A program made the position numbers and the translations under genes. This document shows positions 1 through 64,000 of a stretch of DNA of 64,000 nucleotides, one piece after another (the stretch's first letter is position 1; each line of letters opens with the position of its first letter). The stretch is from Nemertoderma westbladi. Its lineage: Eukaryota; Animalia; Xenacoelomorpha. Under the pieces are notes generated by a model, which worked only from the letters and a program-made list of their open reading frames with translations, ran no database searches and was not told where the DNA came from. The DNA lies in contig JAUCBJ010004906.1 in NCBI GenBank assembly GCA_032718475.1, forward strand, positions 37,156-101,155. The letters are read 5' to 3'.

Positions 1-715
1 TATCCGCGGCCCGTTTCGCCATCTCGGTCGCGTTCCCCGGCAACGTCCCGGTGCCCCTGAGGATCAACCGGAAGCGAACCAACCTCGCGGATTTGCCGTC
101 TCCGTTGGTTACGGTGAGGGACCAACGACCGCGGGGGTCCTCCCCCCAGTAATGCGTCGACATGAAGGGCCAGGCTCGGAACCCCCGGGTCGACCGATCG
201 TGGCTCCGTCGGTGCAGCAGACGGGACCGGGTCCCCGACGGCGACACCAACTCGATCTCCAGAGTCCCTCGCGAGTGCGACGTCAACGTGAGTTCCGCCT
301 GAACGTGTTCGAGGTACCGAACATAGTCCCCGGTCTCGCTGCACCCGTCGGTATCCAGGACGACGGTGACCGACCCTTGCGACCTTATCTCTATGTCGTC
401 GCCACTCGTGGCGTTACAGACCCGCTGGGGCGCCACAGTGCGCCACACGCGCGCCAACCTCACGGCCGCGCCGGCGTCCATCAACCCGAACCCGTACCAA
501 TGACTCGCCCACAGTCCCACCCCATTCCGCAGCCAACCCTCGTCCACCAGTCCGCTCCGTCGACTGGTACGCACCACAATGTGCTGGAGGTCCCTCCAGG
601 TGAGCGAGGGGTTGGCCTCCAGCACCAAGGCGAGGATACCAGCCGCTAGAGGCGCTGACGCAGAGGTCCCGGTGTGGGACATGGTGCAGACACCGTGGAG
701 GTCGGTGGTCACTAC
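1..715 (-). CDS. Furin-like convertase, coding exon 3 (catalytic Ser and P-domain), continues past the left edge
   Basis: Acceptor TTTCAG at 716; VVTTDLHGVCTMSHTGTSASAPLAAG (catalytic Ser), LTWRDLQH, YGFGLMDA, P-domain end WSLTV...FRLILRGT. Confidence 0.92.
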
Positions 716-771
716 CTGAAACGGAAACGGATAGGATAGAGAGAGAGCGAGATCTAGATAGGCCGATACTT

Positions 772-1392
772 TAGGTGGAACACTTACCTTCCGTTCTGTA
801 GCGTTCCCGCTACTGTATGTGGAACACTTACCTTCCGTTCTGTAGCGTTCCCGCTACTGTAGGTGGAACACTTACCTTCCGTTCTGTAGCGTTCCCGCTA
901 CTGTAGGTGGAACACTTACCTTCCGTTCTGTAGCGTTCCCGCTACTGTAGGTGGAACACTTACCTTCCGTTCTGTAGCGTTCCCGCTACTGTAGGTGGAA
1001 CACTTACCTTCCGTTCTGTAGCGTTCCCGCTACTGTAGGTGGAACACTTACCTTCCGTTCTGTAGCGTTCCCGCTACTGTAGGTGGAACACTTACCTTCC
1101 GTTCTGTAGCGTTCCCGCTACTGTAGGTGGAACACTTACCTTCCGTTCTGTAGCGTTCCCGCTACTGTAGGTGGAACACTTACCTTCCGTTCTGTAGCGT
1201 TCCCGCTACTGTAGGTGGAACACTTACCTTCCGTTCTGTAGCGTTCCCGCTACTGTAGGTGGAACACTTACCTTCCGTTCTGTAGCGTTCCCGCTACTGT
1301 AGGTGGAACACTTACCTTCCGTTCTGTAGCGTTCCCGCTACTGTAGGTGGAACACTGACCTTCCGTTCTGTAGCGTTCCCGCTACTGTAGGT
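772..1392 (-). repeat. 44-bp tandem array (14 copies) duplicating the furin exon 2 donor junction
   Basis: Minus-strand unit GTAAGTGTTCCACCTACAGTAGCGGGAACGCTACAGAACGGAAG; period 44 (cacttac at 781, 825 ... cactgac at 1353). Confidence 0.97.
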
Positions 1393-1719
1393 AGTAGCAA
1401 GGGTAGAAGAACAGCTCTCGGCGTACCAAGGAACACTTCCGTACTCCGATGTGGAACTTATACTCAATGTGTATATAGAGTTTGTGTACCCATCGCAGTT
1501 ACAGGAATCCTTCTTCTTGCCCCCGTTCCCTGAGGCCCAGACGAACACGGAACCCAGCCCCCCTCGTCCGGTCTCCACGCCCGTAACGAAGGCGAGCTTG
1601 GCGAACCGAGCCGGTCCGTCAACCTCGGCACCGTTGTCGTCCGGACCCCAACTAGCCGAGTAAATGTCGATATTCTCGGAATATTTGGATAAAGAAGTCG
1701 CTTCTACTGCGTCAGTTAC
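1360..1719 (-). CDS. Furin-like convertase, coding exon 2
   Basis: Acceptor TTTACAG at 1720; reads VTDAVEA...SASWGPDD...WASGNGG (oxyanion Asn)...CNCDGY...[11 protein letters not shown]; 360 nt; donor GTCAGT at 1359. Confidence 0.92.
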
Positions 1720-2136
1720 CTGTAAAGGGGGGGGGGGGGGGGGGGGGGGTGTTATTGAAAAGAGAAATGGAGGCTTAATGTATAGCTGGAATAGTTGGTA
1801 ATGTTTACGTTACCGGTACTTTTAATATTAATCACATTGAAGAATATAAAGATACAATATAACTTATATCTATTATTATTGTATACCGGTACTTACACTG
1901 AAAAAACGTACTGTTGATTTTTAAAAAACAAATAGTTTTAGGAAAGAACTATTAATTTATTTGGTGCATTTTTAACTCTTGCTCTTGGTTATTTTCGAAC
2001 ACCAATAGTTTTTTTTAATTATTGGTTTCTAAAACAACCTACCGGTAGAGTTTGGCTTAATTAAAAAACCATCATATCGTTTTTTCAGTGTAGTGATTGT
2101 TTATGTAGGTAGACCTGGTCTACCGTACTCACTCAC

Positions 2137-2838
2137 ATCTCCATCCAACATCCTCATCCCACCGACCCTCGCGTTGTACGCCACCCCGACGGCGCACTCT
2201 TTATTGTTAGCCAGCGCGGCCACCTCCCCAGCGCACCTGGTCCCGTGTCGGTTCTCGTTACTCGCTGTCTTCCTCGGGTAAGGATCATCGTCTGCGTCGT
2301 TGACGTCGTACGAGGCTTCCTTCGCGTAGTTCTTCGCGAGATCCGGATGGTCCCACTGTAACCCGTCGTCTAGGATACTGACAACGATACCCAGCCCCGA
2401 GTAACCCAACTCCCAAGCATCTTCTACATTCATATTACCTAGACTATCCTCCCGAGTTACGTACCATTCGTCGTGGTAGTGCTGATCGTTGAACGTAACC
2501 TCACGTTTAACACGACGTTTAGAACGCTGTTGTTGTACCCACCCGACAACGGCGTCACGTTTCAGTCTATGGTGCAGCAGTCTGTCTTGGTAGCGTGTAT
2601 CACGCCTCTTCCTGTGAGAAACCTCCTTGGAATGCAGCAGATATAGGTCTGTTCCTGGAATGATTTCGTGCAGGTAGACTAGGTTGTGTCGAGCTGCTAA
2701 CAAACGAGTTTGTTCTTCTCCGCCCGGTACATGAACCGCCCATTGATAAGAGTAGAGATGACACGAGCCCAGTTGGTTACACAAGCACATGTAGTACAGC
2801 ACTATTGGTACGGTAAAACCAACCAAATTAGTAGACAT
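2137..2838 (-). CDS. Furin-like proprotein convertase (S8B/kexin family), coding exon 1: signal peptide, prodomain, start of catalytic domain
   Basis: Hydrophobic N-terminus; RSKRRVKR maturation site; catalytic Asp (ILDDG) and His (NRHGTRCAGEVAA); RMLDGD followed by donor GTGAGT at 2136 (phase 0). Confidence 0.93.
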
Positions 2839-3640
2839 TTTTTCTACTGCAGTAGGCCTACTGCAGTACTGCTGTACCGGTAGTGTTCTACAGTACGCTG
2901 GTACGGGTACCAGTAAAAGCAGAATATACAGTAGGCCTAATACCTACGTCCTGTGCAACAATAGACCTATTTCAGTATCGGTTCCACAGCTTAGAATCTT
3001 AGATCCCACAGCACCTAAGACCCCCGAGCAAACTTACAGTAAATCTTGACTGAACTTATATCCAAACCAGACAAATTTAGATTCCACTCCCACACTATTC
3101 CAAAAGACATTGACTAGAGAATGAACATTAACTTCTTATGCTAGGGTGGTGGTGGTCCAAACAATTAGAATATTAACTTATTGCATGATCAGAGTGTTGT
3201 CAACTGGGTCCAAAGTTTGGTACTGCAGAAACCAAAATTTTGATTTGACATACACACGGCCAGACCAGAATATGCCTTTGTCTGTCTCCAATTTTGTGAT
3301 AATTAACTTCTAGCTGTCTTACTGTAGTACTCTATTGCATTGATATTTTATGTTTAGCTTATTCCCCATTAGAACCGCAATGATGATCCATTTAGTGGGT
3401 AAACAATAAGTATGTAAACAAATACTGTAGTTCTTGAGATATTGAATATAAAAGGTGAGACCAGCACGACACAACCAACCATTATTTGCCTTGATGCATT
3501 ATATACAAATACACTAAATACATATCATTATCATAGGATCAGGAATAGACTCTTAACCACAATGTTCGAATTACTGGGTGTAGATACTTTCAAAATAATT
3601 GTAGGCCTAGAGTGCTTAATCAGGCTACTGAAAAAGAGAC

Positions 3641-3900
3641 AGGGGGGGGGGGGGGGGTGTGGGAACTCGTCGCAAAACCCGCCTTGGCGAATTAATATCC
3701 CGCCTCAATGTTAAATTCCCAATTAAGGGAAAGGAGCGTTACAGTGGCACGCTATTTTAACCAAAGCAATAAACTAAACACAATAGAACAGGCTACAGTT
3801 TTATTTTTGACAGTAATCAGTTGTTATTTGCGTCGAATTTCCCCTGGAGAGGGATTAATTTTTATTGCGTCCAGTTCCCCCCCCCCCCCCCCCCCACCCC
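3641..3900. mobile_element. Dispersed MITE-like repeat bounded by poly-G and poly-C tracts (related copies near 31055-31195 and 61790-61975)
   Basis: Shared core AATTAAGGGAAAGGAGC(AG)GTTACAG...AACCAAA.CAATAAAC at about 3720, 31135 and 61800; ends G(n)..GAACT..CGCAA and TTGCG..AGTTC(n) are loosely inverted. Confidence 0.55.
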
Positions 3901-4986
3901 TATCTGCTGAAAAAAGTCATCAAAAGACAAGGTCAACCAATACTGTATACCCATATTTAGAGTTGACCCAGTCCCAGTCCAAACATTTTATGCAATAACA
4001 CGAGAACTAATCACTCTACTCTATCTCTTCTGTTGAAGGGAGACACCCACTAAATGGAGCATTGCGGTCCACCATGCTTATTCAATGGGGTCGCCAAATC
4101 ACAAGAGAGTGCACTGGTTGGTCCGCAAGGCATTGAGGACAATAGCATGTACTGTAAGGGCGGAGGCGGCTCTGTTCAAGTATCTGAGGGACTGATGAGA
4201 TACTTACAATGTTGTATAGAATCTGATTGTAGGTGTGTTGATTATTGTTGTACTTAATTGTCATCGTACATTGTTCATGAACCCGCGGTAGCATCCTTGT
4301 ATAAGCTTTTACTGTATTTTATTAAAAAATATTAATTTTTTTTTAACTCTATTTGCTAATATTCGTTAAATATCTATTCCGAATATTATATTAAAATTAA
4401 CACTAAATATGTATAACTATCAACACACTTTTGTAAAAAGTTGCCCTTTTAACCCAAGAGGACATAAATGCCACAAAATAACACACAATCGTGGTGAGAA
4501 AAGGGAACCATTCAGCGTTAAAGCCCTCGTTTATTTACGTGAACCACCTACACTGCACTCGCTCGGTAATAAATACGCGCGGGTCATAAAATACGATACG
4601 ATACGAAAAAATACGAAACGTTTTTCGTATCGTATCTAGGATTGTATTTTCTCAAAATCACATTCGTATTGTAGCGTATCATGAAAAATTGGTTATTATC
4701 GTACCATGTCCAGCATCTTTCCATGCCAACCATGGTTATAAGTTAGTTCGCTGTTACTAACTTGTACCTCTTTATACCCTAATGAACAGACTCAATCAGG
4801 TTTCGACTCATTTCATAAAGTTAAAATAATAAATTTAAATTCCATTGTTTAATTGCAGTGGATTGGTGGTCAAGTGGGAGGGTGGCAAAATGATGGTTTG
4901 ATAATTGAGTTGTGGTAGATAACAATAATATAGCACAATATTGCATAACATTTTCAGCTAATAACTACATATTAACCAATTTGAGA

Positions 4987-5910
4987 TTATAGTTTTTTAG
5001 AAGATTTGGCCAACCAGGAGGCCATACAACCAACAGATGCCGGGGACACAGGCTGGGCGGAGTGTTTGCGTTTACTTCCCGGTGTCTCTTTAGGATTACC
5101 AACCCATTCCACGACGCAATCGGCTGACTGATTCCTAGAGTTATTCACGAAACTGCTCACGGTATAAAACTCTAAGCTATCAGTTGCTTTAATCACGGTC
5201 ATTGCTTCATTCAGGTCATCGCTGAATAGCCAACACTTAAGACTTTCCTCGGAGGTTAGTACTGCTGGCATTCTACAATGTATATCGCTCATTCTACCCT
5301 CGGATGCCACTGTGATGGTAGTGAAGGAAACCAACCTTTCGGTAGAGTTGTTGTTATTTACATCGTATAAACCGGCTAATAACATCGGCGTTATCTTTCG
5401 ATTAGTCGCGTCTTCAGATTGCAAACTTGCCGCAAACGAATCACACTTACTCTCGTGTGGATTATGTATCAGATAGGCCTGTTTCTTGGATTTATCCAAG
5501 ACTTTCCATTCGTAATAACCGTCGATAACAAACGCGCAACGTTTCTTCTGGGAGAACGGATTGCGGAATAAAGGTTTATCGAGAAGCGATTCGGAGCGAC
5601 AGTTGGTTGTGTTGAGTTTAAACTCAGCGGGTGGTCCTCGATGCCACGCGGGGATGAGTCCCCATCGCATCGGGACCAGACAACGGGAGTACGTTCCGGT
5701 ACCGGTACCGTCCTCCCCCGACAGATGAGAGTACACCCGTTCGGCAACCAGGACAGCACCGGTGGTGGTCGGGGCCATGTTGTAGGACGGTTGATAGTCA
5801 CCCGTCCCATTGTACCATGTCGGTAGGCCGGTGGAGTTGTCTGGGCATTGGTAGGTGCAGGCCTGTTGGACGCCGCCCTTGGTTAAAGTACAAACTGTTC
5901 TGCCACACAT
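4987..5910 (-). CDS. HMCES: HMCES / SRAP-domain abasic-site processing protein, 307 aa, intronless
   Basis: N-terminal MCGR (catalytic Cys2), PSYNMAP, MRWGLIPAW, NCRSE, DGYYEWK, IHCRMP, C-terminal MASWL PIP-like motif. Confidence 0.95.
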   Translation of the reverse strand: MCGRTVCTLTKGGVQQACTYQCPDNSTGLPTWYNGTGDYQPSYNMAPTTTGAVLVAERVYSHLSGEDGTGTGTYSRCLVPMRWGLIPAWHRGPPAEFKLNTTNCRSESLLDKPLFRNPFSQKKRCAFVIDGYYEWKVLDKSKKQAYLIHNPHESKCDSFAASLQSEDATNRKITPMLLAGLYDVNNNNSTERLVSFTTITVASEGRMSDIHCRMPAVLTSEESLKCWLFSDDLNEAMTVIKATDSLEFYTVSSFVNNSRNQSADCVVEWVGNPKETPGSKRKHSAQPVSPASVGCMASWLAKSSKKL

Positions 5911-6385
5911 ACCGGTAGCTGCAATGTTAGTAGTTAGAACTAATTAACCTTATCAGATGACGATGACCAATGATGTGTCAAATTAAAATAGCCCTATATA
6001 TTTTCTACACGCGTATGATGTATGAGCAGGTGTCCTGTCTGGTAGTGCGAGCACATTGTCTGCCGCATTTCTTCACAATAAATTTAAACTTCCCGCCAAG
6101 CCAAGACGATCCAGAAGCAGAGGTATTTACATCCAATCACATAAAACCTACAAAGGCTGTCGAAATTATCAACATAAAATAAAAAAAAAGTATTGCAAAA
6201 AGATTTCGTTATCACTTTAAGGGCGCGGAGATTATTAAAACATATTTGTGTTCTTTCGTTAAGGTTTTCAAAAAATTATTTGCAATGTTTATAATTTTAG
6301 ATAAATAACGCACATTCGTGAGTTCTGCTAACGTGCGTTATAATATAGTTCAGGCAAAAATAACCCGAATTTAATATTATACAAA

Positions 6386-7735
6386 GGTTGGGTAGCTCAG
6401 GTGGCTGAGTGCCGGGCCTTCAATCTATTGGTTGTAGGTTCAGCCCCGCCAGGGTCCACTCAGCCTTTCATCCACTGGGGTCGATAAAATGAGTACCAGT
6501 TAAATAACTGGGAGCAAAACTTGGGAAAGGAGTAGCGCCCACCCCTACCTTCGGTTAGCAGATAGGAGTAGCGCCCACCACTACCTTCGGGTAGCAGATA
6601 GGAGTAGCGCCCACCCCTACCTTCGGAGCAGATAGGAGTAGCGCCCACCCCTACCTTCGGGTAGCAGATAGGAGTAGCGCCCACCCCTACCCTCGGGTAG
6701 CAGATAGGAGTAGCGCCCACCCCTACCTTCGGTAGCAGATAGGAGTAGCGCCCACCCCTATCTTCGGGTAGCAGATAGGAGTAGCGCCCACCCCTACCCT
6801 CGGGTAGCAGATAGGAGTAGCGCCCACCCCTACCTTCGGTTAGCAGATAGGAGTAGCGCCCACCACTACCTTCGGGTAGCAGATAGGAGTAGCGCCCACC
6901 CCTACCTTCGGGTAGCAGATAGGAGTAGCGCCCACCCCTATCTTCGGGTAGCAGATAGGAGTAGCGCCCACCCCTACCCTCGGGTAGCAGATAGGAGTAG
7001 CGCCCACCCCTACCTTCGGGTAGCAGAAATGAGTAGCGTCCACCCCTACCCTCGGGTAGCAGATAGGAGTAGCGCCCACCCCTACCTTCGGTAGCAGATA
7101 GGAGTAGCGCCCACCCCTACCCTCGGGTAGAAGATAGGAGTAGCGCCCACCACTACCTTCGGGTAGCAGATAGGAGTAGCGCCCACCCCTACCTTCGGGT
7201 AGCAGATAGGAGTAGCGCCCAGCCCTACCTTCGGGTAGCAGATAGGTGTAGCCACCCCTACCCTCGGCTACCAGAAAGGAGTAGCGTCCACCCCTACCAT
7301 CGGGTACCAGATAGGAGTAGCGTCCACCCCTACCCTCGGGTAGCAGATAGGAGTAGCGTCCGCCCCTACCTTCGGGTAGCAGATAGGAGTAGCGCCCACC
7401 CCTACCTTCGGGTAGCAGAAAGGAGTAGCGTCCACCTCTACCCTCGGGTACCAGAAAGAAGTAGCGTCCACCCCTACCCTCGGGTACCAGAAAGGAGTAG
7501 CGTCCACCCCTACCCTCGGGTACCAGAAAGGAGTAGCGTCCACCTCTACCCTCGGGTACCAGAAAGGAGTAGCGTCCACCCCTACCCTCGGGTACCAGAT
7601 AGGAGTAGCGTCCACCCCTACCCTCGGGTACCAGATACCGAAAGTGAAAGAGGAGCCTTCGGGTCGCCTCCGGCCGACTGTTAGCTTGCTGCGTCCTCTG
7701 CTTGCACATAAATCAGCGGCACATGAATTCCGAGA
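6386..7735 (+). mobile_element. tRNA-derived SINE with conserved central domain, internally expanded by a minisatellite
   Basis: A-box-like GGTAGCTCAGGTGG and B-box-like GGTTCAGCCC; central CTCAGCCTTTCATCC..GGGGTCGATAAAATGAGTACCAG resembles conserved SINE central domains (recalled); unique sequence resumes after the array (GAGGAGCCTTCGGGTCGCC). The 3' end is approximate. Confidence 0.7.
6528..7637. repeat. 36-bp minisatellite, about 31 copies
   Basis: Unit GGGTAGCAGATAGGAGTAGCGCCCACCCCTACCTTC, with variants changing gradually along the array. Confidence 0.96.
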
Positions 7736-10014
7736 TTAGCGTAATATTGCGCCGATTTAAAAATTAATGAAATTAGCCACATTCAGCGGTGGTACCGCAC
7801 CTTTTAATACAAGCAATACGAAAGATTTAGTAATAGTATGGGTGAAGGGTTTGGCAGTATTTAAGCAGTAGTGTTGAGCAACACGGTGTTGTATTTGTAC
7901 AAAGTGAACAGCGCAGAGCGTGAAAAATTACCCACTCTGAAAATGGAGTCGGTAGAGGACTTATTCATAAATAATAACAATAAGTGGATCAATCTGTGAG
8001 ATTTTGTGTACTCTGATGACCTACAACTATAATAATTATTATAATACAGTAGATGAAATGATACTTTACGAGTAACGATATCGGTGTCTTACCCATTTAT
8101 TGCTTCCGGCTGGCTACACAATTATTTATTTTCACATTATTGTAGGTATTTTCCATGTTGTGTTGGGGCCTATTATAGTATTATTATATTGTGTGTCCAT
8201 TTTTAATCCGATTATTGAAAATGTTTTAAAATGCTACTTTGGACAAATTAGGTGTTTCTTTGTTGTGCTTAGTACCGCTTCTATTTTGTGATGATCTCAG
8301 TTAATTACGTAGTTCATAAATATAGTATGGTCAGTAATGGTTGACCGATGCGCCTGTAAATAGCCTCTCGTCAACAAGTCAACCCCACCGACTAGCGGTA
8401 CTGGCTGTTTTTGCTGACGGGGCTCTGTCGAACAACGCGTCCCTGATAGCAGTAAAGGGGGTCTCTTTATTGAGAGGCAGTATTATTATTGCCGCGGAAC
8501 TGCCCCAACTCATCACCTCTCCCACTCTCGCTCTCTGACGAAAATGAACATAAAATCAACATACACCAACCCGCTACCCTACCCCACACCGCGACACCCA
8601 CCCACACCTACGATCTGAAAGATTGTACCCAATACAAAAAAACAGGATAAGTTGAATCATACAACTAAAGCGGTAAGCTTTCAAGATGAATGCATGATTT
8701 ACTGAGAATATCGGTCATAATCTCACTTCATGGAATACTGTACATATTGTACAAAACTTTTACTAAATTAATTGCAATGCTCACCTATCATTTCGCGAGT
8801 GTCAATACATACTCTTACATACTCATGCATGTTAAAAATTAAGGTATAATTGGTACTGTACAAATCTGACAAATACTGGGATTGTAAATTCAACTAGCAT
8901 GATATAAACTAACGAACAAATTGGCAATTAATATGGCTGATATTTACTTCTTTTTCATGTATATTTTTCAGAAATATTTCAATTGCATTAATTTACATAT
9001 TTCCAGGCCCTTTCATCCCATTTTACCAAATTTTTTACTTTCAGGGATTTTAATTTCCATGCGGTATAGGGTTCCGCAACTTTTAGTGGCAACACTAGAG
9101 ACATCTAACCCAGGGTAGGGTATTCCTTAAATACCCCCTGTAGGTGTTGGGCTGGGCACCTATGGGTAAGATACAGCATAGCGCACTACCCAACTAACAA
9201 ATTTCCAACTAAATCTTCCACTTTTTTTCTCTAAAACGCTCAAACTACCGTCCCAACTTCAGAAAAACAGAATAAAATTGGATTAGTTAGTAATAAATAC
9301 TATTACTATTTAATAAAGGTTCTATACCTATAATGATAACGCACAATATCTCTACTAAATACCCAACAAAACAATCCATCTAAACACTATTCACCTACCA
9401 ATTAACAGATTACCAATACATCTCACTATACCACATCAAAAATCAATGTCACACCACCACTGCCTTTTCATTACATTTATAATGATATCAACAACCCAAA
9501 GATACCCCATTTGCTATCATCTTATTGATAAAGCGCGATTTTATACCTCTGTTATAAGATAGAATTATGGAGTTAAATTTATACCCCTGTTATATTGAAT
9601 ATTCACCAAGAACAAACCAACAACATCTATGGGAAATTTTTTAAAACGAATAAACATGTCAACTGTTGATTTATGACTCCAGCCTAATGGACTATAATAA
9701 ACAAACACCAGTGACTCTCGAATTACAGACCTTCCAACCACCACGCAATGCTCCCATTCCTACAATATTAATGAAACACTCATAACCGACCTTAGGATTA
9801 GCCGGGCAGCATTATTAGTCCTTCAGAATATGAGTCATCAATATCAAATACTGTCAACCCCTACAGGCAACAGACCATCTATCCCACTAACTTATACAAA
9901 ATGAAACAATAATGACGAGAGCAATATATGAGATAGAGGTTACACACATTTAACCTGATAACAACCATTACGATCAGAGAAAACATGCCTCATATTAGCA
10001 AATATTCCCACTCC

Positions 10015-10302
10015 CTATCACTATTCTACTACTAACAATTAAACACCCCCCCCCCCCCCCCCCTTATACTACTAACTGTTAATAACCCCCACCCCTCACC
10101 CTCTATCACTATGTCTACTACTAACCATTTAATACCCCCTCCCCATCCTCTATCGCACTACGTCTACTACTACAGTACTAACCGCGTTAAACAACCCCCC
10201 CCCCCCCCATCTATCACTACATCTACGTATACTTCTACTACTAACCATTAAACACCCCCCCCCCCCCTCACCCCACCACTAGGTCTACTACTAACCACTA
10301 AC
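10015..10302. repeat. Degenerate C-rich tandem repeat, about 50-65 bp, 5-6 copies
   Basis: Recurring CTACTACTAACC(A)TTAAACACCCCCC motif. Confidence 0.7.
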
Positions 10303-10580
10303 GGGTAGTTGTGCGTGGTAGAACCGCCGTGACTCATCCTCAGAGGATGTGGTGATTGGCAGGTTGACGCCTGTAGCATTATATATATATATATATAAAT
10401 ATAGTATGTTTAGACATATTTTATGAATAAACAATTACGATGGACGATAAAACTAAAAGGACTATAAAAGTTTGTGTTGGCAAACAATAACCCACCCCAG
10501 GATGACCCATACATAATCCCAGAAAACAGAAGTGGTACACATGCTCTGATGCTCAAGCACACTATCTTTTGAGCTTATGC

Positions 10581-10907
10581 TCAAAGGCTCATACGATCAG
10601 ACATTTCCTGAGGACTTTCAAAGTTAACTATCAACATTTTGGTCTTCATGACGTCAACAAAAAGACCAACACTAGAAGCAGCATGTTCTAATGAGCTGAG
10701 GAGCCGTTGGGCTCCGTCTAATGATTCTGAGAGTACTCCTAAGTCAACAGCAAAACTAGAAGCAGCCTGTTCTAATGAGCTGAGGAGCCTTTGGGCTACC
10801 TCTAGTGATTCTGAGAGTACTCCTAAGTCATCAGCAAAGTCTAGATCAGTTAGGTACTTGGCAGGATTTCCTCGACTTTTGGAGCCAGTAGGTGGAGTTA
10901 CCACCAC
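10581..10907 (-). pseudogene. Non-LTR retrotransposon reverse transcriptase fragment with an internal duplication
   Basis: LTDLDFADDL (catalytic [YF]ADD) followed by ..SVGL.....KTK; the segment DLGVLSESL..AQRLLSSLE.AASS occurs twice. Confidence 0.82.
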
Positions 10908-11257
10908 CCGTCATCATAATGACTGACACACCAACCTTTTTTAAAAAAAACATCATTGTAAATTTGTTTATAATTTATTGATACTCTTTTACTCTGGATG
11001 GATAGGCGGTGTGCGGGGGTGGGGGGGGGGGGGGGGGGGGGTGTTAAAGATGAATTATTATGAAATTCTTGGATATTACTATGAACTTTGCAGCTTAACT
11101 AAGGCTTGGAGTGAGTTTATATGTAACACAGTAATTTTCTGTGAGACTAAAAGAAACATTTTATTATTAAATCTGCCAAAGCGAAAAATTACTAATAATT
11201 AAAGTAGAAAATGTATTAACGACTTTTAAAGGAAACAATAACTATATTTACAACGAA

Positions 11258-12271
11258 CTACAACCATCTGCCGGTTGCGTTGTAAATGAAACTCTGTTTC
11301 TCCGGATACTCGGGTCTGTAGGTAGCTGGTCCGGGTTTCTCTGTCGGGTCCGGAGCTATCCAACGCTCAGTGTTACTAACGAAGTAAGAACCCCTAATGT
11401 AGCCGCGTCTGGGACCCCCAATGTCTGTGGCGATATCGTAGGCGCCTGGTCCGGGGGCGGGGGGCGTGGGGGGCAGAGCCACGGGGGCCGCCGAGATACC
11501 CAGGTAGTGTCGACGGGGCAGGACGATGCGTTTAGCCGGCTCGATGGGCGCCCCGGGGTTGTACTGGGCGGGACCCGGGCCGGGGGCACCGTCCAACGCC
11601 ACCTTGCGTTGAGTACGGGAACGGAAGCTGGAGACCACGCTCTTAGCTGTTGGATGGAGGATGTCGTCTTTAACGTTGTAATGCCCGGGCGCCGGGGCAA
11701 CGTTAGTGACGTCAGTGAATCCTATTCGCTTACTGGTCGAACGGAATGCGGACGCCGCACCTCCTGACTCCGCCAACGGTTTCCCGCCATCCCGACACGT
11801 CTGTACGTTATACTGCGGCCCGGGTACGTCAGCGACCTTGTCGTGCGGCGCCGCGTACGGGAGAACGAATCCGGCGCTGCGTCGCGTCGGGTTGCGAACC
11901 GAGAGACCCGCGGTCTCGTAGCAACCGGGTCCCGGGGCGGGGTCCCGCTGCGCGCGCGGCATGCGCCTCCCGCGGGACGCGAAGGAACCGGTCCCCTTCG
12001 TGGAGACGGGCCCCCCCACGGAACCCGGTCGGTAGGCCCCAGGGCCCGGTACATCCGAGGTCGTCCCGTCCTCGAACCGCCTCGCCGTGGAACCGAACCC
12101 ACGCGAGTCCGAGTTGTCCGTCACTATGGTACGGTACTTGGAGGGTATCGAGCAGCGGGCTGTTGGTGTGGGTCGACTCTTGTACAACCTACCGACCGCG
12201 CCAGACGGAGCTGTACTCCGTCGGCCCTCCATCGACCCTATTGGTTTAATACTATCCACCATAAAACTCAT
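11258..12271 (-). CDS. STPG1: Sperm-tail PG-rich repeat protein (STPG1/MAPO2-like, SHIPPO repeats), 337 aa, intronless
   Basis: Multiple PGPG.Y repeats; N-terminal SIPSKY...GFGSTARRF and C-terminal KQSFIYN...W match STPG1 motifs as I recall them; GC-rich coding composition. Confidence 0.85.
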   Translation of the reverse strand: MSFMVDSIKPIGSMEGRRSTAPSGAVGRLYKSRPTPTARCSIPSKYRTIVTDNSDSRGFGSTARRFEDGTTSDVPGPGAYRPGSVGGPVSTKGTGSFASRGRRMPRAQRDPAPGPGCYETAGLSVRNPTRRSAGFVLPYAAPHDKVADVPGPQYNVQTCRDGGKPLAESGGAASAFRSTSKRIGFTDVTNVAPAPGHYNVKDDILHPTAKSVVSSFRSRTQRKVALDGAPGPGPAQYNPGAPIEPAKRIVLPRRHYLGISAAPVALPPTPPAPGPGAYDIATDIGGPRRGYIRGSYFVSNTERWIAPDPTEKPGPATYRPEYPEKQSFIYNATGRWL

Positions 12272-12559
12272 AGTTCGTATCGGTGTCGGTGGTAAAATAA
12301 ATTACCAACTTGGTAATAAACTTTGTGGAATTAAAGTGAAATAAATAATCATATAATTGTATTAATTTTATTATATATTTTCAATAATTATCCATAATAT
12401 TTATTCTTAATCAAAATTATAATTCAATTGCAATAATAGCATTATCTTTAAGTTTATATTATAAACGCCACGTCCATCCAAACTAGCAACAATCAGTTTG
12501 TTATTAGGCGGGTTGCCCGGCAACCATTATATTTGCTATGAAACTCCTTAATGATTTAC

Positions 12560-15500
12560 GCGGGTAATTCAAATACTCTGTAATGAATGGGATAATAGTT
12601 TAGGCTTGTTAAGCCAAGGAATGCCTGTTCATCACCATGGGTGATCTTCCACGGTAATCCCTTCCACTCTGTTTCCTAAAGGAATGCCTGTTCACCACCA
12701 TGGGTGATCTTCCACAGTAAACCCTTCCACTCTGTTTCCTAAAGGAATGCCTGTTCACCACCATGGGTGATCTTCCACAGTAAACCCTTCCAATCTGTTT
12801 CCTAAAGGAATGCCTGTTCACCACCATGGGTAATCTTCCACAGTAAACCCTTCCACTCTGTTTCCTAAAGGAATGCCTGTTCACCAACATGGGTGATCTT
12901 CCACAGTAAACCCTTCCACTCTGTTTCCTAAAGGAATGCCTGTTCACCAACATGGGTGATCTTCCACAGTAAACCCTTCCAATCTGTTTCCTAAAGGAAT
13001 GCCTGTTCACCACCACGGGTGATCTTCCACAGTAAACCCTTCCACTCTGTTTCCTAAAGGAATGCCTGTTCACCAACATGGGTGATCTTCCACAGTAAAC
13101 CCTTCCACTCTGTTTCCTAAAGGAATGCCTGTTCACCAACATGGGTGATCTTCCACAGTAAACCCTTCCAATCTGTTTTCTAAAGGAATGCCTGTTCACC
13201 ACCATGGGTAATCTTCCACAGAAAACCCTTCCAATCTGTTTTCTAAAGGAATGCCTGTTCACCACCATGGGTGATCTTCCACAGTAAACCCTTCCACTCT
13301 GTTTCCTAAAGGAATGTCTGTTCACCACCATGGGTGATCTTCCACAGTATACCTTTCCACTCTGTTTCCTAAAGGAATGCCTGTTCACCACCATGGATGA
13401 TCTTCCACAGTAAACCCTTCCAATATGTTTTCTAAAGGAATGCCTGTTCACCACCATGGGTAATCTTCCACAGAAAACCCTTCCAATCTGTTTTCTAAAG
13501 GAATGCCTGTTCACCACCATGGGTGATCTTCCACAGTAAACCCTTCCAATCTGTTTTCTAAAGGAATGCCTGTTCACCACCATGGGTGATCTTCCACAGC
13601 AAACCCTTCCACTCTGTTTCCTAAAGGAATGTCTGTTCACCACCATGGGTGATCTTCCACAGTATACCTTTCCACTCTGTTTCCTAAAGGAACGCCTGTT
13701 CACTACCGTGGGTGATCTCCCACAGTAAACCCTTCCACTCTGTTTCCTAAAGGAATGCCTGTTCACCAACATGGGTGATCTTCCACAGTAAACTCTTCCA
13801 ATCTGTTTTCTAAAGGAATGCCTGTTCACCACCATGGATGATCTTCCACAGTAAACCCTTCCACATTGTCTCATAAAGGAATGTTTGTTCACCACCATGG
13901 GTGATCTTCCACAGTAAACCCTTCCACTCTGTATCCCAAAGGAATGCCTGTTCACTACCATGGGTGATCTTCCACGGTAATCCCTTCCACTCTGTTTCCC
14001 AAAGGAATGCCTGTTCACCAACATGGTTGATCTTCCACAGTAAACCCTTCCACCATGTTTCCTAAAGGAATGCATGTTCACCACCATTGGTGATCTTCCA
14101 TAGTAAACCCTTCCACTCTGTATCCTAAAGGAATGCCTGTTCACCACCATGGATGATCTTCCACTGTAAACCCTTCCACATTGTATCATAAAGGAATGCC
14201 TGTTCACTACCATGGATGATCTTCCACAGTAAACACTTCCACTCTGTTTCCCTTAGGAATGCCTGTTCACCACCATGGGTGATCTTCCACAGTAAATCCT
14301 TCCACTCTGTTACCTAAAGGAATGCCTGTTCACCACCATGGGTGATCTTCCACAGTATACCTTTCCACTCTGTTTCCTAAAGGAATGCCTGTTCACCACC
14401 ATGGATGATCTTCCACTGTAAACCCTTCCACATTGTATCATAAAGGAATGCCTGTTCACTACCATGGATGATCTTCCACAGTAAACACTTCCACTCTGTT
14501 TCCCTTAGGAATGCCTGTTCACCACCATGGGTGATCTTCCACAGTAAATCCTTCCACTCTGTTTCCTAAAGGAATGCCTGTTCACCACCATGGGTGATCT
14601 TCCACAGTAAATCCTTCCACTCTGTTTCCTAAAGGAATGCCTGTTCACCACCAGGGGTGATCTTCCACAGTATACCTTTCCACTCTGTTTCCTAAAGGAA
14701 TGCCTGTTCACCACCATGGATGATCTTCCACTGTAAACCCTTCCACATTGTATCATAAAGGAATGCCTGTTCACTACCATGGATGATCTTCCACAGTAAA
14801 CACTTCCACTCTGTTTCCCTTAGGAATGCCTGTTCACCACCATGGGTGATCTTCCACAGTAAATCCTTCCACTCTGTTTCCTAAAGGAATGCCTGTTCAC
14901 CACCATGGGTGATCTTCCACAGAAAACTCTTCCACAGTAAACCCTTCCACTCTGTTTCCTAAAGGAATACCTTTTCACCACCGGGTGATCTTCCACAGTA
15001 AACCTTTCCACTCTGTTTCATAAAGGAATGCCTGTTCACCAACATGGGTGATCTTCCACAGTAAACTCTTCCACTCTGTTTCCTAAAGGAATACCTTTTC
15101 ACCACCGGGTGATCTTCCACAGTAAACCCTTCCACTCTGTTACCTAAAGGAATGCCTGTTCACCACCATGGGTGATCTCCCACAGTAAACCCTTCCACTC
15201 TGTATCCTAAAGGAATGCCTGTTCACCACCATGGATGATCTTCCACAGTAAACACTTCCACATTGTCTCATAAAGGAATGTCTGTTCACCACCATGGATG
15301 ACCTTCCACAGTAAACCCTCCCACTGTTTCCTAAAGGAATGCCTGTTCACCACCATGGGTGATCTTCCACAGTAAACCCTCCCATTCTGTTTCCTAAAGG
15401 AATGCCTGTTCACCACCATGGGTGATCGTCCACAGTAAACCCTTCCACTCTGTTTCCTAAAGGAATGCCTGTTCACCACCATGTGTTCTTCCACATTAAA

Positions 15501-15802
15501 CCCTTCCACTCTATTTCCTAAAGGAATGCCTGTTCACCACCATGGGTGATCTTCCACAGTAAACCCTTCCACTCTGCTCCCTAAAGGAATGCCTGTTCAC
15601 CATCATGGGTGATCTTCCACAGTAAACCCTTCCACTCTGTTTCCCAAGTTACCTTGGTTCCCATTTATCGACCGTAGGTAAGGGTGAATGCCAGGGTTGG
15701 GCTATGCTGCAGCATTTAAAGCACTGCGTCCAAATAGTGCATGCATCTAAGGGTCGAACCAGGGCTACATGATTGTCCACCACTAGACCAAGCTGCGCTG
15801 CT
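12560..15802 (-). mobile_element. tRNA-derived SINE whose 3' body is expanded into the 63-bp array
   Basis: Minus strand: A-box TGGTCTAGTGG (about 15780-15790), B-box GGTTCGACCC (about 15751-15760), central GCATTCACCC..GGTCGATAAATGGGAACCA, then AACTTGGGAAA running directly into the array. The 3' end is approximate. Confidence 0.68.
12617..15646. repeat. 63-bp minisatellite, about 48 copies
   Basis: Unit AAGGAATGCCTGTTCACCACCATGGGTGATCTTCCACAGTAAACCCTTCCACTCTGTTTCCTA. Confidence 0.97.
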
Positions 15803-15959
15803 TGGTCTGTAAATACTCTGTAATACACATTCAATTACAATATAACGAACTGGCTGTTTTATATCTGCAGTATTAGCTCATTGTGGCAAATATAACAATA
15901 CTACATTATTATTGGTTGGTATGGGGTGCGTAAGTACTAATAGTATGTAATAAGGTTAC

Positions 15960-16093
15960 CTAGCAACACGTTGAGATGACGTATAACAGTGTTCATGGCC
16001 TTGCCACTGGTTCTTTCGTCCTCAGTATAATCATCCTTCAACGGCGTTCCCATAAACTTCATCAATAAACTTATCGTCTTTTGGACGGTTTCT
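15960..16093 (-). CDS. UNC79: UNC79 exon (last one found in window)
   Basis: TTTTAG|A GAA ACC...ETVQKTISLLMKFM...RHLNVLL G|GTAACC. Confidence 0.85.
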
Positions 16094-19000
16094 CTAAAAT
16101 TAGATAACAAAATATTAATCATATTTGGTATTTTAGTGATGTTTGTAAACATGTGACGTCATTAGCTAAAGAGGTTAAATAAAAACGAATTCATGTGAAT
16201 GGCGGTTTTGTATTTCATTTTATTTTTATTTTTCATCGCGAATGCGCCGCGATTGCTATAATTAAGTAAAATGGTCGGACATAATTTAATATATAAATAT
16301 AGGACGTTATATGCAAGCAATATAGTAAAATACTCAGGTTTAATTTATTTTGTAACACTATATCGCTCTATGTTTTATTGAAGAATTGAGCAACAAAAAA
16401 AGTACCAATTTAAGAATAAAATTACGTATTAAAAGGGAAAAAAACACAGAAATTAATTTTCAATATTCTCTCTACCCTTTATTAACCTCGTTGGCGCTCG
16501 GTAAATAAAATACCTCGAGAATAGTGAAAATAATTCTACTTTTTTCCCACGTAATAAATAAATAATTACTATTTTTCGATTTTTTATAACTCAGAATCTA
16601 ATTGAATCACGGCAATCATATCGATTGACTTCTCACTCAATACAATAATATATCAAACAAAATTAACAAATTAATAAAGAAAATTAATCAGCAAAACGCC
16701 AGCCACCCCCCAGCGGTAGATGGAATAAATAAATATGAAAATGTGAACTGTATAAATAAAGTAAACCGTATTTCACGCGGTACTCGCGAGCGGTAATATT
16801 CAAGCAAACGAGCAACTAGAGTTAGTGGAATATAAAATATAGACCAAAGTGAAATACGGGTACTTTATTTAATTCGATTGCACCCGGCTAGACGGACACA
16901 ATATACTGAAATAATATCTTGGTATTATATTTCGCGCTATAAAATAGTACGATCACTATAAATAAACCAGTGAGTTGTTGTCTAATATAATAAATTGGTA
17001 TATAATATAATTACCCACCTGTCTACATGAGACATATCCAATGACTGCGCAGTACCAGAGGCTGTCTGTGGTACCGGTACACCTGTGCCATCAGCTAACG
17101 GGTTGTTCACTGTCAGGTGATTCCCAGAGAACATTCGGTTAGTAAACTCATCCAACGAATGCGCTTTCTGTTTTTCGTTGCTAAAGAGACTGTAAATAAT
17201 AAACAGTATTAAATAAAAATATCGAGAGAAGATTTATACCTTTTAATGCCACTCACCAAGTCCGTTTGTAATATAAACTGTTAGGTTCAATCTTGGTGTA
17301 GTGGTTGCATTGAATTCACATCTCCCGTAGAGATCGTGGGTTCGACCCCGGCATGGGGGACGTCAGTTTTCTTTTCAGCACGAATGCTTTGAAAGGACCA
17401 GCCAGGGCGCTATGCTCTGCCTTGCATCCGTAAGTGGTAGCTAACAGAGTACTGGAGATTCCTCTGGGGAGTATAGTTCTGGAGGGACCGCACTGGAAAT
17501 AAGTTAGCAGAATTTGTGCGTAATCCCTGATCTTAACAGCACTGACTATAATAAAACTATAGTTTCTTACTTTACTTTAAGCTAACAACATACACGATTA
17601 CTATATATACCGGTGTGTTTCATACTGATGTAGAGGTACGGTGCCCTAGTGCCGTAGTGTCAGTAACTTACCCTCACACGGCTGTGTCTGTAACTTACCC
17701 ACACACAGCTGTGTCTGTAACTTACCCACACACAGTAGTGTCAGTAACTTACCCACACACAGCTGTGTCTGTAACTTACCCGCACACAGCTGTGTCAGTA
17801 ACTTACCCACACACAACTGTGTCTGTAACTTACCCACACACAGTAGTGTCAGTAACTTACCCACAAACAGCTGTGTCAGTAACCTACCCACCCACAGTTG
17901 TGTCTGTAACTTACCCACACACAGTTGTGTCTGTAACTTACCCACACACAGCTGTGTCTGTAACTTACCCACCCACAGTTGTGTCTGTAACTTACCCACA
18001 CACAGTTGTGTCTGTAACTTACCCACACACAACTGTGTCTGTAACTTACCCGCACACAGCTGTGTCAGTAACTTACCCACACACAACTGTGTCTGTAACT
18101 TACCCACCCACAGTTGTGTCTGTAACTTACCCACACACAGTTGTGTCTGTAACTTACCCACACACAGCTGTGTCTGTAACTTACCCACACACAGCTGTGT
18201 CTGTAACTTACCCACACACAGTAGTGTCAGTAACTTACCCACACACAACTGTGTCTGTAACTTACCCACACACAGTTGTGTCAGTAACTTACCCACAAAC
18301 AGCTGTGTCAGTAACCTACCCACCCACAGTTGTGTCTGTAACTTACCCACACACAGTTGTGTCTGTAACTTACCCACCCACAGTTGTGTCTGTAACTTAC
18401 CCACACACAGTTGTGTCTGTAACTTACCCACACACAACTGTGTCTGTAACTTACCCGCACACAGCTGTGTCAGTAACTTACCCACACACAACTGTGTCTG
18501 TAACTTACCCACCCACAGTTGTGTCTGTAACTTACCCACACACAGTAGTGTCAGTAACTTACCAACACACAGCTTGTGTCAGTAACTTACCCACACACAG
18601 CTGTATCTTTAACTTACCCGCACACAGTAGTGTCAGTAACTTACCCACACACAGCTTGTGTCAGTAACTTACCCACACACAGTTGTGTCTGTAACTTACC
18701 CACACACAGCTTGTGTCAGTAACTTACCCACACACAGTTGTGTCTGTAACTTACCCACACACAGCTGTGTCTGTAACTTACCCACACATGGCTATGTCTG
18801 TAACTTACCCACACACAGATGTGTCTGTAACTTACCCACACACAGCTGTGTCTGTAACTTACCCACACACAGCAGTGTCTGTAACTTACCCACACACAGC
18901 TGTGTCCCCAGCCTGTCTCATTAGGTACGGATCAGCAGTAACAGCGTTCGCTGACGCCGGCGACGATACTCCTCTACGGAACGGAAGTCTTCCAACGAAC

Positions 19001-22000
19001 TCCGCTCTAAGTGACCGGACGCTCTGAGTTCGGGATCTGTGGACGAGAAGTTAACAAGGATTTATTGTGTTAAAACAATAAACAGAGTTTATCAGATACT
19101 AATATTAGCTATAAACAGACACCATGTAACTATAAACACTATACAAATAATTAATATAGAACGCCAAAAGTAATGACTCTATTAAAAAATTTCGAAAAAT
19201 CCCAAAGAGTCTGAAAACTTGAGAGAGAAGAATAATAATAGTAATTATAGTTCTTGTGATAATTTATAGTTATATATATATATTTTACTAAGTTAGTTTT
19301 AAGTATTTTATAGTGTATACCGGTACTTATTTCATTTAATATTCTACAATAACACTAGGTCTGTGTCTCACCTGGCGAACTTTGCTCTTCGGAGTTTCTT
19401 GGCTAGCACCTCATTCATTCCTAAAACGGCGGCGTTGAAGTTGGACGTTGCTGTCGGAAAGAAACAGTCCCGGTTGTTCTCGAAATCCAGATGGGACTCC
19501 AAGGAAAGCGTGTCGAAACGACCTAGAACAAAAGTATAATAAGCGTGTCAAAACGACCTACAACAAAAGTAAAAAATAAGCGTGTAAAGACGACCTACAA
19601 CAAAAGTATAATAAGCGTGTAAAGACGACCTACAACAAAAGTATAAAATAAGCGTGTAAAGACGACCTACAACAAAAGTATAAAATAAGCGTGTAAAAAC
19701 GATCACAACAAAAGTATATGGCTCAAACTCCCAAAAAGTGGCCAAAAAAATTCATTTTTTTGTAAAAAAAAAAAAGTTTCCCAAAGTATGTAATATTATA
19801 TCACCAGAAAGCTCTCGATGCGCTGAATTCAATGGTGGTAATTTCCCAATAGCCCCGACCTCCTTGTAACAAATAATTGAGAAAAACTGATGTCCATTCC
19901 TGTAACACTTGTCCCACAATGTAACGCCCGATATCAGCCAATCAGAGCCCTTGAATGGTGATTTCCAATGCCTGTAACAATTTGTCCCACCATGTAACAC
20001 CAATTGTAATTACACTGATATGTTAAATTAACCTAGATTTCGTCTCCGAGTGGGAGCTTTGCAGCCATACCTGATCCCAGTAACACCTCCCAATAATAAA
20101 GCTTATTTGAAAATATAATCAATCATAATAAATCTTTATGGTTCATATTTCTGTTTATTGCTTATTATTCTATTACTGTTTATTACTATGACTTTCTGTT
20201 TACTATTAAATTTATAACTGTTATATATCACTATAGCAGATCAGTTAGTCAAAACCCGTAAATTATCAGTTCATCTCCACCCTCCACAGATCCTCCTGTA
20301 CTTCCCACTCCGTCTCCCACACCCTCCACAGATCCTCCTGTACTTCCCAATCCGTCGTCCACACCCTCCACAGATCCTCCTGTACTTCCCATTCCGTCCC
20401 CCACACCCTCCACAGATCCCCCTGCACTTCCCATTCCGTCTCCCACACACCTCCACAGATCCTCCTATACTTCCCACTCCGTCACCCACACCTTCCACAG
20501 ATCCTCCTGTACTTCCCATTCCGTCTCCCACACCCTCCACAGATCCTCCTGTATATCCCACTCCGTCTCCCACACCTTCCACAGATCCTCCTGTACTTCC
20601 CATTCCGTCTCCCACACCCTCCACAGATCCTCCTGTATATCCCACTCCGTCATCCACACCCTCCACAGATCCTCCTACACTTCCAATTCCGTCTCCCGCA
20701 CACCTCCACAGATCCTCCTATACTTCCCACTCCGTCTCCCACACCCTCAACAGATCCTCCTGTACTTCCCACTCCGTCACCCACACCTTCCACAGATCCT
20801 CCTGTACTTCCCATTCCGTCTCCCACACCCTCCACAGATCCTCCTGTATATCCCACTCCGTCACCCACACCCTCCACAGATCCCCCTATACCTCTCACTC
20901 CGTCATCCACACCCTCCACAGATCCTCCTACACTTCCCATTCCGTCTCCCACACACCTCCACAGATCCTCCTATACTTCCCACTCCGTCTCCCACACCCT
21001 CCACAGATCCTCCTGCACTTCCCATTCCGTCTCCCACACCCTCCACAGATCCTCCTGTACTTCCCATTCCGTCCCCCACACCCTCCACAGATCCTCCTGC
21101 ACTTCCCATTCCGTCTCCCACACACCTCCACAGATCCTCCTATACTTCCCACTCCGTCACCCACACCTTCCACAGATCCTCCTGTACTTCCCATTCCGTC
21201 TCCCACACCCTCCACAGATCCTCCTGTATATCCCACTCCGTCACCCACACCCTCCACAGATCCCCCTATACCTCTCACTCCGTCATCCACACCCTCCACA
21301 GATCCTCCTACACTTCCCATTCCGTCTCCCGCACACCTCCACAGATCCTCCTATACTTCCCACTCCGTCTCCCACACCCTCAACAGATCCTACTGTACTT
21401 CCCACTCCGTCTCCCACACCCTCCACAGATCCCCCCATACCTCCCACTCCGTCACCCACACCCTCCACAGATAATTCTGTACTTCGTATTCAGTCTCCCA
21501 CACCCTCCACAGATCCTCATGTACTTCCCACTCCGTCTCCAACACCCACCACAGACCTTCCTGTACTTCCCACTCCGTCACCCACACCCTCCACAGATCC
21601 TCTTGTACTTGCCACTCCGTCTCCCACACCCTCCACAGATCCTCCTGTATATCCCACTCCGTCACCCAGACCCTCCACAGATCCTCTTGTACTTCCCACT
21701 CCGTCTCCCACACCCTCCACAGATCCTCCTGTATATCCCACTCCGTTTCCCCACACCCTCCACAGATCATCCCATACTTCCCACTCCATCTTTCCCACCC
21801 TCCACAGATCCTCCTGAGCTTCCCACTCCGTCTCCCACATCCTCCACAGATCCTCCTGAGCTTCCCACTCCGTCTCCCACACTCCTCTCGCCCCTCCGAC
21901 TGCCCCCCCTTGCACCTCTACCTTTTCCCCTCTGACCTCCAACTGCTCCCCTTGCACCTCTATCTTTTTCCCTCCCACCTCTAACTGCTCCCTTCACAAC

Positions 22001-25000
22001 TCTAACATTCTGCCCGCCCACCTCTAACACCTCTTGCACTTATACCGCTATCCCCTGCCTCGCCACCACACCGATATATCTCACTTCTCCCTTCCTTACA
22101 TCATCGGCATCCAGTATTCCATCTGATTCATCGTCTTCAATAGTTTCAATGACACCTTCCGCCCGAGACACATGGACTGCCACGCCATGCTCGATGCAGA
22201 ATAGTGGACTCACTTTCTTACAAGAAATATTTATCATATTAGATATCGCCACCCTGGTTATATATAATCTCGTGGGCCTTTCCAATTCCCTGGATGGGGC
22301 CTAATTATACTTGGTATTGTATCCTTTACCAGTTCCACATCATTAGCCGAGTATGAAAATATCTTGGTTTTAATTCGAGATTTCAGCATGGCAATTATGT
22401 CGTTGAAGCTAAGGGTATCGCCATCAATGTGCATGCCAATAATGTTTGACAATGTCCTCTTAATCGTTCCACCAACTCCATCCGCTGGGCCCTTCCCGTG
22501 ACCGGCCTCCAAATATATCCAACGGATTTTCTTATTCGTAGCCTTAGCAACTTCATTAAATAGAAATACAATTAATAGTCCTATTGCGGTTCTACTGAAG
22601 TGTTACAGGTGAGACATGTCCTACTCTGTAGCCCAAATTTATTCAATTTACATGTTACATGTGGGATTTTTTGTGTTACAGGCTTTTGTTACAGGTGGGA
22701 CAAAGCTCATGCTGATAAATGTAAAAGCAACTGACGTCTATTCCACAGTCAATTGTTGCACAAATGATTACTCACGCAAAAGCCCAATATCTGGGCTATG
22801 TGCTGATATTAGAATCTTCATATCACGTTTGTTAGAACTGATTCTAGAGCATTGTAAAGCAATGATAATGCACTTGGTGTTACACAAGGGACAATCCTAA
22901 TTGACATAATGGACTCGCACGTATAAAACCAGCCATATCTCTGGTTGTGTTTTGTATTTTTTCGTAAAATCTGGAACATTCCACTTCCCGAAGATTTTCC
23001 TTTCAAATAAGAATTTAGGTTATAGAATCCCAATAAAAACCTTTTGGTGAATTCAGGTGTTACCGTTTGGGACAAGTAATTGTCAAAAATATGGGTATAT
23101 TATCTATTGTTTTATTTCAATATGATATCAATAAAACAATTTGGAAGTTATTCCATTGCATTACTCTATTATTTAGCTTTAAAATGAGCTATAACTTGTT
23201 GAAATACACCCAGTAGATGTCAAAATACATCCCCCACAATGCAATGAACTTTTTTGGACAATTGGAAAACATGCATTTTTTAGTACTAAAAGGTCTGTAA
23301 AATCTTTCAAAGTCGGAGTGGCAGTATGACTTTTTGTGCATCTGTTGGACCTTAAAATTATCTTCAAAAATATATATAACTTTACCAGGTTCCTAAAAAA
23401 AATTTCATTCTAAAATTAAGTCGAATCGTGTGGGAAACGTTTTTGGCCACTTTTTGTGAGTTTGGGCCATATAAAGCGTAACGATCTACAACAAAAGTAT
23501 ATAAAGCGTGTCAAAACAGCCTACAACAAAAGTATAAAATAAGTGTGTAAAAACAAACTACAACAAAAGTATAAAATAAGCGTGTAAAAACAACCTACAA
23601 CAAAAATATAAAATAAGTGTGTCAAAACGATCCACAACAAAAGTATATAAAGCGTGTCGAAACAGCCTACAACAAAAGTATAAAATAAGCGTGTAAAAAC
23701 AAAACTACAACAAAAGTATAAAATAAGCGTGTAAAAACAAAACTACAACAAAAGTATAAAATAAGCGTGTAAAAACATAACTACAACAAAAGTATAAAAA
23801 AAGCGTGTAAAAACAAAACTACAACAAAAGTATAAAATAAGCGTGTAAAAACAAAACTAAAACAAAAGTATAAAATAAGCGTGTAAAAACAAAACTACAC
23901 AAGGGACAATCCTAATTGACATAATGGACTCGCACGTATAAAACCAGCCATATCTCTGGTTGTGTTTTGTATTTTTTCGTAAAATCTGGAACATTCCACT
24001 TCCCGAAGATTTTCCTTTCAAATAAGAATTTAGGTTATAGAATCCCAATAAAAACCTTTTGGTGAATTCAGGTGTTACCGTTTGGGACAAGTAATTGTCA
24101 AAAATATGGGTATATTATCTATTGTTTTATTTCAATATGATATCAATAAAACAATTTGGAAGTTATTCCATTGCATTACTCTATTATTTAGCTTTAAAAT
24201 GAGCTATAACTTGTTGAAATACACCCAGTAGATGTCAAAATACATCCCCCACAATGCAATGAACTTTTTTGGACAATTGAAAAACATGCATTTTTTAGTA
24301 CTAAAAGGTCTGTAAAATCTTTCAAAGTCGGAGTGGCAGTATGACTTTTTGTGCATCTGTTGGACCTTAAAATTATCTTCAAAAATATATATAACTTTAC
24401 CAGGTTCCTAAAAAAAATTTCATTCTAAAATTAAGTCGAATCGTGTGGGAAACGTTTTTGGCCACTTTTTGTGAGTTTGGGCCATATAAAGCGTAACGAT
24501 CTACAACAAAAGTATATAAAGCGTGTCAAAACAGCCTACAACAAAAGTATAAAATAAGTGTGTAAAAACAAACTACAACAAAAGTATAAAATAAGCGTGT
24601 AAAAACAACCTACAACAAAAATATAAAATAAGTGTGTCAAAACGATCCACAACAAAAGTATATAAAGCGTGTCGAAACAGCCTACAACAAAAGTATAAAA
24701 TAAGCGTGTAAAAACAAAACTACAACAAAAGTATAAAATAAGCGTGTAAAAACAAAACTACAACAAAAGTATAAAATAAGCGTGTAAAAACAAAACTACA
24801 ACAAAAGTATAAAAAAAGCGTGTAAAAACAAAACTACAACAAAAGTATAAAATAAGCGTGTAAAAACAAAACTAAAACAAAAGTATAAAATAAGCGTGTA
24901 AAAACAAAACTACAACAAAAGTATAAAATAAGCGTGTAAAAACAAAACTACAACAAAAGTATAAAATAAGCGTGTAAAAACAAAACTACAACAAAAGTAT

Positions 25001-28000
25001 AAAATAAGCGTGTAAAAACAAAACTACAACAAAAGTATAAAATAAGCGTGTAAAAACAAACTACAACAAAAGTATAAAATAAGCGTGTAAAAACAACCTA
25101 CAAAAAAAATATAAAATAAGCGTGTCAAAACGATCCACAACAAAAGTATATAAAGCGTGTCGAAACAGCCTACAACAAAAGTATAAAATAAGCGTGTAAA
25201 AACAAAACTACAACAAAAGTATAAAATAAGCGTGTAAAAACAAAACTACAACAAAAGTATAAAATAAGCGTGTAAAAACAAAACTACAACAAAAGTATAA
25301 AAAAAGCGTGTAAAAACAAAACTACAACAAAAGTATAAAATAAGCGTGTAAAAACAAAACTAAAACAAAAGTATAAAATAAGCGTGTAAAAACAAAACTA
25401 CAACAAAAGTATAAAATAAGCGTGTAAAAACAAAACTACAACAAAAGTATAAAATAAGCGTGTAAAAACAAAACTACAACAAAAGTATAAAATAAGCGTG
25501 TAAAAACAAAACTACAACAAAAGTATAAAATAAGCGTGTAAAAACAAACTACAACAAAAGTATAAAATAAGCGTGTAAAAACAACCTACAAAAAAAATAT
25601 AAAATAAGCGTGTCAAAACGATCCACAACAAAAGTATATAAAGCGTGTCGAAACAGCCTACAACAAAAGTATAAAATAAGCGTGTAAAAACAAAACTACA
25701 ACAAAAGTATAAAATAAGCGTGTAAAAACAAAACTACAACAAAAGTATAAAATAAGCGTGTAAAAACAAAACTACAACAAAAGTATAAAATAAGCGTGTA
25801 AAAACAAAACTACAACAAAAGTATAAAATAAGCGTGTAAAAACAAAACTACAACAAAAGTATAAAATAAGCGTGTAAAAACAAAACTACAACAAAAGTAT
25901 AAAATAAGCGTGTAAAAACAAAACAACAACAAAAGTATAAAATAAGCGTGTAAAAACAAAACTACAACAAAAGTATAAAATAAGCGTGTAAAAACAAAAC
26001 TACAACAAAAGTATAAAATAAGCGTGTAAAAACAAAACTACAACAAAAGTATAAAATAAGCGTGTAACAAACAAAACTACAACAAAAGTATAAAATAAGC
26101 GTGTAAAAACAAAACTACAACAAAAGTATAAAATAAGCGTGTAAAAACAAACTACAACAAAAGTATAAAATAAGCGTGTAAAAACAACCTACAAAAAAAA
26201 TATAAAATAAGCGTGTCAAAACGATCCACAACAAAAGTATATAAAGCGTGTCGAAACAGCCTACAACAAAAGTATAAAATAAGCGTGTAAAAACAAAACT
26301 ACAACAAAAGTATAAAATAAGCGTGTAAAAACAAAACTACAACAAAAGTATAAAATAAGCGTGTAAAAACAAAACTACAACAAAAGTATAAAATAAGCGT
26401 GTAAAAACAAAACTACAACAAAAGTATAAAATAAGCGTGTAAAAACAAAACTACAACAAAAGTATAAAATAAGCGTGTAAAAACAAAACTACAACAAAAG
26501 TATAAAATAAGCGTGTAAAAACAAAACTACAACAAAAGTATAAAATAAGCGTGTAAAAACAAAACTACAACAAAAGTATAAAATAAGCGTGTAAAAACAA
26601 AACTACAACAAAAGTATAAAATAAGCGTGTAAAAACAAAACTACAACAAAAGTATAAAATAAGCGTGTAAAAACAAAACTACAACAAAAGTATAAAATAA
26701 GCGTGTAAAAACAAAACTACAACAAAAGTATAAAATAAGCGTGTAAAAACAAAACTACAACAAAAGTATAAAATAAGCGTGTAAAAACAAAACTACAACA
26801 AAAGTATAAAATAAGCGTGTAAAAACAAAACTACAACAAAAGTATAAAATAAGCGTGTAAAAACAAAACTACAACAAAAGTATAAAATTAGCGTGTAAAA
26901 ACAAAACTACAACAAAAGTATAAAATAAGCGTGTAAAAACAAAACTACAACAAAAGTATAAAATAAGCGTGTAAAAACAAAACTACAACAAAAGTATAAA
27001 ATAAGCGTGTAAAAACAAAACTACAACAAAAGTATAAAATAAGCGTGTAAAAACAAAACTACAACAAAAGTATAAAATAAGCGTGTAAAAACAAAACTAC
27101 AACAAAAGTATTAAATAAGCGTGTAAAAACAAAACTACAACAAAAGTATAAAATAAGCGTGTAAAAACAAAACTACAACAAAAGTATAAAACAAGCGTGT
27201 AAAAACAAAACTACAACAAAAGTATAAAATAAGCGTGTAAAAACAAAACTACAACAAAAGTATAAAATAAGCGTGTAAAAACAAAACTACAACAAAAGTA
27301 TAAAATAAGCGTGTAAAAACAAAACTACAACAAAAGTATAAAATAAGCGTGTAAAAACAAAACTACAACAAAAGTATAAAATAAGCGTGTAAAAACAAAA
27401 CTACAACAAAAGTATAAAATAAGCGTGTAAAAACAAAACTACAACAAAAGTATAAAATAAGCGTGTAAAAACAAAACTACAACAAAAGTATAAAATAAGC
27501 GTGTAAAAACAAAACTACAACAAAAGTATAAAATAAGCGTGTAAAAACAAAACTACAACAAAAGTATAAAATAAGCGTGTAAAAACAAAACTACAACAAA
27601 AGTATAAAATAAGCGTGTAAAAACAAAACTACAACAAAAGTATAAAATAAGCGTGTAAAAACAAAACTACAACAAAAGTATAAAATAAGCGTGTAAAAAC
27701 AAAACTACAACAAAAGTATAAAATAAGCGTGTAAAAACAAAACTACAACAAAAGTATAAAATAAGCGTGTAAAAACAAAACTACAACAAAAGTATAAAAT
27801 AAGCGTGTAAAAACAAAACTACAACAAAAGTATAAAATAAGCGTGTAAAAACAAAACTACAACAAAAGTATAAAATAAGCGTGTAAAAACAAAACTACAA
27901 CAAAAGTATAAAATAAGCGTGTAAAAACAAAACTACAACAAAAGTATAAAATAAGCGTGTAAAAACAAAACTACAACAAAAGTATAAAATAAGCGTGTAA

Positions 28001-31000
28001 AAACAAAACTACAACAAAAGTATAAAATAAGCGTGTAAAAACAAAACTACAACAAAAGTATAAAATTAGCGTGTAAAAACAAAACTACAACAAAAGTATA
28101 AAATAAGCGTGTAAAAACAAAACTACAACAAAAGTATAAAATAAGCGTGTAAAAACAAAACTACAACAAAAGTATAAAATAAGCGTGTAAAAACAAAACT
28201 ACAACAAAAGTATAAAATAAGCGTGTAAAAACAAAACTACAACAAAAGTATAAAATAAACGTGTAAAAACAAAACTACAACAAAAGTATTAAATAAGCGT
28301 GTAAAAACAAAACTACAACAAAAGTATAAAATAAGCGTGTAAAAACAAAACTACAACAAAAGTATAAAACAAGCGTGTAAAAACAAAACTACAACAAAAG
28401 TATAAAATAAGCGTGTAAAAACAAAACTACAACAAAAGTATAAAATAAGCGTGTAAAAACAAAACTACAACAAAAGTATAAAATAAGCGTGTAAAAACAA
28501 AACTACAACAAAAGTATAAAATAAGCGTGTAAAAACAAAACTACAACAAAAGTATAAAATAAGCGTGTAAAAACAAAACTACAACAAAAGTATAAAATAA
28601 GCGTGTAAAAACAAAACTACAACAAAAGTATAAAATAAGCGTGTAAAAACAAAACTACAACAAAAGTATAATATAAGCGTGTAAAAACAAAACTACAACA
28701 AAAGTATAAAATAAGCGTGTAAAAACAAAACTACAACAAAAGTATAAAATAAGCGTGTAAAAACAAAACTACAACAAAAGTATAAAATAAGCGTGTAAAA
28801 ACAAAACTACAACAAAAGTATAAAATAAGCGTGTAAAAACAAAACTACAACAAAAGTATAAAATAAGCGTGTAAAAACAAAACTACAACAAAAGTATAAA
28901 ATAAGCGTGTAAAAACAAAACTACAACAAAAGTATAAAATAAGCGTGTAAAAACAAAACTACAACAAAAGTATAAAATAAGCGTGTAAAAACAAAACTAC
29001 AACAAAAGTATAAAATAAGCGTGTAAAAACAAAACTACAACAAAAGTATAAAATAAGCGTGTAAAAACAAAACTACAACAAAAGTATAAAATAAGCGTGT
29101 AAAAACAAAACTACAACAAAAGTATAAAATAAGCGTGTAAAAACAAAACTACAACAAAAGTATAAAATAAGCGTGTAAAAACAAAACTACAACAAAAGTA
29201 TAAAATAAGCGTGTAAAAACAAAACTACAACAAAAGTATAAAATAAGCGTGTAAAAACAAAACTACAACAAAAGTATAAAATAAGCGTGTAAAAACAAAA
29301 CTACAACAAAAGTATAAAATAAGCGTGTAAAAACAAAACTACAACAAAAGTAAAAAATAAGCGTTTAAAAATGATCTACAACAAAAATATAAAATAAGCG
29401 TGTAAAAATGATCTACAACAAACGTATGTAAAAAGATAAGATAAAGATGTATAAAAAAAGGTTTACCAATAAGATTAAACGTCCTACATCAACCTTATTA
29501 ATCCACGGGTTAACTACTATAAAACCAAATAGTTTAGTAGACCTTGACATAAATACAGTATTATTAATTATTGTCATTGATACATAAATGCAATACATAA
29601 AATAAACAAGGTATTCAACTAAAACAACATCGAGAAAACAAACAAAAAACAAATAGTTAACATTCTATCTATTATAACAATTCTTCTATCCTTAGTAAGT
29701 AAATATCAAAACTATAAATATAAAGTATATTTAACTCCGAGATGTACCTGTCCGAGTGTTGTGTTATCAGTTTTTGGGTTCCTAACTTTATGTTGAATAC
29801 TACTATTATAGACCAAGAAAGTGACCCAACCTACCAAACTAAACGTGAAACGGAAACCAAAATAATATAAAGTGAATAGCGAAGGGCACCCATTGGATAA
29901 TTCCATTTGCTTTTGCTTTGAGTCCTAGTACAGCAGTACACCATGTCCTAGAATATAGTGTCGTAATTCAGTGACCCCCCCCCCCCCCCCCTAATTTTTC
30001 TACAAATCTTAATGAGATTGCATGAAATTTGAAACAGAGATAGTTTCACCTCCCGACCACTGACTGGGTGAGCCAGAATTTTTATTTTTGCTTTCAATCT
30101 TTAGCTACAAGCGTTTACGATATTACACCAGTTACACAGCAGTTATTCTTCTACCTTATAGCTGTTTGTTGGTACCAATGGAAAGCTGGCCATGCAAGGA
30201 TTCCAAATATGTAACACAATTTGAATTTCGTTGAAAAATAACGGAGATATTGTTTTACATATTTGAAATCCTTGCATGACCAGCTTTCCATTGGTACCAA
30301 CAAACAGCTATAAGGTAGAAGAATAACTGCGGTGTAACTGGTGTAATATCGTAAACGCTTGTAGCTAAACATTGAAAGCAAAAATAAAAATTCTGGCTCA
30401 CCCAGTCAGTGGTCGGGAGGTGAAACTATCTCTGTTTCAAATTTCATGCAATCTCATTAAGATTCGTATAAAAAATTAGGGGGGGGGGGGGGGGGGGGGG
30501 GGTCGTGTCACTGAATTACGACACTATATTCTGGGACAGGGTGTGTATGGCAATACATTTAGTACAAATAGGTTCTTGCCCTTCCGTTTGAAGAAGGTCC
30601 ATACTGCATCTAGTGCGCCGTCTGCAGCGAATCAGGGCGCTTTAACCTGCTTTATTAAATATTAAATTAGTTTTGGGTCTCAAGCCATTTGTTTCTATTT
30701 AGTTGAATCATTATTTTACTATAGTAAAATTAATTTAATTATAAGTTAATATATCATTTACAATCAAGTATGAAACATCCCAAATCATAAATGGTTGATA
30801 CGGCTTGTTTTACTACAATGTCCACGTGAGACTCCACCGCTAGACTGTTAAGTTTCACTGAAATAAAAAGAAATTAAATAACATTGACGAATACGTACAC
30901 TTTTTAGACTACAACGGCTCCCAAATATCAGGATACATAGAACATTAAGGCTGATTTATTATTTACACATATAAATGTATTTAAGATCTGATGATCTGAG

Positions 31001-34000
31001 AGACTTGGACTTCTCGAATACTAATTTATTAACGAGGCAGGGAAAGAGGGAGTTGGGGGCGGGGGGGGGGGGGGGGGCAACTAGACCAAATCCAATCGCG
31101 GATAATTAATATCTCCTCTCAACGTTAACTCATCAATTAAGGGAAAGGAGCAGGTTACAGTGGCACGTTATTATAAACAAAACAATAAACAAATGTCAAT
31201 AAGCTCCTACCTATCTGCCTATCTAAGCTATCACTATACAATACCCCAGAACTCCACGGGTGAGGCGAAATGAACTGGAGTGAAATAAAGTAAAATCAAG
31301 TGAAGTGCAAATAACGTAATGTGGGAAAAAATGCACGACACATAAGATTAACGCAAAACTACAATTAAATCCATAATCAATCAAATCCTACCAAACTCAC
31401 CAAGAAAGAATTGCCATGACAACGAGGGTAGATCCGGGAGGTACAGATGTAGGAGTTCGAAACAATGCAGGATCATGGGTCGGTCGTCGACTACCGAATC
31501 GAACTGGGACTCGAGACAGGTGCACAGGGTCTTTAAGGAAGATCGTTTTATCGATTGGAGAGATAACACGGCTCGGGTGGACACCGCAGACGATTGGTCC
31601 TCCAGTAGACCAATCATAAGAGAAAACATATGGGCTAATGCTGATTGGATAACCTGCAAACAATTAGATTATAACATTAATAAGGATGAAGAAAAAGTCA
31701 ACTTAGTAAGTCAATATCTAGACTTGGAAATAAAAACCGAGAATATCAAGTCGTCTTAGAGGCTCAGTTATATTATTGTAAAGAAATTATAAATTCTCCC
31801 ATATTATATGTCCCAAATGTTTAATTAGTATTGGTTCCATAACATAGAAATATTTCTCAACAACTTTTGAGATAATTTTATGATATGGGTTTCATGGAAT
31901 CAGGGACGGACTGCCGATAGCAAGCTGATCGGGAAATTTACCCCCGAAGGCATTATAGGGAAGGAGGCCGTAACTACAATGAATGGACAATCGGCTAGAG
32001 AACTCACCAGGTTACCGGTTACGACTTTCCTCTCCACGAACCGAGCCAAGATGGCTGCCCTCTCGACCGAATCGAATCGTTTCCGCCAATCCATGTCGGA
32101 TAAACCAGCGGAAACCAGTCTCCAGAAGACGTCGGCCCCACAAGGCATCGAGACGCAATGCATAATGAGGGGGGCCAGTACTTGTACAACCTAAAATAAT
32201 AGAATACAGAGGAACCAGTACTTGTACAACCTAAAATAATAGAATACAGAGGAACCACTACTTGTACAACCTAAAATAATAGAATACAGAGGAACCAGTA
32301 CTTGTACAACCTAAAATAATAGAATACAGAGGGGCCAGTACTTGTACAACCTAAAATAATAGAATATAGAGGAACCAGTACTTGTACAACCTAAAATAAT
32401 AGAATACAGAGGAACCAGTACTTGTACAACCTAAAATAATAGAATACAGAGGAACCAGTACTTGTACAACCTAAAATAATAGAATACAGAGGAACCAGTA
32501 CTTGTACAACCTAAAATAATAGAATACAGAGGAACCAGTACTTGTACAACCTAAAATAATAGAATACAGAGGGGCCAGTACTTGTACAACCTAAAATAAT
32601 AGAATACAGAGGAACCAGTACTTGTACAACCTAAAATAATAGAATACAGAGGGGCCAGTACTTGTACAACCTAAAATAATAGAATACAGAGGAACCAGTA
32701 CTTGTACAACCTAAAATAATAGAATACAGAGGGGCCAGTACTTGTACAACCTAAAATAATAGAATACAGAGGAACCAGTACTTGTACAACCTAAAATAAT
32801 AGAATACAGAGGGGCCAGTACTTGTACAACCTAAAATAATAGAATACAGAGGAACCAGTACTTGTACAACCTAAAATAATAGAATACAGAGGAACCAGTA
32901 CTTGTACAACCTAAAATAATAGAATACAGAGGGGCCAGTACTTGTACAACCTAAAATAATAGAATACAGAGGAACCAGTACTTGTACAACCTAAAATAAT
33001 AGAATACAGAGGAACCAGTACTTGTACAACCTAAAATAATAGAATACAGAGGAGCCAGTACTTGTACAACCTAAAATAATAGAATACAGAGGAACCAGTA
33101 CTTGTACAACCTAAAATAATAGAATACAGAGGAACCAGTACTTGTACAACCTAAAATAATAGAATACAGAGGAACCAGTACTTATACAACCTAAAATAAT
33201 AGAATACAGAGGAACCAGTACTTGTACAACCTAAAATAATAGAATACAGAGGAACCAGTACTTGTACAACCTAAAATAATAGAATACAGAGGAACCAGTA
33301 CTTGTACAACCTAAAATAATAGAATACAGAGGAACCAGTACTTGTACAACCTAAAATAATAGAATACAGAGTCTGAACCAGTACTTGTACAACCTAAAAT
33401 AATAGAATACAGAGGAACCAGTACTTGTACAACCTAAAATAATAGAATACAGAGGAACCAGTACTTGTACAACCTAAAATAATAGAATACAGAGGGGCCA
33501 GTACTTGTACAACCTAAAATAATAGAATACAGAGGAACCAGTACTTGTACAACCTAAAATAATAGAATACAGAGGAACCAGTACTTGTACAACCTAAAAT
33601 AATAGAATACAGAGGAACCAGTACTTGTACAACCTAAAATAATAGAATACAGAGTCTGAACCAGTACTTGTACAACCTAAAATAATAGAATACAGAGGAA
33701 CCAGTACTTGTACAACCTAAAATAATAGAATACAGAGGAACCAGTACTTGTACAACCTAAAATAATAGAATACAGAGGGGCCAGTACTTGTACAACCTAA
33801 AATAATAGAATACAGGGGAACCAGTACTTGTACAACCTAAAATAATAGAATACAGAGGGGCCAGTACTTGTACAACCTAAACTAATAGAATACAGAGGAA
33901 CCAGTACTTGTACAACCTAAAATAATAGAATACAGAGGAACCAGTACTTGTACAACCTAAAATAATAGAATACAGAGGAACCAGTACTTGTACAACCTAA

Positions 34001-37000
34001 AATAATAGAATACAGAGGAACCAGTACTTGTACAACCTAAAATAATAGAATACAGAGGGGCCAGTACTTGTAAAACCTAAAATAATAGAATACAGAGGAA
34101 CCAGTACTTGTACAACCTAAAATAATAGAATACAGAGGGGCCAGTACTTGTACAACCTAAAATAATAGAATACAGAGGAACCAGTACTTGTACAACCTAA
34201 AATAATAGAATACAGAGGAACCAGTACTTGTACAACCTAAAATAATAGAATACAGAGGGGCCAGTACTTGTACAACCTAAAATAATAGAATACAGAGGAA
34301 CCAGTACTTGTACAACCTAAAATAATAGAATACAGAGGAACCAGTACTTGTACAACCTAAAATAATAGAATACAGAGGGGCCAGTACTTGTACAACCTAA
34401 AATAATAGAATACAGAGGAACCAGTACTTGTACAACCTAAAATAATAGAATACAGAGGAACCAGTACTTGTACAACCTAAAATAATAGAATACAGAGGAA
34501 CCAGTACTTGTACAACCTAAAATAATAGAATACAGAGGAACCAGTACTTGTACAACCTAAAACAATAGAATACAGAGGAACCAGTACTTGTACAACCTAA
34601 AATAATAGAATACAGAGGAACCAGTACTTGTACAACCTAAAATAATAGAATACAGAGGAACCACTACTTGTACAACCTAAAATAATAGAATACAGAGGGG
34701 CCAGTACTTGTACAACCTAAAATAATAGAATACAGAGGAACCAGTACTTGTACAACCTAAAATAATAGAATACAGAGGAACCAGTACTTGTACAACCTAA
34801 AATAATAGAATACAGAGGGGCCAGTACTTGTACAACCTAAAATAATAGAATACAGAGTGGCCAGTACTTGTACAACCTAAAATAATAGAATACAGAGGAA
34901 CCAGTACTTGTACAACCTAAAATAATAGAATACAGAGGAACCAGTACTTGTACAACCTAAAATAATAGAATACAGAGGAACCAGTACTTGTACAACCCAA
35001 AATAATAGAATATAGAGGAACCAGTACTTGCACAACCTAAAATAATAGAATACAAAGGAACCAGTACTTGTACAACCTAAAATAATAGAATACAGAGGAA
35101 CCAGTACTTGTACAACCTAAAATAATAGAATACAGAGGAACCAGTACTTGTACAACCTAAAATAATAGAATACAGAGGAACCAGTACTTGTACAACCTAA
35201 AATAATAGAATACAGAGTCTGAACCAGTACTTGTACAACCTAAAATAATAGAATACAGAGGAACCAGTACTTGTACAACCTAAAATAATAGAATACAGAG
35301 GAACCAGTACTTGTACAACCTAAAATAATATAATACAGAGGAACCAGTACTTGTACAACCTAAAATAATAGAATACAGAGTGGCCAGTACTTGTACAACC
35401 TACTACTAGGATCGGCATGCTGCAAATTGTACAACCTAAAATAATAGAATACAGAGGAACCAGTACTTGTACAACCTAAAATAATAGAATACAGAGGAAC
35501 CAGTACTTGTACAACCTAAAATAATAGAATACAGAGGAACCAGTACTTGTACAACCTAAAATAATAGAATACAGAGTCTGAACCAGTACTTGTACAACCT
35601 AAAATAATAGAATACAGAGTCTGAACCAGTACTTGTACAACCTAAAATAATAGAATACAGAGGAACCAGTACTTGTACAACCTAAAATAATAGAATACAG
35701 AGGAACCAGTACTTGTACAACCTAAAATAATAGAATACAGAGGAACCAGTACTTGAACAACCTAAAATAATAGAATACAGAGGAACCAGTACTTGTACAA
35801 CCTAAAATAATAGAATACAGAGGAACCAGTACTTGTACAACCTAAAATAATAGAATACAGAGGAACCAGTACTTGTACAACCTAAAATAATAGAATACAG
35901 AGGAACCAGTACTTGTACAACCTAAAATAATAGAATACAGAGGAACCAGTACTTGTACAACCTAAAATAATAGAATACAGAGGAACCAGTACTTGTACAA
36001 CCTAAAATAATAGAATACAGAGGGGCCAGTACTTGTACAACCTAAAATAATAGAATACAGAGTGGCCAGTACTTGTACAACCTAAAATAATAGAATACAG
36101 AGGAACCAGTACTTGTACAACCTAAAATAATAGAATACAGAGGAACCAGTACTTGTACAACCTAAAATAATAGAATACAGAGGAACCAGTACTTGTACAA
36201 CCCAAAATAATAGAATATAGAGGAACCAGTACTTGTACAACCTAAAATAATAGAATACAGAGGAACCAGTACTTGTACAACCTAAAATAATAGAATACAG
36301 AGGAACCAGTACTTGTACAACCTAAAATAATAGAATACAGAGGAACCAGTACTTGTACAACCTAAAATAATAGAATACAGAGTCTGAACCAGTACTTGTA
36401 CAACCTAAAATAATAGAATACAGAGGAACCAGTACTTGTACAACCTAAAATAATAGAATACAGAGGAACCAGTACTTGTACAACCTAAAATAATATAATA
36501 CAGAGGAACCAGTACTTGTACAACCTAAAATAATAGAATACAGAGTGGCCAGTACTTGTACAACCTACTACTAGGATCGGCATGCTGCAAATTGTACAAC
36601 CTAAAATAATAGAATACAGAGGAACCAGTACTTGTACAACCTAAAATAATAGAATACAGAGGAACCAGTACTTGTACAACCTAAAATAATAGAATACAGA
36701 GGAACCAGTACTTGAACAACCTAAAATAATAGAATACAGAGGAACCAGTACTTGTACAACCTAAAATAATAGAATACAGAGGAACCAGTACTTGTACAAC
36801 CTAAAATAATAGAATACAGAGGAACCAGTACTTGTACAACCTAAAATAATAGAATACAGAGGAACCAGTACTTGTACAACCTAAAATAATAGAATACAGA
36901 GTCTGAACCAGTACTTGTACAACCTAAAATAATAGAATACAGAGTCTGAACCAGTACTTGTACAACCTAAAATAATAGAATACAGAGGAACCAGTACTTG

Positions 37001-40000
37001 TACAACCTAAAATAATAGAATACAGAGGAACCAGTACTTGTACAACCTAAAATAATAGAATACAGAGGAACCAGTACTTGTACAACCTAAAATAATAGAA
37101 TACAGAGGAACCAGTACTTGTACAACCTAAAATAATAGAATACAGAGGAACCAGTACTTGTACAACCTAAAATAATAGAATACAGAGGAACCAGTACTTG
37201 TACAACCTAAAATAATAGAATACAGAGGAACCAGTACTTGTACAACCTAAAATAATAGAATACAGAGGAACCAGTACTTGTACAACCTAAAATAATACAA
37301 TACAGAGTGTCCAGTACTTGTACAACCTAAAATAATAGAATACAGAGGAACCAGTACTTGTACAACCTAAAATAATAGAATACAGAGGAACCAGTACTTG
37401 TACAACCTAAAATAATAGAATACAGAGGAACCAGTACTTGTACAACCTAAAATAATAGAATACAGAGGGGCCAGTACTTGTACAACCTAAAATAATAGAA
37501 TACAGAGGAACCAGTACTTGTACAACCTAAAATAATAGAATACAGAGGGGCCAGTACTTGTATAACCTAAAATAATAGAATACAGAGGAACCAGTACTTG
37601 TACAACCTAAAATAATAGAATACAGAGGAACCAGTACTTGTACAACCTAAAATAATAGAATACAGAGGGGCCAGTACTTGTACAACCTAAAATAATAGAA
37701 TACAGAGGAACCAGTACTTGTACAACCTAAAATAATAGAATACAGAGGGGCCAGTACTTGTACAACCTAAAATAATAGAATACAGAGGAACCAGTACTTG
37801 TACAACCTAAAATAATAGAATACAGAGGAACCAGTACTTGTACAACCTAAAATAATAGAATACAGAGGAACCAGTACTTGTACAACCTAAAATAATAGAA
37901 TACAGAGGAACCAGTACTTGAACAACCTAAAATAATAGAATACAGAGGAACCAGTACTTATACAACCTAAAATAATAGAATACAGAGGAACCAGTACTTG
38001 TACAACCTAAAATAATAGAATACAGAGGAACCAGTACTTGTACAACCTAAAATAATAGAATACAGAGGAACCAGTACTTGTACAACCTAAAATAATAGAA
38101 TACAGAGGAACCAGTACTTGTACAACCTAAAATAATAGAATACAGAGGAACCAGTACTTGTACAACCTAAAATAATAGAATACAGAGGAACCAGTACTTG
38201 TACAACCTAAAATAATAGAATACAGAGGAACCAGTACTTGTACAACCTAAAATAATAGAATACAGAGGGGCCAGTACTTGTACAACCTAAAATAATAGAA
38301 TACAGAGTGGCCAGTACTTGTACAACCTAAAATAATAGAATACAGAGGAACCAGTACTTGTACAACCTAAAATAATAGAATACAGAGGAACCAGTACTTG
38401 TACAACCTAAAATAATAGAATACAGAGGAACCAGTACTTGTACAACCCAAAATAATAGAATATAGAGGAACCAGTACTTGTACAACCTAAAATAATAGAA
38501 TACAGAGGAACCAGTACTTGTACAACCTAAAATAATACAATACAGAGGAACCAGTACTTGTACAACCTAAAATAATAGAATACAGAGGAACCAGTACTTG
38601 TACAACCTAAAATAATAGAATACAGAGGAACCAGTACTTGTACAACCTAAAATAATAGAATACAGAGGAACCAGTACTTGTACAACCTAAAATAATAGAA
38701 TACAGAGGAACCAGTACTTGTACAACCTAAAATAATAGAATACAGAGGAACCAGTACTTGTACAACCTAAAATAATAGAATACAGAGGAACCAGTACTTG
38801 TACAACCTAAAATAATAGAATACAGAGGAACCAGTACTTGTACAACCTAAAATAATAGAATACAGAGGAACCAGTACTTGTACAACCTAAAATAATAGAA
38901 TACAGAGGAACCAGTACTTGTACAACCTAAAATAATAGAATACAGAGGAACCAGTACTTGTACAACCTAAAATAATAGAATACAGAGGAACCAGTACTTG
39001 TACAACCTAAAATAATAGAATACAGAGGAACCAGTACTTGTACAACCTAAAATAATAGAATACAGAGGAACCAGTACTTGTACAACCTAAAATAATAGAA
39101 TACAGAGGAACCAGTACTTGTACAACCTAAAATAATAGAATACAGAGGAACCAGTACTTGTACAACCTAAAATAATAGAATACAGAGGAACCAGTACTTG
39201 TACAACCTAAAATAATAGAATACAGAGGAACCAGTACTTGTACAACCTAAAATAATACAATACAGAGTGTCCAGTACTTGTACAACCTAAAATAATAGAA
39301 TACAGAGGAACCAGTACTTGTACAACCTAAAATAATAGAATACAGAGTCTGAACCAGTACTTGTACAACCTAAAATAATAGAATACAGAGTCTGAACCAG
39401 TACTTGTACAACCTAAAATAATAGAATACAGAGGAACCAGTACTTGTACAACCTAAAATAATAGAATACAGAGGAACCAGTACTTGTACAACCTAAAATA
39501 ATAGAATACAGAGGAACCAGTACTTGAACAACCTAAAATAATAGAATACAGAGGAACCAGTACTTGTACAACCTAAAATAATAGAATACAGAGGAACCAG
39601 TACTTGTACAACCTAAAATAATAGAATACAGAGGAACCAGTACTTGTACAACCTAAAATAATAGAATACAGAGGAACCAGTACTTGTACAACCTAAAATA
39701 ATAGAATACAGAGGAACCAGTACTTGTACAACCTAAAATAATAGAATACAGAGGAACCAGTACTTGTACAACCTAAAATAATAGAATACAGAGGGGCCAG
39801 TACTTGTACAACCTAAAATAATAGAATACAGAGTGGCCAGTACTTGTACAACCTAAAATAATAGAATACAGAGGAACCAGTACTTGTACAACCTAAAATA
39901 ATAGAATACAGAGGAACCAGTACTTGTACAACCTAAAATAATAGAATACAGAGGAACCAGTACTTGTACAACCCAAAATAATAGAATATAGAGGAACCAG

Positions 40001-43000
40001 TACTTGTACAACCTAAAATAATAGAATACAGAGGAACCAGTACTTGTACAACCTAAAATAATAGAATACAGAGGAACCAGTACTTGTACAACCTAAAATA
40101 ATAGAATACAGAGGAACCAGTACTTGTACAACCTAAAATAATAGAATACAGAGTCTGAACCAGTACTTGTACAACCTAAAATAATAGAATACAGAGGAAC
40201 CAGTACTTGTACAACCTAAAATAATAGAATACAGAGGAACCAGTACTTGTACAACCTAAAATAATATAATACAGAGGAACCAGTACTTGTACAACCTAAA
40301 ATAATAGAATACAGAGTGGCCAGTACTTGTACAACCTACTACTAGGATCGGCATGCTGCAAATTGTACAACCTAAAATAATAGAATACAGAGGAACCAGT
40401 ACTTGTACAACCTAAAATAATAGAATACAGAGGAACCAGTACTTGTACAACCTAAAATAATAGAATACAGAGGAACCAGTACTTGAACAACCTAAAATAA
40501 TAGAATACAGAGGAACCAGTACTTGTACAACCTAAAATAATAGAATACAGAGGAACCAGTACTTGTACAACCTAAAATAATAGAATACAGAGGAACCAGT
40601 ACTTGTACAACCTAAAATAATAGAATACAGAGGAACCAGTACTTGTACAACCTAAAATAATAGAATACAGAGTCTGAACCAGTACTTGTACAACCTAAAA
40701 TAATAGAATACAGAGTCTGAACCAGTACTTGTACAACCTAAAATAATAGAATACAGAGGAACCAGTACTTGTACAACCTAAAATAATAGAATACAGAGGA
40801 ACCAGTACTTGTACAACCTAAAATAATAGAATACAGAGGAACCAGTACTTGTACAACCTAAAATAATAGAATACAGAGGAACCAGTACTTGTACAACCTA
40901 AAATAATAGAATACAGAGGAACCAGTACTTGTACAACCTAAAATAATAGAATACAGAGGAACCAGTACTTGTACAACCTAAAATAATAGAATACAGAGGA
41001 ACCAGTACTTGTACAACCTAAAATAATAGAATACAGAGGAACCAGTACTTGTACAACCTAAAATAATACAATACAGAGTGTCCAGTACTTGTACAACCTA
41101 AAATAATAGAATACAGAGGAACCAGTACTTGTACAACCTAAAATAATAGAATACAGAGGAACCAGTACTTGTACAACCTAAAATAATAGAATACAGAGGA
41201 ACCAGTACTTGTACAACCTAAAATAATAGAATACAGAGGGGCCAGTACTTGTACAACCTAAAATAATAGAATACAGAGGAACCAGTACTTGTACAACCTA
41301 AAATAATAGAATACAGAGGGGCCAGTACTTGTATAACCTAAAATAATAGAATACAGAGGAACCAGTACTTGTACAACCTAAAATAATAGAATACAGAGGA
41401 ACCAGTACTTGTACAACCTAAAATAATAGAATACAGAGGGGCCAGTACTTGTACAACCTAAAATAATAGAATACAGAGGAACCAGTACTTGTACAACCTA
41501 AAATAATAGAATACAGAGGGGCCAGTACTTGTACAACCTAAAATAATAGAATACAGAGGAACCAGTACTTGTACAACCTAAAATAATAGAATACAGAGGA
41601 ACCAGTACTTGTACAACCTAAAATAATAGAATACAGAGGAACCAGTACTTGTACAACCTAAAATAATAGAATACAGAGGAACCAGTACTTGAACAACCTA
41701 AAATAATAGAATACAGAGGAACCAGTACTTATACAACCTAAAATAATAGAATACAGAGGAACCAGTACTTGTACAACCTAAAATAATAGAATACAGAGGA
41801 ACCAGTACTTGTACAACCTAAAATAATAGAATACAGAGGAACCAGTACTTGTACAACCTAAAATAATAGAATACAGAGGAACCAGTACTTGTACAACCTA
41901 AAATAATAGAATACAGAGGAACCAGTACTTGTACAACCTAAAATAATAGAATACAGAGGAACCAGTACTTGTACAACCTAAAATAATAGAATACAGAGGA
42001 ACCAGTACTTGTACAACCTAAAATAATAGAATACAGAGGGGCCAGTACTTGTACAACCTAAAATAATAGAATACAGAGTGGCCAGTACTTGTACAACCTA
42101 AAATAATAGAATACAGAGGAACCAGTACTTGTACAACCTAAAATAATAGAATACAGAGGAACCAGTACTTGTACAACCTAAAATAATAGAATACAGAGGA
42201 ACCAGTACTTGTACAACCTAAAATAATAGAATATAGAGGAACCAGTACTTGTACAACCTAAAATAATAGAATACAGAGGAACCAGTACTTGTACAACCTA
42301 AAATAATAGAATACAGAGGAACCAGTACTTGTACAACCTAAAATAATAGAATACAGAGGAACCAGTACTTGTACAACCTAAAATAATAGAATACAGAGGA
42401 ACCAGTACTTGTACAACCTAAAATAATAGAATACAGAGGAACCAGTACTTGTACAACCTAAAATAATAGAATACAGAGGAACCAGTACTTGTACAACCTA
42501 AAATAATAGAATACAGAGGAACCAGTACTTGTACAACCTAAAATAATAGAATACAGAGGAACCAGTACTTGTACAACCTAAAATAATAGAATACAGAGGA
42601 ACCAGTACTTGTACAACCTAAAATAATAGAATACAGAGGAACCAGTACTTGTACAACCTAAAATAATAGAATACAGAGGAACCAGTACTTGTACAACCTA
42701 AAATAATAGAATACAGAGGAACCAGTACTTGTACAACCTAAAATAATAGAATACAGAGGAACCAGTACTTGTACAACCTAAAATAATAGAATACAGAGGA
42801 ACCAGTACTTGTACAACCTAAAATAATAGAATACAGAGGAACCAGTACTTGTACAACCTAAAATAATAGAATACAGAGGAACCAGTACTTGTACAACCTA
42901 AAATAATAGAATACAGAGGAACCAGTACTTGTACAACCTAAAATAATAGAATACAGAGGAACCAGTACTTGTACAACCTAAAATAATAGAATACAGAGGA

Positions 43001-46000
43001 ACCAGTACTTGTACAACCTAAAATAATAGAATACAGAGGAACCAGTACTTGTACAACCTAAAATAATAGAATACAGAGGAACCAGTACTTGTACAACCTA
43101 AAATAATAGAATACAGAGTGTCCAGTACTTGTACAACCTAAAATAATAGAATACAGAGGAACCAGTACTTGTACAACCTAAAATAATAGAATACAGAGGA
43201 ACCAGTACTTGTACAACCTAAAATAATAGAATACAGAGGAAACAGTACTTGTACAACCTAAAATAATAGAATACAGAGGGGCCAGTACTTGTACAACCTA
43301 AAATAATAGAATACAGAGGAACCAGTACTTGTACAACCTAAAATAATAGAATACAGAGGGGCCAGTACTTGTACAACCTAAAATAATAGAATACAGAGGA
43401 ACCAGTACTTGTACAACCTAAAATAATAGAATACAGAGGAACCAGTACTTGTACAACCTAAAATAATAGAATACAGAGGAACCAGTACTTGTACAACCTA
43501 AAATAATAGAATACAGAGGGGCCAGTACTTGTACAACCTAAAATAATAGAATACAGAGGAACCAGTACTTGTACAACCTAAAATAATAGAATACAGAGGG
43601 GCCAGTACTTGTACAACCTAAAATAATAGAATACAGAGGAACCAGTACTTGTACAACCTAAAATAATAGAATACAGAGGGGCCAGTACTTGTACAACCTA
43701 AAATAATAGAATACAGAGGAACCAGTACTTGTACAACCTAAAATAATAGAATACAGAGGAACCAGTACTTGTACAACCTAAAATAATAGAATACAGAGGA
43801 ACCAGTACTTGTACAACCTAAAATAATAGAATACAGAGGAATCAGTACTTGAACAACCTAAAATAATAGAATACAGAGGAACCAGTACTTATACAACCTA
43901 AAATAATAGAATACAGAGGAACCAGTACTTGTACAACCTAAAATAATAGAATACAGAGGAACCAGTACTTGTACAACCTAAAATAATAGAATACAGAGGA
44001 ACCAGTACTTGTACAACCTAAAATAATAGAATACAGAGGAACCAGTACTTGTACAACCTAAAATAATAGAATACAGAGGGGCCAGTACTTGTATAACCTA
44101 AAATAATAGAATACAGAGGAACCAGTACTTGTACAACCTAAAATAATAGAATACAGAGGAACCAGTACTTGTACAACCTAAAATAATAGAATACAGAGGG
44201 GCCAGTACTTGTACAACCTAAAATAATAGAATACAGAGGAACCAGTACTTGTACAACCTAAAATAATAGAATACAGAGGGGCCAGTACTTGTACAACCTA
44301 AAATAATAGAATACAGAGGAACCAGTACTTGTACAACCTAAAATAATAGAATACAGAGGAACCAGTACTTGTACAACCTAAAATAATAGAATACAGAGGA
44401 ACCAGTACTTGTACAACCTAAAATAATAGAATACAGAGGAATCAGTACTTGAACAACCTAAAATAATAGAATACAGAGGAACCAGTACTTGTACAACCTA
44501 AAATAATAGAATACAGAGGAACCAGTACTTGTACAACCTAAAATAATAGAATACAGAGGAACCAGTACTTGTACAACCCAAAATAATAGAATATAGAGGA
44601 ACCAGTACTTGTACAACCTAAAATAATAGAATACAGAGGAACCAGTACTTGTACAACCTAAAATAATAGAATATAGAGTGGCCAGTACTTGTACAACCCA
44701 AAATAATAGAATGCAGAGGAACCAGTACTTGTACAACCTAAAATAATAGAATACAGAGGAACCAGTACTTGTACAACCTAAAATAATAGAATACAGAGTC
44801 TGAACCAGTACTTGCACAACCTAAAATAATAGAATACAGAGGAACCAGTACTTGTACAACCTAAAATAATAGAATACAGAGGAACAAGTACTTGTACAAC
44901 CTAAAATAATAGAATACAGAGGAACCAGTACTTGTACAACCTAAAATAATAGAATATAGAGTGGCCAGTACTTGTACAACCCAAAATAATAGAATGCAGA
45001 GGAACCAGTACTTGTACAACCTAAAATAATAGAATACAGAGGAACCAGTACTTGTACAACCTAAAATAATAGAATACAGAGTCTGAACCAGTACTTGTAC
45101 AACCTAAAATAATAGAATATAGAGGAACCAGTACTTGTACAACCTAAAATAATAGAATACAGAGGAACCAGTACTTGTACAACCTAAAATAATAGAATAC
45201 AGAGTCTGAACCAGTACTTGTACAACCTAAAATAATAGAATATAGAGGAACCAGTACTTGTACAACCTAAAATAATAGAATACAGAGGAACAAGTACTTG
45301 TACAACCTAAAATAATAGAATACAGAGGAACCAGTACTTGTACAACCTAAAATAATAGAATATAGAGTGGCCAGTACTTGTACAACCCAAAATAATAGAA
45401 TGCAGAGGAACCAGTACTTGTACAACCTAAAATAATAGAATACAGAGGAACCAGTACTTGTCCAACCTAAAATAATAGAATACAGAGGAACCAGTACTTG
45501 TACAACCTAAAATAATAGAATATAGAGTGGCCAGTACTTGTACAACCTAAAATAATAGAATACAGAGGAACCAGTACTTGTACAACCTAAAATAATAGAA
45601 TACAGAGGAACCAGTACTTGTACAACCTAAAATAATAGAATATAGAGTGGCCAGTACTTGTACAACCTAAAATAATAGAATACAGAGGAACCAGTACTTG
45701 TACAACCTAAAATAATAGAATACAGAGGAACCAGTACTTGTACAACCTAAAATAATAGAATATAGAGTGGCCAGTACTTGTACAACCTAAAATAATAGAA
45801 TACAGAGTAACCAGTACTTGTACAACCCAAAATAATAGAATGCAGAGGAACCAGTACTTGTACAACCTAAAATAATAGAATACAGAGGAACCAGTACTTG
45901 TACAACCTAAAATAATAGAATACAGAGGAACCAGTACTTGTACAACCTAAAATAATAGAATACAGAGGAACCAGTACTTGCACAACCTAAAATAATAGAA

Positions 46001-49000
46001 TACAGAGGAACCAGTACTTGTACAACCTAAAATAATAGAATACAGAGTCTGAACCAGTACTTGTACAACCTAAAATAATAGAATATAGAGGAACCAGTAC
46101 TTGTACAACCTAAAATAATAGAATACAGAGGAACCAGTACTTGCACAACCTAAAATAATAGAATACAGAGGAAACAGTACTTGTACAACCTAAAATAATA
46201 GAATACAGAGTCTGAACCAGTACTTGTACAACCTAAAATAATAGAATACAGAGGAACCAGTACTTGTACAACCTAAAATAATAGAATACAGAGGAACCAG
46301 TACTTGCACAACCTAAAATAATAGAATACAGAGGAACCAGTACTTGTACAACCTAAAATAATAGAATACAGAGGAACCAGTACTTGTACAACCTAAAATA
46401 ATAGAATATAGAGTGGCCAGTACTTGTACAACCTAAAATAATAGAATATAGAGTGGCCAGTACTTGTACAACCTAAAATAATAGAATACAGAGGAACCAC
46501 TACTTGCACAACCTAAAATAATAGAATACAGAGGAACCAGTACTTGTACAACCTAAAATAATAGAATACAGAGGAACCAGTACTTGCACAACCTAAAATA
46601 ATAGAATACAGAGGAACCAGTACTTGTACAACCTAAAATAATAGAATACAGAGGAACCAGTACTTGTACAACCTAAAATTATAAAATACAGAGGAACCAG
46701 TACTTGCACAACCTAAAATAATAGAATACAGAGGAACCAGTACTTGTACAACCTAAAATAATAGAATACAGAGGAACCAGTACTTGTACAACCTAAAATA
46801 ATAGAATACAGAGGAACCAGTACTTGCACAACCTAAAATAATAGAATACAGAGGAACCAGTACTTGTACAACCTAAAATAATAGAATACAGAGTCTGAAC
46901 CAGTACTTATACAACCTAAAATAATAGAATACAGAGGAACCAGTACTTGTACAACCTAAAATAATAGAATACAGAGGAACCAGTACTTGTACAACCTAAA
47001 ATAAAAGAATACAGAGGAACCAGTACTTGCACAACCTAAAATAATAGAATACAGAGGAACCAGTACTTGCACAACCTAAAATAATAGAATACAGAGGAAC
47101 CAGTACTTGTACAACCTAAAATAATAGAATACAGAGGAACCAGTACTTGCACAACCTAAAATAATAGAATACAGAGGAACCAGTACTTGTACAACCTAAA
47201 ATAATAGAATACAGAGGAACCAGTACTTGCACAACCTAAAATAATAGAATACAAAGGAACCAGTACTTGTACAACCTAAAATAATAGAATACAGAGGAAC
47301 CAGTACTTGTACAACCTAAAATAATAGAATACAGAGGAACCAGTACTTGTACAACCTAAAATAATAGAATACAGAGGAACCAGTACTTGTACAACCTAAA
47401 ATAATAGAATACAGAGGAACCAGTACTTGCACAACCTAAAATAATAGAATACAGAGGAACCAGTACTTGCACAACCAAAACAATAGAATATAGAGTGGCC
47501 AGTACTTGTACAACCTAAAATAATAGAATACAGAGGAACCAGTACTTGTACAACCTAAAATAATAGAATATAGAGGAACCAGTACTTGTACAACTTAAAA
47601 TAATATAATACAGAGGAACCAGTACTTGCACAACCTAAAATAATAGAATATAGAGTGGCCAGTACTTGTACAACCTAAAATAATAGAATACAGAGGAACC
47701 AGTACTTGTAAAACCTAAAATAATAGAATACAGAGGAACCAGTACTTGCACAACCTAAAATAATAGAATATAGAGTGGCCAGTACTTGTACAACCTAAAA
47801 TAATAGAATACAGAGGAACCAGTACTTGTACAACCTAAAATAATAGAATACAGAGGAACCAGTACTTGTACAACCTAAAATAATAGAATATAGAGTGGCC
47901 AGTACTTGTACAACCTAAAATAATAGAATACAGAGTGGCCAGTACTTGTACAACCTAAAATAATAGAATACAGAGGAACCAGTACTTGCACAACCTAAAA
48001 TAATAGAATATAGAGTGGCCAGTACTTGTACAACCTAAAATAATAGAATACAGAGGAACCAGTACTTGTACAACCTAAAATAATAGAATACAGAGGAACC
48101 AGTACTTGTACAACCTAAAATAATAGAATACAGAGGAACCAGTACTTGTTCAACCTAAAATAATAGAATACAGAGGAACCAGTACTTGTACAACCTAAAA
48201 TAATAGAATACAGAGGAACCAGTACTTGTACAACCTAAAATAATAGAATACAGAGGGGCCAGTACTTGAACAACCTAAAATAATAGAATACAGAGGAACC
48301 AGTACTTGCACAACCTAAAATAATAGAATACAGAGGAACCAGTACTTGTACAACCTAAAATAATAGAATACAGAGGAACCAGTACTTGCACAACCTAAAA
48401 TAATAGAATACAGAGGAACCAGTACTTGTACAACCTAAAATAATAGAATACAGAGGAACCAGTACTTGTACAATCTAAAATAATAGAATACAGAGGAACC
48501 AGTACTTGTACAACCTAAAATAATAGAATACAGAGGAACCAGTACTTGTACAACCTAAAATAATAGAATACAGAGGAACCAGTACTTGCACAACCTAAAA
48601 TAATAGAATACAGAGGAACCAGTACTTGTACAACCTAAAATAATAGAATAGAGAGGAACCAGTACTTGCACAACCTAAAATAATAGAATACAGAGGAACC
48701 AGTACTTGTACAACCTAAAATAATAGAATACAGAGGAACCAGTACTTGTACAATCTAAAATAATAGAATACAGAGGAACCAGTACTTGTACAACCTAAAA
48801 TAATAGAATACAGAGGAACCAGTACTTGTACAACCTAAAATAATAGAATACAGAGGAACCAGTACTTGCACAACCTAAAATAATAGAATACAGAGGAACC
48901 AGTACTTGTACAACCTAAAATAATAGAATACAGAGGAACCAGTACTTGTACAACCTAAAATAATAGAATACAGAGGAACCAGTACTTGTACAACCTAAAA

Positions 49001-52000
49001 TAATAGAATACAGAGGAACCAGTACTTGCACAACCTAAAATAATAGAATACAGAGGAACCAGTACTTGTACAACCTAAAATAATAGAATACAGAGGAACC
49101 AGTACTTGCACAACCTAAAATAATAGAATACAGAGGAACCAGTACTTGTACAACCTAAAATAATAGAATACAGAGGAACCAGTACTTGCACAACCTAAAA
49201 TAATAGAATACAGAGGAACCAGTACTTGTACAACCTAAAATAATAGAATACAGAGGAACCAGTACTTGTACAACCTAAAATAATAGAATACAGAGGGGCC
49301 AGTACTTGTACAACCTAAAATAATAGAATACAGAGGAACCAGTACTTGTACAACCTCAAATAATAGAATACAGAGGAACCAGTACTTGTACAACCTAAAA
49401 TAATAGAATACAGAGGAACCAGTACTTGCACAACCTAAAATAATAGAATACAGAGTCTGAACCAGTACTTATACAACCTAAAATAATAGAATATAGAGGA
49501 ACCAGTACTTGTACAACCTAAAATAATAGAATACAGAGGAACCAGTACTTGCACAACCTAAAATAATAGAATACAGAGGAACCAGTACTTGTACAACCTA
49601 AAATAATAGAATACAGAGGAACCAGTACTTGTACAACCTAAAATAATAGAATACAGAGGAACCAGTACTTGTACAACCTAAAATAATAGAATACAGAGGA
49701 ACCAGTACTTGCACAACCTAAAATAATAGAATACAGAGGAACCAGTACTTGTACAACCTAAAATAATAGAATACAGAGGAACCAGTACTTGCACAACCTA
49801 AAATAATAGAATGCAGAGGAACCAGTACTTGTACAACCTAAAATAATAGAATACAGAGGAACCAGTACTTGTACAACCTAAAATAATAGAATACAGAGGA
49901 ACCAGTACTTGTACAACCTAAAATAATAGAATACAGAGGAACCAGTACTTGTACAACCTAAAATAATAGAATACAGAGGAACCAGTACTTGTACAACCTA
50001 AAATAATAGAATACAGAGGAACCAGTACTTGTACAACCTAAAATAATAGAATACAGAGGAACCAGTACTTGTACAACCTAAAATAATAGAATACAGAGGA
50101 ACCAGTACTTGTACAACCTAAAATAATAGAATACAGAGGAACCAGTACTTGCACAACCTAAAATAATAGAATACAGAGGAACCAGTACTTGTACAACCTA
50201 AAATAATAGAATACAGAGGAACCAGTACTTGCACAACCTAAAATAATAGAATACAGAGGAACCAGTACTTGTACAACCTAAAATAATAGAATACAGAGGA
50301 ACCAGTACTTGCACAACCTAAAATAATAGAATACAGAGGAACCAGTACTTGTACAACCTAAAATAATAGAATACAGAGGAACCAGTACTTGTACAACCTA
50401 AAATAATAGAATACAGAGGAGCCAGTACTTGTACAACCTAAAATAATAGAATACAGAGGAACCAGTACTTGTACAACCTAAAATAATAGAATACAGAGGA
50501 ACCAGTACTTGTACAACCTAAAATAATAGAATACAGAGGAACCAGTACTTGCACAACCTAAAATAATAGAATACAGAGTCTGAACCAGTACTTATACAAC
50601 CTAAAATAATAGAATATAGAGGAACCAGTACTTGTACAACCTAAAATAATAGAATACAGAGGAACCAGTACTTGCACAACCTAAAATAATAGAATATAGA
50701 GTGGCCAGTACTTGTACAACCTAAAATAATAGAATACAGAGGAACCAGTACTTGTACAACCTAAAATAATAGAATACAGAGGAACCAGTACTTGCACAAC
50801 CTAAAATAATAGAATACAGAGGAACCAGTACTTGTACAACCTAAAATAATAGAATACAGAGGAACCAGTACTTGCACAACCTAAAATAATAGAATACAGA
50901 GGAACCAGTACTTGTACAACCTAAAATAATAGAATACAGAGGAACCAGTACTTGTACAACCTAAAATAATAGAATACAGAGGAACCAGTACTTGTACAAC
51001 CTAAAATAATAGAATACAGAGGAACCAGTACTTGCACAACCTAAAATAATAGAATGCAGAGGAACCAGTACTTGTACAACCTAAAATAATAGAATACAGA
51101 GGAACCAGTACTTGCACAACCTAAAATAATAGAATACAGAGGAACCAGTACTTGTACAACCTAAAAAAATAGAATACAGAGGAACCAGTACTTGCACAAC
51201 CTAAAATAATAGAATACAGAGGAACCAGTACTTGTACAACCTAAAATAATAGAATACAGAGGAACCAGTACTTGTACAATCTAAAATAATAGAATACAGA
51301 GGAACCAGTACTTGTACAACCCAAAATAATAGAATACAGAGGAACCAGTACTTGTACAACCTAAAATAATAGAATACAGAGGAACCAGTACTTGCACAAC
51401 CTAAAATAATAGAATACAGAGGAACCAGTACTTGTACAACCTAAAATAATAGAATACAGAGGAACCAGTACTTGCACAACCTAAAATAATAGAATACAGA
51501 GGAACCAGTACTTGTACAACCTAAAATAATAGAATACAGAGTCTGAACCAGTACTTATACAACCTAAAATAATAGAATACAGAGGAACCAGTACTTGTAC
51601 AACCTAAAATAATAGAATACAGAGGAACCAGTACTTGTACAACCTAAAATAATAGAATACAGAGGAACCAGTACTTGCACAACCTAAAATAATAGAATAC
51701 AGAGGAACCAGTACTTGTACAACCTAAAAAAATAGAATACAGAGGAACCAGTACTTGCACAACCTAAAATAATAGAATACAGAGGAACCAGTACTTGTAC
51801 AACCTAAAATAATAGAATACAGAGGAACCAGTACTTGCACAACCTAAAATAATAGAATACAGAGGAACCAGTACTTGTACAACCTAAAATAATAGAATAC
51901 AGAGGAACCAGTACTTGTACAACCTAAAATAATAGAATACAGAGGGGCCAGTACTTGTACAACCTAAAATAATAGAATACAGAGGAACCAGTACTTGTAC

Positions 52001-55000
52001 AACCTAAAATAATAGAATACAGAGGAACCAGTACTTGTACAACCTAAAATAATAGAATACAGAGGAACCAGTACTTGTACAACCTAAAATAATAGAATAC
52101 AGAGGAACCAGTACTTGTACAACCTAAAATAATAGAATACAGAGGAACCAGTACTTGCACAACCTAAAATAATAGAATACAGAGTCTGAACCAGTACTTA
52201 TACAACCTAAAATAATAGAATATAGAGGAACCAGTACTTGTACAACCTAAAATAATAGAATACAGAGGAACCAGTACTTGCACAACCTAAAATAATAGAA
52301 TATAGAGTGGCCAGTACTTGTACAACCTAAAATAATAGAATACAGAGGAACCAGTACTTGTACAACCTAAAATAATAGAATACAGAGGAACCAGTACTTG
52401 TACAACCTAAAATAATATAATACAGAGGAACCAGTACTTGTACAACCTAAAATAACAGAATACAGAGGAACCAGTACTTGTACAACCTAAAATAATAGAA
52501 TACAGAGGAACCAGTACTTGTATAACCTAAAATAATAGAATACAGAGGAACCAGTACTTGTACAACCTAAAATAATAGAATACAGAGGAACCAGTACTTG
52601 TACAACCTAAAATAATAGAATACAGAGGAACCAGTACTTGTACAACCTAAAATAATAGAATACAGAGGAACCAGTACTTGTACAACCTAAAATAATAGAA
52701 TACAGAGGAACCAGTACTTGTATAACCTAAAATAATAGAATACAGAGGAACCAGTACTTGTACAACCTAAAATAATAGAATACAGAGGAACCAGTACTTG
52801 TACAACCTAAAATAATGGAATACAGAGGAACCAGTACTTGTACAACCTAAAATAATATAATACAGAGGAACCAGTACTTGTACAACCTAAAATAACAGAA
52901 TACAGAGGAACCAGTACTTGTACAACCTAAAATAATAGAATACAGAGGAACCAGTACTTGTATAACCTAAAATAATAGAATACAGAGGAACCAGTACTTG
53001 TACAACCTAAAATAATAGAATACAGAGGAACCAGTACTTGTACAACCTAAAATAATAGAATACAGAGGGGCCAGTACTTGTACAACCTAAAATAATAGAA
53101 TACAGAGGAACCAGTACTTGCACAACCTAAAATAATAGAATACAGAGGGGCCAGTACTTGTACAACCTAAAATAATAGAATACAGAGGAACCAGTACTTG
53201 TATAACCTAAAATAATAGAATACAGAGGGGCCAGTACTTGAACAACCTAAAATAATAGAATGCAGAGGAACCAGTACTTGTACAACCTAAAATAATAGAA
53301 TACAGAGGAACCAGTACTTGTACAACCTAAAATAATAGAATACAGAGGAACCAGTACTTGTACAACCTAAAATAATAGAATACAGAGGGGCCAGTACTTG
53401 CACAACCTAAAATAATAGAATACAGAGGAACCAGTACTTGTACAACCTAAAATAATAGAATACAGAGGAACCAGTACTTGTACAACCTAAAATAATAGAA
53501 TACAGAGGAACCAGTACTTGAACAACCTAAAATAATAGAATACAGAGGAACCAGTACTTGTACAACCTAAAATAATAGAATACAGAGGAACCAGTACTTG
53601 TACAACCTAAAATAATAGAATACAGAGGGGCCAGTACTTGCACAACCTAAAATAATAGAATACAGAGGAACCAGTACTTGTACAACCTAAAATAATAGAA
53701 TACAGAGGAACCAGTACTTGTACAACCTAAAATAATAGAATACAGAGGAACCAGTACTTGTACAACCTAAAATAATAGAATACAGAGGGGCCAGTACTTG
53801 CACAACCTAAAATAATAGAATACAGAGGAACCAGTACTTGTACAACCTAAAATAATAGAATACAGAGGAACCAGTACTTGTACAACCTAAAATAATAGAA
53901 TACAGAGGGGCCAGTACTTGAACAACCTAAAATAATAGAATGCAGAGGAACCAGTACTTGTACAACCTAAAATAATAGAATACAGAGGAACCAGTACTTG
54001 TACAACCTAAAATAATAGAATACAGAGGAACCAGTACTTGTACAACCTAAAATAATAGAATACAGAGGGGCCAGTACTTGCACAACCTAAAATAATAGAA
54101 TACAGAGGAACCAGTACTTGTACAACCTAAAATAATAGAATACAGAGGAACCAGTACTTGTACAACCTAAAATAATAGAATACAGAGGAACCAGTACTTG
54201 CACAACCTAAAATAATAGAATACAGAGGAACCAGTACTTGTACAACCTAAAATAATAGAATATAGAGTGGCCAGTACTTGTACAACCTAAAATAATAGAA
54301 TACAGAGGAACCAGTACTTGTACAACCTAAAATAATAGAATACAGAGGAACCAGTACTTGTACAACCTAAAATAATAGAATACAGAGGAACCAGTACTTG
54401 TACAACCTAAAATAATAGAATACAGAGGAACCAGTACTTGTACAACCTAAAATAATAGAATACAGAGGAACCAGTACTTGTACAACCTAAAATAATAGAA
54501 TACAGAGGAACCAGTACTTGCACAACCTAAAATAATAGAATACAGAGGAACCAGTACTTGCACAACCTAAAATAATAGAATATAGAGTGGCCAGTACTTG
54601 TACAACCTAAAATAATATAATACAGAGGAACCAGTACTTGTACAACCTAAAATAACAGAATACAGAGGAACCAGTACTTGTACAACCTAAAATAATAGAA
54701 TACAGAGGAACCAGTACTTGTATAACCTAAAATAATAGAATACAGAGGAACCAGTACTTGTACAACCTAAAATAATAGAATACAGAGGAACCAGTACTTG
54801 TATAACCTAAAATAATAGAATACAGAGGAACCAGTACTTGTACAACCTAAAATAATAGAATACAGAGGAACCAGTACTTGTACAACCTAAAATAATAGAA
54901 TACAGAGGGGCCAGTACTTGAACAACCTAAAATAATAGAATGCAGAGGAACCAGTACTTGTACAACCTAAAATAATAGAATACAGAGGAACCAGTACTTG

Positions 55001-58000
55001 TACAACCTAAAATAATAGAATACAGAGGAACCAGTACTTGTACAACCTAAAATAATAGAATACAGAGGAACCAGTACTTGTACAACCCAAAATAATAGAA
55101 TATAGAGGAACCAGTACTTGCACAACCTAAAATAATAGAATACAGAGGGGCCAGTACTTGAACAACCTAAAATAATAGAATGCAGAGGAACCAGTACTTG
55201 TACAACCTAAAATAATAGAATACAGAGGAACCAGTACTTGTACAACCTAAAATAATAGAATACAGAGGAACCAGTACTTGTACAACCTAAAATAATAGAA
55301 TACAGAGGAACCAGTACTTGTACAACCTAAAATAATAGAATACAGAGGAACCAGTACTTGTACAACCTAAAATAATAGAATACAGAGGAACCAGTACTTG
55401 TACAACCTAAAATAATAGAATACAGAGGAACCAGTACTTGTACAACCTAAAATAATAGAATACAGAGGAACCAGTACTTGTACAACCTAAAATAATAGAA
55501 TACAGAGGGGCCAGTACTTGAACAACCTAAAATAATAGAATGCAGAGGAACCAGTACTTGTACAACCTAAAATAATAGAATACAGAGGAACCAGTACTTG
55601 TACAACCTAAAATAATAGAATACAGAGGAACCAGTACTTGCACAACCTAAAATAATAGAATACAGAGGAACCAGTACTTGTACAACCTAAAATAATAGAA
55701 TACAGAGGAACCAGTACTTGTACAACCTAAAATAATAGAATACAGAGGAACCAGTACTTGTACAACCTAAAATAATAGAATACAGAGGGGCCAGTACTTG
55801 AACAACCTAAAATAATAGAATGCAGAGGAACCAGTACTTGTACAACCTAAAATAATAGAATACAGAGGAACCAGTACTTGTACAACCTAAAATAATAGAA
55901 TACAGAGGAACCAGTACTTGCACAACCTAAAATAATAGAATACAGAGGAACCAGTACTTGTACAACCTAAATAATAGAATATAGAGTGGCCAGTACTTGT
56001 AATACCTAAAATAATAGAATACAGAGGAACCAGTACTTGTACAACCTAAAATAATAGAATACAGAGGAACCAGTACTTGTACAACCTAAAATAATAGAAT
56101 ACAGAGGAACCAGTACTTGTACAACCTAAAATAATAGAATACAGAGGAACCAGTACTTGCACAACCTAAAATAATAGAATACAGAGGAACCAGTACTTGT
56201 ACAACCTAAAATAATAGAATACAGAGGAACCAGTACTTGCACAACCTAAAATAATAGAATACAGAGGAACCAGTACTTGTACAACCTAAAATAATAGAAT
56301 ACAGAGGAACCAGTACTTGTACAACCTAAAATAATAGAATACAGAGGAACCAGTACTTGCACAACCTAAAATAATAGAATACAGAGGAACCAGTACTTGT
56401 ACAACCTAAAATAATAGAATGCAGAGGAACCAGTACTTGTACAACCTAAAATAATAGAATACAGAGGAACCAGTACTTGTACAACCTAAAATAATAGAAT
56501 ACAGAGGAACCAGTACTTGCACAACCTAAAATAATAGAATACAGAGGAACCAGTACTTGTACAACCTAAAATAATAGAATGCAGAGGAACCAGTACTTGT
56601 ACAACCTAAAATAATAGAATACAGAGGAACCAGTACTTGTACAACCTAAAATAATAGAATACAGAGGAACCAGTACTTACCTGGCATTGATTAGGTTCTA
56701 TTAACTCCCAGAACTGGCTGTTCAGTAAATTCTCTTGGAGGTATATACAGAATCCCAGATAGTTTTTGGCCGAATGTTCTAGAACACCAGCTTTTAGACA
56801 AACAAGTCTGATAATCCGAATGAAGTGATATCGAACCAACGGGGTGTGGTATCTGTGGATATGGGAGGAAATTGTTCATTTAATTAATTTAAATTTATTT
56901 ATTATAACAAATTTAAACAAACAAAATAACAATATTAAATGATGGATATCTATTCGATACTCTTACTTTAGTAGGTAGAGTGGTCAATCACTTTGGTTCT
57001 ACCTAGGATGTCCGGGGTTCGATCCCGTGCCGAACCAGTTACAATTCCGTAACTGATCCGTCAACCCAGCGATATGGGGACTTGGTTTCTGTTGGCGGAG
57101 TACAGAATAAGGTAAAAGGTAAAAGGAACCAAAAGTGCAGCTGATATTCTGACATTATTTTACTTTATTATCTGAATAATAAAGATAATATTTCACTGAC
57201 TTGGCCAATAAGTGAAGCAAGGCGTACAGAAGTCGGTTAGTGTTGGGGAAGTCGGTTCTATCGAATTTAAATCTCCCGCGACTTGTCTCCCAGTAGGTGT
57301 CCTTACCAGACGGGGGGTGGCAGACCACCTCAACGTTGTCGTCAAGGTTGTCTATGACGAGCGCTCTGAAAATAAAATAAACTCGAAACCATGGAAACAG
57401 TAGGAATTGTTTTGCGATCACTCGGCTAGATGGTATTTTGAGGAACTGGTTTCATAAACTGTTTCTTTATTACATTTATTGTTTTTTCTTCAAAATCTAT
57501 TTTATTTCATGACCGAAGAGAGAAACGATAGACGCGGTAACGAAAACGCAGTAATATAAATATTATAATAATAATATTATATAAAATTTTCAAATACTTA
57601 TTTCAGTAATTTTCTTTGTGAACAAAAGTAATTATTTATTACATGGGGAAAAATTAGCTCGATAAATTCTATTTACCGAGCGCCAGCGAAGTTAATAAAG
57701 TGTCGATAGAATATTGAAAAAAATGCTACGTTTTTCCCATGTAATACGTAATTATTATATTCTTAAATTGGTACTTTTTTTGCTGCTCAAATCTTTAATA
57801 AAACATAGAGCGATATAGTGTTACAAAATAAATTGAGCTGCAGTATTTTACTATATTGCTTCCATAGTTACAGCGTTTCATATTATTGTACTCTGCAACT
57901 CCGGATTCTGCCTTACTCAATGTTAAATGATTTAGTGTCCTCGAATATTTATAAGGTAAGTTCTAAGCAACTAAAGTTACAATAACTTTTCAGTGTGTGG

Positions 58001-61000
58001 ATGGATTTTAAGTAAATTACTTGCAAACCTTAAACCTTTTCTATTTCGATGCTCTTTCAACTTTAAGAAATTTAATAAATTCCACAAAAAATATTTAAAT
58101 TTACTTTTTTTCGCCGGGAATAGAATTAAAATCAATGCAATCCTATGGGATACTTTTTTCCCTAAGAAAGTAGGCCTACCTACCCCCTTTTCACCCGATT
58201 TTTGGGTATATTCGAGCGAAATTTAACTGGCTAAATAAATTGTAAACCATCAGAATTAAAATGCTCAAAGAATATAATTTTCAGTAACAAATTGGTTACC
58301 TGGATACGGTACACTTCGCCTTGGCAACGTGAGACTCGTCCACCGGGATCGATTGGGCTGTAGCCATGGTAACTATTTCATTGGGCAATATAGATACAGT
58401 TTCAACGTGGTCGTTGGACATGGCGTGGACTGTTGCCATGAGAACTCCGGACACTAGTTTGGGACGGATGGAAGGGAGACCTGTGGAAGATGGTCCTTCA
58501 TTATTAAATGTTTATGATAAGTATTATTAATGTGACAGAAATAACTGTAAATCATAAGGGAGCATCCATAAAGGACATCCGAGGTCTGGACATCTTCAGA
58601 GAGGGGTGAGGGGGGGGGGGGGGGGGGGGGGGTGTTGGCTAAATTCGGACGTCCGATATTTTTATTTTTTAGATTTATTATAATATACTATTAATTTATC
58701 AAACTTAAACAATTTCAAAATTTATTACAAAATTATATCATAATCGTGACTTTCACACCAAAATAACATCATGAATTTTGATAAATTCATCTGGCACCCA
58801 TACAGCCGACTCTAATGTTGTTAGCTACAATAGATCCAGCAATTAGGTCTATTTCATTACAGAACCAACCTATATCTGACATGGCGGTTGACTCAGGATC
58901 CAGGGTACTAGCCGTTGTTTTGGGAGTTCCGAATATAGAGGTACAATCACTTTCAGCGTACTGAGTATCGAAATCCTGATTCACATCATCTTCGGTCTTC
59001 CGAGCGATGGCGATTTCAGTCCTGTGAGAAACAACCGGTAGAGTGACATATATCCGGACCGACAACCAATACATACAGACGTGAGAAACAACCGGTAGAG
59101 TGACAGATATCCGGTCCGACAACCAATACATACAGACGTGAGAAACAACTGGTAGAGTAACAGATATCCGGTCCGACAACCAATACATACAGACGTGAGA
59201 AACAACCGGTAGAGTAACAGATATCCGGTCCGACAACCAATACATACAGACGTGAGAAACAACCGGTAGAGTAACAGATATCCGGTCCGACAACCAATAC
59301 ATACAGACGTGAGAAACAACCGGTAGAGTAACAGATATCCGGTCCGACAACCAATACATACAGACGTGAGAAACAACCGGTATAGTAACAGATATCCGGT
59401 CCGACAACCAATACATACAGACGTGAGAAACAACCGGTAGAGTAACAGATATCCGGACAGACAACCAATACATACAGACGTGAGAAACAACTGGTAGAGT
59501 AACAGATATCCGGTCCGACAACCAATACATACAGACGTGAGAAACAACCGGTAGAGTAACAGATATCCGGTCCGACAACCAATACATACAGACGTGAGAA
59601 ACAACCGGTAGAGTAACAGATATCCGGACAGACAACCAATACATACAGACGTGAGAAACAACTGGTAGAGTAACAGATATCCGGTCCGACAACCAATACA
59701 TACAGACGTGAGAAACAACCGGTAGAGTAACAGATATCCGGTCCGACAACCAATACATACAGACGTGAGAAACAACCGGTAGAGTAACAGATATCCGGTC
59801 CGACAACCAATACATACAGACGTGAGAAACAACCGGTATAGTAACAGATATCCGGTCCGACAACCAATACATACAGACGTGAGAAACAACCGGTAGAGTA
59901 ACAGATATCCGGACAGACAACCAATACATACAGACGTGAGAAACAACTGGTAGAGTAACAGATATCCGGTCCGACAACCAATACATACAGACGTGAGAAA
60001 CAACCGGTAGAGTAACAGATATCCGGTCCGACAACCAATACATACAGACGTGAGAAACAACCGGTAGAGTAACAGATATCCGGACAGACAACCAATACAT
60101 ACAGACGTGAGAAACAACTGGTAGAGTAACAGATATCCGGTCCGACAACCAATACATACAGACGTGAGAAACAACCGGTAGAGTAACAGATATCCGGTCC
60201 GACAACCAATACATACAGACGTGAGAAACAACCGGTAGAGTAACAGATATCCGGACAGACAACCAATACATACAGACGTGAGAAACAACTGGTAGAGTAA
60301 CAGATATCCGGTCCGACAACCAATACATACAGACGTGAGAAACAACCGGTAGAGTAACAGATATCCGGTCCGACAACCAATACATACAGACGTGAGAAAC
60401 AACCGGTAGAGTAACAGATATCCGGTCCGACAACCAATACATACAGACGTGAGAAACAACCGGTATAGTAACAGATATCCGGTCCGACAACCAATACATA
60501 CAGACGTGAGAAACAACCGGTAGAGTAACAGATATCCGGACAGACAACCAATACATACAGACGTGAGAAACAACTGGTAGAGTGACAGATATCCGGACCG
60601 ACAACCAATACATACAGACGTGAGAAACAACCGGTAGAGAAACAGATATCCGGACCGACAACCAATACATACAGACGTGAGAAACAACTGGTAGAGTGAC
60701 AGATATCCGGTCCGACAACCAATACATACAGACGTGAGAAACAACCGGTAGAGTAACAGATATCCGGACAGACAACCAATACATACAGACGTGAGAAACA
60801 ACTGGTAGAGTGACAGATATCCGGTCCGACAACCAATACATACAGACGTGAGAAACAACCGGTAGAGAAACAGATATCCGGACCGACAACCAATACATAC
60901 AGACGTGAGAAACAACCGGTAGAGTAACAGATATCCGGTCCGACAACCAATACATACAGACGTGAGAAACAACCGGTAGAGTAACAGATATCCGGTCCGA

Positions 61001-62127
61001 CAACCAATACATACAGACGTGAGAAACAACTGGTAGAGTGACAGATATCCGGACAGACAACCAATACATACAGACGTGAGAAACAACTGGTAGAGTAACA
61101 GATATCCGGTCCGACAACCAATACATACAGACGTGAGAAACAACTGGTAGAGTAACAGATATCCGGTCCGACAACCAATACATACATACAGACGTGAGAA
61201 ACAACCGGTAGAGTAACAGATATCCGGTCCGACAACCAATACATACAGACGTGAGAAACAACTGGTAGAGTGACAGATATCCGGACAGACAACCAATACA
61301 TACAGACGTGAGAAACAACTGGTAGAGTAACAGATATCCGGTCCGACAACCAATACATACAGACGTGAGAAACAACCGGTAGAGTAACAGATATCCGGAC
61401 CGACAACCAATACATACAGACGTGAGAAACAACTGGTAGAGTGACAGATATCCGGACAGACAACCAATACATACAGACGTGAGAAACAACTGGTAGAGTA
61501 ACAGATATCCGGTCCGACAACCAATACATACAGACGTGAGAAACAACCGGTAGAGTAACAGATATCCGGACCGACAACCAATACATACAGACGTGAGAAA
61601 CAACTGGTAGAGTGACAGATATCCGGACCGACAACCAATACATACAGACGTGAGAAACAACCGGTAGAGAAACAGATATCCGAACCGACAACCAATACAT
61701 ACAGACGTGAGAAACAACTGGTAGAGTGACAGATATCCGGACCGACAACCAATACACACATACGTGAGAAACAACGTGAGAAAAAAAATGTTGAATATAA
61801 ATTAGGGGAAAAGAGCAGGTTACAGAAAATAACGATATGATATTCTAACCAAAACAATAAACGTGAATCAATAGCATAGATTACAATATAATCATTTTTG
61901 GTGGTAATCAGTGTTGATTTTATCCCGGAGAGGGGTGAATTTTGATTGCGTAGAGTCCCCCCCCCCCCCCCCACCTCCCATCTGTAATGTACACACCTTG
62001 GAGATATGTATGTGAGCAGATCCATAGTGAGTTCCAACCAGGCGGCCACTAGGTGGCAGGCTGAACATGTATCCATCTGTACCAACTCGTTCTTACATGT
62101 GTGGTTACCACCCCATGGAATCCGTAC
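15960..62127 (-). CDS. UNC79: UNC79 (NALCN channelosome subunit) orthologue, 11 internal exons: 62127-61997, 59021-58870, 58480-58300, 57365-57201, 56852-56681, 32190-32008, 31653-31401, 19522-19372, 19036-18890, 17189-17019, 16093-15960. Incomplete at both ends.
   Basis: All exons are bounded by AG/GT with matching phases (1840 nt joined, no stop). Motifs WETSRGRFKF, CGADVFWRLV...DWRKRF, CLESQFDSVVDDRPMIL, SWQFFLGRFDTLSLE and ISLLMKFM...KAMNTVIRHLNVLLG match the unc-79 family as I recall it. Confidence 0.9.
16310..16570. mobile_element. Dispersed AT-rich repeat, with an inverted copy at about 57600-57865
   Basis: TATAGTAAAATACT...TTTATTTTGTAACACTATATCGCTCTATGTTTTATT...AAAGTACCAATTTAAGAATA...GGCGCTCGGTAAATA is reverse-complemented at about 57670-57860. 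Confidence 0.75.
17019..17189 (-). CDS. UNC79: UNC79 exon
   Basis: TTTACAG|...LFSNEKQKAHSLDEFTNRM...MSHVD AG|GTGGGT; phase 2/2 fits both neighbours. Confidence 0.8.
17293..17540 (+). mobile_element. tRNA-derived SINE
   Basis: A-box TGGTGTAGTGG, B-box GGTTCGACCC, no intact cloverleaf; 3' GGGACCGCACTGGAAATAAG...GTGCG.AATCCC stem-loop resembles a LINE-derived tail. Confidence 0.65.
17655..18906 (-). repeat. 27-bp tandem array (about 46 copies) duplicating an UNC79 donor junction
   Basis: Minus-strand unit GTAAGTTACAGACACAGCTGTGTGTGG; exon end GACACAGCTGTGTGTGG|GTAAGT at 18890/18889. Confidence 0.96.
18890..19036 (-). CDS. UNC79: UNC79 exon
   Basis: CCACAG|...SRTQSVRSLRAEFVGRLPFRRGVSSP...DTAVC GG|GTAAGT. 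Confidence 0.82.
19372..19522 (-). CDS. UNC79: UNC79 exon
   Basis: TTCTAG|GT CGT TTC GAC: RFDTLSLESHLD...KKLRRAKFA AG|GTGAGA. Confidence 0.88.
19506..19719 (-). repeat. 35-37-bp array, exon-proximal part, duplicating an UNC79 acceptor junction
   Basis: Minus-strand unit GTCGTCTTTACACGCTTATTTTATACTTTTGTTGTAG versus the real junction TTTTGTTCTAG|GTCGTTTCGACACGCTT. Confidence 0.93.
20275..21885. repeat. 42-bp minisatellite inside the transposon
   Basis: Unit CACAGATCCTCCTGTACTTCCCACTCCGTCTCCCACACCCTC, degenerating toward 22030. Confidence 0.95.
22258..22560 (-). pseudogene. Transposase remnant
   Basis: KIRWIYLEAGHGKGPADGVGGTIKRTL; truncated, with no full-length ORF. Confidence 0.72.
23469..29425 (-). 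repeat. 38-bp array, distal continuation of the acceptor-derived array (about 140 copies), interrupted by a duplicated transposon end at 23896-24483
   Basis: Plus-strand unit CTACAACAAAAGTATAAAATAAGCGTGTAAAAACAAAA, the same family as 19506-19719. Confidence 0.96.
23896..24910. repeat. 1015-bp tandem duplication of 22881-23895 (transposon end plus adjacent array)
   Basis: Near-identical sequence at offset 1015, including a second TIR+ATAT ending at 24483-24487; twin ORFs 22818/23857 and 23179/24194. Confidence 0.93.
29939..30543. mobile_element. Palindromic (foldback) MITE with about 280-bp inverted arms, Tc1/mariner-like end
   Basis: TA|CACCATGTCCTAGAATATAGTGTCGTAATTCAGTGAC ... GTCACTGAATTACGACACTATATTCTGGGACAGGGTG; arms are nearly perfect around a short spacer at about 30220-30250. 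Confidence 0.88.
31401..31653 (-). CDS. UNC79: UNC79 exon
   Basis: TTTGCAG|VIQSALAHMF...CLESQFDSVVDDRPMIL...SWQFFL G|GTGAGT. Confidence 0.92.
32008..32190 (-). CDS. UNC79: UNC79 exon
   Basis: TTTTAG|VVQVLAPLIMHCVSMPCGADVFWRLV...VVTGNL|GTGAGT; 183 nt, phase 0/0. Confidence 0.92.
32171..56680 (-). repeat. 40-bp satellite (about 610 copies) making up an entire 24,490-bp UNC79 intron; each unit copies the acceptor junction
   Basis: Minus-strand unit GTTGTACAAGTACTGGTTCCTCTGTATTCTATTATTTTAG runs from the donor at 56680 to the acceptor at 32191. Confidence 0.98.
56681..56852 (-). CDS. UNC79: UNC79 exon
   Basis: CCACAG|...YHTPLVRYHF...YLQENLLNSQFWELIEPNQCQ|GTAAGT. Confidence 0.88.
56972..57115 (+). 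mobile_element. tRNA-derived SINE fragment
   Basis: A-box-like AGGTAGAGTGG and B-box GGTTCGATCCC, followed by GTCAACCCAGC...ATGGGGACTTGG; no intact cloverleaf. Confidence 0.55.
57201..57365 (-). CDS. UNC79: UNC79 exon
   Basis: TTTCAG|...ALVID...YWETSRGRFKF...LLHLLA AA|GTCAGT. Confidence 0.86.
58300..58480 (-). CDS. UNC79: UNC79 exon
   Basis: CCACAG|...LPSIRPKLVSGVLMATV...AKAKCTVS AG|GTAACC; open frame, phases 1/2. Confidence 0.82.
58870..59021 (-). CDS. UNC79: UNC79 exon
   Basis: CTCACAG|G ACT GAA...TEIAIARK...AMSDI G|GTTGGT; phases 2/1 fit both neighbours. Confidence 0.78.
59024..61780 (-). repeat. 57-bp array (about 48 copies) abutting an UNC79 acceptor
   Basis: Minus-strand unit GTCTGTATGTATTGGTTGTCGGACCGGATATCTGTTACTCTACCGGTTGTTTCTCAC; the last copy ends CTCAC-AG|exon. 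Confidence 0.97.
61997..62127 (-). CDS. UNC79: UNC79 exon (first one in window)
   Basis: TTTCTAG|VRIPWGGNHTCKNE...CSACHLVAAWLEL...YISP AG|GTGTGT. Confidence 0.83.
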
Positions 62128-62582
62128 CTAGAAAGAGACATAATTTTTTTATTTTTATTTACTCAGGATGTGTACCATTACTATCGATTGACTGAACTAT
62201 GCACTTCTACATAGTTACCAATTTAGTTTCCGGAGCAACGGAAATTTGAATAATAATTTCCCCATTTTTACTAGAATTTTGGCTGGTACAAAATGGGAAG
62301 CTTATTAACTCTACGTCTCTATAAAACGGGGGTGGATGTAACGCAGCCCATCAAATTTGTCGACCCCAAAAACCTTTATTCCCAAAAATACCCCTCCATA
62401 TGATGAACTATCGTGATTTTTAAACTAAAACAAACCGAGATAGAGCAATTAATGTGTAACACGCCAGTGTAAATATCAGGGTTGCTACACTCTTTCAGTT
62501 TCAATTTTCCCTGACTTTTTGAAAAATTATCTGACTTCAGATACACAAATTATTGGCAGCTTTATCTTATTCGTTCGCTTTA

Positions 62583-64000
62583 GGCCCAAACTCCCAAAAA
62601 GGTTTCCCACACGATTCGACTTAATTTTAGAATCATATTTTTATTGGAACCTAGTAAAGTTATATATATATATATTTTTGAAGATAATTTTATGGTCCGA
62701 CAGATGCACGAAAGTCATACTGTCACTCCGACTTTGAAAGATTTTACAGACCTTTTAGTTATAAAAAATGCAGGTTTTTCAATTGTCCTAATACATCTGA
62801 TGGATGTATTTTGACATCTACAGTATTGAGTGTATTTCAACAAGTTATAGCTCATTTTAAAGCTAAATAATAGAGGAATGCAATAGAATAACTTCCAATT
62901 TCAAAATGTACCTATTTTTTTGACAATTACTTGTCCCAAACGGTAACACCTGAAATCACCAAAATGTTTTTATATGATTCTATAAACTAAATTCTTGGTT
63001 GTGAAAGGGGTGGAAGTTGAACGTTCCAGATTTTACGAAAAATTACTAAATATAACCGGAGATATGGGTGGTTTTATGCGTGCGAGTGGATTATGTCAAT
63101 TAGGATTGCCCCATGTGTATTGCTTTACCATGCTCTAGAATCAGTCCTAACAAACTTGATATGAAGATTCAAATACCAGCAGATAGCCCAGATATTGGGC
63201 TTTTGCGTGGTTAATCGTTTGTGGCAACAAGTGACTGTGGAATAGACTTTAGTTGCTTTTACGTTTATCAGCATGTGTTTTGTCCCGTCTGTAACAAAAG
63301 CCTGTAACACAAAAAATCGTTACAGGGCGGGACGTCCCACATGAAAAATGTGGGACGTATAATTTTGGGCTACAGATTGGGACATGCCTCACCTGTAACA
63401 CTATAGGTATAACTGCAAGAGGAGGAGTTAGAGGTGGGAGGGCAGAAGTTAGAGTTGTGAGGGGATCAAGTTGAGGTGGGAGGGGAAAAGGTCGAGGTGC
63501 AAGGGGAGCAGTTGGAGGGGCGAGAGGACTAGTTAAGGGTGCGAGAGCTGTAGTTAGAGGTGCGATAGGAGAAGCGTGTGGAGACGGAGTGGGAGGTATG
63601 GGAAGATCTATGGAGGACGGAGTGGGTAGTATAGGAGGATCTGTGGAGGTGTGGGAGACGGAGTGGGAAGTACAGGAGGATCTGTGGAGGTGTGGGAGAC
63701 GGAGTGGGAAGTACAGGATGATCTGTGGAGGGTGTAGGAGACGGAGTGGGAAGTACAGGAGGATCTGTGGAGGTGTGGGAGACGGAATGGGAAATACAGG
63801 AGGAACTGTGGAGGGTGTGGGAGGCGGAATGGGAAGTACAGGAGGATCTGTGGAGGTGTGGGAGACGGAGTGGGAAGTACAGGATGATCTGTGGAGGGTG
63901 TGGGAGACGGAATGGGAAGTACAGGAGGATCTGTGGAGGTGTGGGAGACGGAGTGGGAAGTACAGGATGATCTGTGGAGGTGTGGGAGACGGAATGGGAA
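62583..64000 (+). mobile_element. Second, inverted and internally deleted copy of the TIR transposon, including its 42-bp minisatellite (63575 to the window edge)
   Basis: Starts GGCCCAAACTCCCAAAAAGG..TTTCCCACACGATTCGAC; diverged reverse complement of about 22600-23468, then jumps to the equivalent of about 22050 and into GGAGACGGAGTGGGAAGTACAGGAGGATCTGT repeats. Confidence 0.85.

Follow-up and report, generated by a model that had tools for sequence, protein, structure and literature searches.

Tandem arrays at the exon edges of a furin-like gene and of unc-79 in Nemertoderma westbladi

Tandem repeats that span exon-intron boundaries have been described in amphioxus, where they are termed 'mirages', in Adh3, the globins BflGb6 and BflGb9, troponin C and PGBD5 (PMC3087553, PMC3902484), with 2-7 copies in the cited passages. 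A published list of five human VNTRs plus F7 is of a similar kind and includes F7 intron 7 (37 bp), 6-16, CBS intron 13, lamin B2 and PDGF intron 4. According to the passages that describe them, these are single loci of 5-26 copies, all listed on the donor side, in which the first unit crosses the exon-intron boundary and the most upstream donor is used despite a better U1 match downstream (PMC1557585). A related proposal is the Rogers model, as cited in PMC3087553, in which introns are gained by tandem duplication of AG|GT. Titles and abstract openings, with subscription journals mostly outside the scope, revealed no genome-wide test of junction arrays and no case with hundreds of copies, and the accessible part of a paper on repeats that modulate splicing (PMC10078293) held nothing on junction-spanning units.

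Here we describe junction arrays in 5 of the 12 complete introns of a furin-like gene and of unc-79, in a window of 64,000 nucleotides (the whole stretch of DNA that was analysed). The initial annotation knew of no description at such density, while leaving novelty unconfirmed; boundary-spanning repeats are already published as amphioxus mirages and human F7-type VNTRs. What is unusual is the size, a 24.5-kb intron made solely of ~610 acceptor copies, together with the local density. In contrast to the amphioxus cases, an array here reaches ~611 copies and fills that intron, two arrays abut the splice site without copying it, and the host differs, its furin being 51% identical to Branchiostoma furin. 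The human VNTRs are donor-side single loci, whereas here two donor-side and three acceptor-side arrays lie in two neighbouring genes. Duplication across a splice signal is shared with the Rogers model, but there is no sign of a new intron or exon, the units already include intron and colinearity is kept at the three junctions tested.

Arrays at the exon edges of two genes

Both rebuilt gene models lie on the minus strand and have an open frame, of 606 aa for the furin-like gene and of 609 aa over 11 exons for unc-79; all 12 introns are predicted from these models. Protein colinearity was kept at 3/3 junctions tested, and the 3' junction of furin exon 2 is colinear with 117 of 119 homologues. 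The best matches of the furin pro-region exon (53-56% identity) were spread over many phyla, as were those of an HMCES protein search (33-40%). The identity of unc-79 comes from matches to solved UNC79 structures; such matches were sought for exons a, b, g and k and none was found, and a homologue search with exon d against proteins of up to 2000 aa was empty. The unc-79 model excludes a possible 21-nt microexon at ~17277-17257. The exons are as follows.

2..715, minus strand: furin-like convertase exon 3 (Pfam S8 and P-domain; acceptor cag|GTAGTG; runs off the window)
1360..1719, minus strand: furin exon 2 (cDNA-like contig, run X3 record 9)
2137..2880, minus strand: coding portion of furin exon 1, with an approximate 5' end (homology and contig)
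61997..62127, minus strand: unc-79 exon z (UNC79 788-827, E 0.26-0.85; open frame)
59021-58870, minus strand: unc-79 exon a (frame and splice signals)
58480-58300, minus strand: unc-79 exon b (frame and splice signals)
56852-56681, minus strand: unc-79 exon c (weak match to UNC79 915-965, E 9; colinear with exon d)
32190-32008, minus strand: unc-79 exon d (UNC79 match; E values for exons d and e, 2e-12 and 2e-20)
31653-31401, minus strand: unc-79 exon e (UNC79 match; E values as given with exon d)
19522-19372, minus strand: unc-79 exon f (match to UNC79 1116-1164)
19036-18890, minus strand: unc-79 exon g (frame and splice signals)
17189-17019, minus strand: unc-79 exon i (frame and splice signals)
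16093-15960, minus strand: unc-79 exon j (UNC79 match; open frame)
15806-15653, minus strand: putative unc-79 exon k (frame and splice signals)

Tandem arrays occupy about 41 kb of the 64 kb, and the collapsed length of the window is 23,223 nt. The arrays that lie at or beside these exons, and a transposon-like insert, are listed below.

763..1392, minus strand: 44-bp array, 14.3 copies; unit of 33 nt exon and 11 nt intron; donor side of furin exon 2
17657..18906, minus strand: 27-bp array, 46 copies; unit of 17 nt exon and 10 nt intron; donor side of unc-79 exon g
19506-19716, 23486-23899 and 24501-29427, minus strand: 37/38-bp acceptor array; unit with 17 nt exon; exon f side
32175..56678, minus strand: 40-bp acceptor array, ~611 units by TRF; unit of 24 nt intron and 16 nt exon
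59024..61775, minus strand: 57-bp intronic array, 48 copies; stops 2 nt short of unc-79 exon a
12616..15644, minus strand: 63-bp array; begins 8 nt past the end of putative exon k
19717..23472, no strand assigned: transposon-like insert with inverted ends, carrying a 42-bp array (20278-22028)

As in mirages, the units of the 44-, 27-, 37/38- and 40-bp arrays span an exon-intron boundary; they carry exon sequence of their own gene, the units are absent elsewhere in the window, and their size of 27-44 bp is that of minisatellites (10-160 bp in published cases). Their copies also retain the AG or GT. By pattern, the 44-bp array contains 14 donors (13 GTAAGT and the used GTCAGT, the first, at 1359), the 27-bp array 45 donors, the 37/38-bp array 138 acceptor-like sites and the 40-bp array 592 acceptors, the last figure against ~611 units by TRF. 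These counts bear out the copying of splice sites by four arrays in the initial annotation (~14, 46, 145 and 610). The 40-bp array starts at intron position +3, ends 16 nt into exon d and constitutes the entire 24,490-nt intron c-d of unc-79.

The 57- and 63-bp arrays hold no exon sequence at all; they lie 2 and 8 nt off the exon and are junction-adjacent, outside the strict mirage class. In the 57-bp array the pyrimidine tract is repeated and the AG is not; of 50 copies of TTTCTCAC, the one followed by AG is the real site. The 63-bp array may be a sixth junction case; position 15652 can be read as a donor (AAG|GTAACT) or as a stop codon in frame. The 36- and 42-bp arrays lie at none of the mapped splice sites and are in or beside mobile-element-like DNA.

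The three 37/38-bp segments form a single array, broken up by the transposon-like insert and its partial duplicate, and this array is old enough for the 3.75-kb insert and for divergence from its exon. A second copy of the insert extends from ~62590 to the window end, and the non-coding DNA here holds high-copy dispersed repeats (depth ~200,000 vs ~20 in run X2). As in the concerted evolution of mirage clusters, which leaves out the edge units, array interiors are homogenised and the first and last units divergent, with 96/125 units identical in 24495-29440 and 11/13 in the 44-bp array. On collapse of the arrays, the furin intron with the 44-bp array is reduced to 72 nt, those with the 27- and 57-bp arrays to ~485 and ~296 nt, and intron c-d to 35 nt, which may reflect a later deletion. 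Tiny ancestral introns are insufficient as the sole cause of the excess at junctions, given the two collapsed lengths of ~296 and 485 nt and the 153-1447 nt of the seven array-free introns.

By chance, 0.53 of eight arrays would be expected within 5 nt of a splice site. The probability of at least five of eight is 6e-5 and, restricted to the 12 introns, that of at least five of six is 7.5e-5, both values being uncorrected for the choice of this window. With uniform introns of 350 nt, the chance that all five named arrays touch a junction is 6e-4. The rebuilt models return the original count of five arrays at exon edges in 5 of 12 introns and indicate a local excess over chance. The arrays are not anchored exactly on the splice sites, as had been stated: unit ends lie 16-33 nt inside exons or 2-8 nt outside them, on donor and acceptor sides alike. 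Because these offsets vary, the splice-precise targeting process that had been proposed is unsupported.

Splice-site use among the decoy copies

A spliced furin contig from the cDNA-like run X3 (depth 140) has no mismatches and departs from the genomic sequence precisely where the first donor lies. This places the splice at the exon-proximal GTCAGT, upstream of 13 consensus GTAAGT decoys, a choice shared with the human VNTRs, on the evidence of one assembled contig from one run in which minor isoforms would escape. Run X3 had first been guessed to be DNA and behaved as cDNA on alignment. As in mirages, normal mRNA is still made from furin, and for this gene the suggestion that decoys are tolerated is upheld, through use of the exon-proximal site. 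No X3 contig was found on the unc-79 region 31300-32280, which has no bearing on expression. No unc-79 RNA was found, and choice of the last of ~611 acceptors in intron c-d is a prediction.

Every decoy tested runs into a stop inside the model, at 13/13 in the 44-bp, 44/44 in the 27-bp and 591/591 in the 40-bp array, in agreement with the earlier claim that every alternative site in these three arrays leads to a frameshift or a stop. The stops at 137/137 decoys of the 37/38-bp array extend this claim to a fourth.

Origin of the arrays

We think it probable that the arrays are locus-born 'mirage' minisatellites, seeded by slippage, with the exon-proximal copy in use and with a junction excess that results from survival. 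Slippage between direct repeats of 4-9 nt likely produced the first duplicate of a short stretch across or beside an exon edge, and unequal exchange likely then extended the doubled unit into the intron. Fractional flanking repeats are present at the array ends, including the 5-nt repeat ACCTA at the 44-bp array. Short flanking repeats of this kind are typical of any slippage-born minisatellite. The microhomology-type origins proposed initially are supported in cases such as ACCTA; the AAGTACTGG homology, by contrast, may be secondary. The exon-proximal copy would remain the splice site, as seen for furin and predicted for unc-79. Two things would account for the tolerance of decoys: splicing joins the sites that lie closest to the exon, and any slip carries a stop codon. 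The stops are observed, and we infer that they would expose the transcript to nonsense-mediated decay. Mirages and F7 are described, in the cited passages, as behaving similarly to these arrays (PMC3087553, PMC3902484, PMC1557585).

The excess at junctions most likely reflects survival rather than targeting. A seed wholly within an exon would be purged, and one in free intron DNA would undergo turnover through transposon insertion and deletion. Where a seed overlaps a splice signal, selection would hold it and it could re-expand. Short ancestral introns, with collapsed lengths of 72 and possibly 35 nt in two cases, may contribute. The 57- and 63-bp units count against survival: they are without exon sequence, the 63-bp unit is barely constrained, and they fit a proximity bias equally well or better.

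Such a mutational bias at exon edges might seed the duplications, for example through breaks coupled to transcription or splicing, or through stalling of replication at boundaries of chromatin or GC, with splicing proceeding as just described. It would fit the location, no more than 8 nt from an exon edge, of five and perhaps all six of the arrays outside mobile-element-like DNA, the P of 6e-5 for junction arrays and the two arrays that adjoin the site instead of crossing it. However, the offsets vary and never match a cut site, there is no donor/acceptor polarity, and flanking short repeats are expected of any slippage-born minisatellite. We consider this bias unlikely; the genomic mechanism of mirages is called unclear and possibly general in cephalochordates in the passage cited (PMC3087553), which would accommodate it.

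Minisatellites might form everywhere in this genome, with this window as a chance cluster picked among very many windows. Its high content of tandem array is compatible with this and, since some 250,000 windows were surveyed, P near 1e-4 to 1e-5 is attainable by selection. Against chance, arrays and splice sites this numerous occur in only some windows, and similar clusters are published for amphioxus in the passages cited, making chance an improbable explanation.

It is very improbable that the arrays are functional, with internal copies serving recursive splicing as ratchet points, or tuning the output of furin and unc-79 as poison sites via nonsense-mediated decay. Ratchet points in long introns of Drosophila and vertebrates are few and lie kilobases apart. 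Intron c-d resembles such introns in its length and in the tract-AG|GT of the 40-bp unit, but its hundreds of sites are spaced at 40 nt and the acceptors are not followed directly by a consensus donor. The regenerated donor CAG|GTTGTA scores 5/9 in 563/591 decoys (25 score 6/9 and 3 are without GT), against 6-9 consensus matches of 9 in the 12 real donors, and GT is missing after the AG in 131/137 copies of the 37/38-bp array. As decoy acceptors regenerate no good donors, the recursive removal suggested in the initial annotation is unsupported; the 44-bp donors, moreover, are without an upstream pyrimidine tract (6/20). The stops from all decoys tested would suit poison sites, as would the use of some human VNTR pseudo-donors, in 6-16 and CBS, in the cited passages (PMC1557585). 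Stops are, however, the default outcome of intron retention, and the single furin contig takes the true site.

DNA contigs of a second sample, S2, stop at the entries of the 44-bp (1363) and 40-bp (32201) arrays; relative to the window, S2 shows substitutions and a gap of 9 nt. One contig joins the 40-bp unit to unc-79 exon c, and both ends of the 40-bp array are seen in contigs. With regard to the length differences between alleles or somatic cells that characterise mirages, the depth of the 40-bp unit contig was 4300-5000 vs 10.5 for the flank in run X1 and 381.5 vs 4.16 in run X5, giving ratios of ~410-480 and ~90 against 611 units in the window, although depth is not copy number. At 80%, the runs of two other organisms (B and C) yielded no alignment that could be used. 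The contig breaks indicate that these two arrays are not assembly artefacts, a reading that is largely refuted for them. That the arrays as a whole are artefacts is hardly credible given these breaks, the very high unit depth and the many variants among units, even though the contig check covered only the 44- and 40-bp arrays and the exact lengths are those of the assembly.

Implications for splice-site choice and intron growth

The copies in intron c-d match the true acceptor in tract, AG, upstream context and the first 16 bases of the exon. RNA from this intron would give a direct measure of how the distance to the following donor, and exon sequence past +16, determine the choice of a 3' site. 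The mechanistic test of splice choice in VNTRs, in the passages cited, concerned the donor side (PMC1557585). A genome dense in junction arrays would allow a clean test of survival vs mutational bias. In practice, arrays of this kind are a source of error in gene prediction and short-read assembly. A wider and rather doubtful possibility is that a genome-wide bias at exon edges grows a large share of introns from their own splice sites, and that the spliceosome picks the last of ~610 acceptors, 40 nt apart, in a 24.5-kb intron without a unique branch or tract. If true, nature would here put the choice of a 3' splice site to the extreme test, and giant introns would arise without transposons.

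Host genes and junction arrays

The (-) strand of the window carries a furin-like convertase, HMCES and a sperm-tail PG-repeat gene, identified with Pfam, and unc-79, identified by matches to solved structures. No close relative of the host was present among the proteins searched, where the best full matches of the first furin exon showed 53-56% identity and the best HMCES matches 33-40%. The furin model has three coding exons in the window, open over 606 codons, and the residue count across its junctions is the same in 119/119 and 117/119 homologues. HMCES and the PG-repeat gene (within 4990-5914 and 11261-12269) have one coding exon each and furin (2-2880) has just two introns, which suggests an intron-poor lineage. 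The unc-79 model has 11 exons, open over 609 codons, with UNC79 matches that were strong for exons d and e, moderate for j and f, and weak for z and c. Exons a, b, g and k gave no UNC79 match when searched, and a, b, g, i and k were modelled on open frame and splice signals. In chain 7w7g numbering, exon c runs to residue 969 and d begins at 970 across the 40-bp array, and e ends at 1114 and f resumes at 1116, with a split glycine codon, across the 37/38-bp array. In this alignment, both junctions crossing large acceptor arrays are colinear with UNC79 to the residue. The unc-79 model ends mid-protein at 15653 (about residue 1290-1340 of 2654), and the three other genes lie to the left on the same strand; either unc-79 is split or truncated here or the three genes are nested within one unc-79 intron.

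The two models contain 12 complete introns, the shortest 153 nt and the longest 24,490 nt. The initial annotation had counted an array at a junction in five of them, and this count was reproduced:

763-1392, (-), 44-bp array in furin, copying a donor (14 sites)
17657-18906, (-), 27-bp array in unc-79, copying a donor (45 sites)
19506-29427, (-), 37/38-bp array in unc-79, copying an acceptor (138 sites by strict pattern)
32175-56678, (-), 40-bp array in unc-79, copying an acceptor (592 sites by strict pattern; 611 units by TRF)
59024-61775, (-), 57-bp array in unc-79, repeating a pyrimidine tract and ending 2 nt short of the exon

Decoys, the copies other than the exon-proximal site, all gave a stop inside the model when tested (13/13, 44/44 and 591/591 for the 44-, 27- and 40-bp arrays), as had been claimed, and those of the 37/38-bp array did so too (137/137). 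Three further arrays were found. A transposon-like element found twice in the window carries the 42-bp array as cargo. The 36-bp array sits upstream of where the HMCES transcript begins and shares a very-high-depth bin with the adjoining SINE-like stretch, and the 63-bp array starts 8 nt past unc-79 exon k, at a position that is a donor or else a stop codon. Each 44-bp unit also has a weak pyrimidine-rich CAG 19 nt past the donor, as noted at 716-787. Every such unit is thereby a decoy 25-nt mini-exon that would open with an in-frame TAG, and it was unused in the one furin contig. A possible 21-nt in-frame microexon with a GTGAGT donor lies at 17257-17277, within the 27-bp-array intron.

Array support and the splice site used

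The 44- and 40-bp arrays, the two checked against other sequencing runs, are real. A second DNA sample shows substitutions and a 9-nt gap relative to the window. Its contigs nevertheless end at 1363 (44-bp array) and 32201 (40-bp array), points at which a 31-mer graph would fail on a repeated unit, and one links the 40-bp unit to exon c. Run X1, with zero differences across 905 nt, may be the source sample. Unit contigs had a depth of 4300-5000 versus 10.5 in X1 and 381.5 versus 4.16 in run X5; these ratios (about 410-480 and 90) do not equal copy number and may stem from differences in allele length or from bias of the libraries.

Run X3, labelled 'DNA?', acts as cDNA, leaving 2893-3600 uncovered, including one contig that skips furin intron 1, and having at 6079 a loose end that is presumably a template-switch adaptor. 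HMCES transcript contigs extend to about 6079 (5') and 4350 (3'). Record 9 of X3 (2376 nt, depth 140, zero mismatches) aligned to 2135-2872 and 1358-1717, with 1278 letters beyond. If 1360 is joined to the acceptor at 715, the match should end at 1358 because the intron and exon 3 both start with GT. The stretch compared began at 1300 and included the second donor, so that use of a later donor would lengthen the match. The match nevertheless ends at 1358, and therefore the first furin donor is used, as read from one contig of one run that is blind to minor isoforms. In the window allele this donor is GTCAGT and the 13 decoys are GTAAGT; the X3 individual may differ at that base. No unc-79 RNA was found, X3 having no contig on 31300-32280. 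Three X3 contigs share a loose end at 2877, absent from the window and finishing like an acceptor or leader on the furin strand; its source may be a different locus or a leader added by trans-splicing.

Recursive removal at internal copies, as initially proposed, fared poorly. A splice from exon c to a 40-bp decoy would give CAG|GTTGTA, matching 5/9 positions of the donor consensus, against 6-9 for all 12 scored donors. In the 37/38-bp array, 131/137 decoys lack GT after AG, and the 44-bp donors have only 6 pyrimidines within 20 nt upstream. Ratchet use of array copies is unsupported at the level of sequence.

Anatomy and origin of the arrays

The arrays had been described as anchored exactly on the splice site. 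Instead, unit ends lie off the sites, with 33, 17, 17 and 16 exon nt per unit (44-, 27-, 37/38- and 40-bp arrays) or none. Unit boundaries that miss the splice sites would speak against templating by spliced RNA or lariats. Short direct repeats flank the arrays. Of the microhomology proposed at their origins, ACCTA held up as a 5-nt fractional unit at the 44-bp array, and the 9-nt homology of the 40-bp array is uncertain. Over most of that array's length, a minority of units have the exon-like CCCC and not TTCC; the array may have begun at a 4-nt CCCC repeat, with a later deletion joining the donor to it, which makes both the 9-nt homology and a 35-nt 'ancestral intron' uncertain. Array interiors are homogenised and edge units differ. 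Neither the five junction units nor the 63-bp unit has copies elsewhere in the window, except one isolated 14-mer. A 3.75-kb element with inverted ends interrupts the 37/38-bp array, whose sequence has also drifted from the exon; the array is old enough for both.

Several sequences resembling mobile elements were seen. The DNA-transposon-like element (19717-23472 and about 62590-64000) has inverted ends, TA-rich flanks and the internal 42-bp array; its two copies are in opposite orientation, with a partial duplicate at 23900-24490, and two ORF pieces (22043-22602) had no Pfam match. An inverted repeat of 520 bp, near-perfect (arms of 246 nt, 96%) and MITE-like, lies at 29975-30494. SINE-like stretches at 6380-6527, 17330-17420 and 57000-57100 carry what we take to be tRNA B-box-like motifs, and the 36-bp array begins right after the first. 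A reverse-transcriptase fragment with an 84-bp duplication lies at 10584-10910 (RVT_1, E 4e-4, below the Pfam cut-off).

Known systems and placing at junctions

The suggested novelty of junction arrays did not stand, since the class is in print. Mirages, minisatellites whose unit spans an exon-intron boundary, include amphioxus troponin C and PGBD5 (PMC3902484). Donor-side VNTRs are listed for five human genes in PMC1557585, which also reports for F7 that only the most upstream donor is used, even against stronger pseudo-sites. Four arrays here fit the mirage definition, whereas the 57- and 63-bp arrays are merely adjacent. A junction array with hundreds of copies, or a genome-wide test, was not found in the open-access literature; what stands out here is how large the 40-bp array is, together with the weak first donor of furin.

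When each array was reduced to a single unit and seeds lying entirely in coding sequence were left out, chance would put 0.53 of 8 arrays no more than 5 nt from any of 26 sites (P(>=5) = 6e-5, a local value for a window chosen after the fact). The placing is locally non-random. A mutational bias at exon edges is an unlikely source of it, and a chance cluster is less likely still. Tiny ancestral introns are an insufficient explanation: P is 0.3 at an intron length of 72 nt but 6e-4 at 350 nt, and array-free introns measure 153-1447 nt (those with arrays would, once collapsed, measure 72 nt, possibly 35 nt, about 296 nt and about 485 nt, e-f being several kb with its inserts). We consider it reasonably probable that survival of seeds overlapping constrained sequence places the arrays at junctions: such seeds would last while mobile elements would keep turning over the free intron DNA of this genome.

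Follow-up and report, generated by a model that had tools for sequence, protein, structure and literature searches.

Results

Eight exons of the ion-channel gene UNC79 in the window (the whole 64-kb stretch of DNA that was analysed) join through GT-AG ends into a single open frame of 458 aa that is 27-43% identical to homologs, and because the eight give one frame the gene looks intact. The homologs, 119 in number, came from an exhaustive search; a word-based search with the 84-aa exon scored 0 of 29 candidates. Between two of these exons (Table 1) lies an intron of 24,490 nt on the minus strand, running from GTAAGT at 56680 to TTTTAG at 32191, as a preliminary description of this DNA had placed it. 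The match of the upstream exon to UNC79 chain 7w7g_A is weak by itself (E 9), and its donor has the full consensus, with nine of nine matches to U1. The downstream exon is followed by a GTGAGT donor at 32007.

Table 1. Coordinates of UNC79 exons, the array and the other mirages in the window
Feature	Position	Strand	Description
Donor mirage, furin-like gene	763..1392	-	44-nt unit, 14 donor copies
Donor mirage, UNC79	17657..18906	-	27-nt unit (exon end + donor), 44 GTAAG copies
UNC79 exon	19372..19522	-	vs UNC79 1116-1164
Second acceptor mirage, next intron of UNC79	19523..29427	-	145 copies, 37-38-nt unit
Following UNC79 exon, 253 nt	31401..31653	-	vs 7w7g_A 1033-1114, E 2.7e-19
UNC79 exon downstream of the array, 183 nt	32008..32190	-	residues 5-60 vs 7w7g_A 974-1029, E 4.9e-12
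610 tandem units	32191..56645	-	first 16-20 nt of downstream exon + last 20-24 nt of intron
First 35-nt intron piece	56646..56680	-	donor runs directly into repeat unit; equals next unit without its bases 3-7
UNC79 exon upstream of the array, 172 nt	56681..56852	-	residues 3-53 vs 7w7g_A 915-965

The intron is a tandem array from end to end. TRF reports a period of 40 and 611.2 copies with 96% matches (score 45273, far above chance), leaving 2 of the 24,490 bases outside the array, and segmentation yields a 35-nt first piece followed by 610 units of about 40 nt, in agreement with the preliminary count of some 610 copies and essentially no unique sequence. Most units are 40 nt long (582 of 610), the others measuring 43 nt (23 units), 36 nt (3) or 39 nt (2); the three 36-nt units have a deviant 3´ part without the pyrimidine tract. 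There are 51 distinct unit sequences, of which the most frequent occurs 367 times and 21 occur once, and the 582 units of 40 nt are on average 98.4% identical to the last unit. The units had been taken to consist solely of the 3´ splice site. We find instead that bases 1-16 of the unit are identical to bases 1-16 of the downstream exon and that the remainder is the intron end, so that each unit joins the intron's end to the beginning of the exon that follows, which makes the array a mirage minisatellite. The GC content of the unit is 32.5%, against 55% for the exon at 32008-32190. The description of every unit as GT...AG holds for the great majority: AG/GT is kept at 594 of the 610 inner boundaries (593 TAG/GT and one GAG/GT) and absent at 16, three of which read TAG/AT and 13 of which have lost the AG.

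As had been proposed, only the last of these acceptors yields a protein collinear with the homologs. When it is used, 31 of the 33 homolog alignments spanning the junction are ungapped, and the predicted frame stays open through the next exon. Retention of one, two, three, four, five or six units introduces a stop in each case, which led us to reject the idea that units serve as coding micro-exons.

Three further mirages accompany the array, making four in the window across two genes, UNC79 and a furin-like gene. The second acceptor mirage, in the next UNC79 intron, is broken by a 3.8-kb element with terminal inverted repeats. Homolog searches for the furin-like and HMCES sequences found no close relative, the best matches reaching 56% and 36%, respectively.

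Discussion

Mirages have been described in amphioxus, in Adh3, the globin genes BflGb6 and BflGb9, troponin C and PGBD5, where according to the available text of the reports they leave normal splicing undisturbed (PMC3087553, PMC3902484). The UNC79 array has the same hallmarks: a unit that spans the exon-intron boundary, AG/GT signals kept by the majority of units and missing from some, and the marks of tandem-repeat turnover, here the high mean identity of the units and an exact repeat of a 73-unit block. The likeness extends to the window as a whole, since in the amphioxus accounts, as here, there are mirages of the acceptor type as well as the donor type, and more than one in a gene. What is new relative to the known mirages is the scale and the absence of unique intron sequence. 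The amphioxus clusters, as far as those accounts go, comprise 2-7 units (3-6 in BflGb6 and 2-7 in PGBD5), compared with 611 here, where in addition no unique intron sequence is left. The array also belongs to another lineage, its UNC79 protein being 33% identical to the amphioxus-hybrid row, and normal splicing, documented by RT-PCR for the amphioxus mirages, is a prediction for the UNC79 array. We found no report of a whole intron built of acceptor copies in the literature searched, a search whose coverage took in few subscription papers.

We think it probable that this giant mirage intron of 611 copies grew by unequal crossing-over and that exon definition lets it be excised at once, by direct splicing to the last acceptor. 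An intron that is all array offers no other sequence for a branch point or silencer, and whatever selects the site must thus lie in the exons. Inner acceptors would be skipped for want of a usable donor within exon distance downstream, and the last would be favoured as the copy nearest to a good donor, with a GC-rich 183-nt exon between them. Leakage to the last few or the first few copies would produce stop-bearing RNA that would be degraded. Of the two routes suggested in the preliminary description, exon definition is the likeliest on these sequences, and the recursive alternative fares poorly in the comparisons given below. RNA structure was considered as a selector and rejected: predicted acceptor accessibility is the same for the last copy and 13 inner copies, and the folding of the last four units with the exon start is not unusual (z -0.55).

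Where identical donors compete, the one closest across the exon is chosen; for 3´ sites, exon definition is reported only to weaken the bias towards the upstream site, and the minigene test, in the available part of that study, used 5´ sites (PMC9225289). As sole selector of the last acceptor exon definition falls short, since splicing to any of the last three or four acceptors makes an exon of normal length (183, 223, 263 nt). The argument in the preliminary description, that a first-AG scan would choose the acceptor 35 nt from the donor, is weak as put. Acceptor scanning begins at the branch point, not at the donor. The actual danger is that intron definition pairs the perfect upstream donor with acceptors 75-235 nt away, which are within its range (<250 nt). 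At 1,500 nt/min, a rate used in PMC6110457, the donor at 56680 would wait about 16 min for its real exon.

Those early acceptors, made long before the real exon, are also what lends some appeal to stepwise removal, in which the strong donor would join an early unit during transcription, regenerate a weak donor and so take the intron out piecemeal, in anything from several steps to many. The process would end at the last unit, where the regenerated donor loses to the strong one at 32007. We regard this course as unlikely. An acceptor followed by GT, as at a ratchet point, is present at nearly every inner boundary, and the regenerated donor retains a perfect exonic CAG, giving five contiguous matches to U1. 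In flies the stronger donor wins, according to the part of the report available (PMC8605326), a rule that would halt the process precisely when the real exon is reached. The mRNA moreover comes out the same whether splicing is recursive or direct, as described in the accessible text of PMC6110457, so that steady-state RNA would be compatible with either. Yet any unit that copies the start of this exon brings AG/GT with it at no cost, since GT is how the exon begins. Counted as simple U1 matches rather than with a trained splice-site model, the regenerated donor has none of the four possible matches at +3..+6, compared with two to four in all nine inferred real donors of the window, and unit starts never exceed one of four. 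Cryptic RS-exon donors are nearly absent as well: the array has 42 GT contexts, of which one (3 copies) reaches three of four matches and four (7 copies) reach two, the others having none or one, which leaves only 10 GT copies with two or three intronic matches. Nor do the TAG/GT positions appear more conserved than the rest of the unit, with 4 alleles over 5 positions (0.8) versus 34 over 40 (0.85) among the 582 units of 40 nt, a comparison of low power in units recently copied from each other in one species.

Drosophila ratchet points resemble the UNC79 boundaries in having an acceptor that abuts GT within a long intron. As described in the available portions of PMC8605326 and PMC6110457, however, the fly sites depend on a cryptic exon that carries a donor of its own, but generally have the stronger donor themselves; they are conserved, with strong donors, and are multiple kilobases apart, bounding segments that average 9.1 kb. 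In the array the donor is weak and unconserved, the boundaries are 40 nt apart, and an RS-exon donor almost never follows. We rejected a selected ratchet, given the weak regenerated donor, the few RS-exon donors and the lack of a conservation signal at AG/GT, and these sequence features give no support to recursion as the principal route. It is doubtful, too, that in this conserved neuronal gene, with one intron wholly overwritten by a runaway repeat, the spliceosome ratchets by way of the weak regenerated donor, obtained for free from the minisatellite, such that array length sets the speed and yield of UNC79 mRNA.

With 611 near-identical acceptors, splicing of this allele could also fail: use of a wrong copy, skipping of the 183-nt exon (which is in frame) or stalling could dominate, leaving a poorly spliced or dead allele in an animal that lives on a shorter-array allele or on little UNC79. 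We consider such a defect quite improbable, since the eight exons and their GT-AG ends, with their identity to homologs, look as they would under selection, even though a recent expansion on one haplotype would show no decay yet. In amphioxus, minisatellite length does differ among haplotypes, as stated in the accessible text of PMC3087553. The closest human parallel is the VNTR of ABCA7 intron 18, which has a donor-bearing unit and up to ~427 repeats (10.7 kb), leaks an isoform that retains one unit and is thereby frameshifted, and in longer alleles raises the exon-skipped isoform, at least in the portion of the report available (PMC5954066). The two arrays share a splice-site-bearing unit in hundreds of copies, of which retention of a single one shifts the frame. 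Their geometry, as far as the ABCA7 account describes it, is opposite. In ABCA7 the unit starts at the donor GT and the real copy comes first and is transcribed first; in UNC79 the repeated site is the acceptor, and transcription reaches the real one only after all the decoys, the first of which lies 24.5 kb before it.

Assembly could also have inflated or distorted a real array that has far fewer than 611 copies. A stretch of 24.5 kb whose units are 98% identical poses difficulties for assembly, and the 73-unit block (~2.9 kb) recurs exactly, 94 units later. This explanation is highly unlikely in view of the diversity of unit sequences, the longest pure run of the commonest unit being only 21, and of regional gradients of variants such as G at position 6, which falls within the first 305 units with one exception; more than 500 units remain once the duplicated block is removed.

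Whatever the route, the intron amounts to a natural experiment on splice-site choice, in which some 600 acceptors have 24 kb of upstream context and the next 16 bases downstream in common, only the last gives the protein, and that one is transcribed minutes after the first. The variants among the units allow many inner junctions to be mapped. If splicing is direct, the locus bounds how far exon definition can overrule a co-transcriptional first-come choice; if it is stepwise, the locus would represent a new origin of recursive splicing. That the mirage class itself was already known limits the surprise, and the array is likely a tolerated by-product rather than a device.

We suggest that the array was seeded by a short duplication across the acceptor and then enlarged by block duplications. 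The exact 73-unit duplication includes 22 variant units, where 20 shuffles gave exact blocks of at most 10 units. The intron may have lost its older, unique interior through a deletion that joined donor and unit at four shared bases, AAGT. Compared with exon bases +8..+23, the 35-nt first piece agrees at 13 of 16 positions, and at 9 of 12 beyond AAGT (chance ~7e-4), a match that demotes the possibility of an ancestral 35-nt intron; from this one species, the two origins cannot be told apart. The Rogers model, in which introns are gained by tandem duplication of AG/GT (as cited in the available text of PMC3087553 and PMC2812944), likewise gives an intron made wholly of tandem units that uses the GT of the first copy and the AG of the last. 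In that model, as there cited, the 3´ part of the unit copies the end of the upstream exon, whereas the 3´ part of the UNC79 unit looks intron-derived, because it is an AT-rich pyrimidine tract unlike the upstream exon end. An origin by duplication of exon sequence only was rejected on the same comparison, made by eye. The notion that the intron position is ancient is weakened by its absence from all three intron-bearing metagenome loci that cover the site; three protein models, two of them from nematodes, break exactly at the residue where the array intron lies.

An intron built from its own acceptor

The preliminary description of a 24.5-kb intron made of copies of its own 3´ splice site was borne out: the UNC79 array intron is a GT-AG intron of 24,490 nt, with only 2 bases outside the tandem array detected by TRF (period 40, 611.2 copies, 96% matches). 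Segmentation gave a first piece of 35 nt and then 610 units, with lengths of 40 nt (582), 43 nt (23), 36 nt (3) and 39 nt (2). Unit bases 1-16 reproduce the opening 16 nt of the downstream exon, whose C at position 17 is present in 77/582 units, and the remainder is the intron's pyrimidine tract plus TAG. Because the downstream exon starts with GT, AG/GT at unit boundaries is automatic. The claim that every unit reads GT...AG stood for 593 of the 610 inner boundaries as TAG/GT and for one as GAG/GT, and failed at three with TAG/AT and 13 that have lost the AG. The three 36-nt units (starts at 40371, 36600 and 35435, minus strand) are identical. Their 3´ part, home to the most donor-like GT anywhere in the array, is unrelated to the repeat and found nowhere else in the window.

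Tandem repeats across intron-exon boundaries have been described in amphioxus as "mirages", which are reported to leave normal splicing undisturbed (PMC3087553, PMC3902484). By the three sequence features tested, the array intron is a member of this class. It is far larger than the mirage examples considered from those reports and has no unique intron sequence at all; a literature search, mostly outside subscription journals, found no case comparable in these two respects, and a search for a look-alike of this stretch found none. The array intron offers a clean test of splice-site choice.

Features of the window, with strand in parentheses; 7w7g_A is an UNC79 chain in the PDB
Feature	Position	Match or description
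UNC79 exons, eight inferred	57365-15960 (-)	single 458-aa open frame, GT-AG ends
UNC79 exon	56852-56681 (-)	7w7g_A 915-965 (E 9, weak on its own)
Array intron	56680-32191 (-)	
UNC79 exon	32190-32008 (-)	7w7g_A 974-1029
UNC79 exon	31653-31401 (-)	7w7g_A 1033-1114
Acceptor mirage in next UNC79 intron	19523-29427 (-)	145 copies of own acceptor
3.8-kb element	19715-23473	inserted in acceptor mirage; 34-nt terminal inverted repeats end in TA
UNC79 exon	19522-19372 (-)	7w7g_A 1116-1164
UNC79 intron	after 18890 (-)	44 donor copies at start
Donor mirage in furin-like gene intron	763-1392 (-)	14 donor copies; intron made of these and a short tail, 93% array
Fifth array	59024-61775 (-)	57-nt unit, 48 copies
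HMCES/SRAP-family gene	4990-5943 (-)	uninterrupted frame; best hits ~35% identical
Short frame	10584-10910 (-)	reverse-transcriptase-like motif, duplicated (84-nt tandem repeat, 10667-10838)

The conserved UNC79 frame

The exons flanking the array match consecutive UNC79 residue numbers in PDB chains, with no gap. We found 119 homologs, and 31 of the 33 alignments that span the junction by 25 residues per side are ungapped within 15 residues of it. Keeping one to six units gave a stop in all six cases, in agreement with the preliminary description, which held that retaining one or two units shifts the frame, that three end in an in-frame stop and that the conserved protein depends on the last acceptor. 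With an ungapped junction within one open frame, joining to the last acceptor is thus the sole way to make the conserved protein, and no decay is seen in this stretch of the gene. A 27-row tree places the window UNC79 on a long branch, grouped with two rows from echinoderms and three from chordates (100/97). Its array-free introns measure 335, 348, 354 and 925 nt.

Probable choice of the last acceptor

The array intron is probably spliced directly to its last acceptor, the copy closest to the exon, which is 183 nt long, has 55% GC and ends at the donor GTGAGT. In PMC9225289, cross-exon proximity is shown for identical donors, and for acceptors just as a lower preference for upstream copies. 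Human ABCA7 tolerates as many as ~427 copies of a unit that carries a donor, and retention of one unit has been seen there (PMC5954066). Predicted structure does not distinguish the last acceptor. The direct route remains odd, because the perfect donor has acceptors 75-235 nt away well before the real exon, for which it would wait ~16 min (24.5 kb at 1,500 nt/min; rate from PMC6110457).

Such early joining could be rescued only by recursion, which we consider unlikely as a substantial means of removing the array. Fly ratchet points need a cryptic exon with its own donor, and the donor at the ratchet point is generally the stronger of the two (PMC8605326). The rule that the stronger donor wins would halt a ratchet at the correct place. 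Nine inferred real donors have 2-4 U1 matches at positions +3 to +6; unit starts never exceed one in four, and the donor regenerated by joining to any common unit has none, which argues against recursion. Just 10 of the array's GT copies have 2-3 matches, so inner acceptors would have almost no cross-exon partner. In flies, ratchet points are conserved at twice the level of control AGGT, and the segments they delimit average 9.1 kb (PMC6110457); in a low-power test of the array, TAG/GT and the remainder of the unit were equally variable (4 alleles/5 positions vs 34/40). Judged by two tested features, the array intron is not an array of ratchet points. The mature mRNA is the same for direct and recursive splicing and cannot tell them apart. 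That this is instead a poorly spliced allele is more doubtful still.

Origin and age of the array

A block of 73 units is repeated exactly, where shuffles reach at most 10 units (n=20), showing that the array as assembled grew by block duplication; assembly error could mimic the repeat, and inflation of the array length by the assembly is the least probable alternative. Dropping bases 3-7 from the next unit gives exactly the first 35-nt piece, which matches exon bases +8 to +23 at 13/16 positions (9/12 beyond the shared AAGT, chance ~7e-4). On the simplest reading, a deletion would have removed the unique interior and brought the old donor directly against a unit. The identical sequence would also result from an ancestral 35-nt intron whose microhomology was fortuitous, or from a unit that became a donor through a 5-nt loss.

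Three protein models (P0229, P0285 and P0222, two of them nematode) break at the array-intron residue. Among 21 metagenome loci, all three intron-bearing ones that cover the site have no intron there. Within the compared region, the intron-bearing loci L011, L014 and L021 have UNC79 introns at other positions than the window gene, suggesting that one of the lineages has undergone heavy intron turnover.

Other arrays and genes in the window

Mirages are a habit of this genome, and 64% of the window lies within eleven counted tandem-array stretches. The next UNC79 intron holds an acceptor mirage split by the 3.8-kb element; most of the mirage's distal units keep TAG, but their exon-derived part has drifted, and ~1 kb of sequence where the mirage meets the element is duplicated (24501-23900 region). 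The element contains a 42-nt minisatellite (20278-22028), and related sequence with the same minisatellite lies in opposite orientation at ~62570-64000. In the furin-like gene, the authentic donor, GTCAGT, comes first and is followed by 13 copies with the full-consensus GTAAGT; it must therefore outcompete 13 sites stronger than itself. Two bases separate the end of the fifth array from the acceptor AG for the exon at 59021; the units of this array contain copies of the pyrimidine tract but lack the AG. Inspection revealed no splice-site link for the arrays at 6528-7637, 12616-15644, 20278-22028 and 63414-64000. The HMCES/SRAP-family gene lies between UNC79 and the furin-like gene, and the short frame is presumably a LINE remnant.
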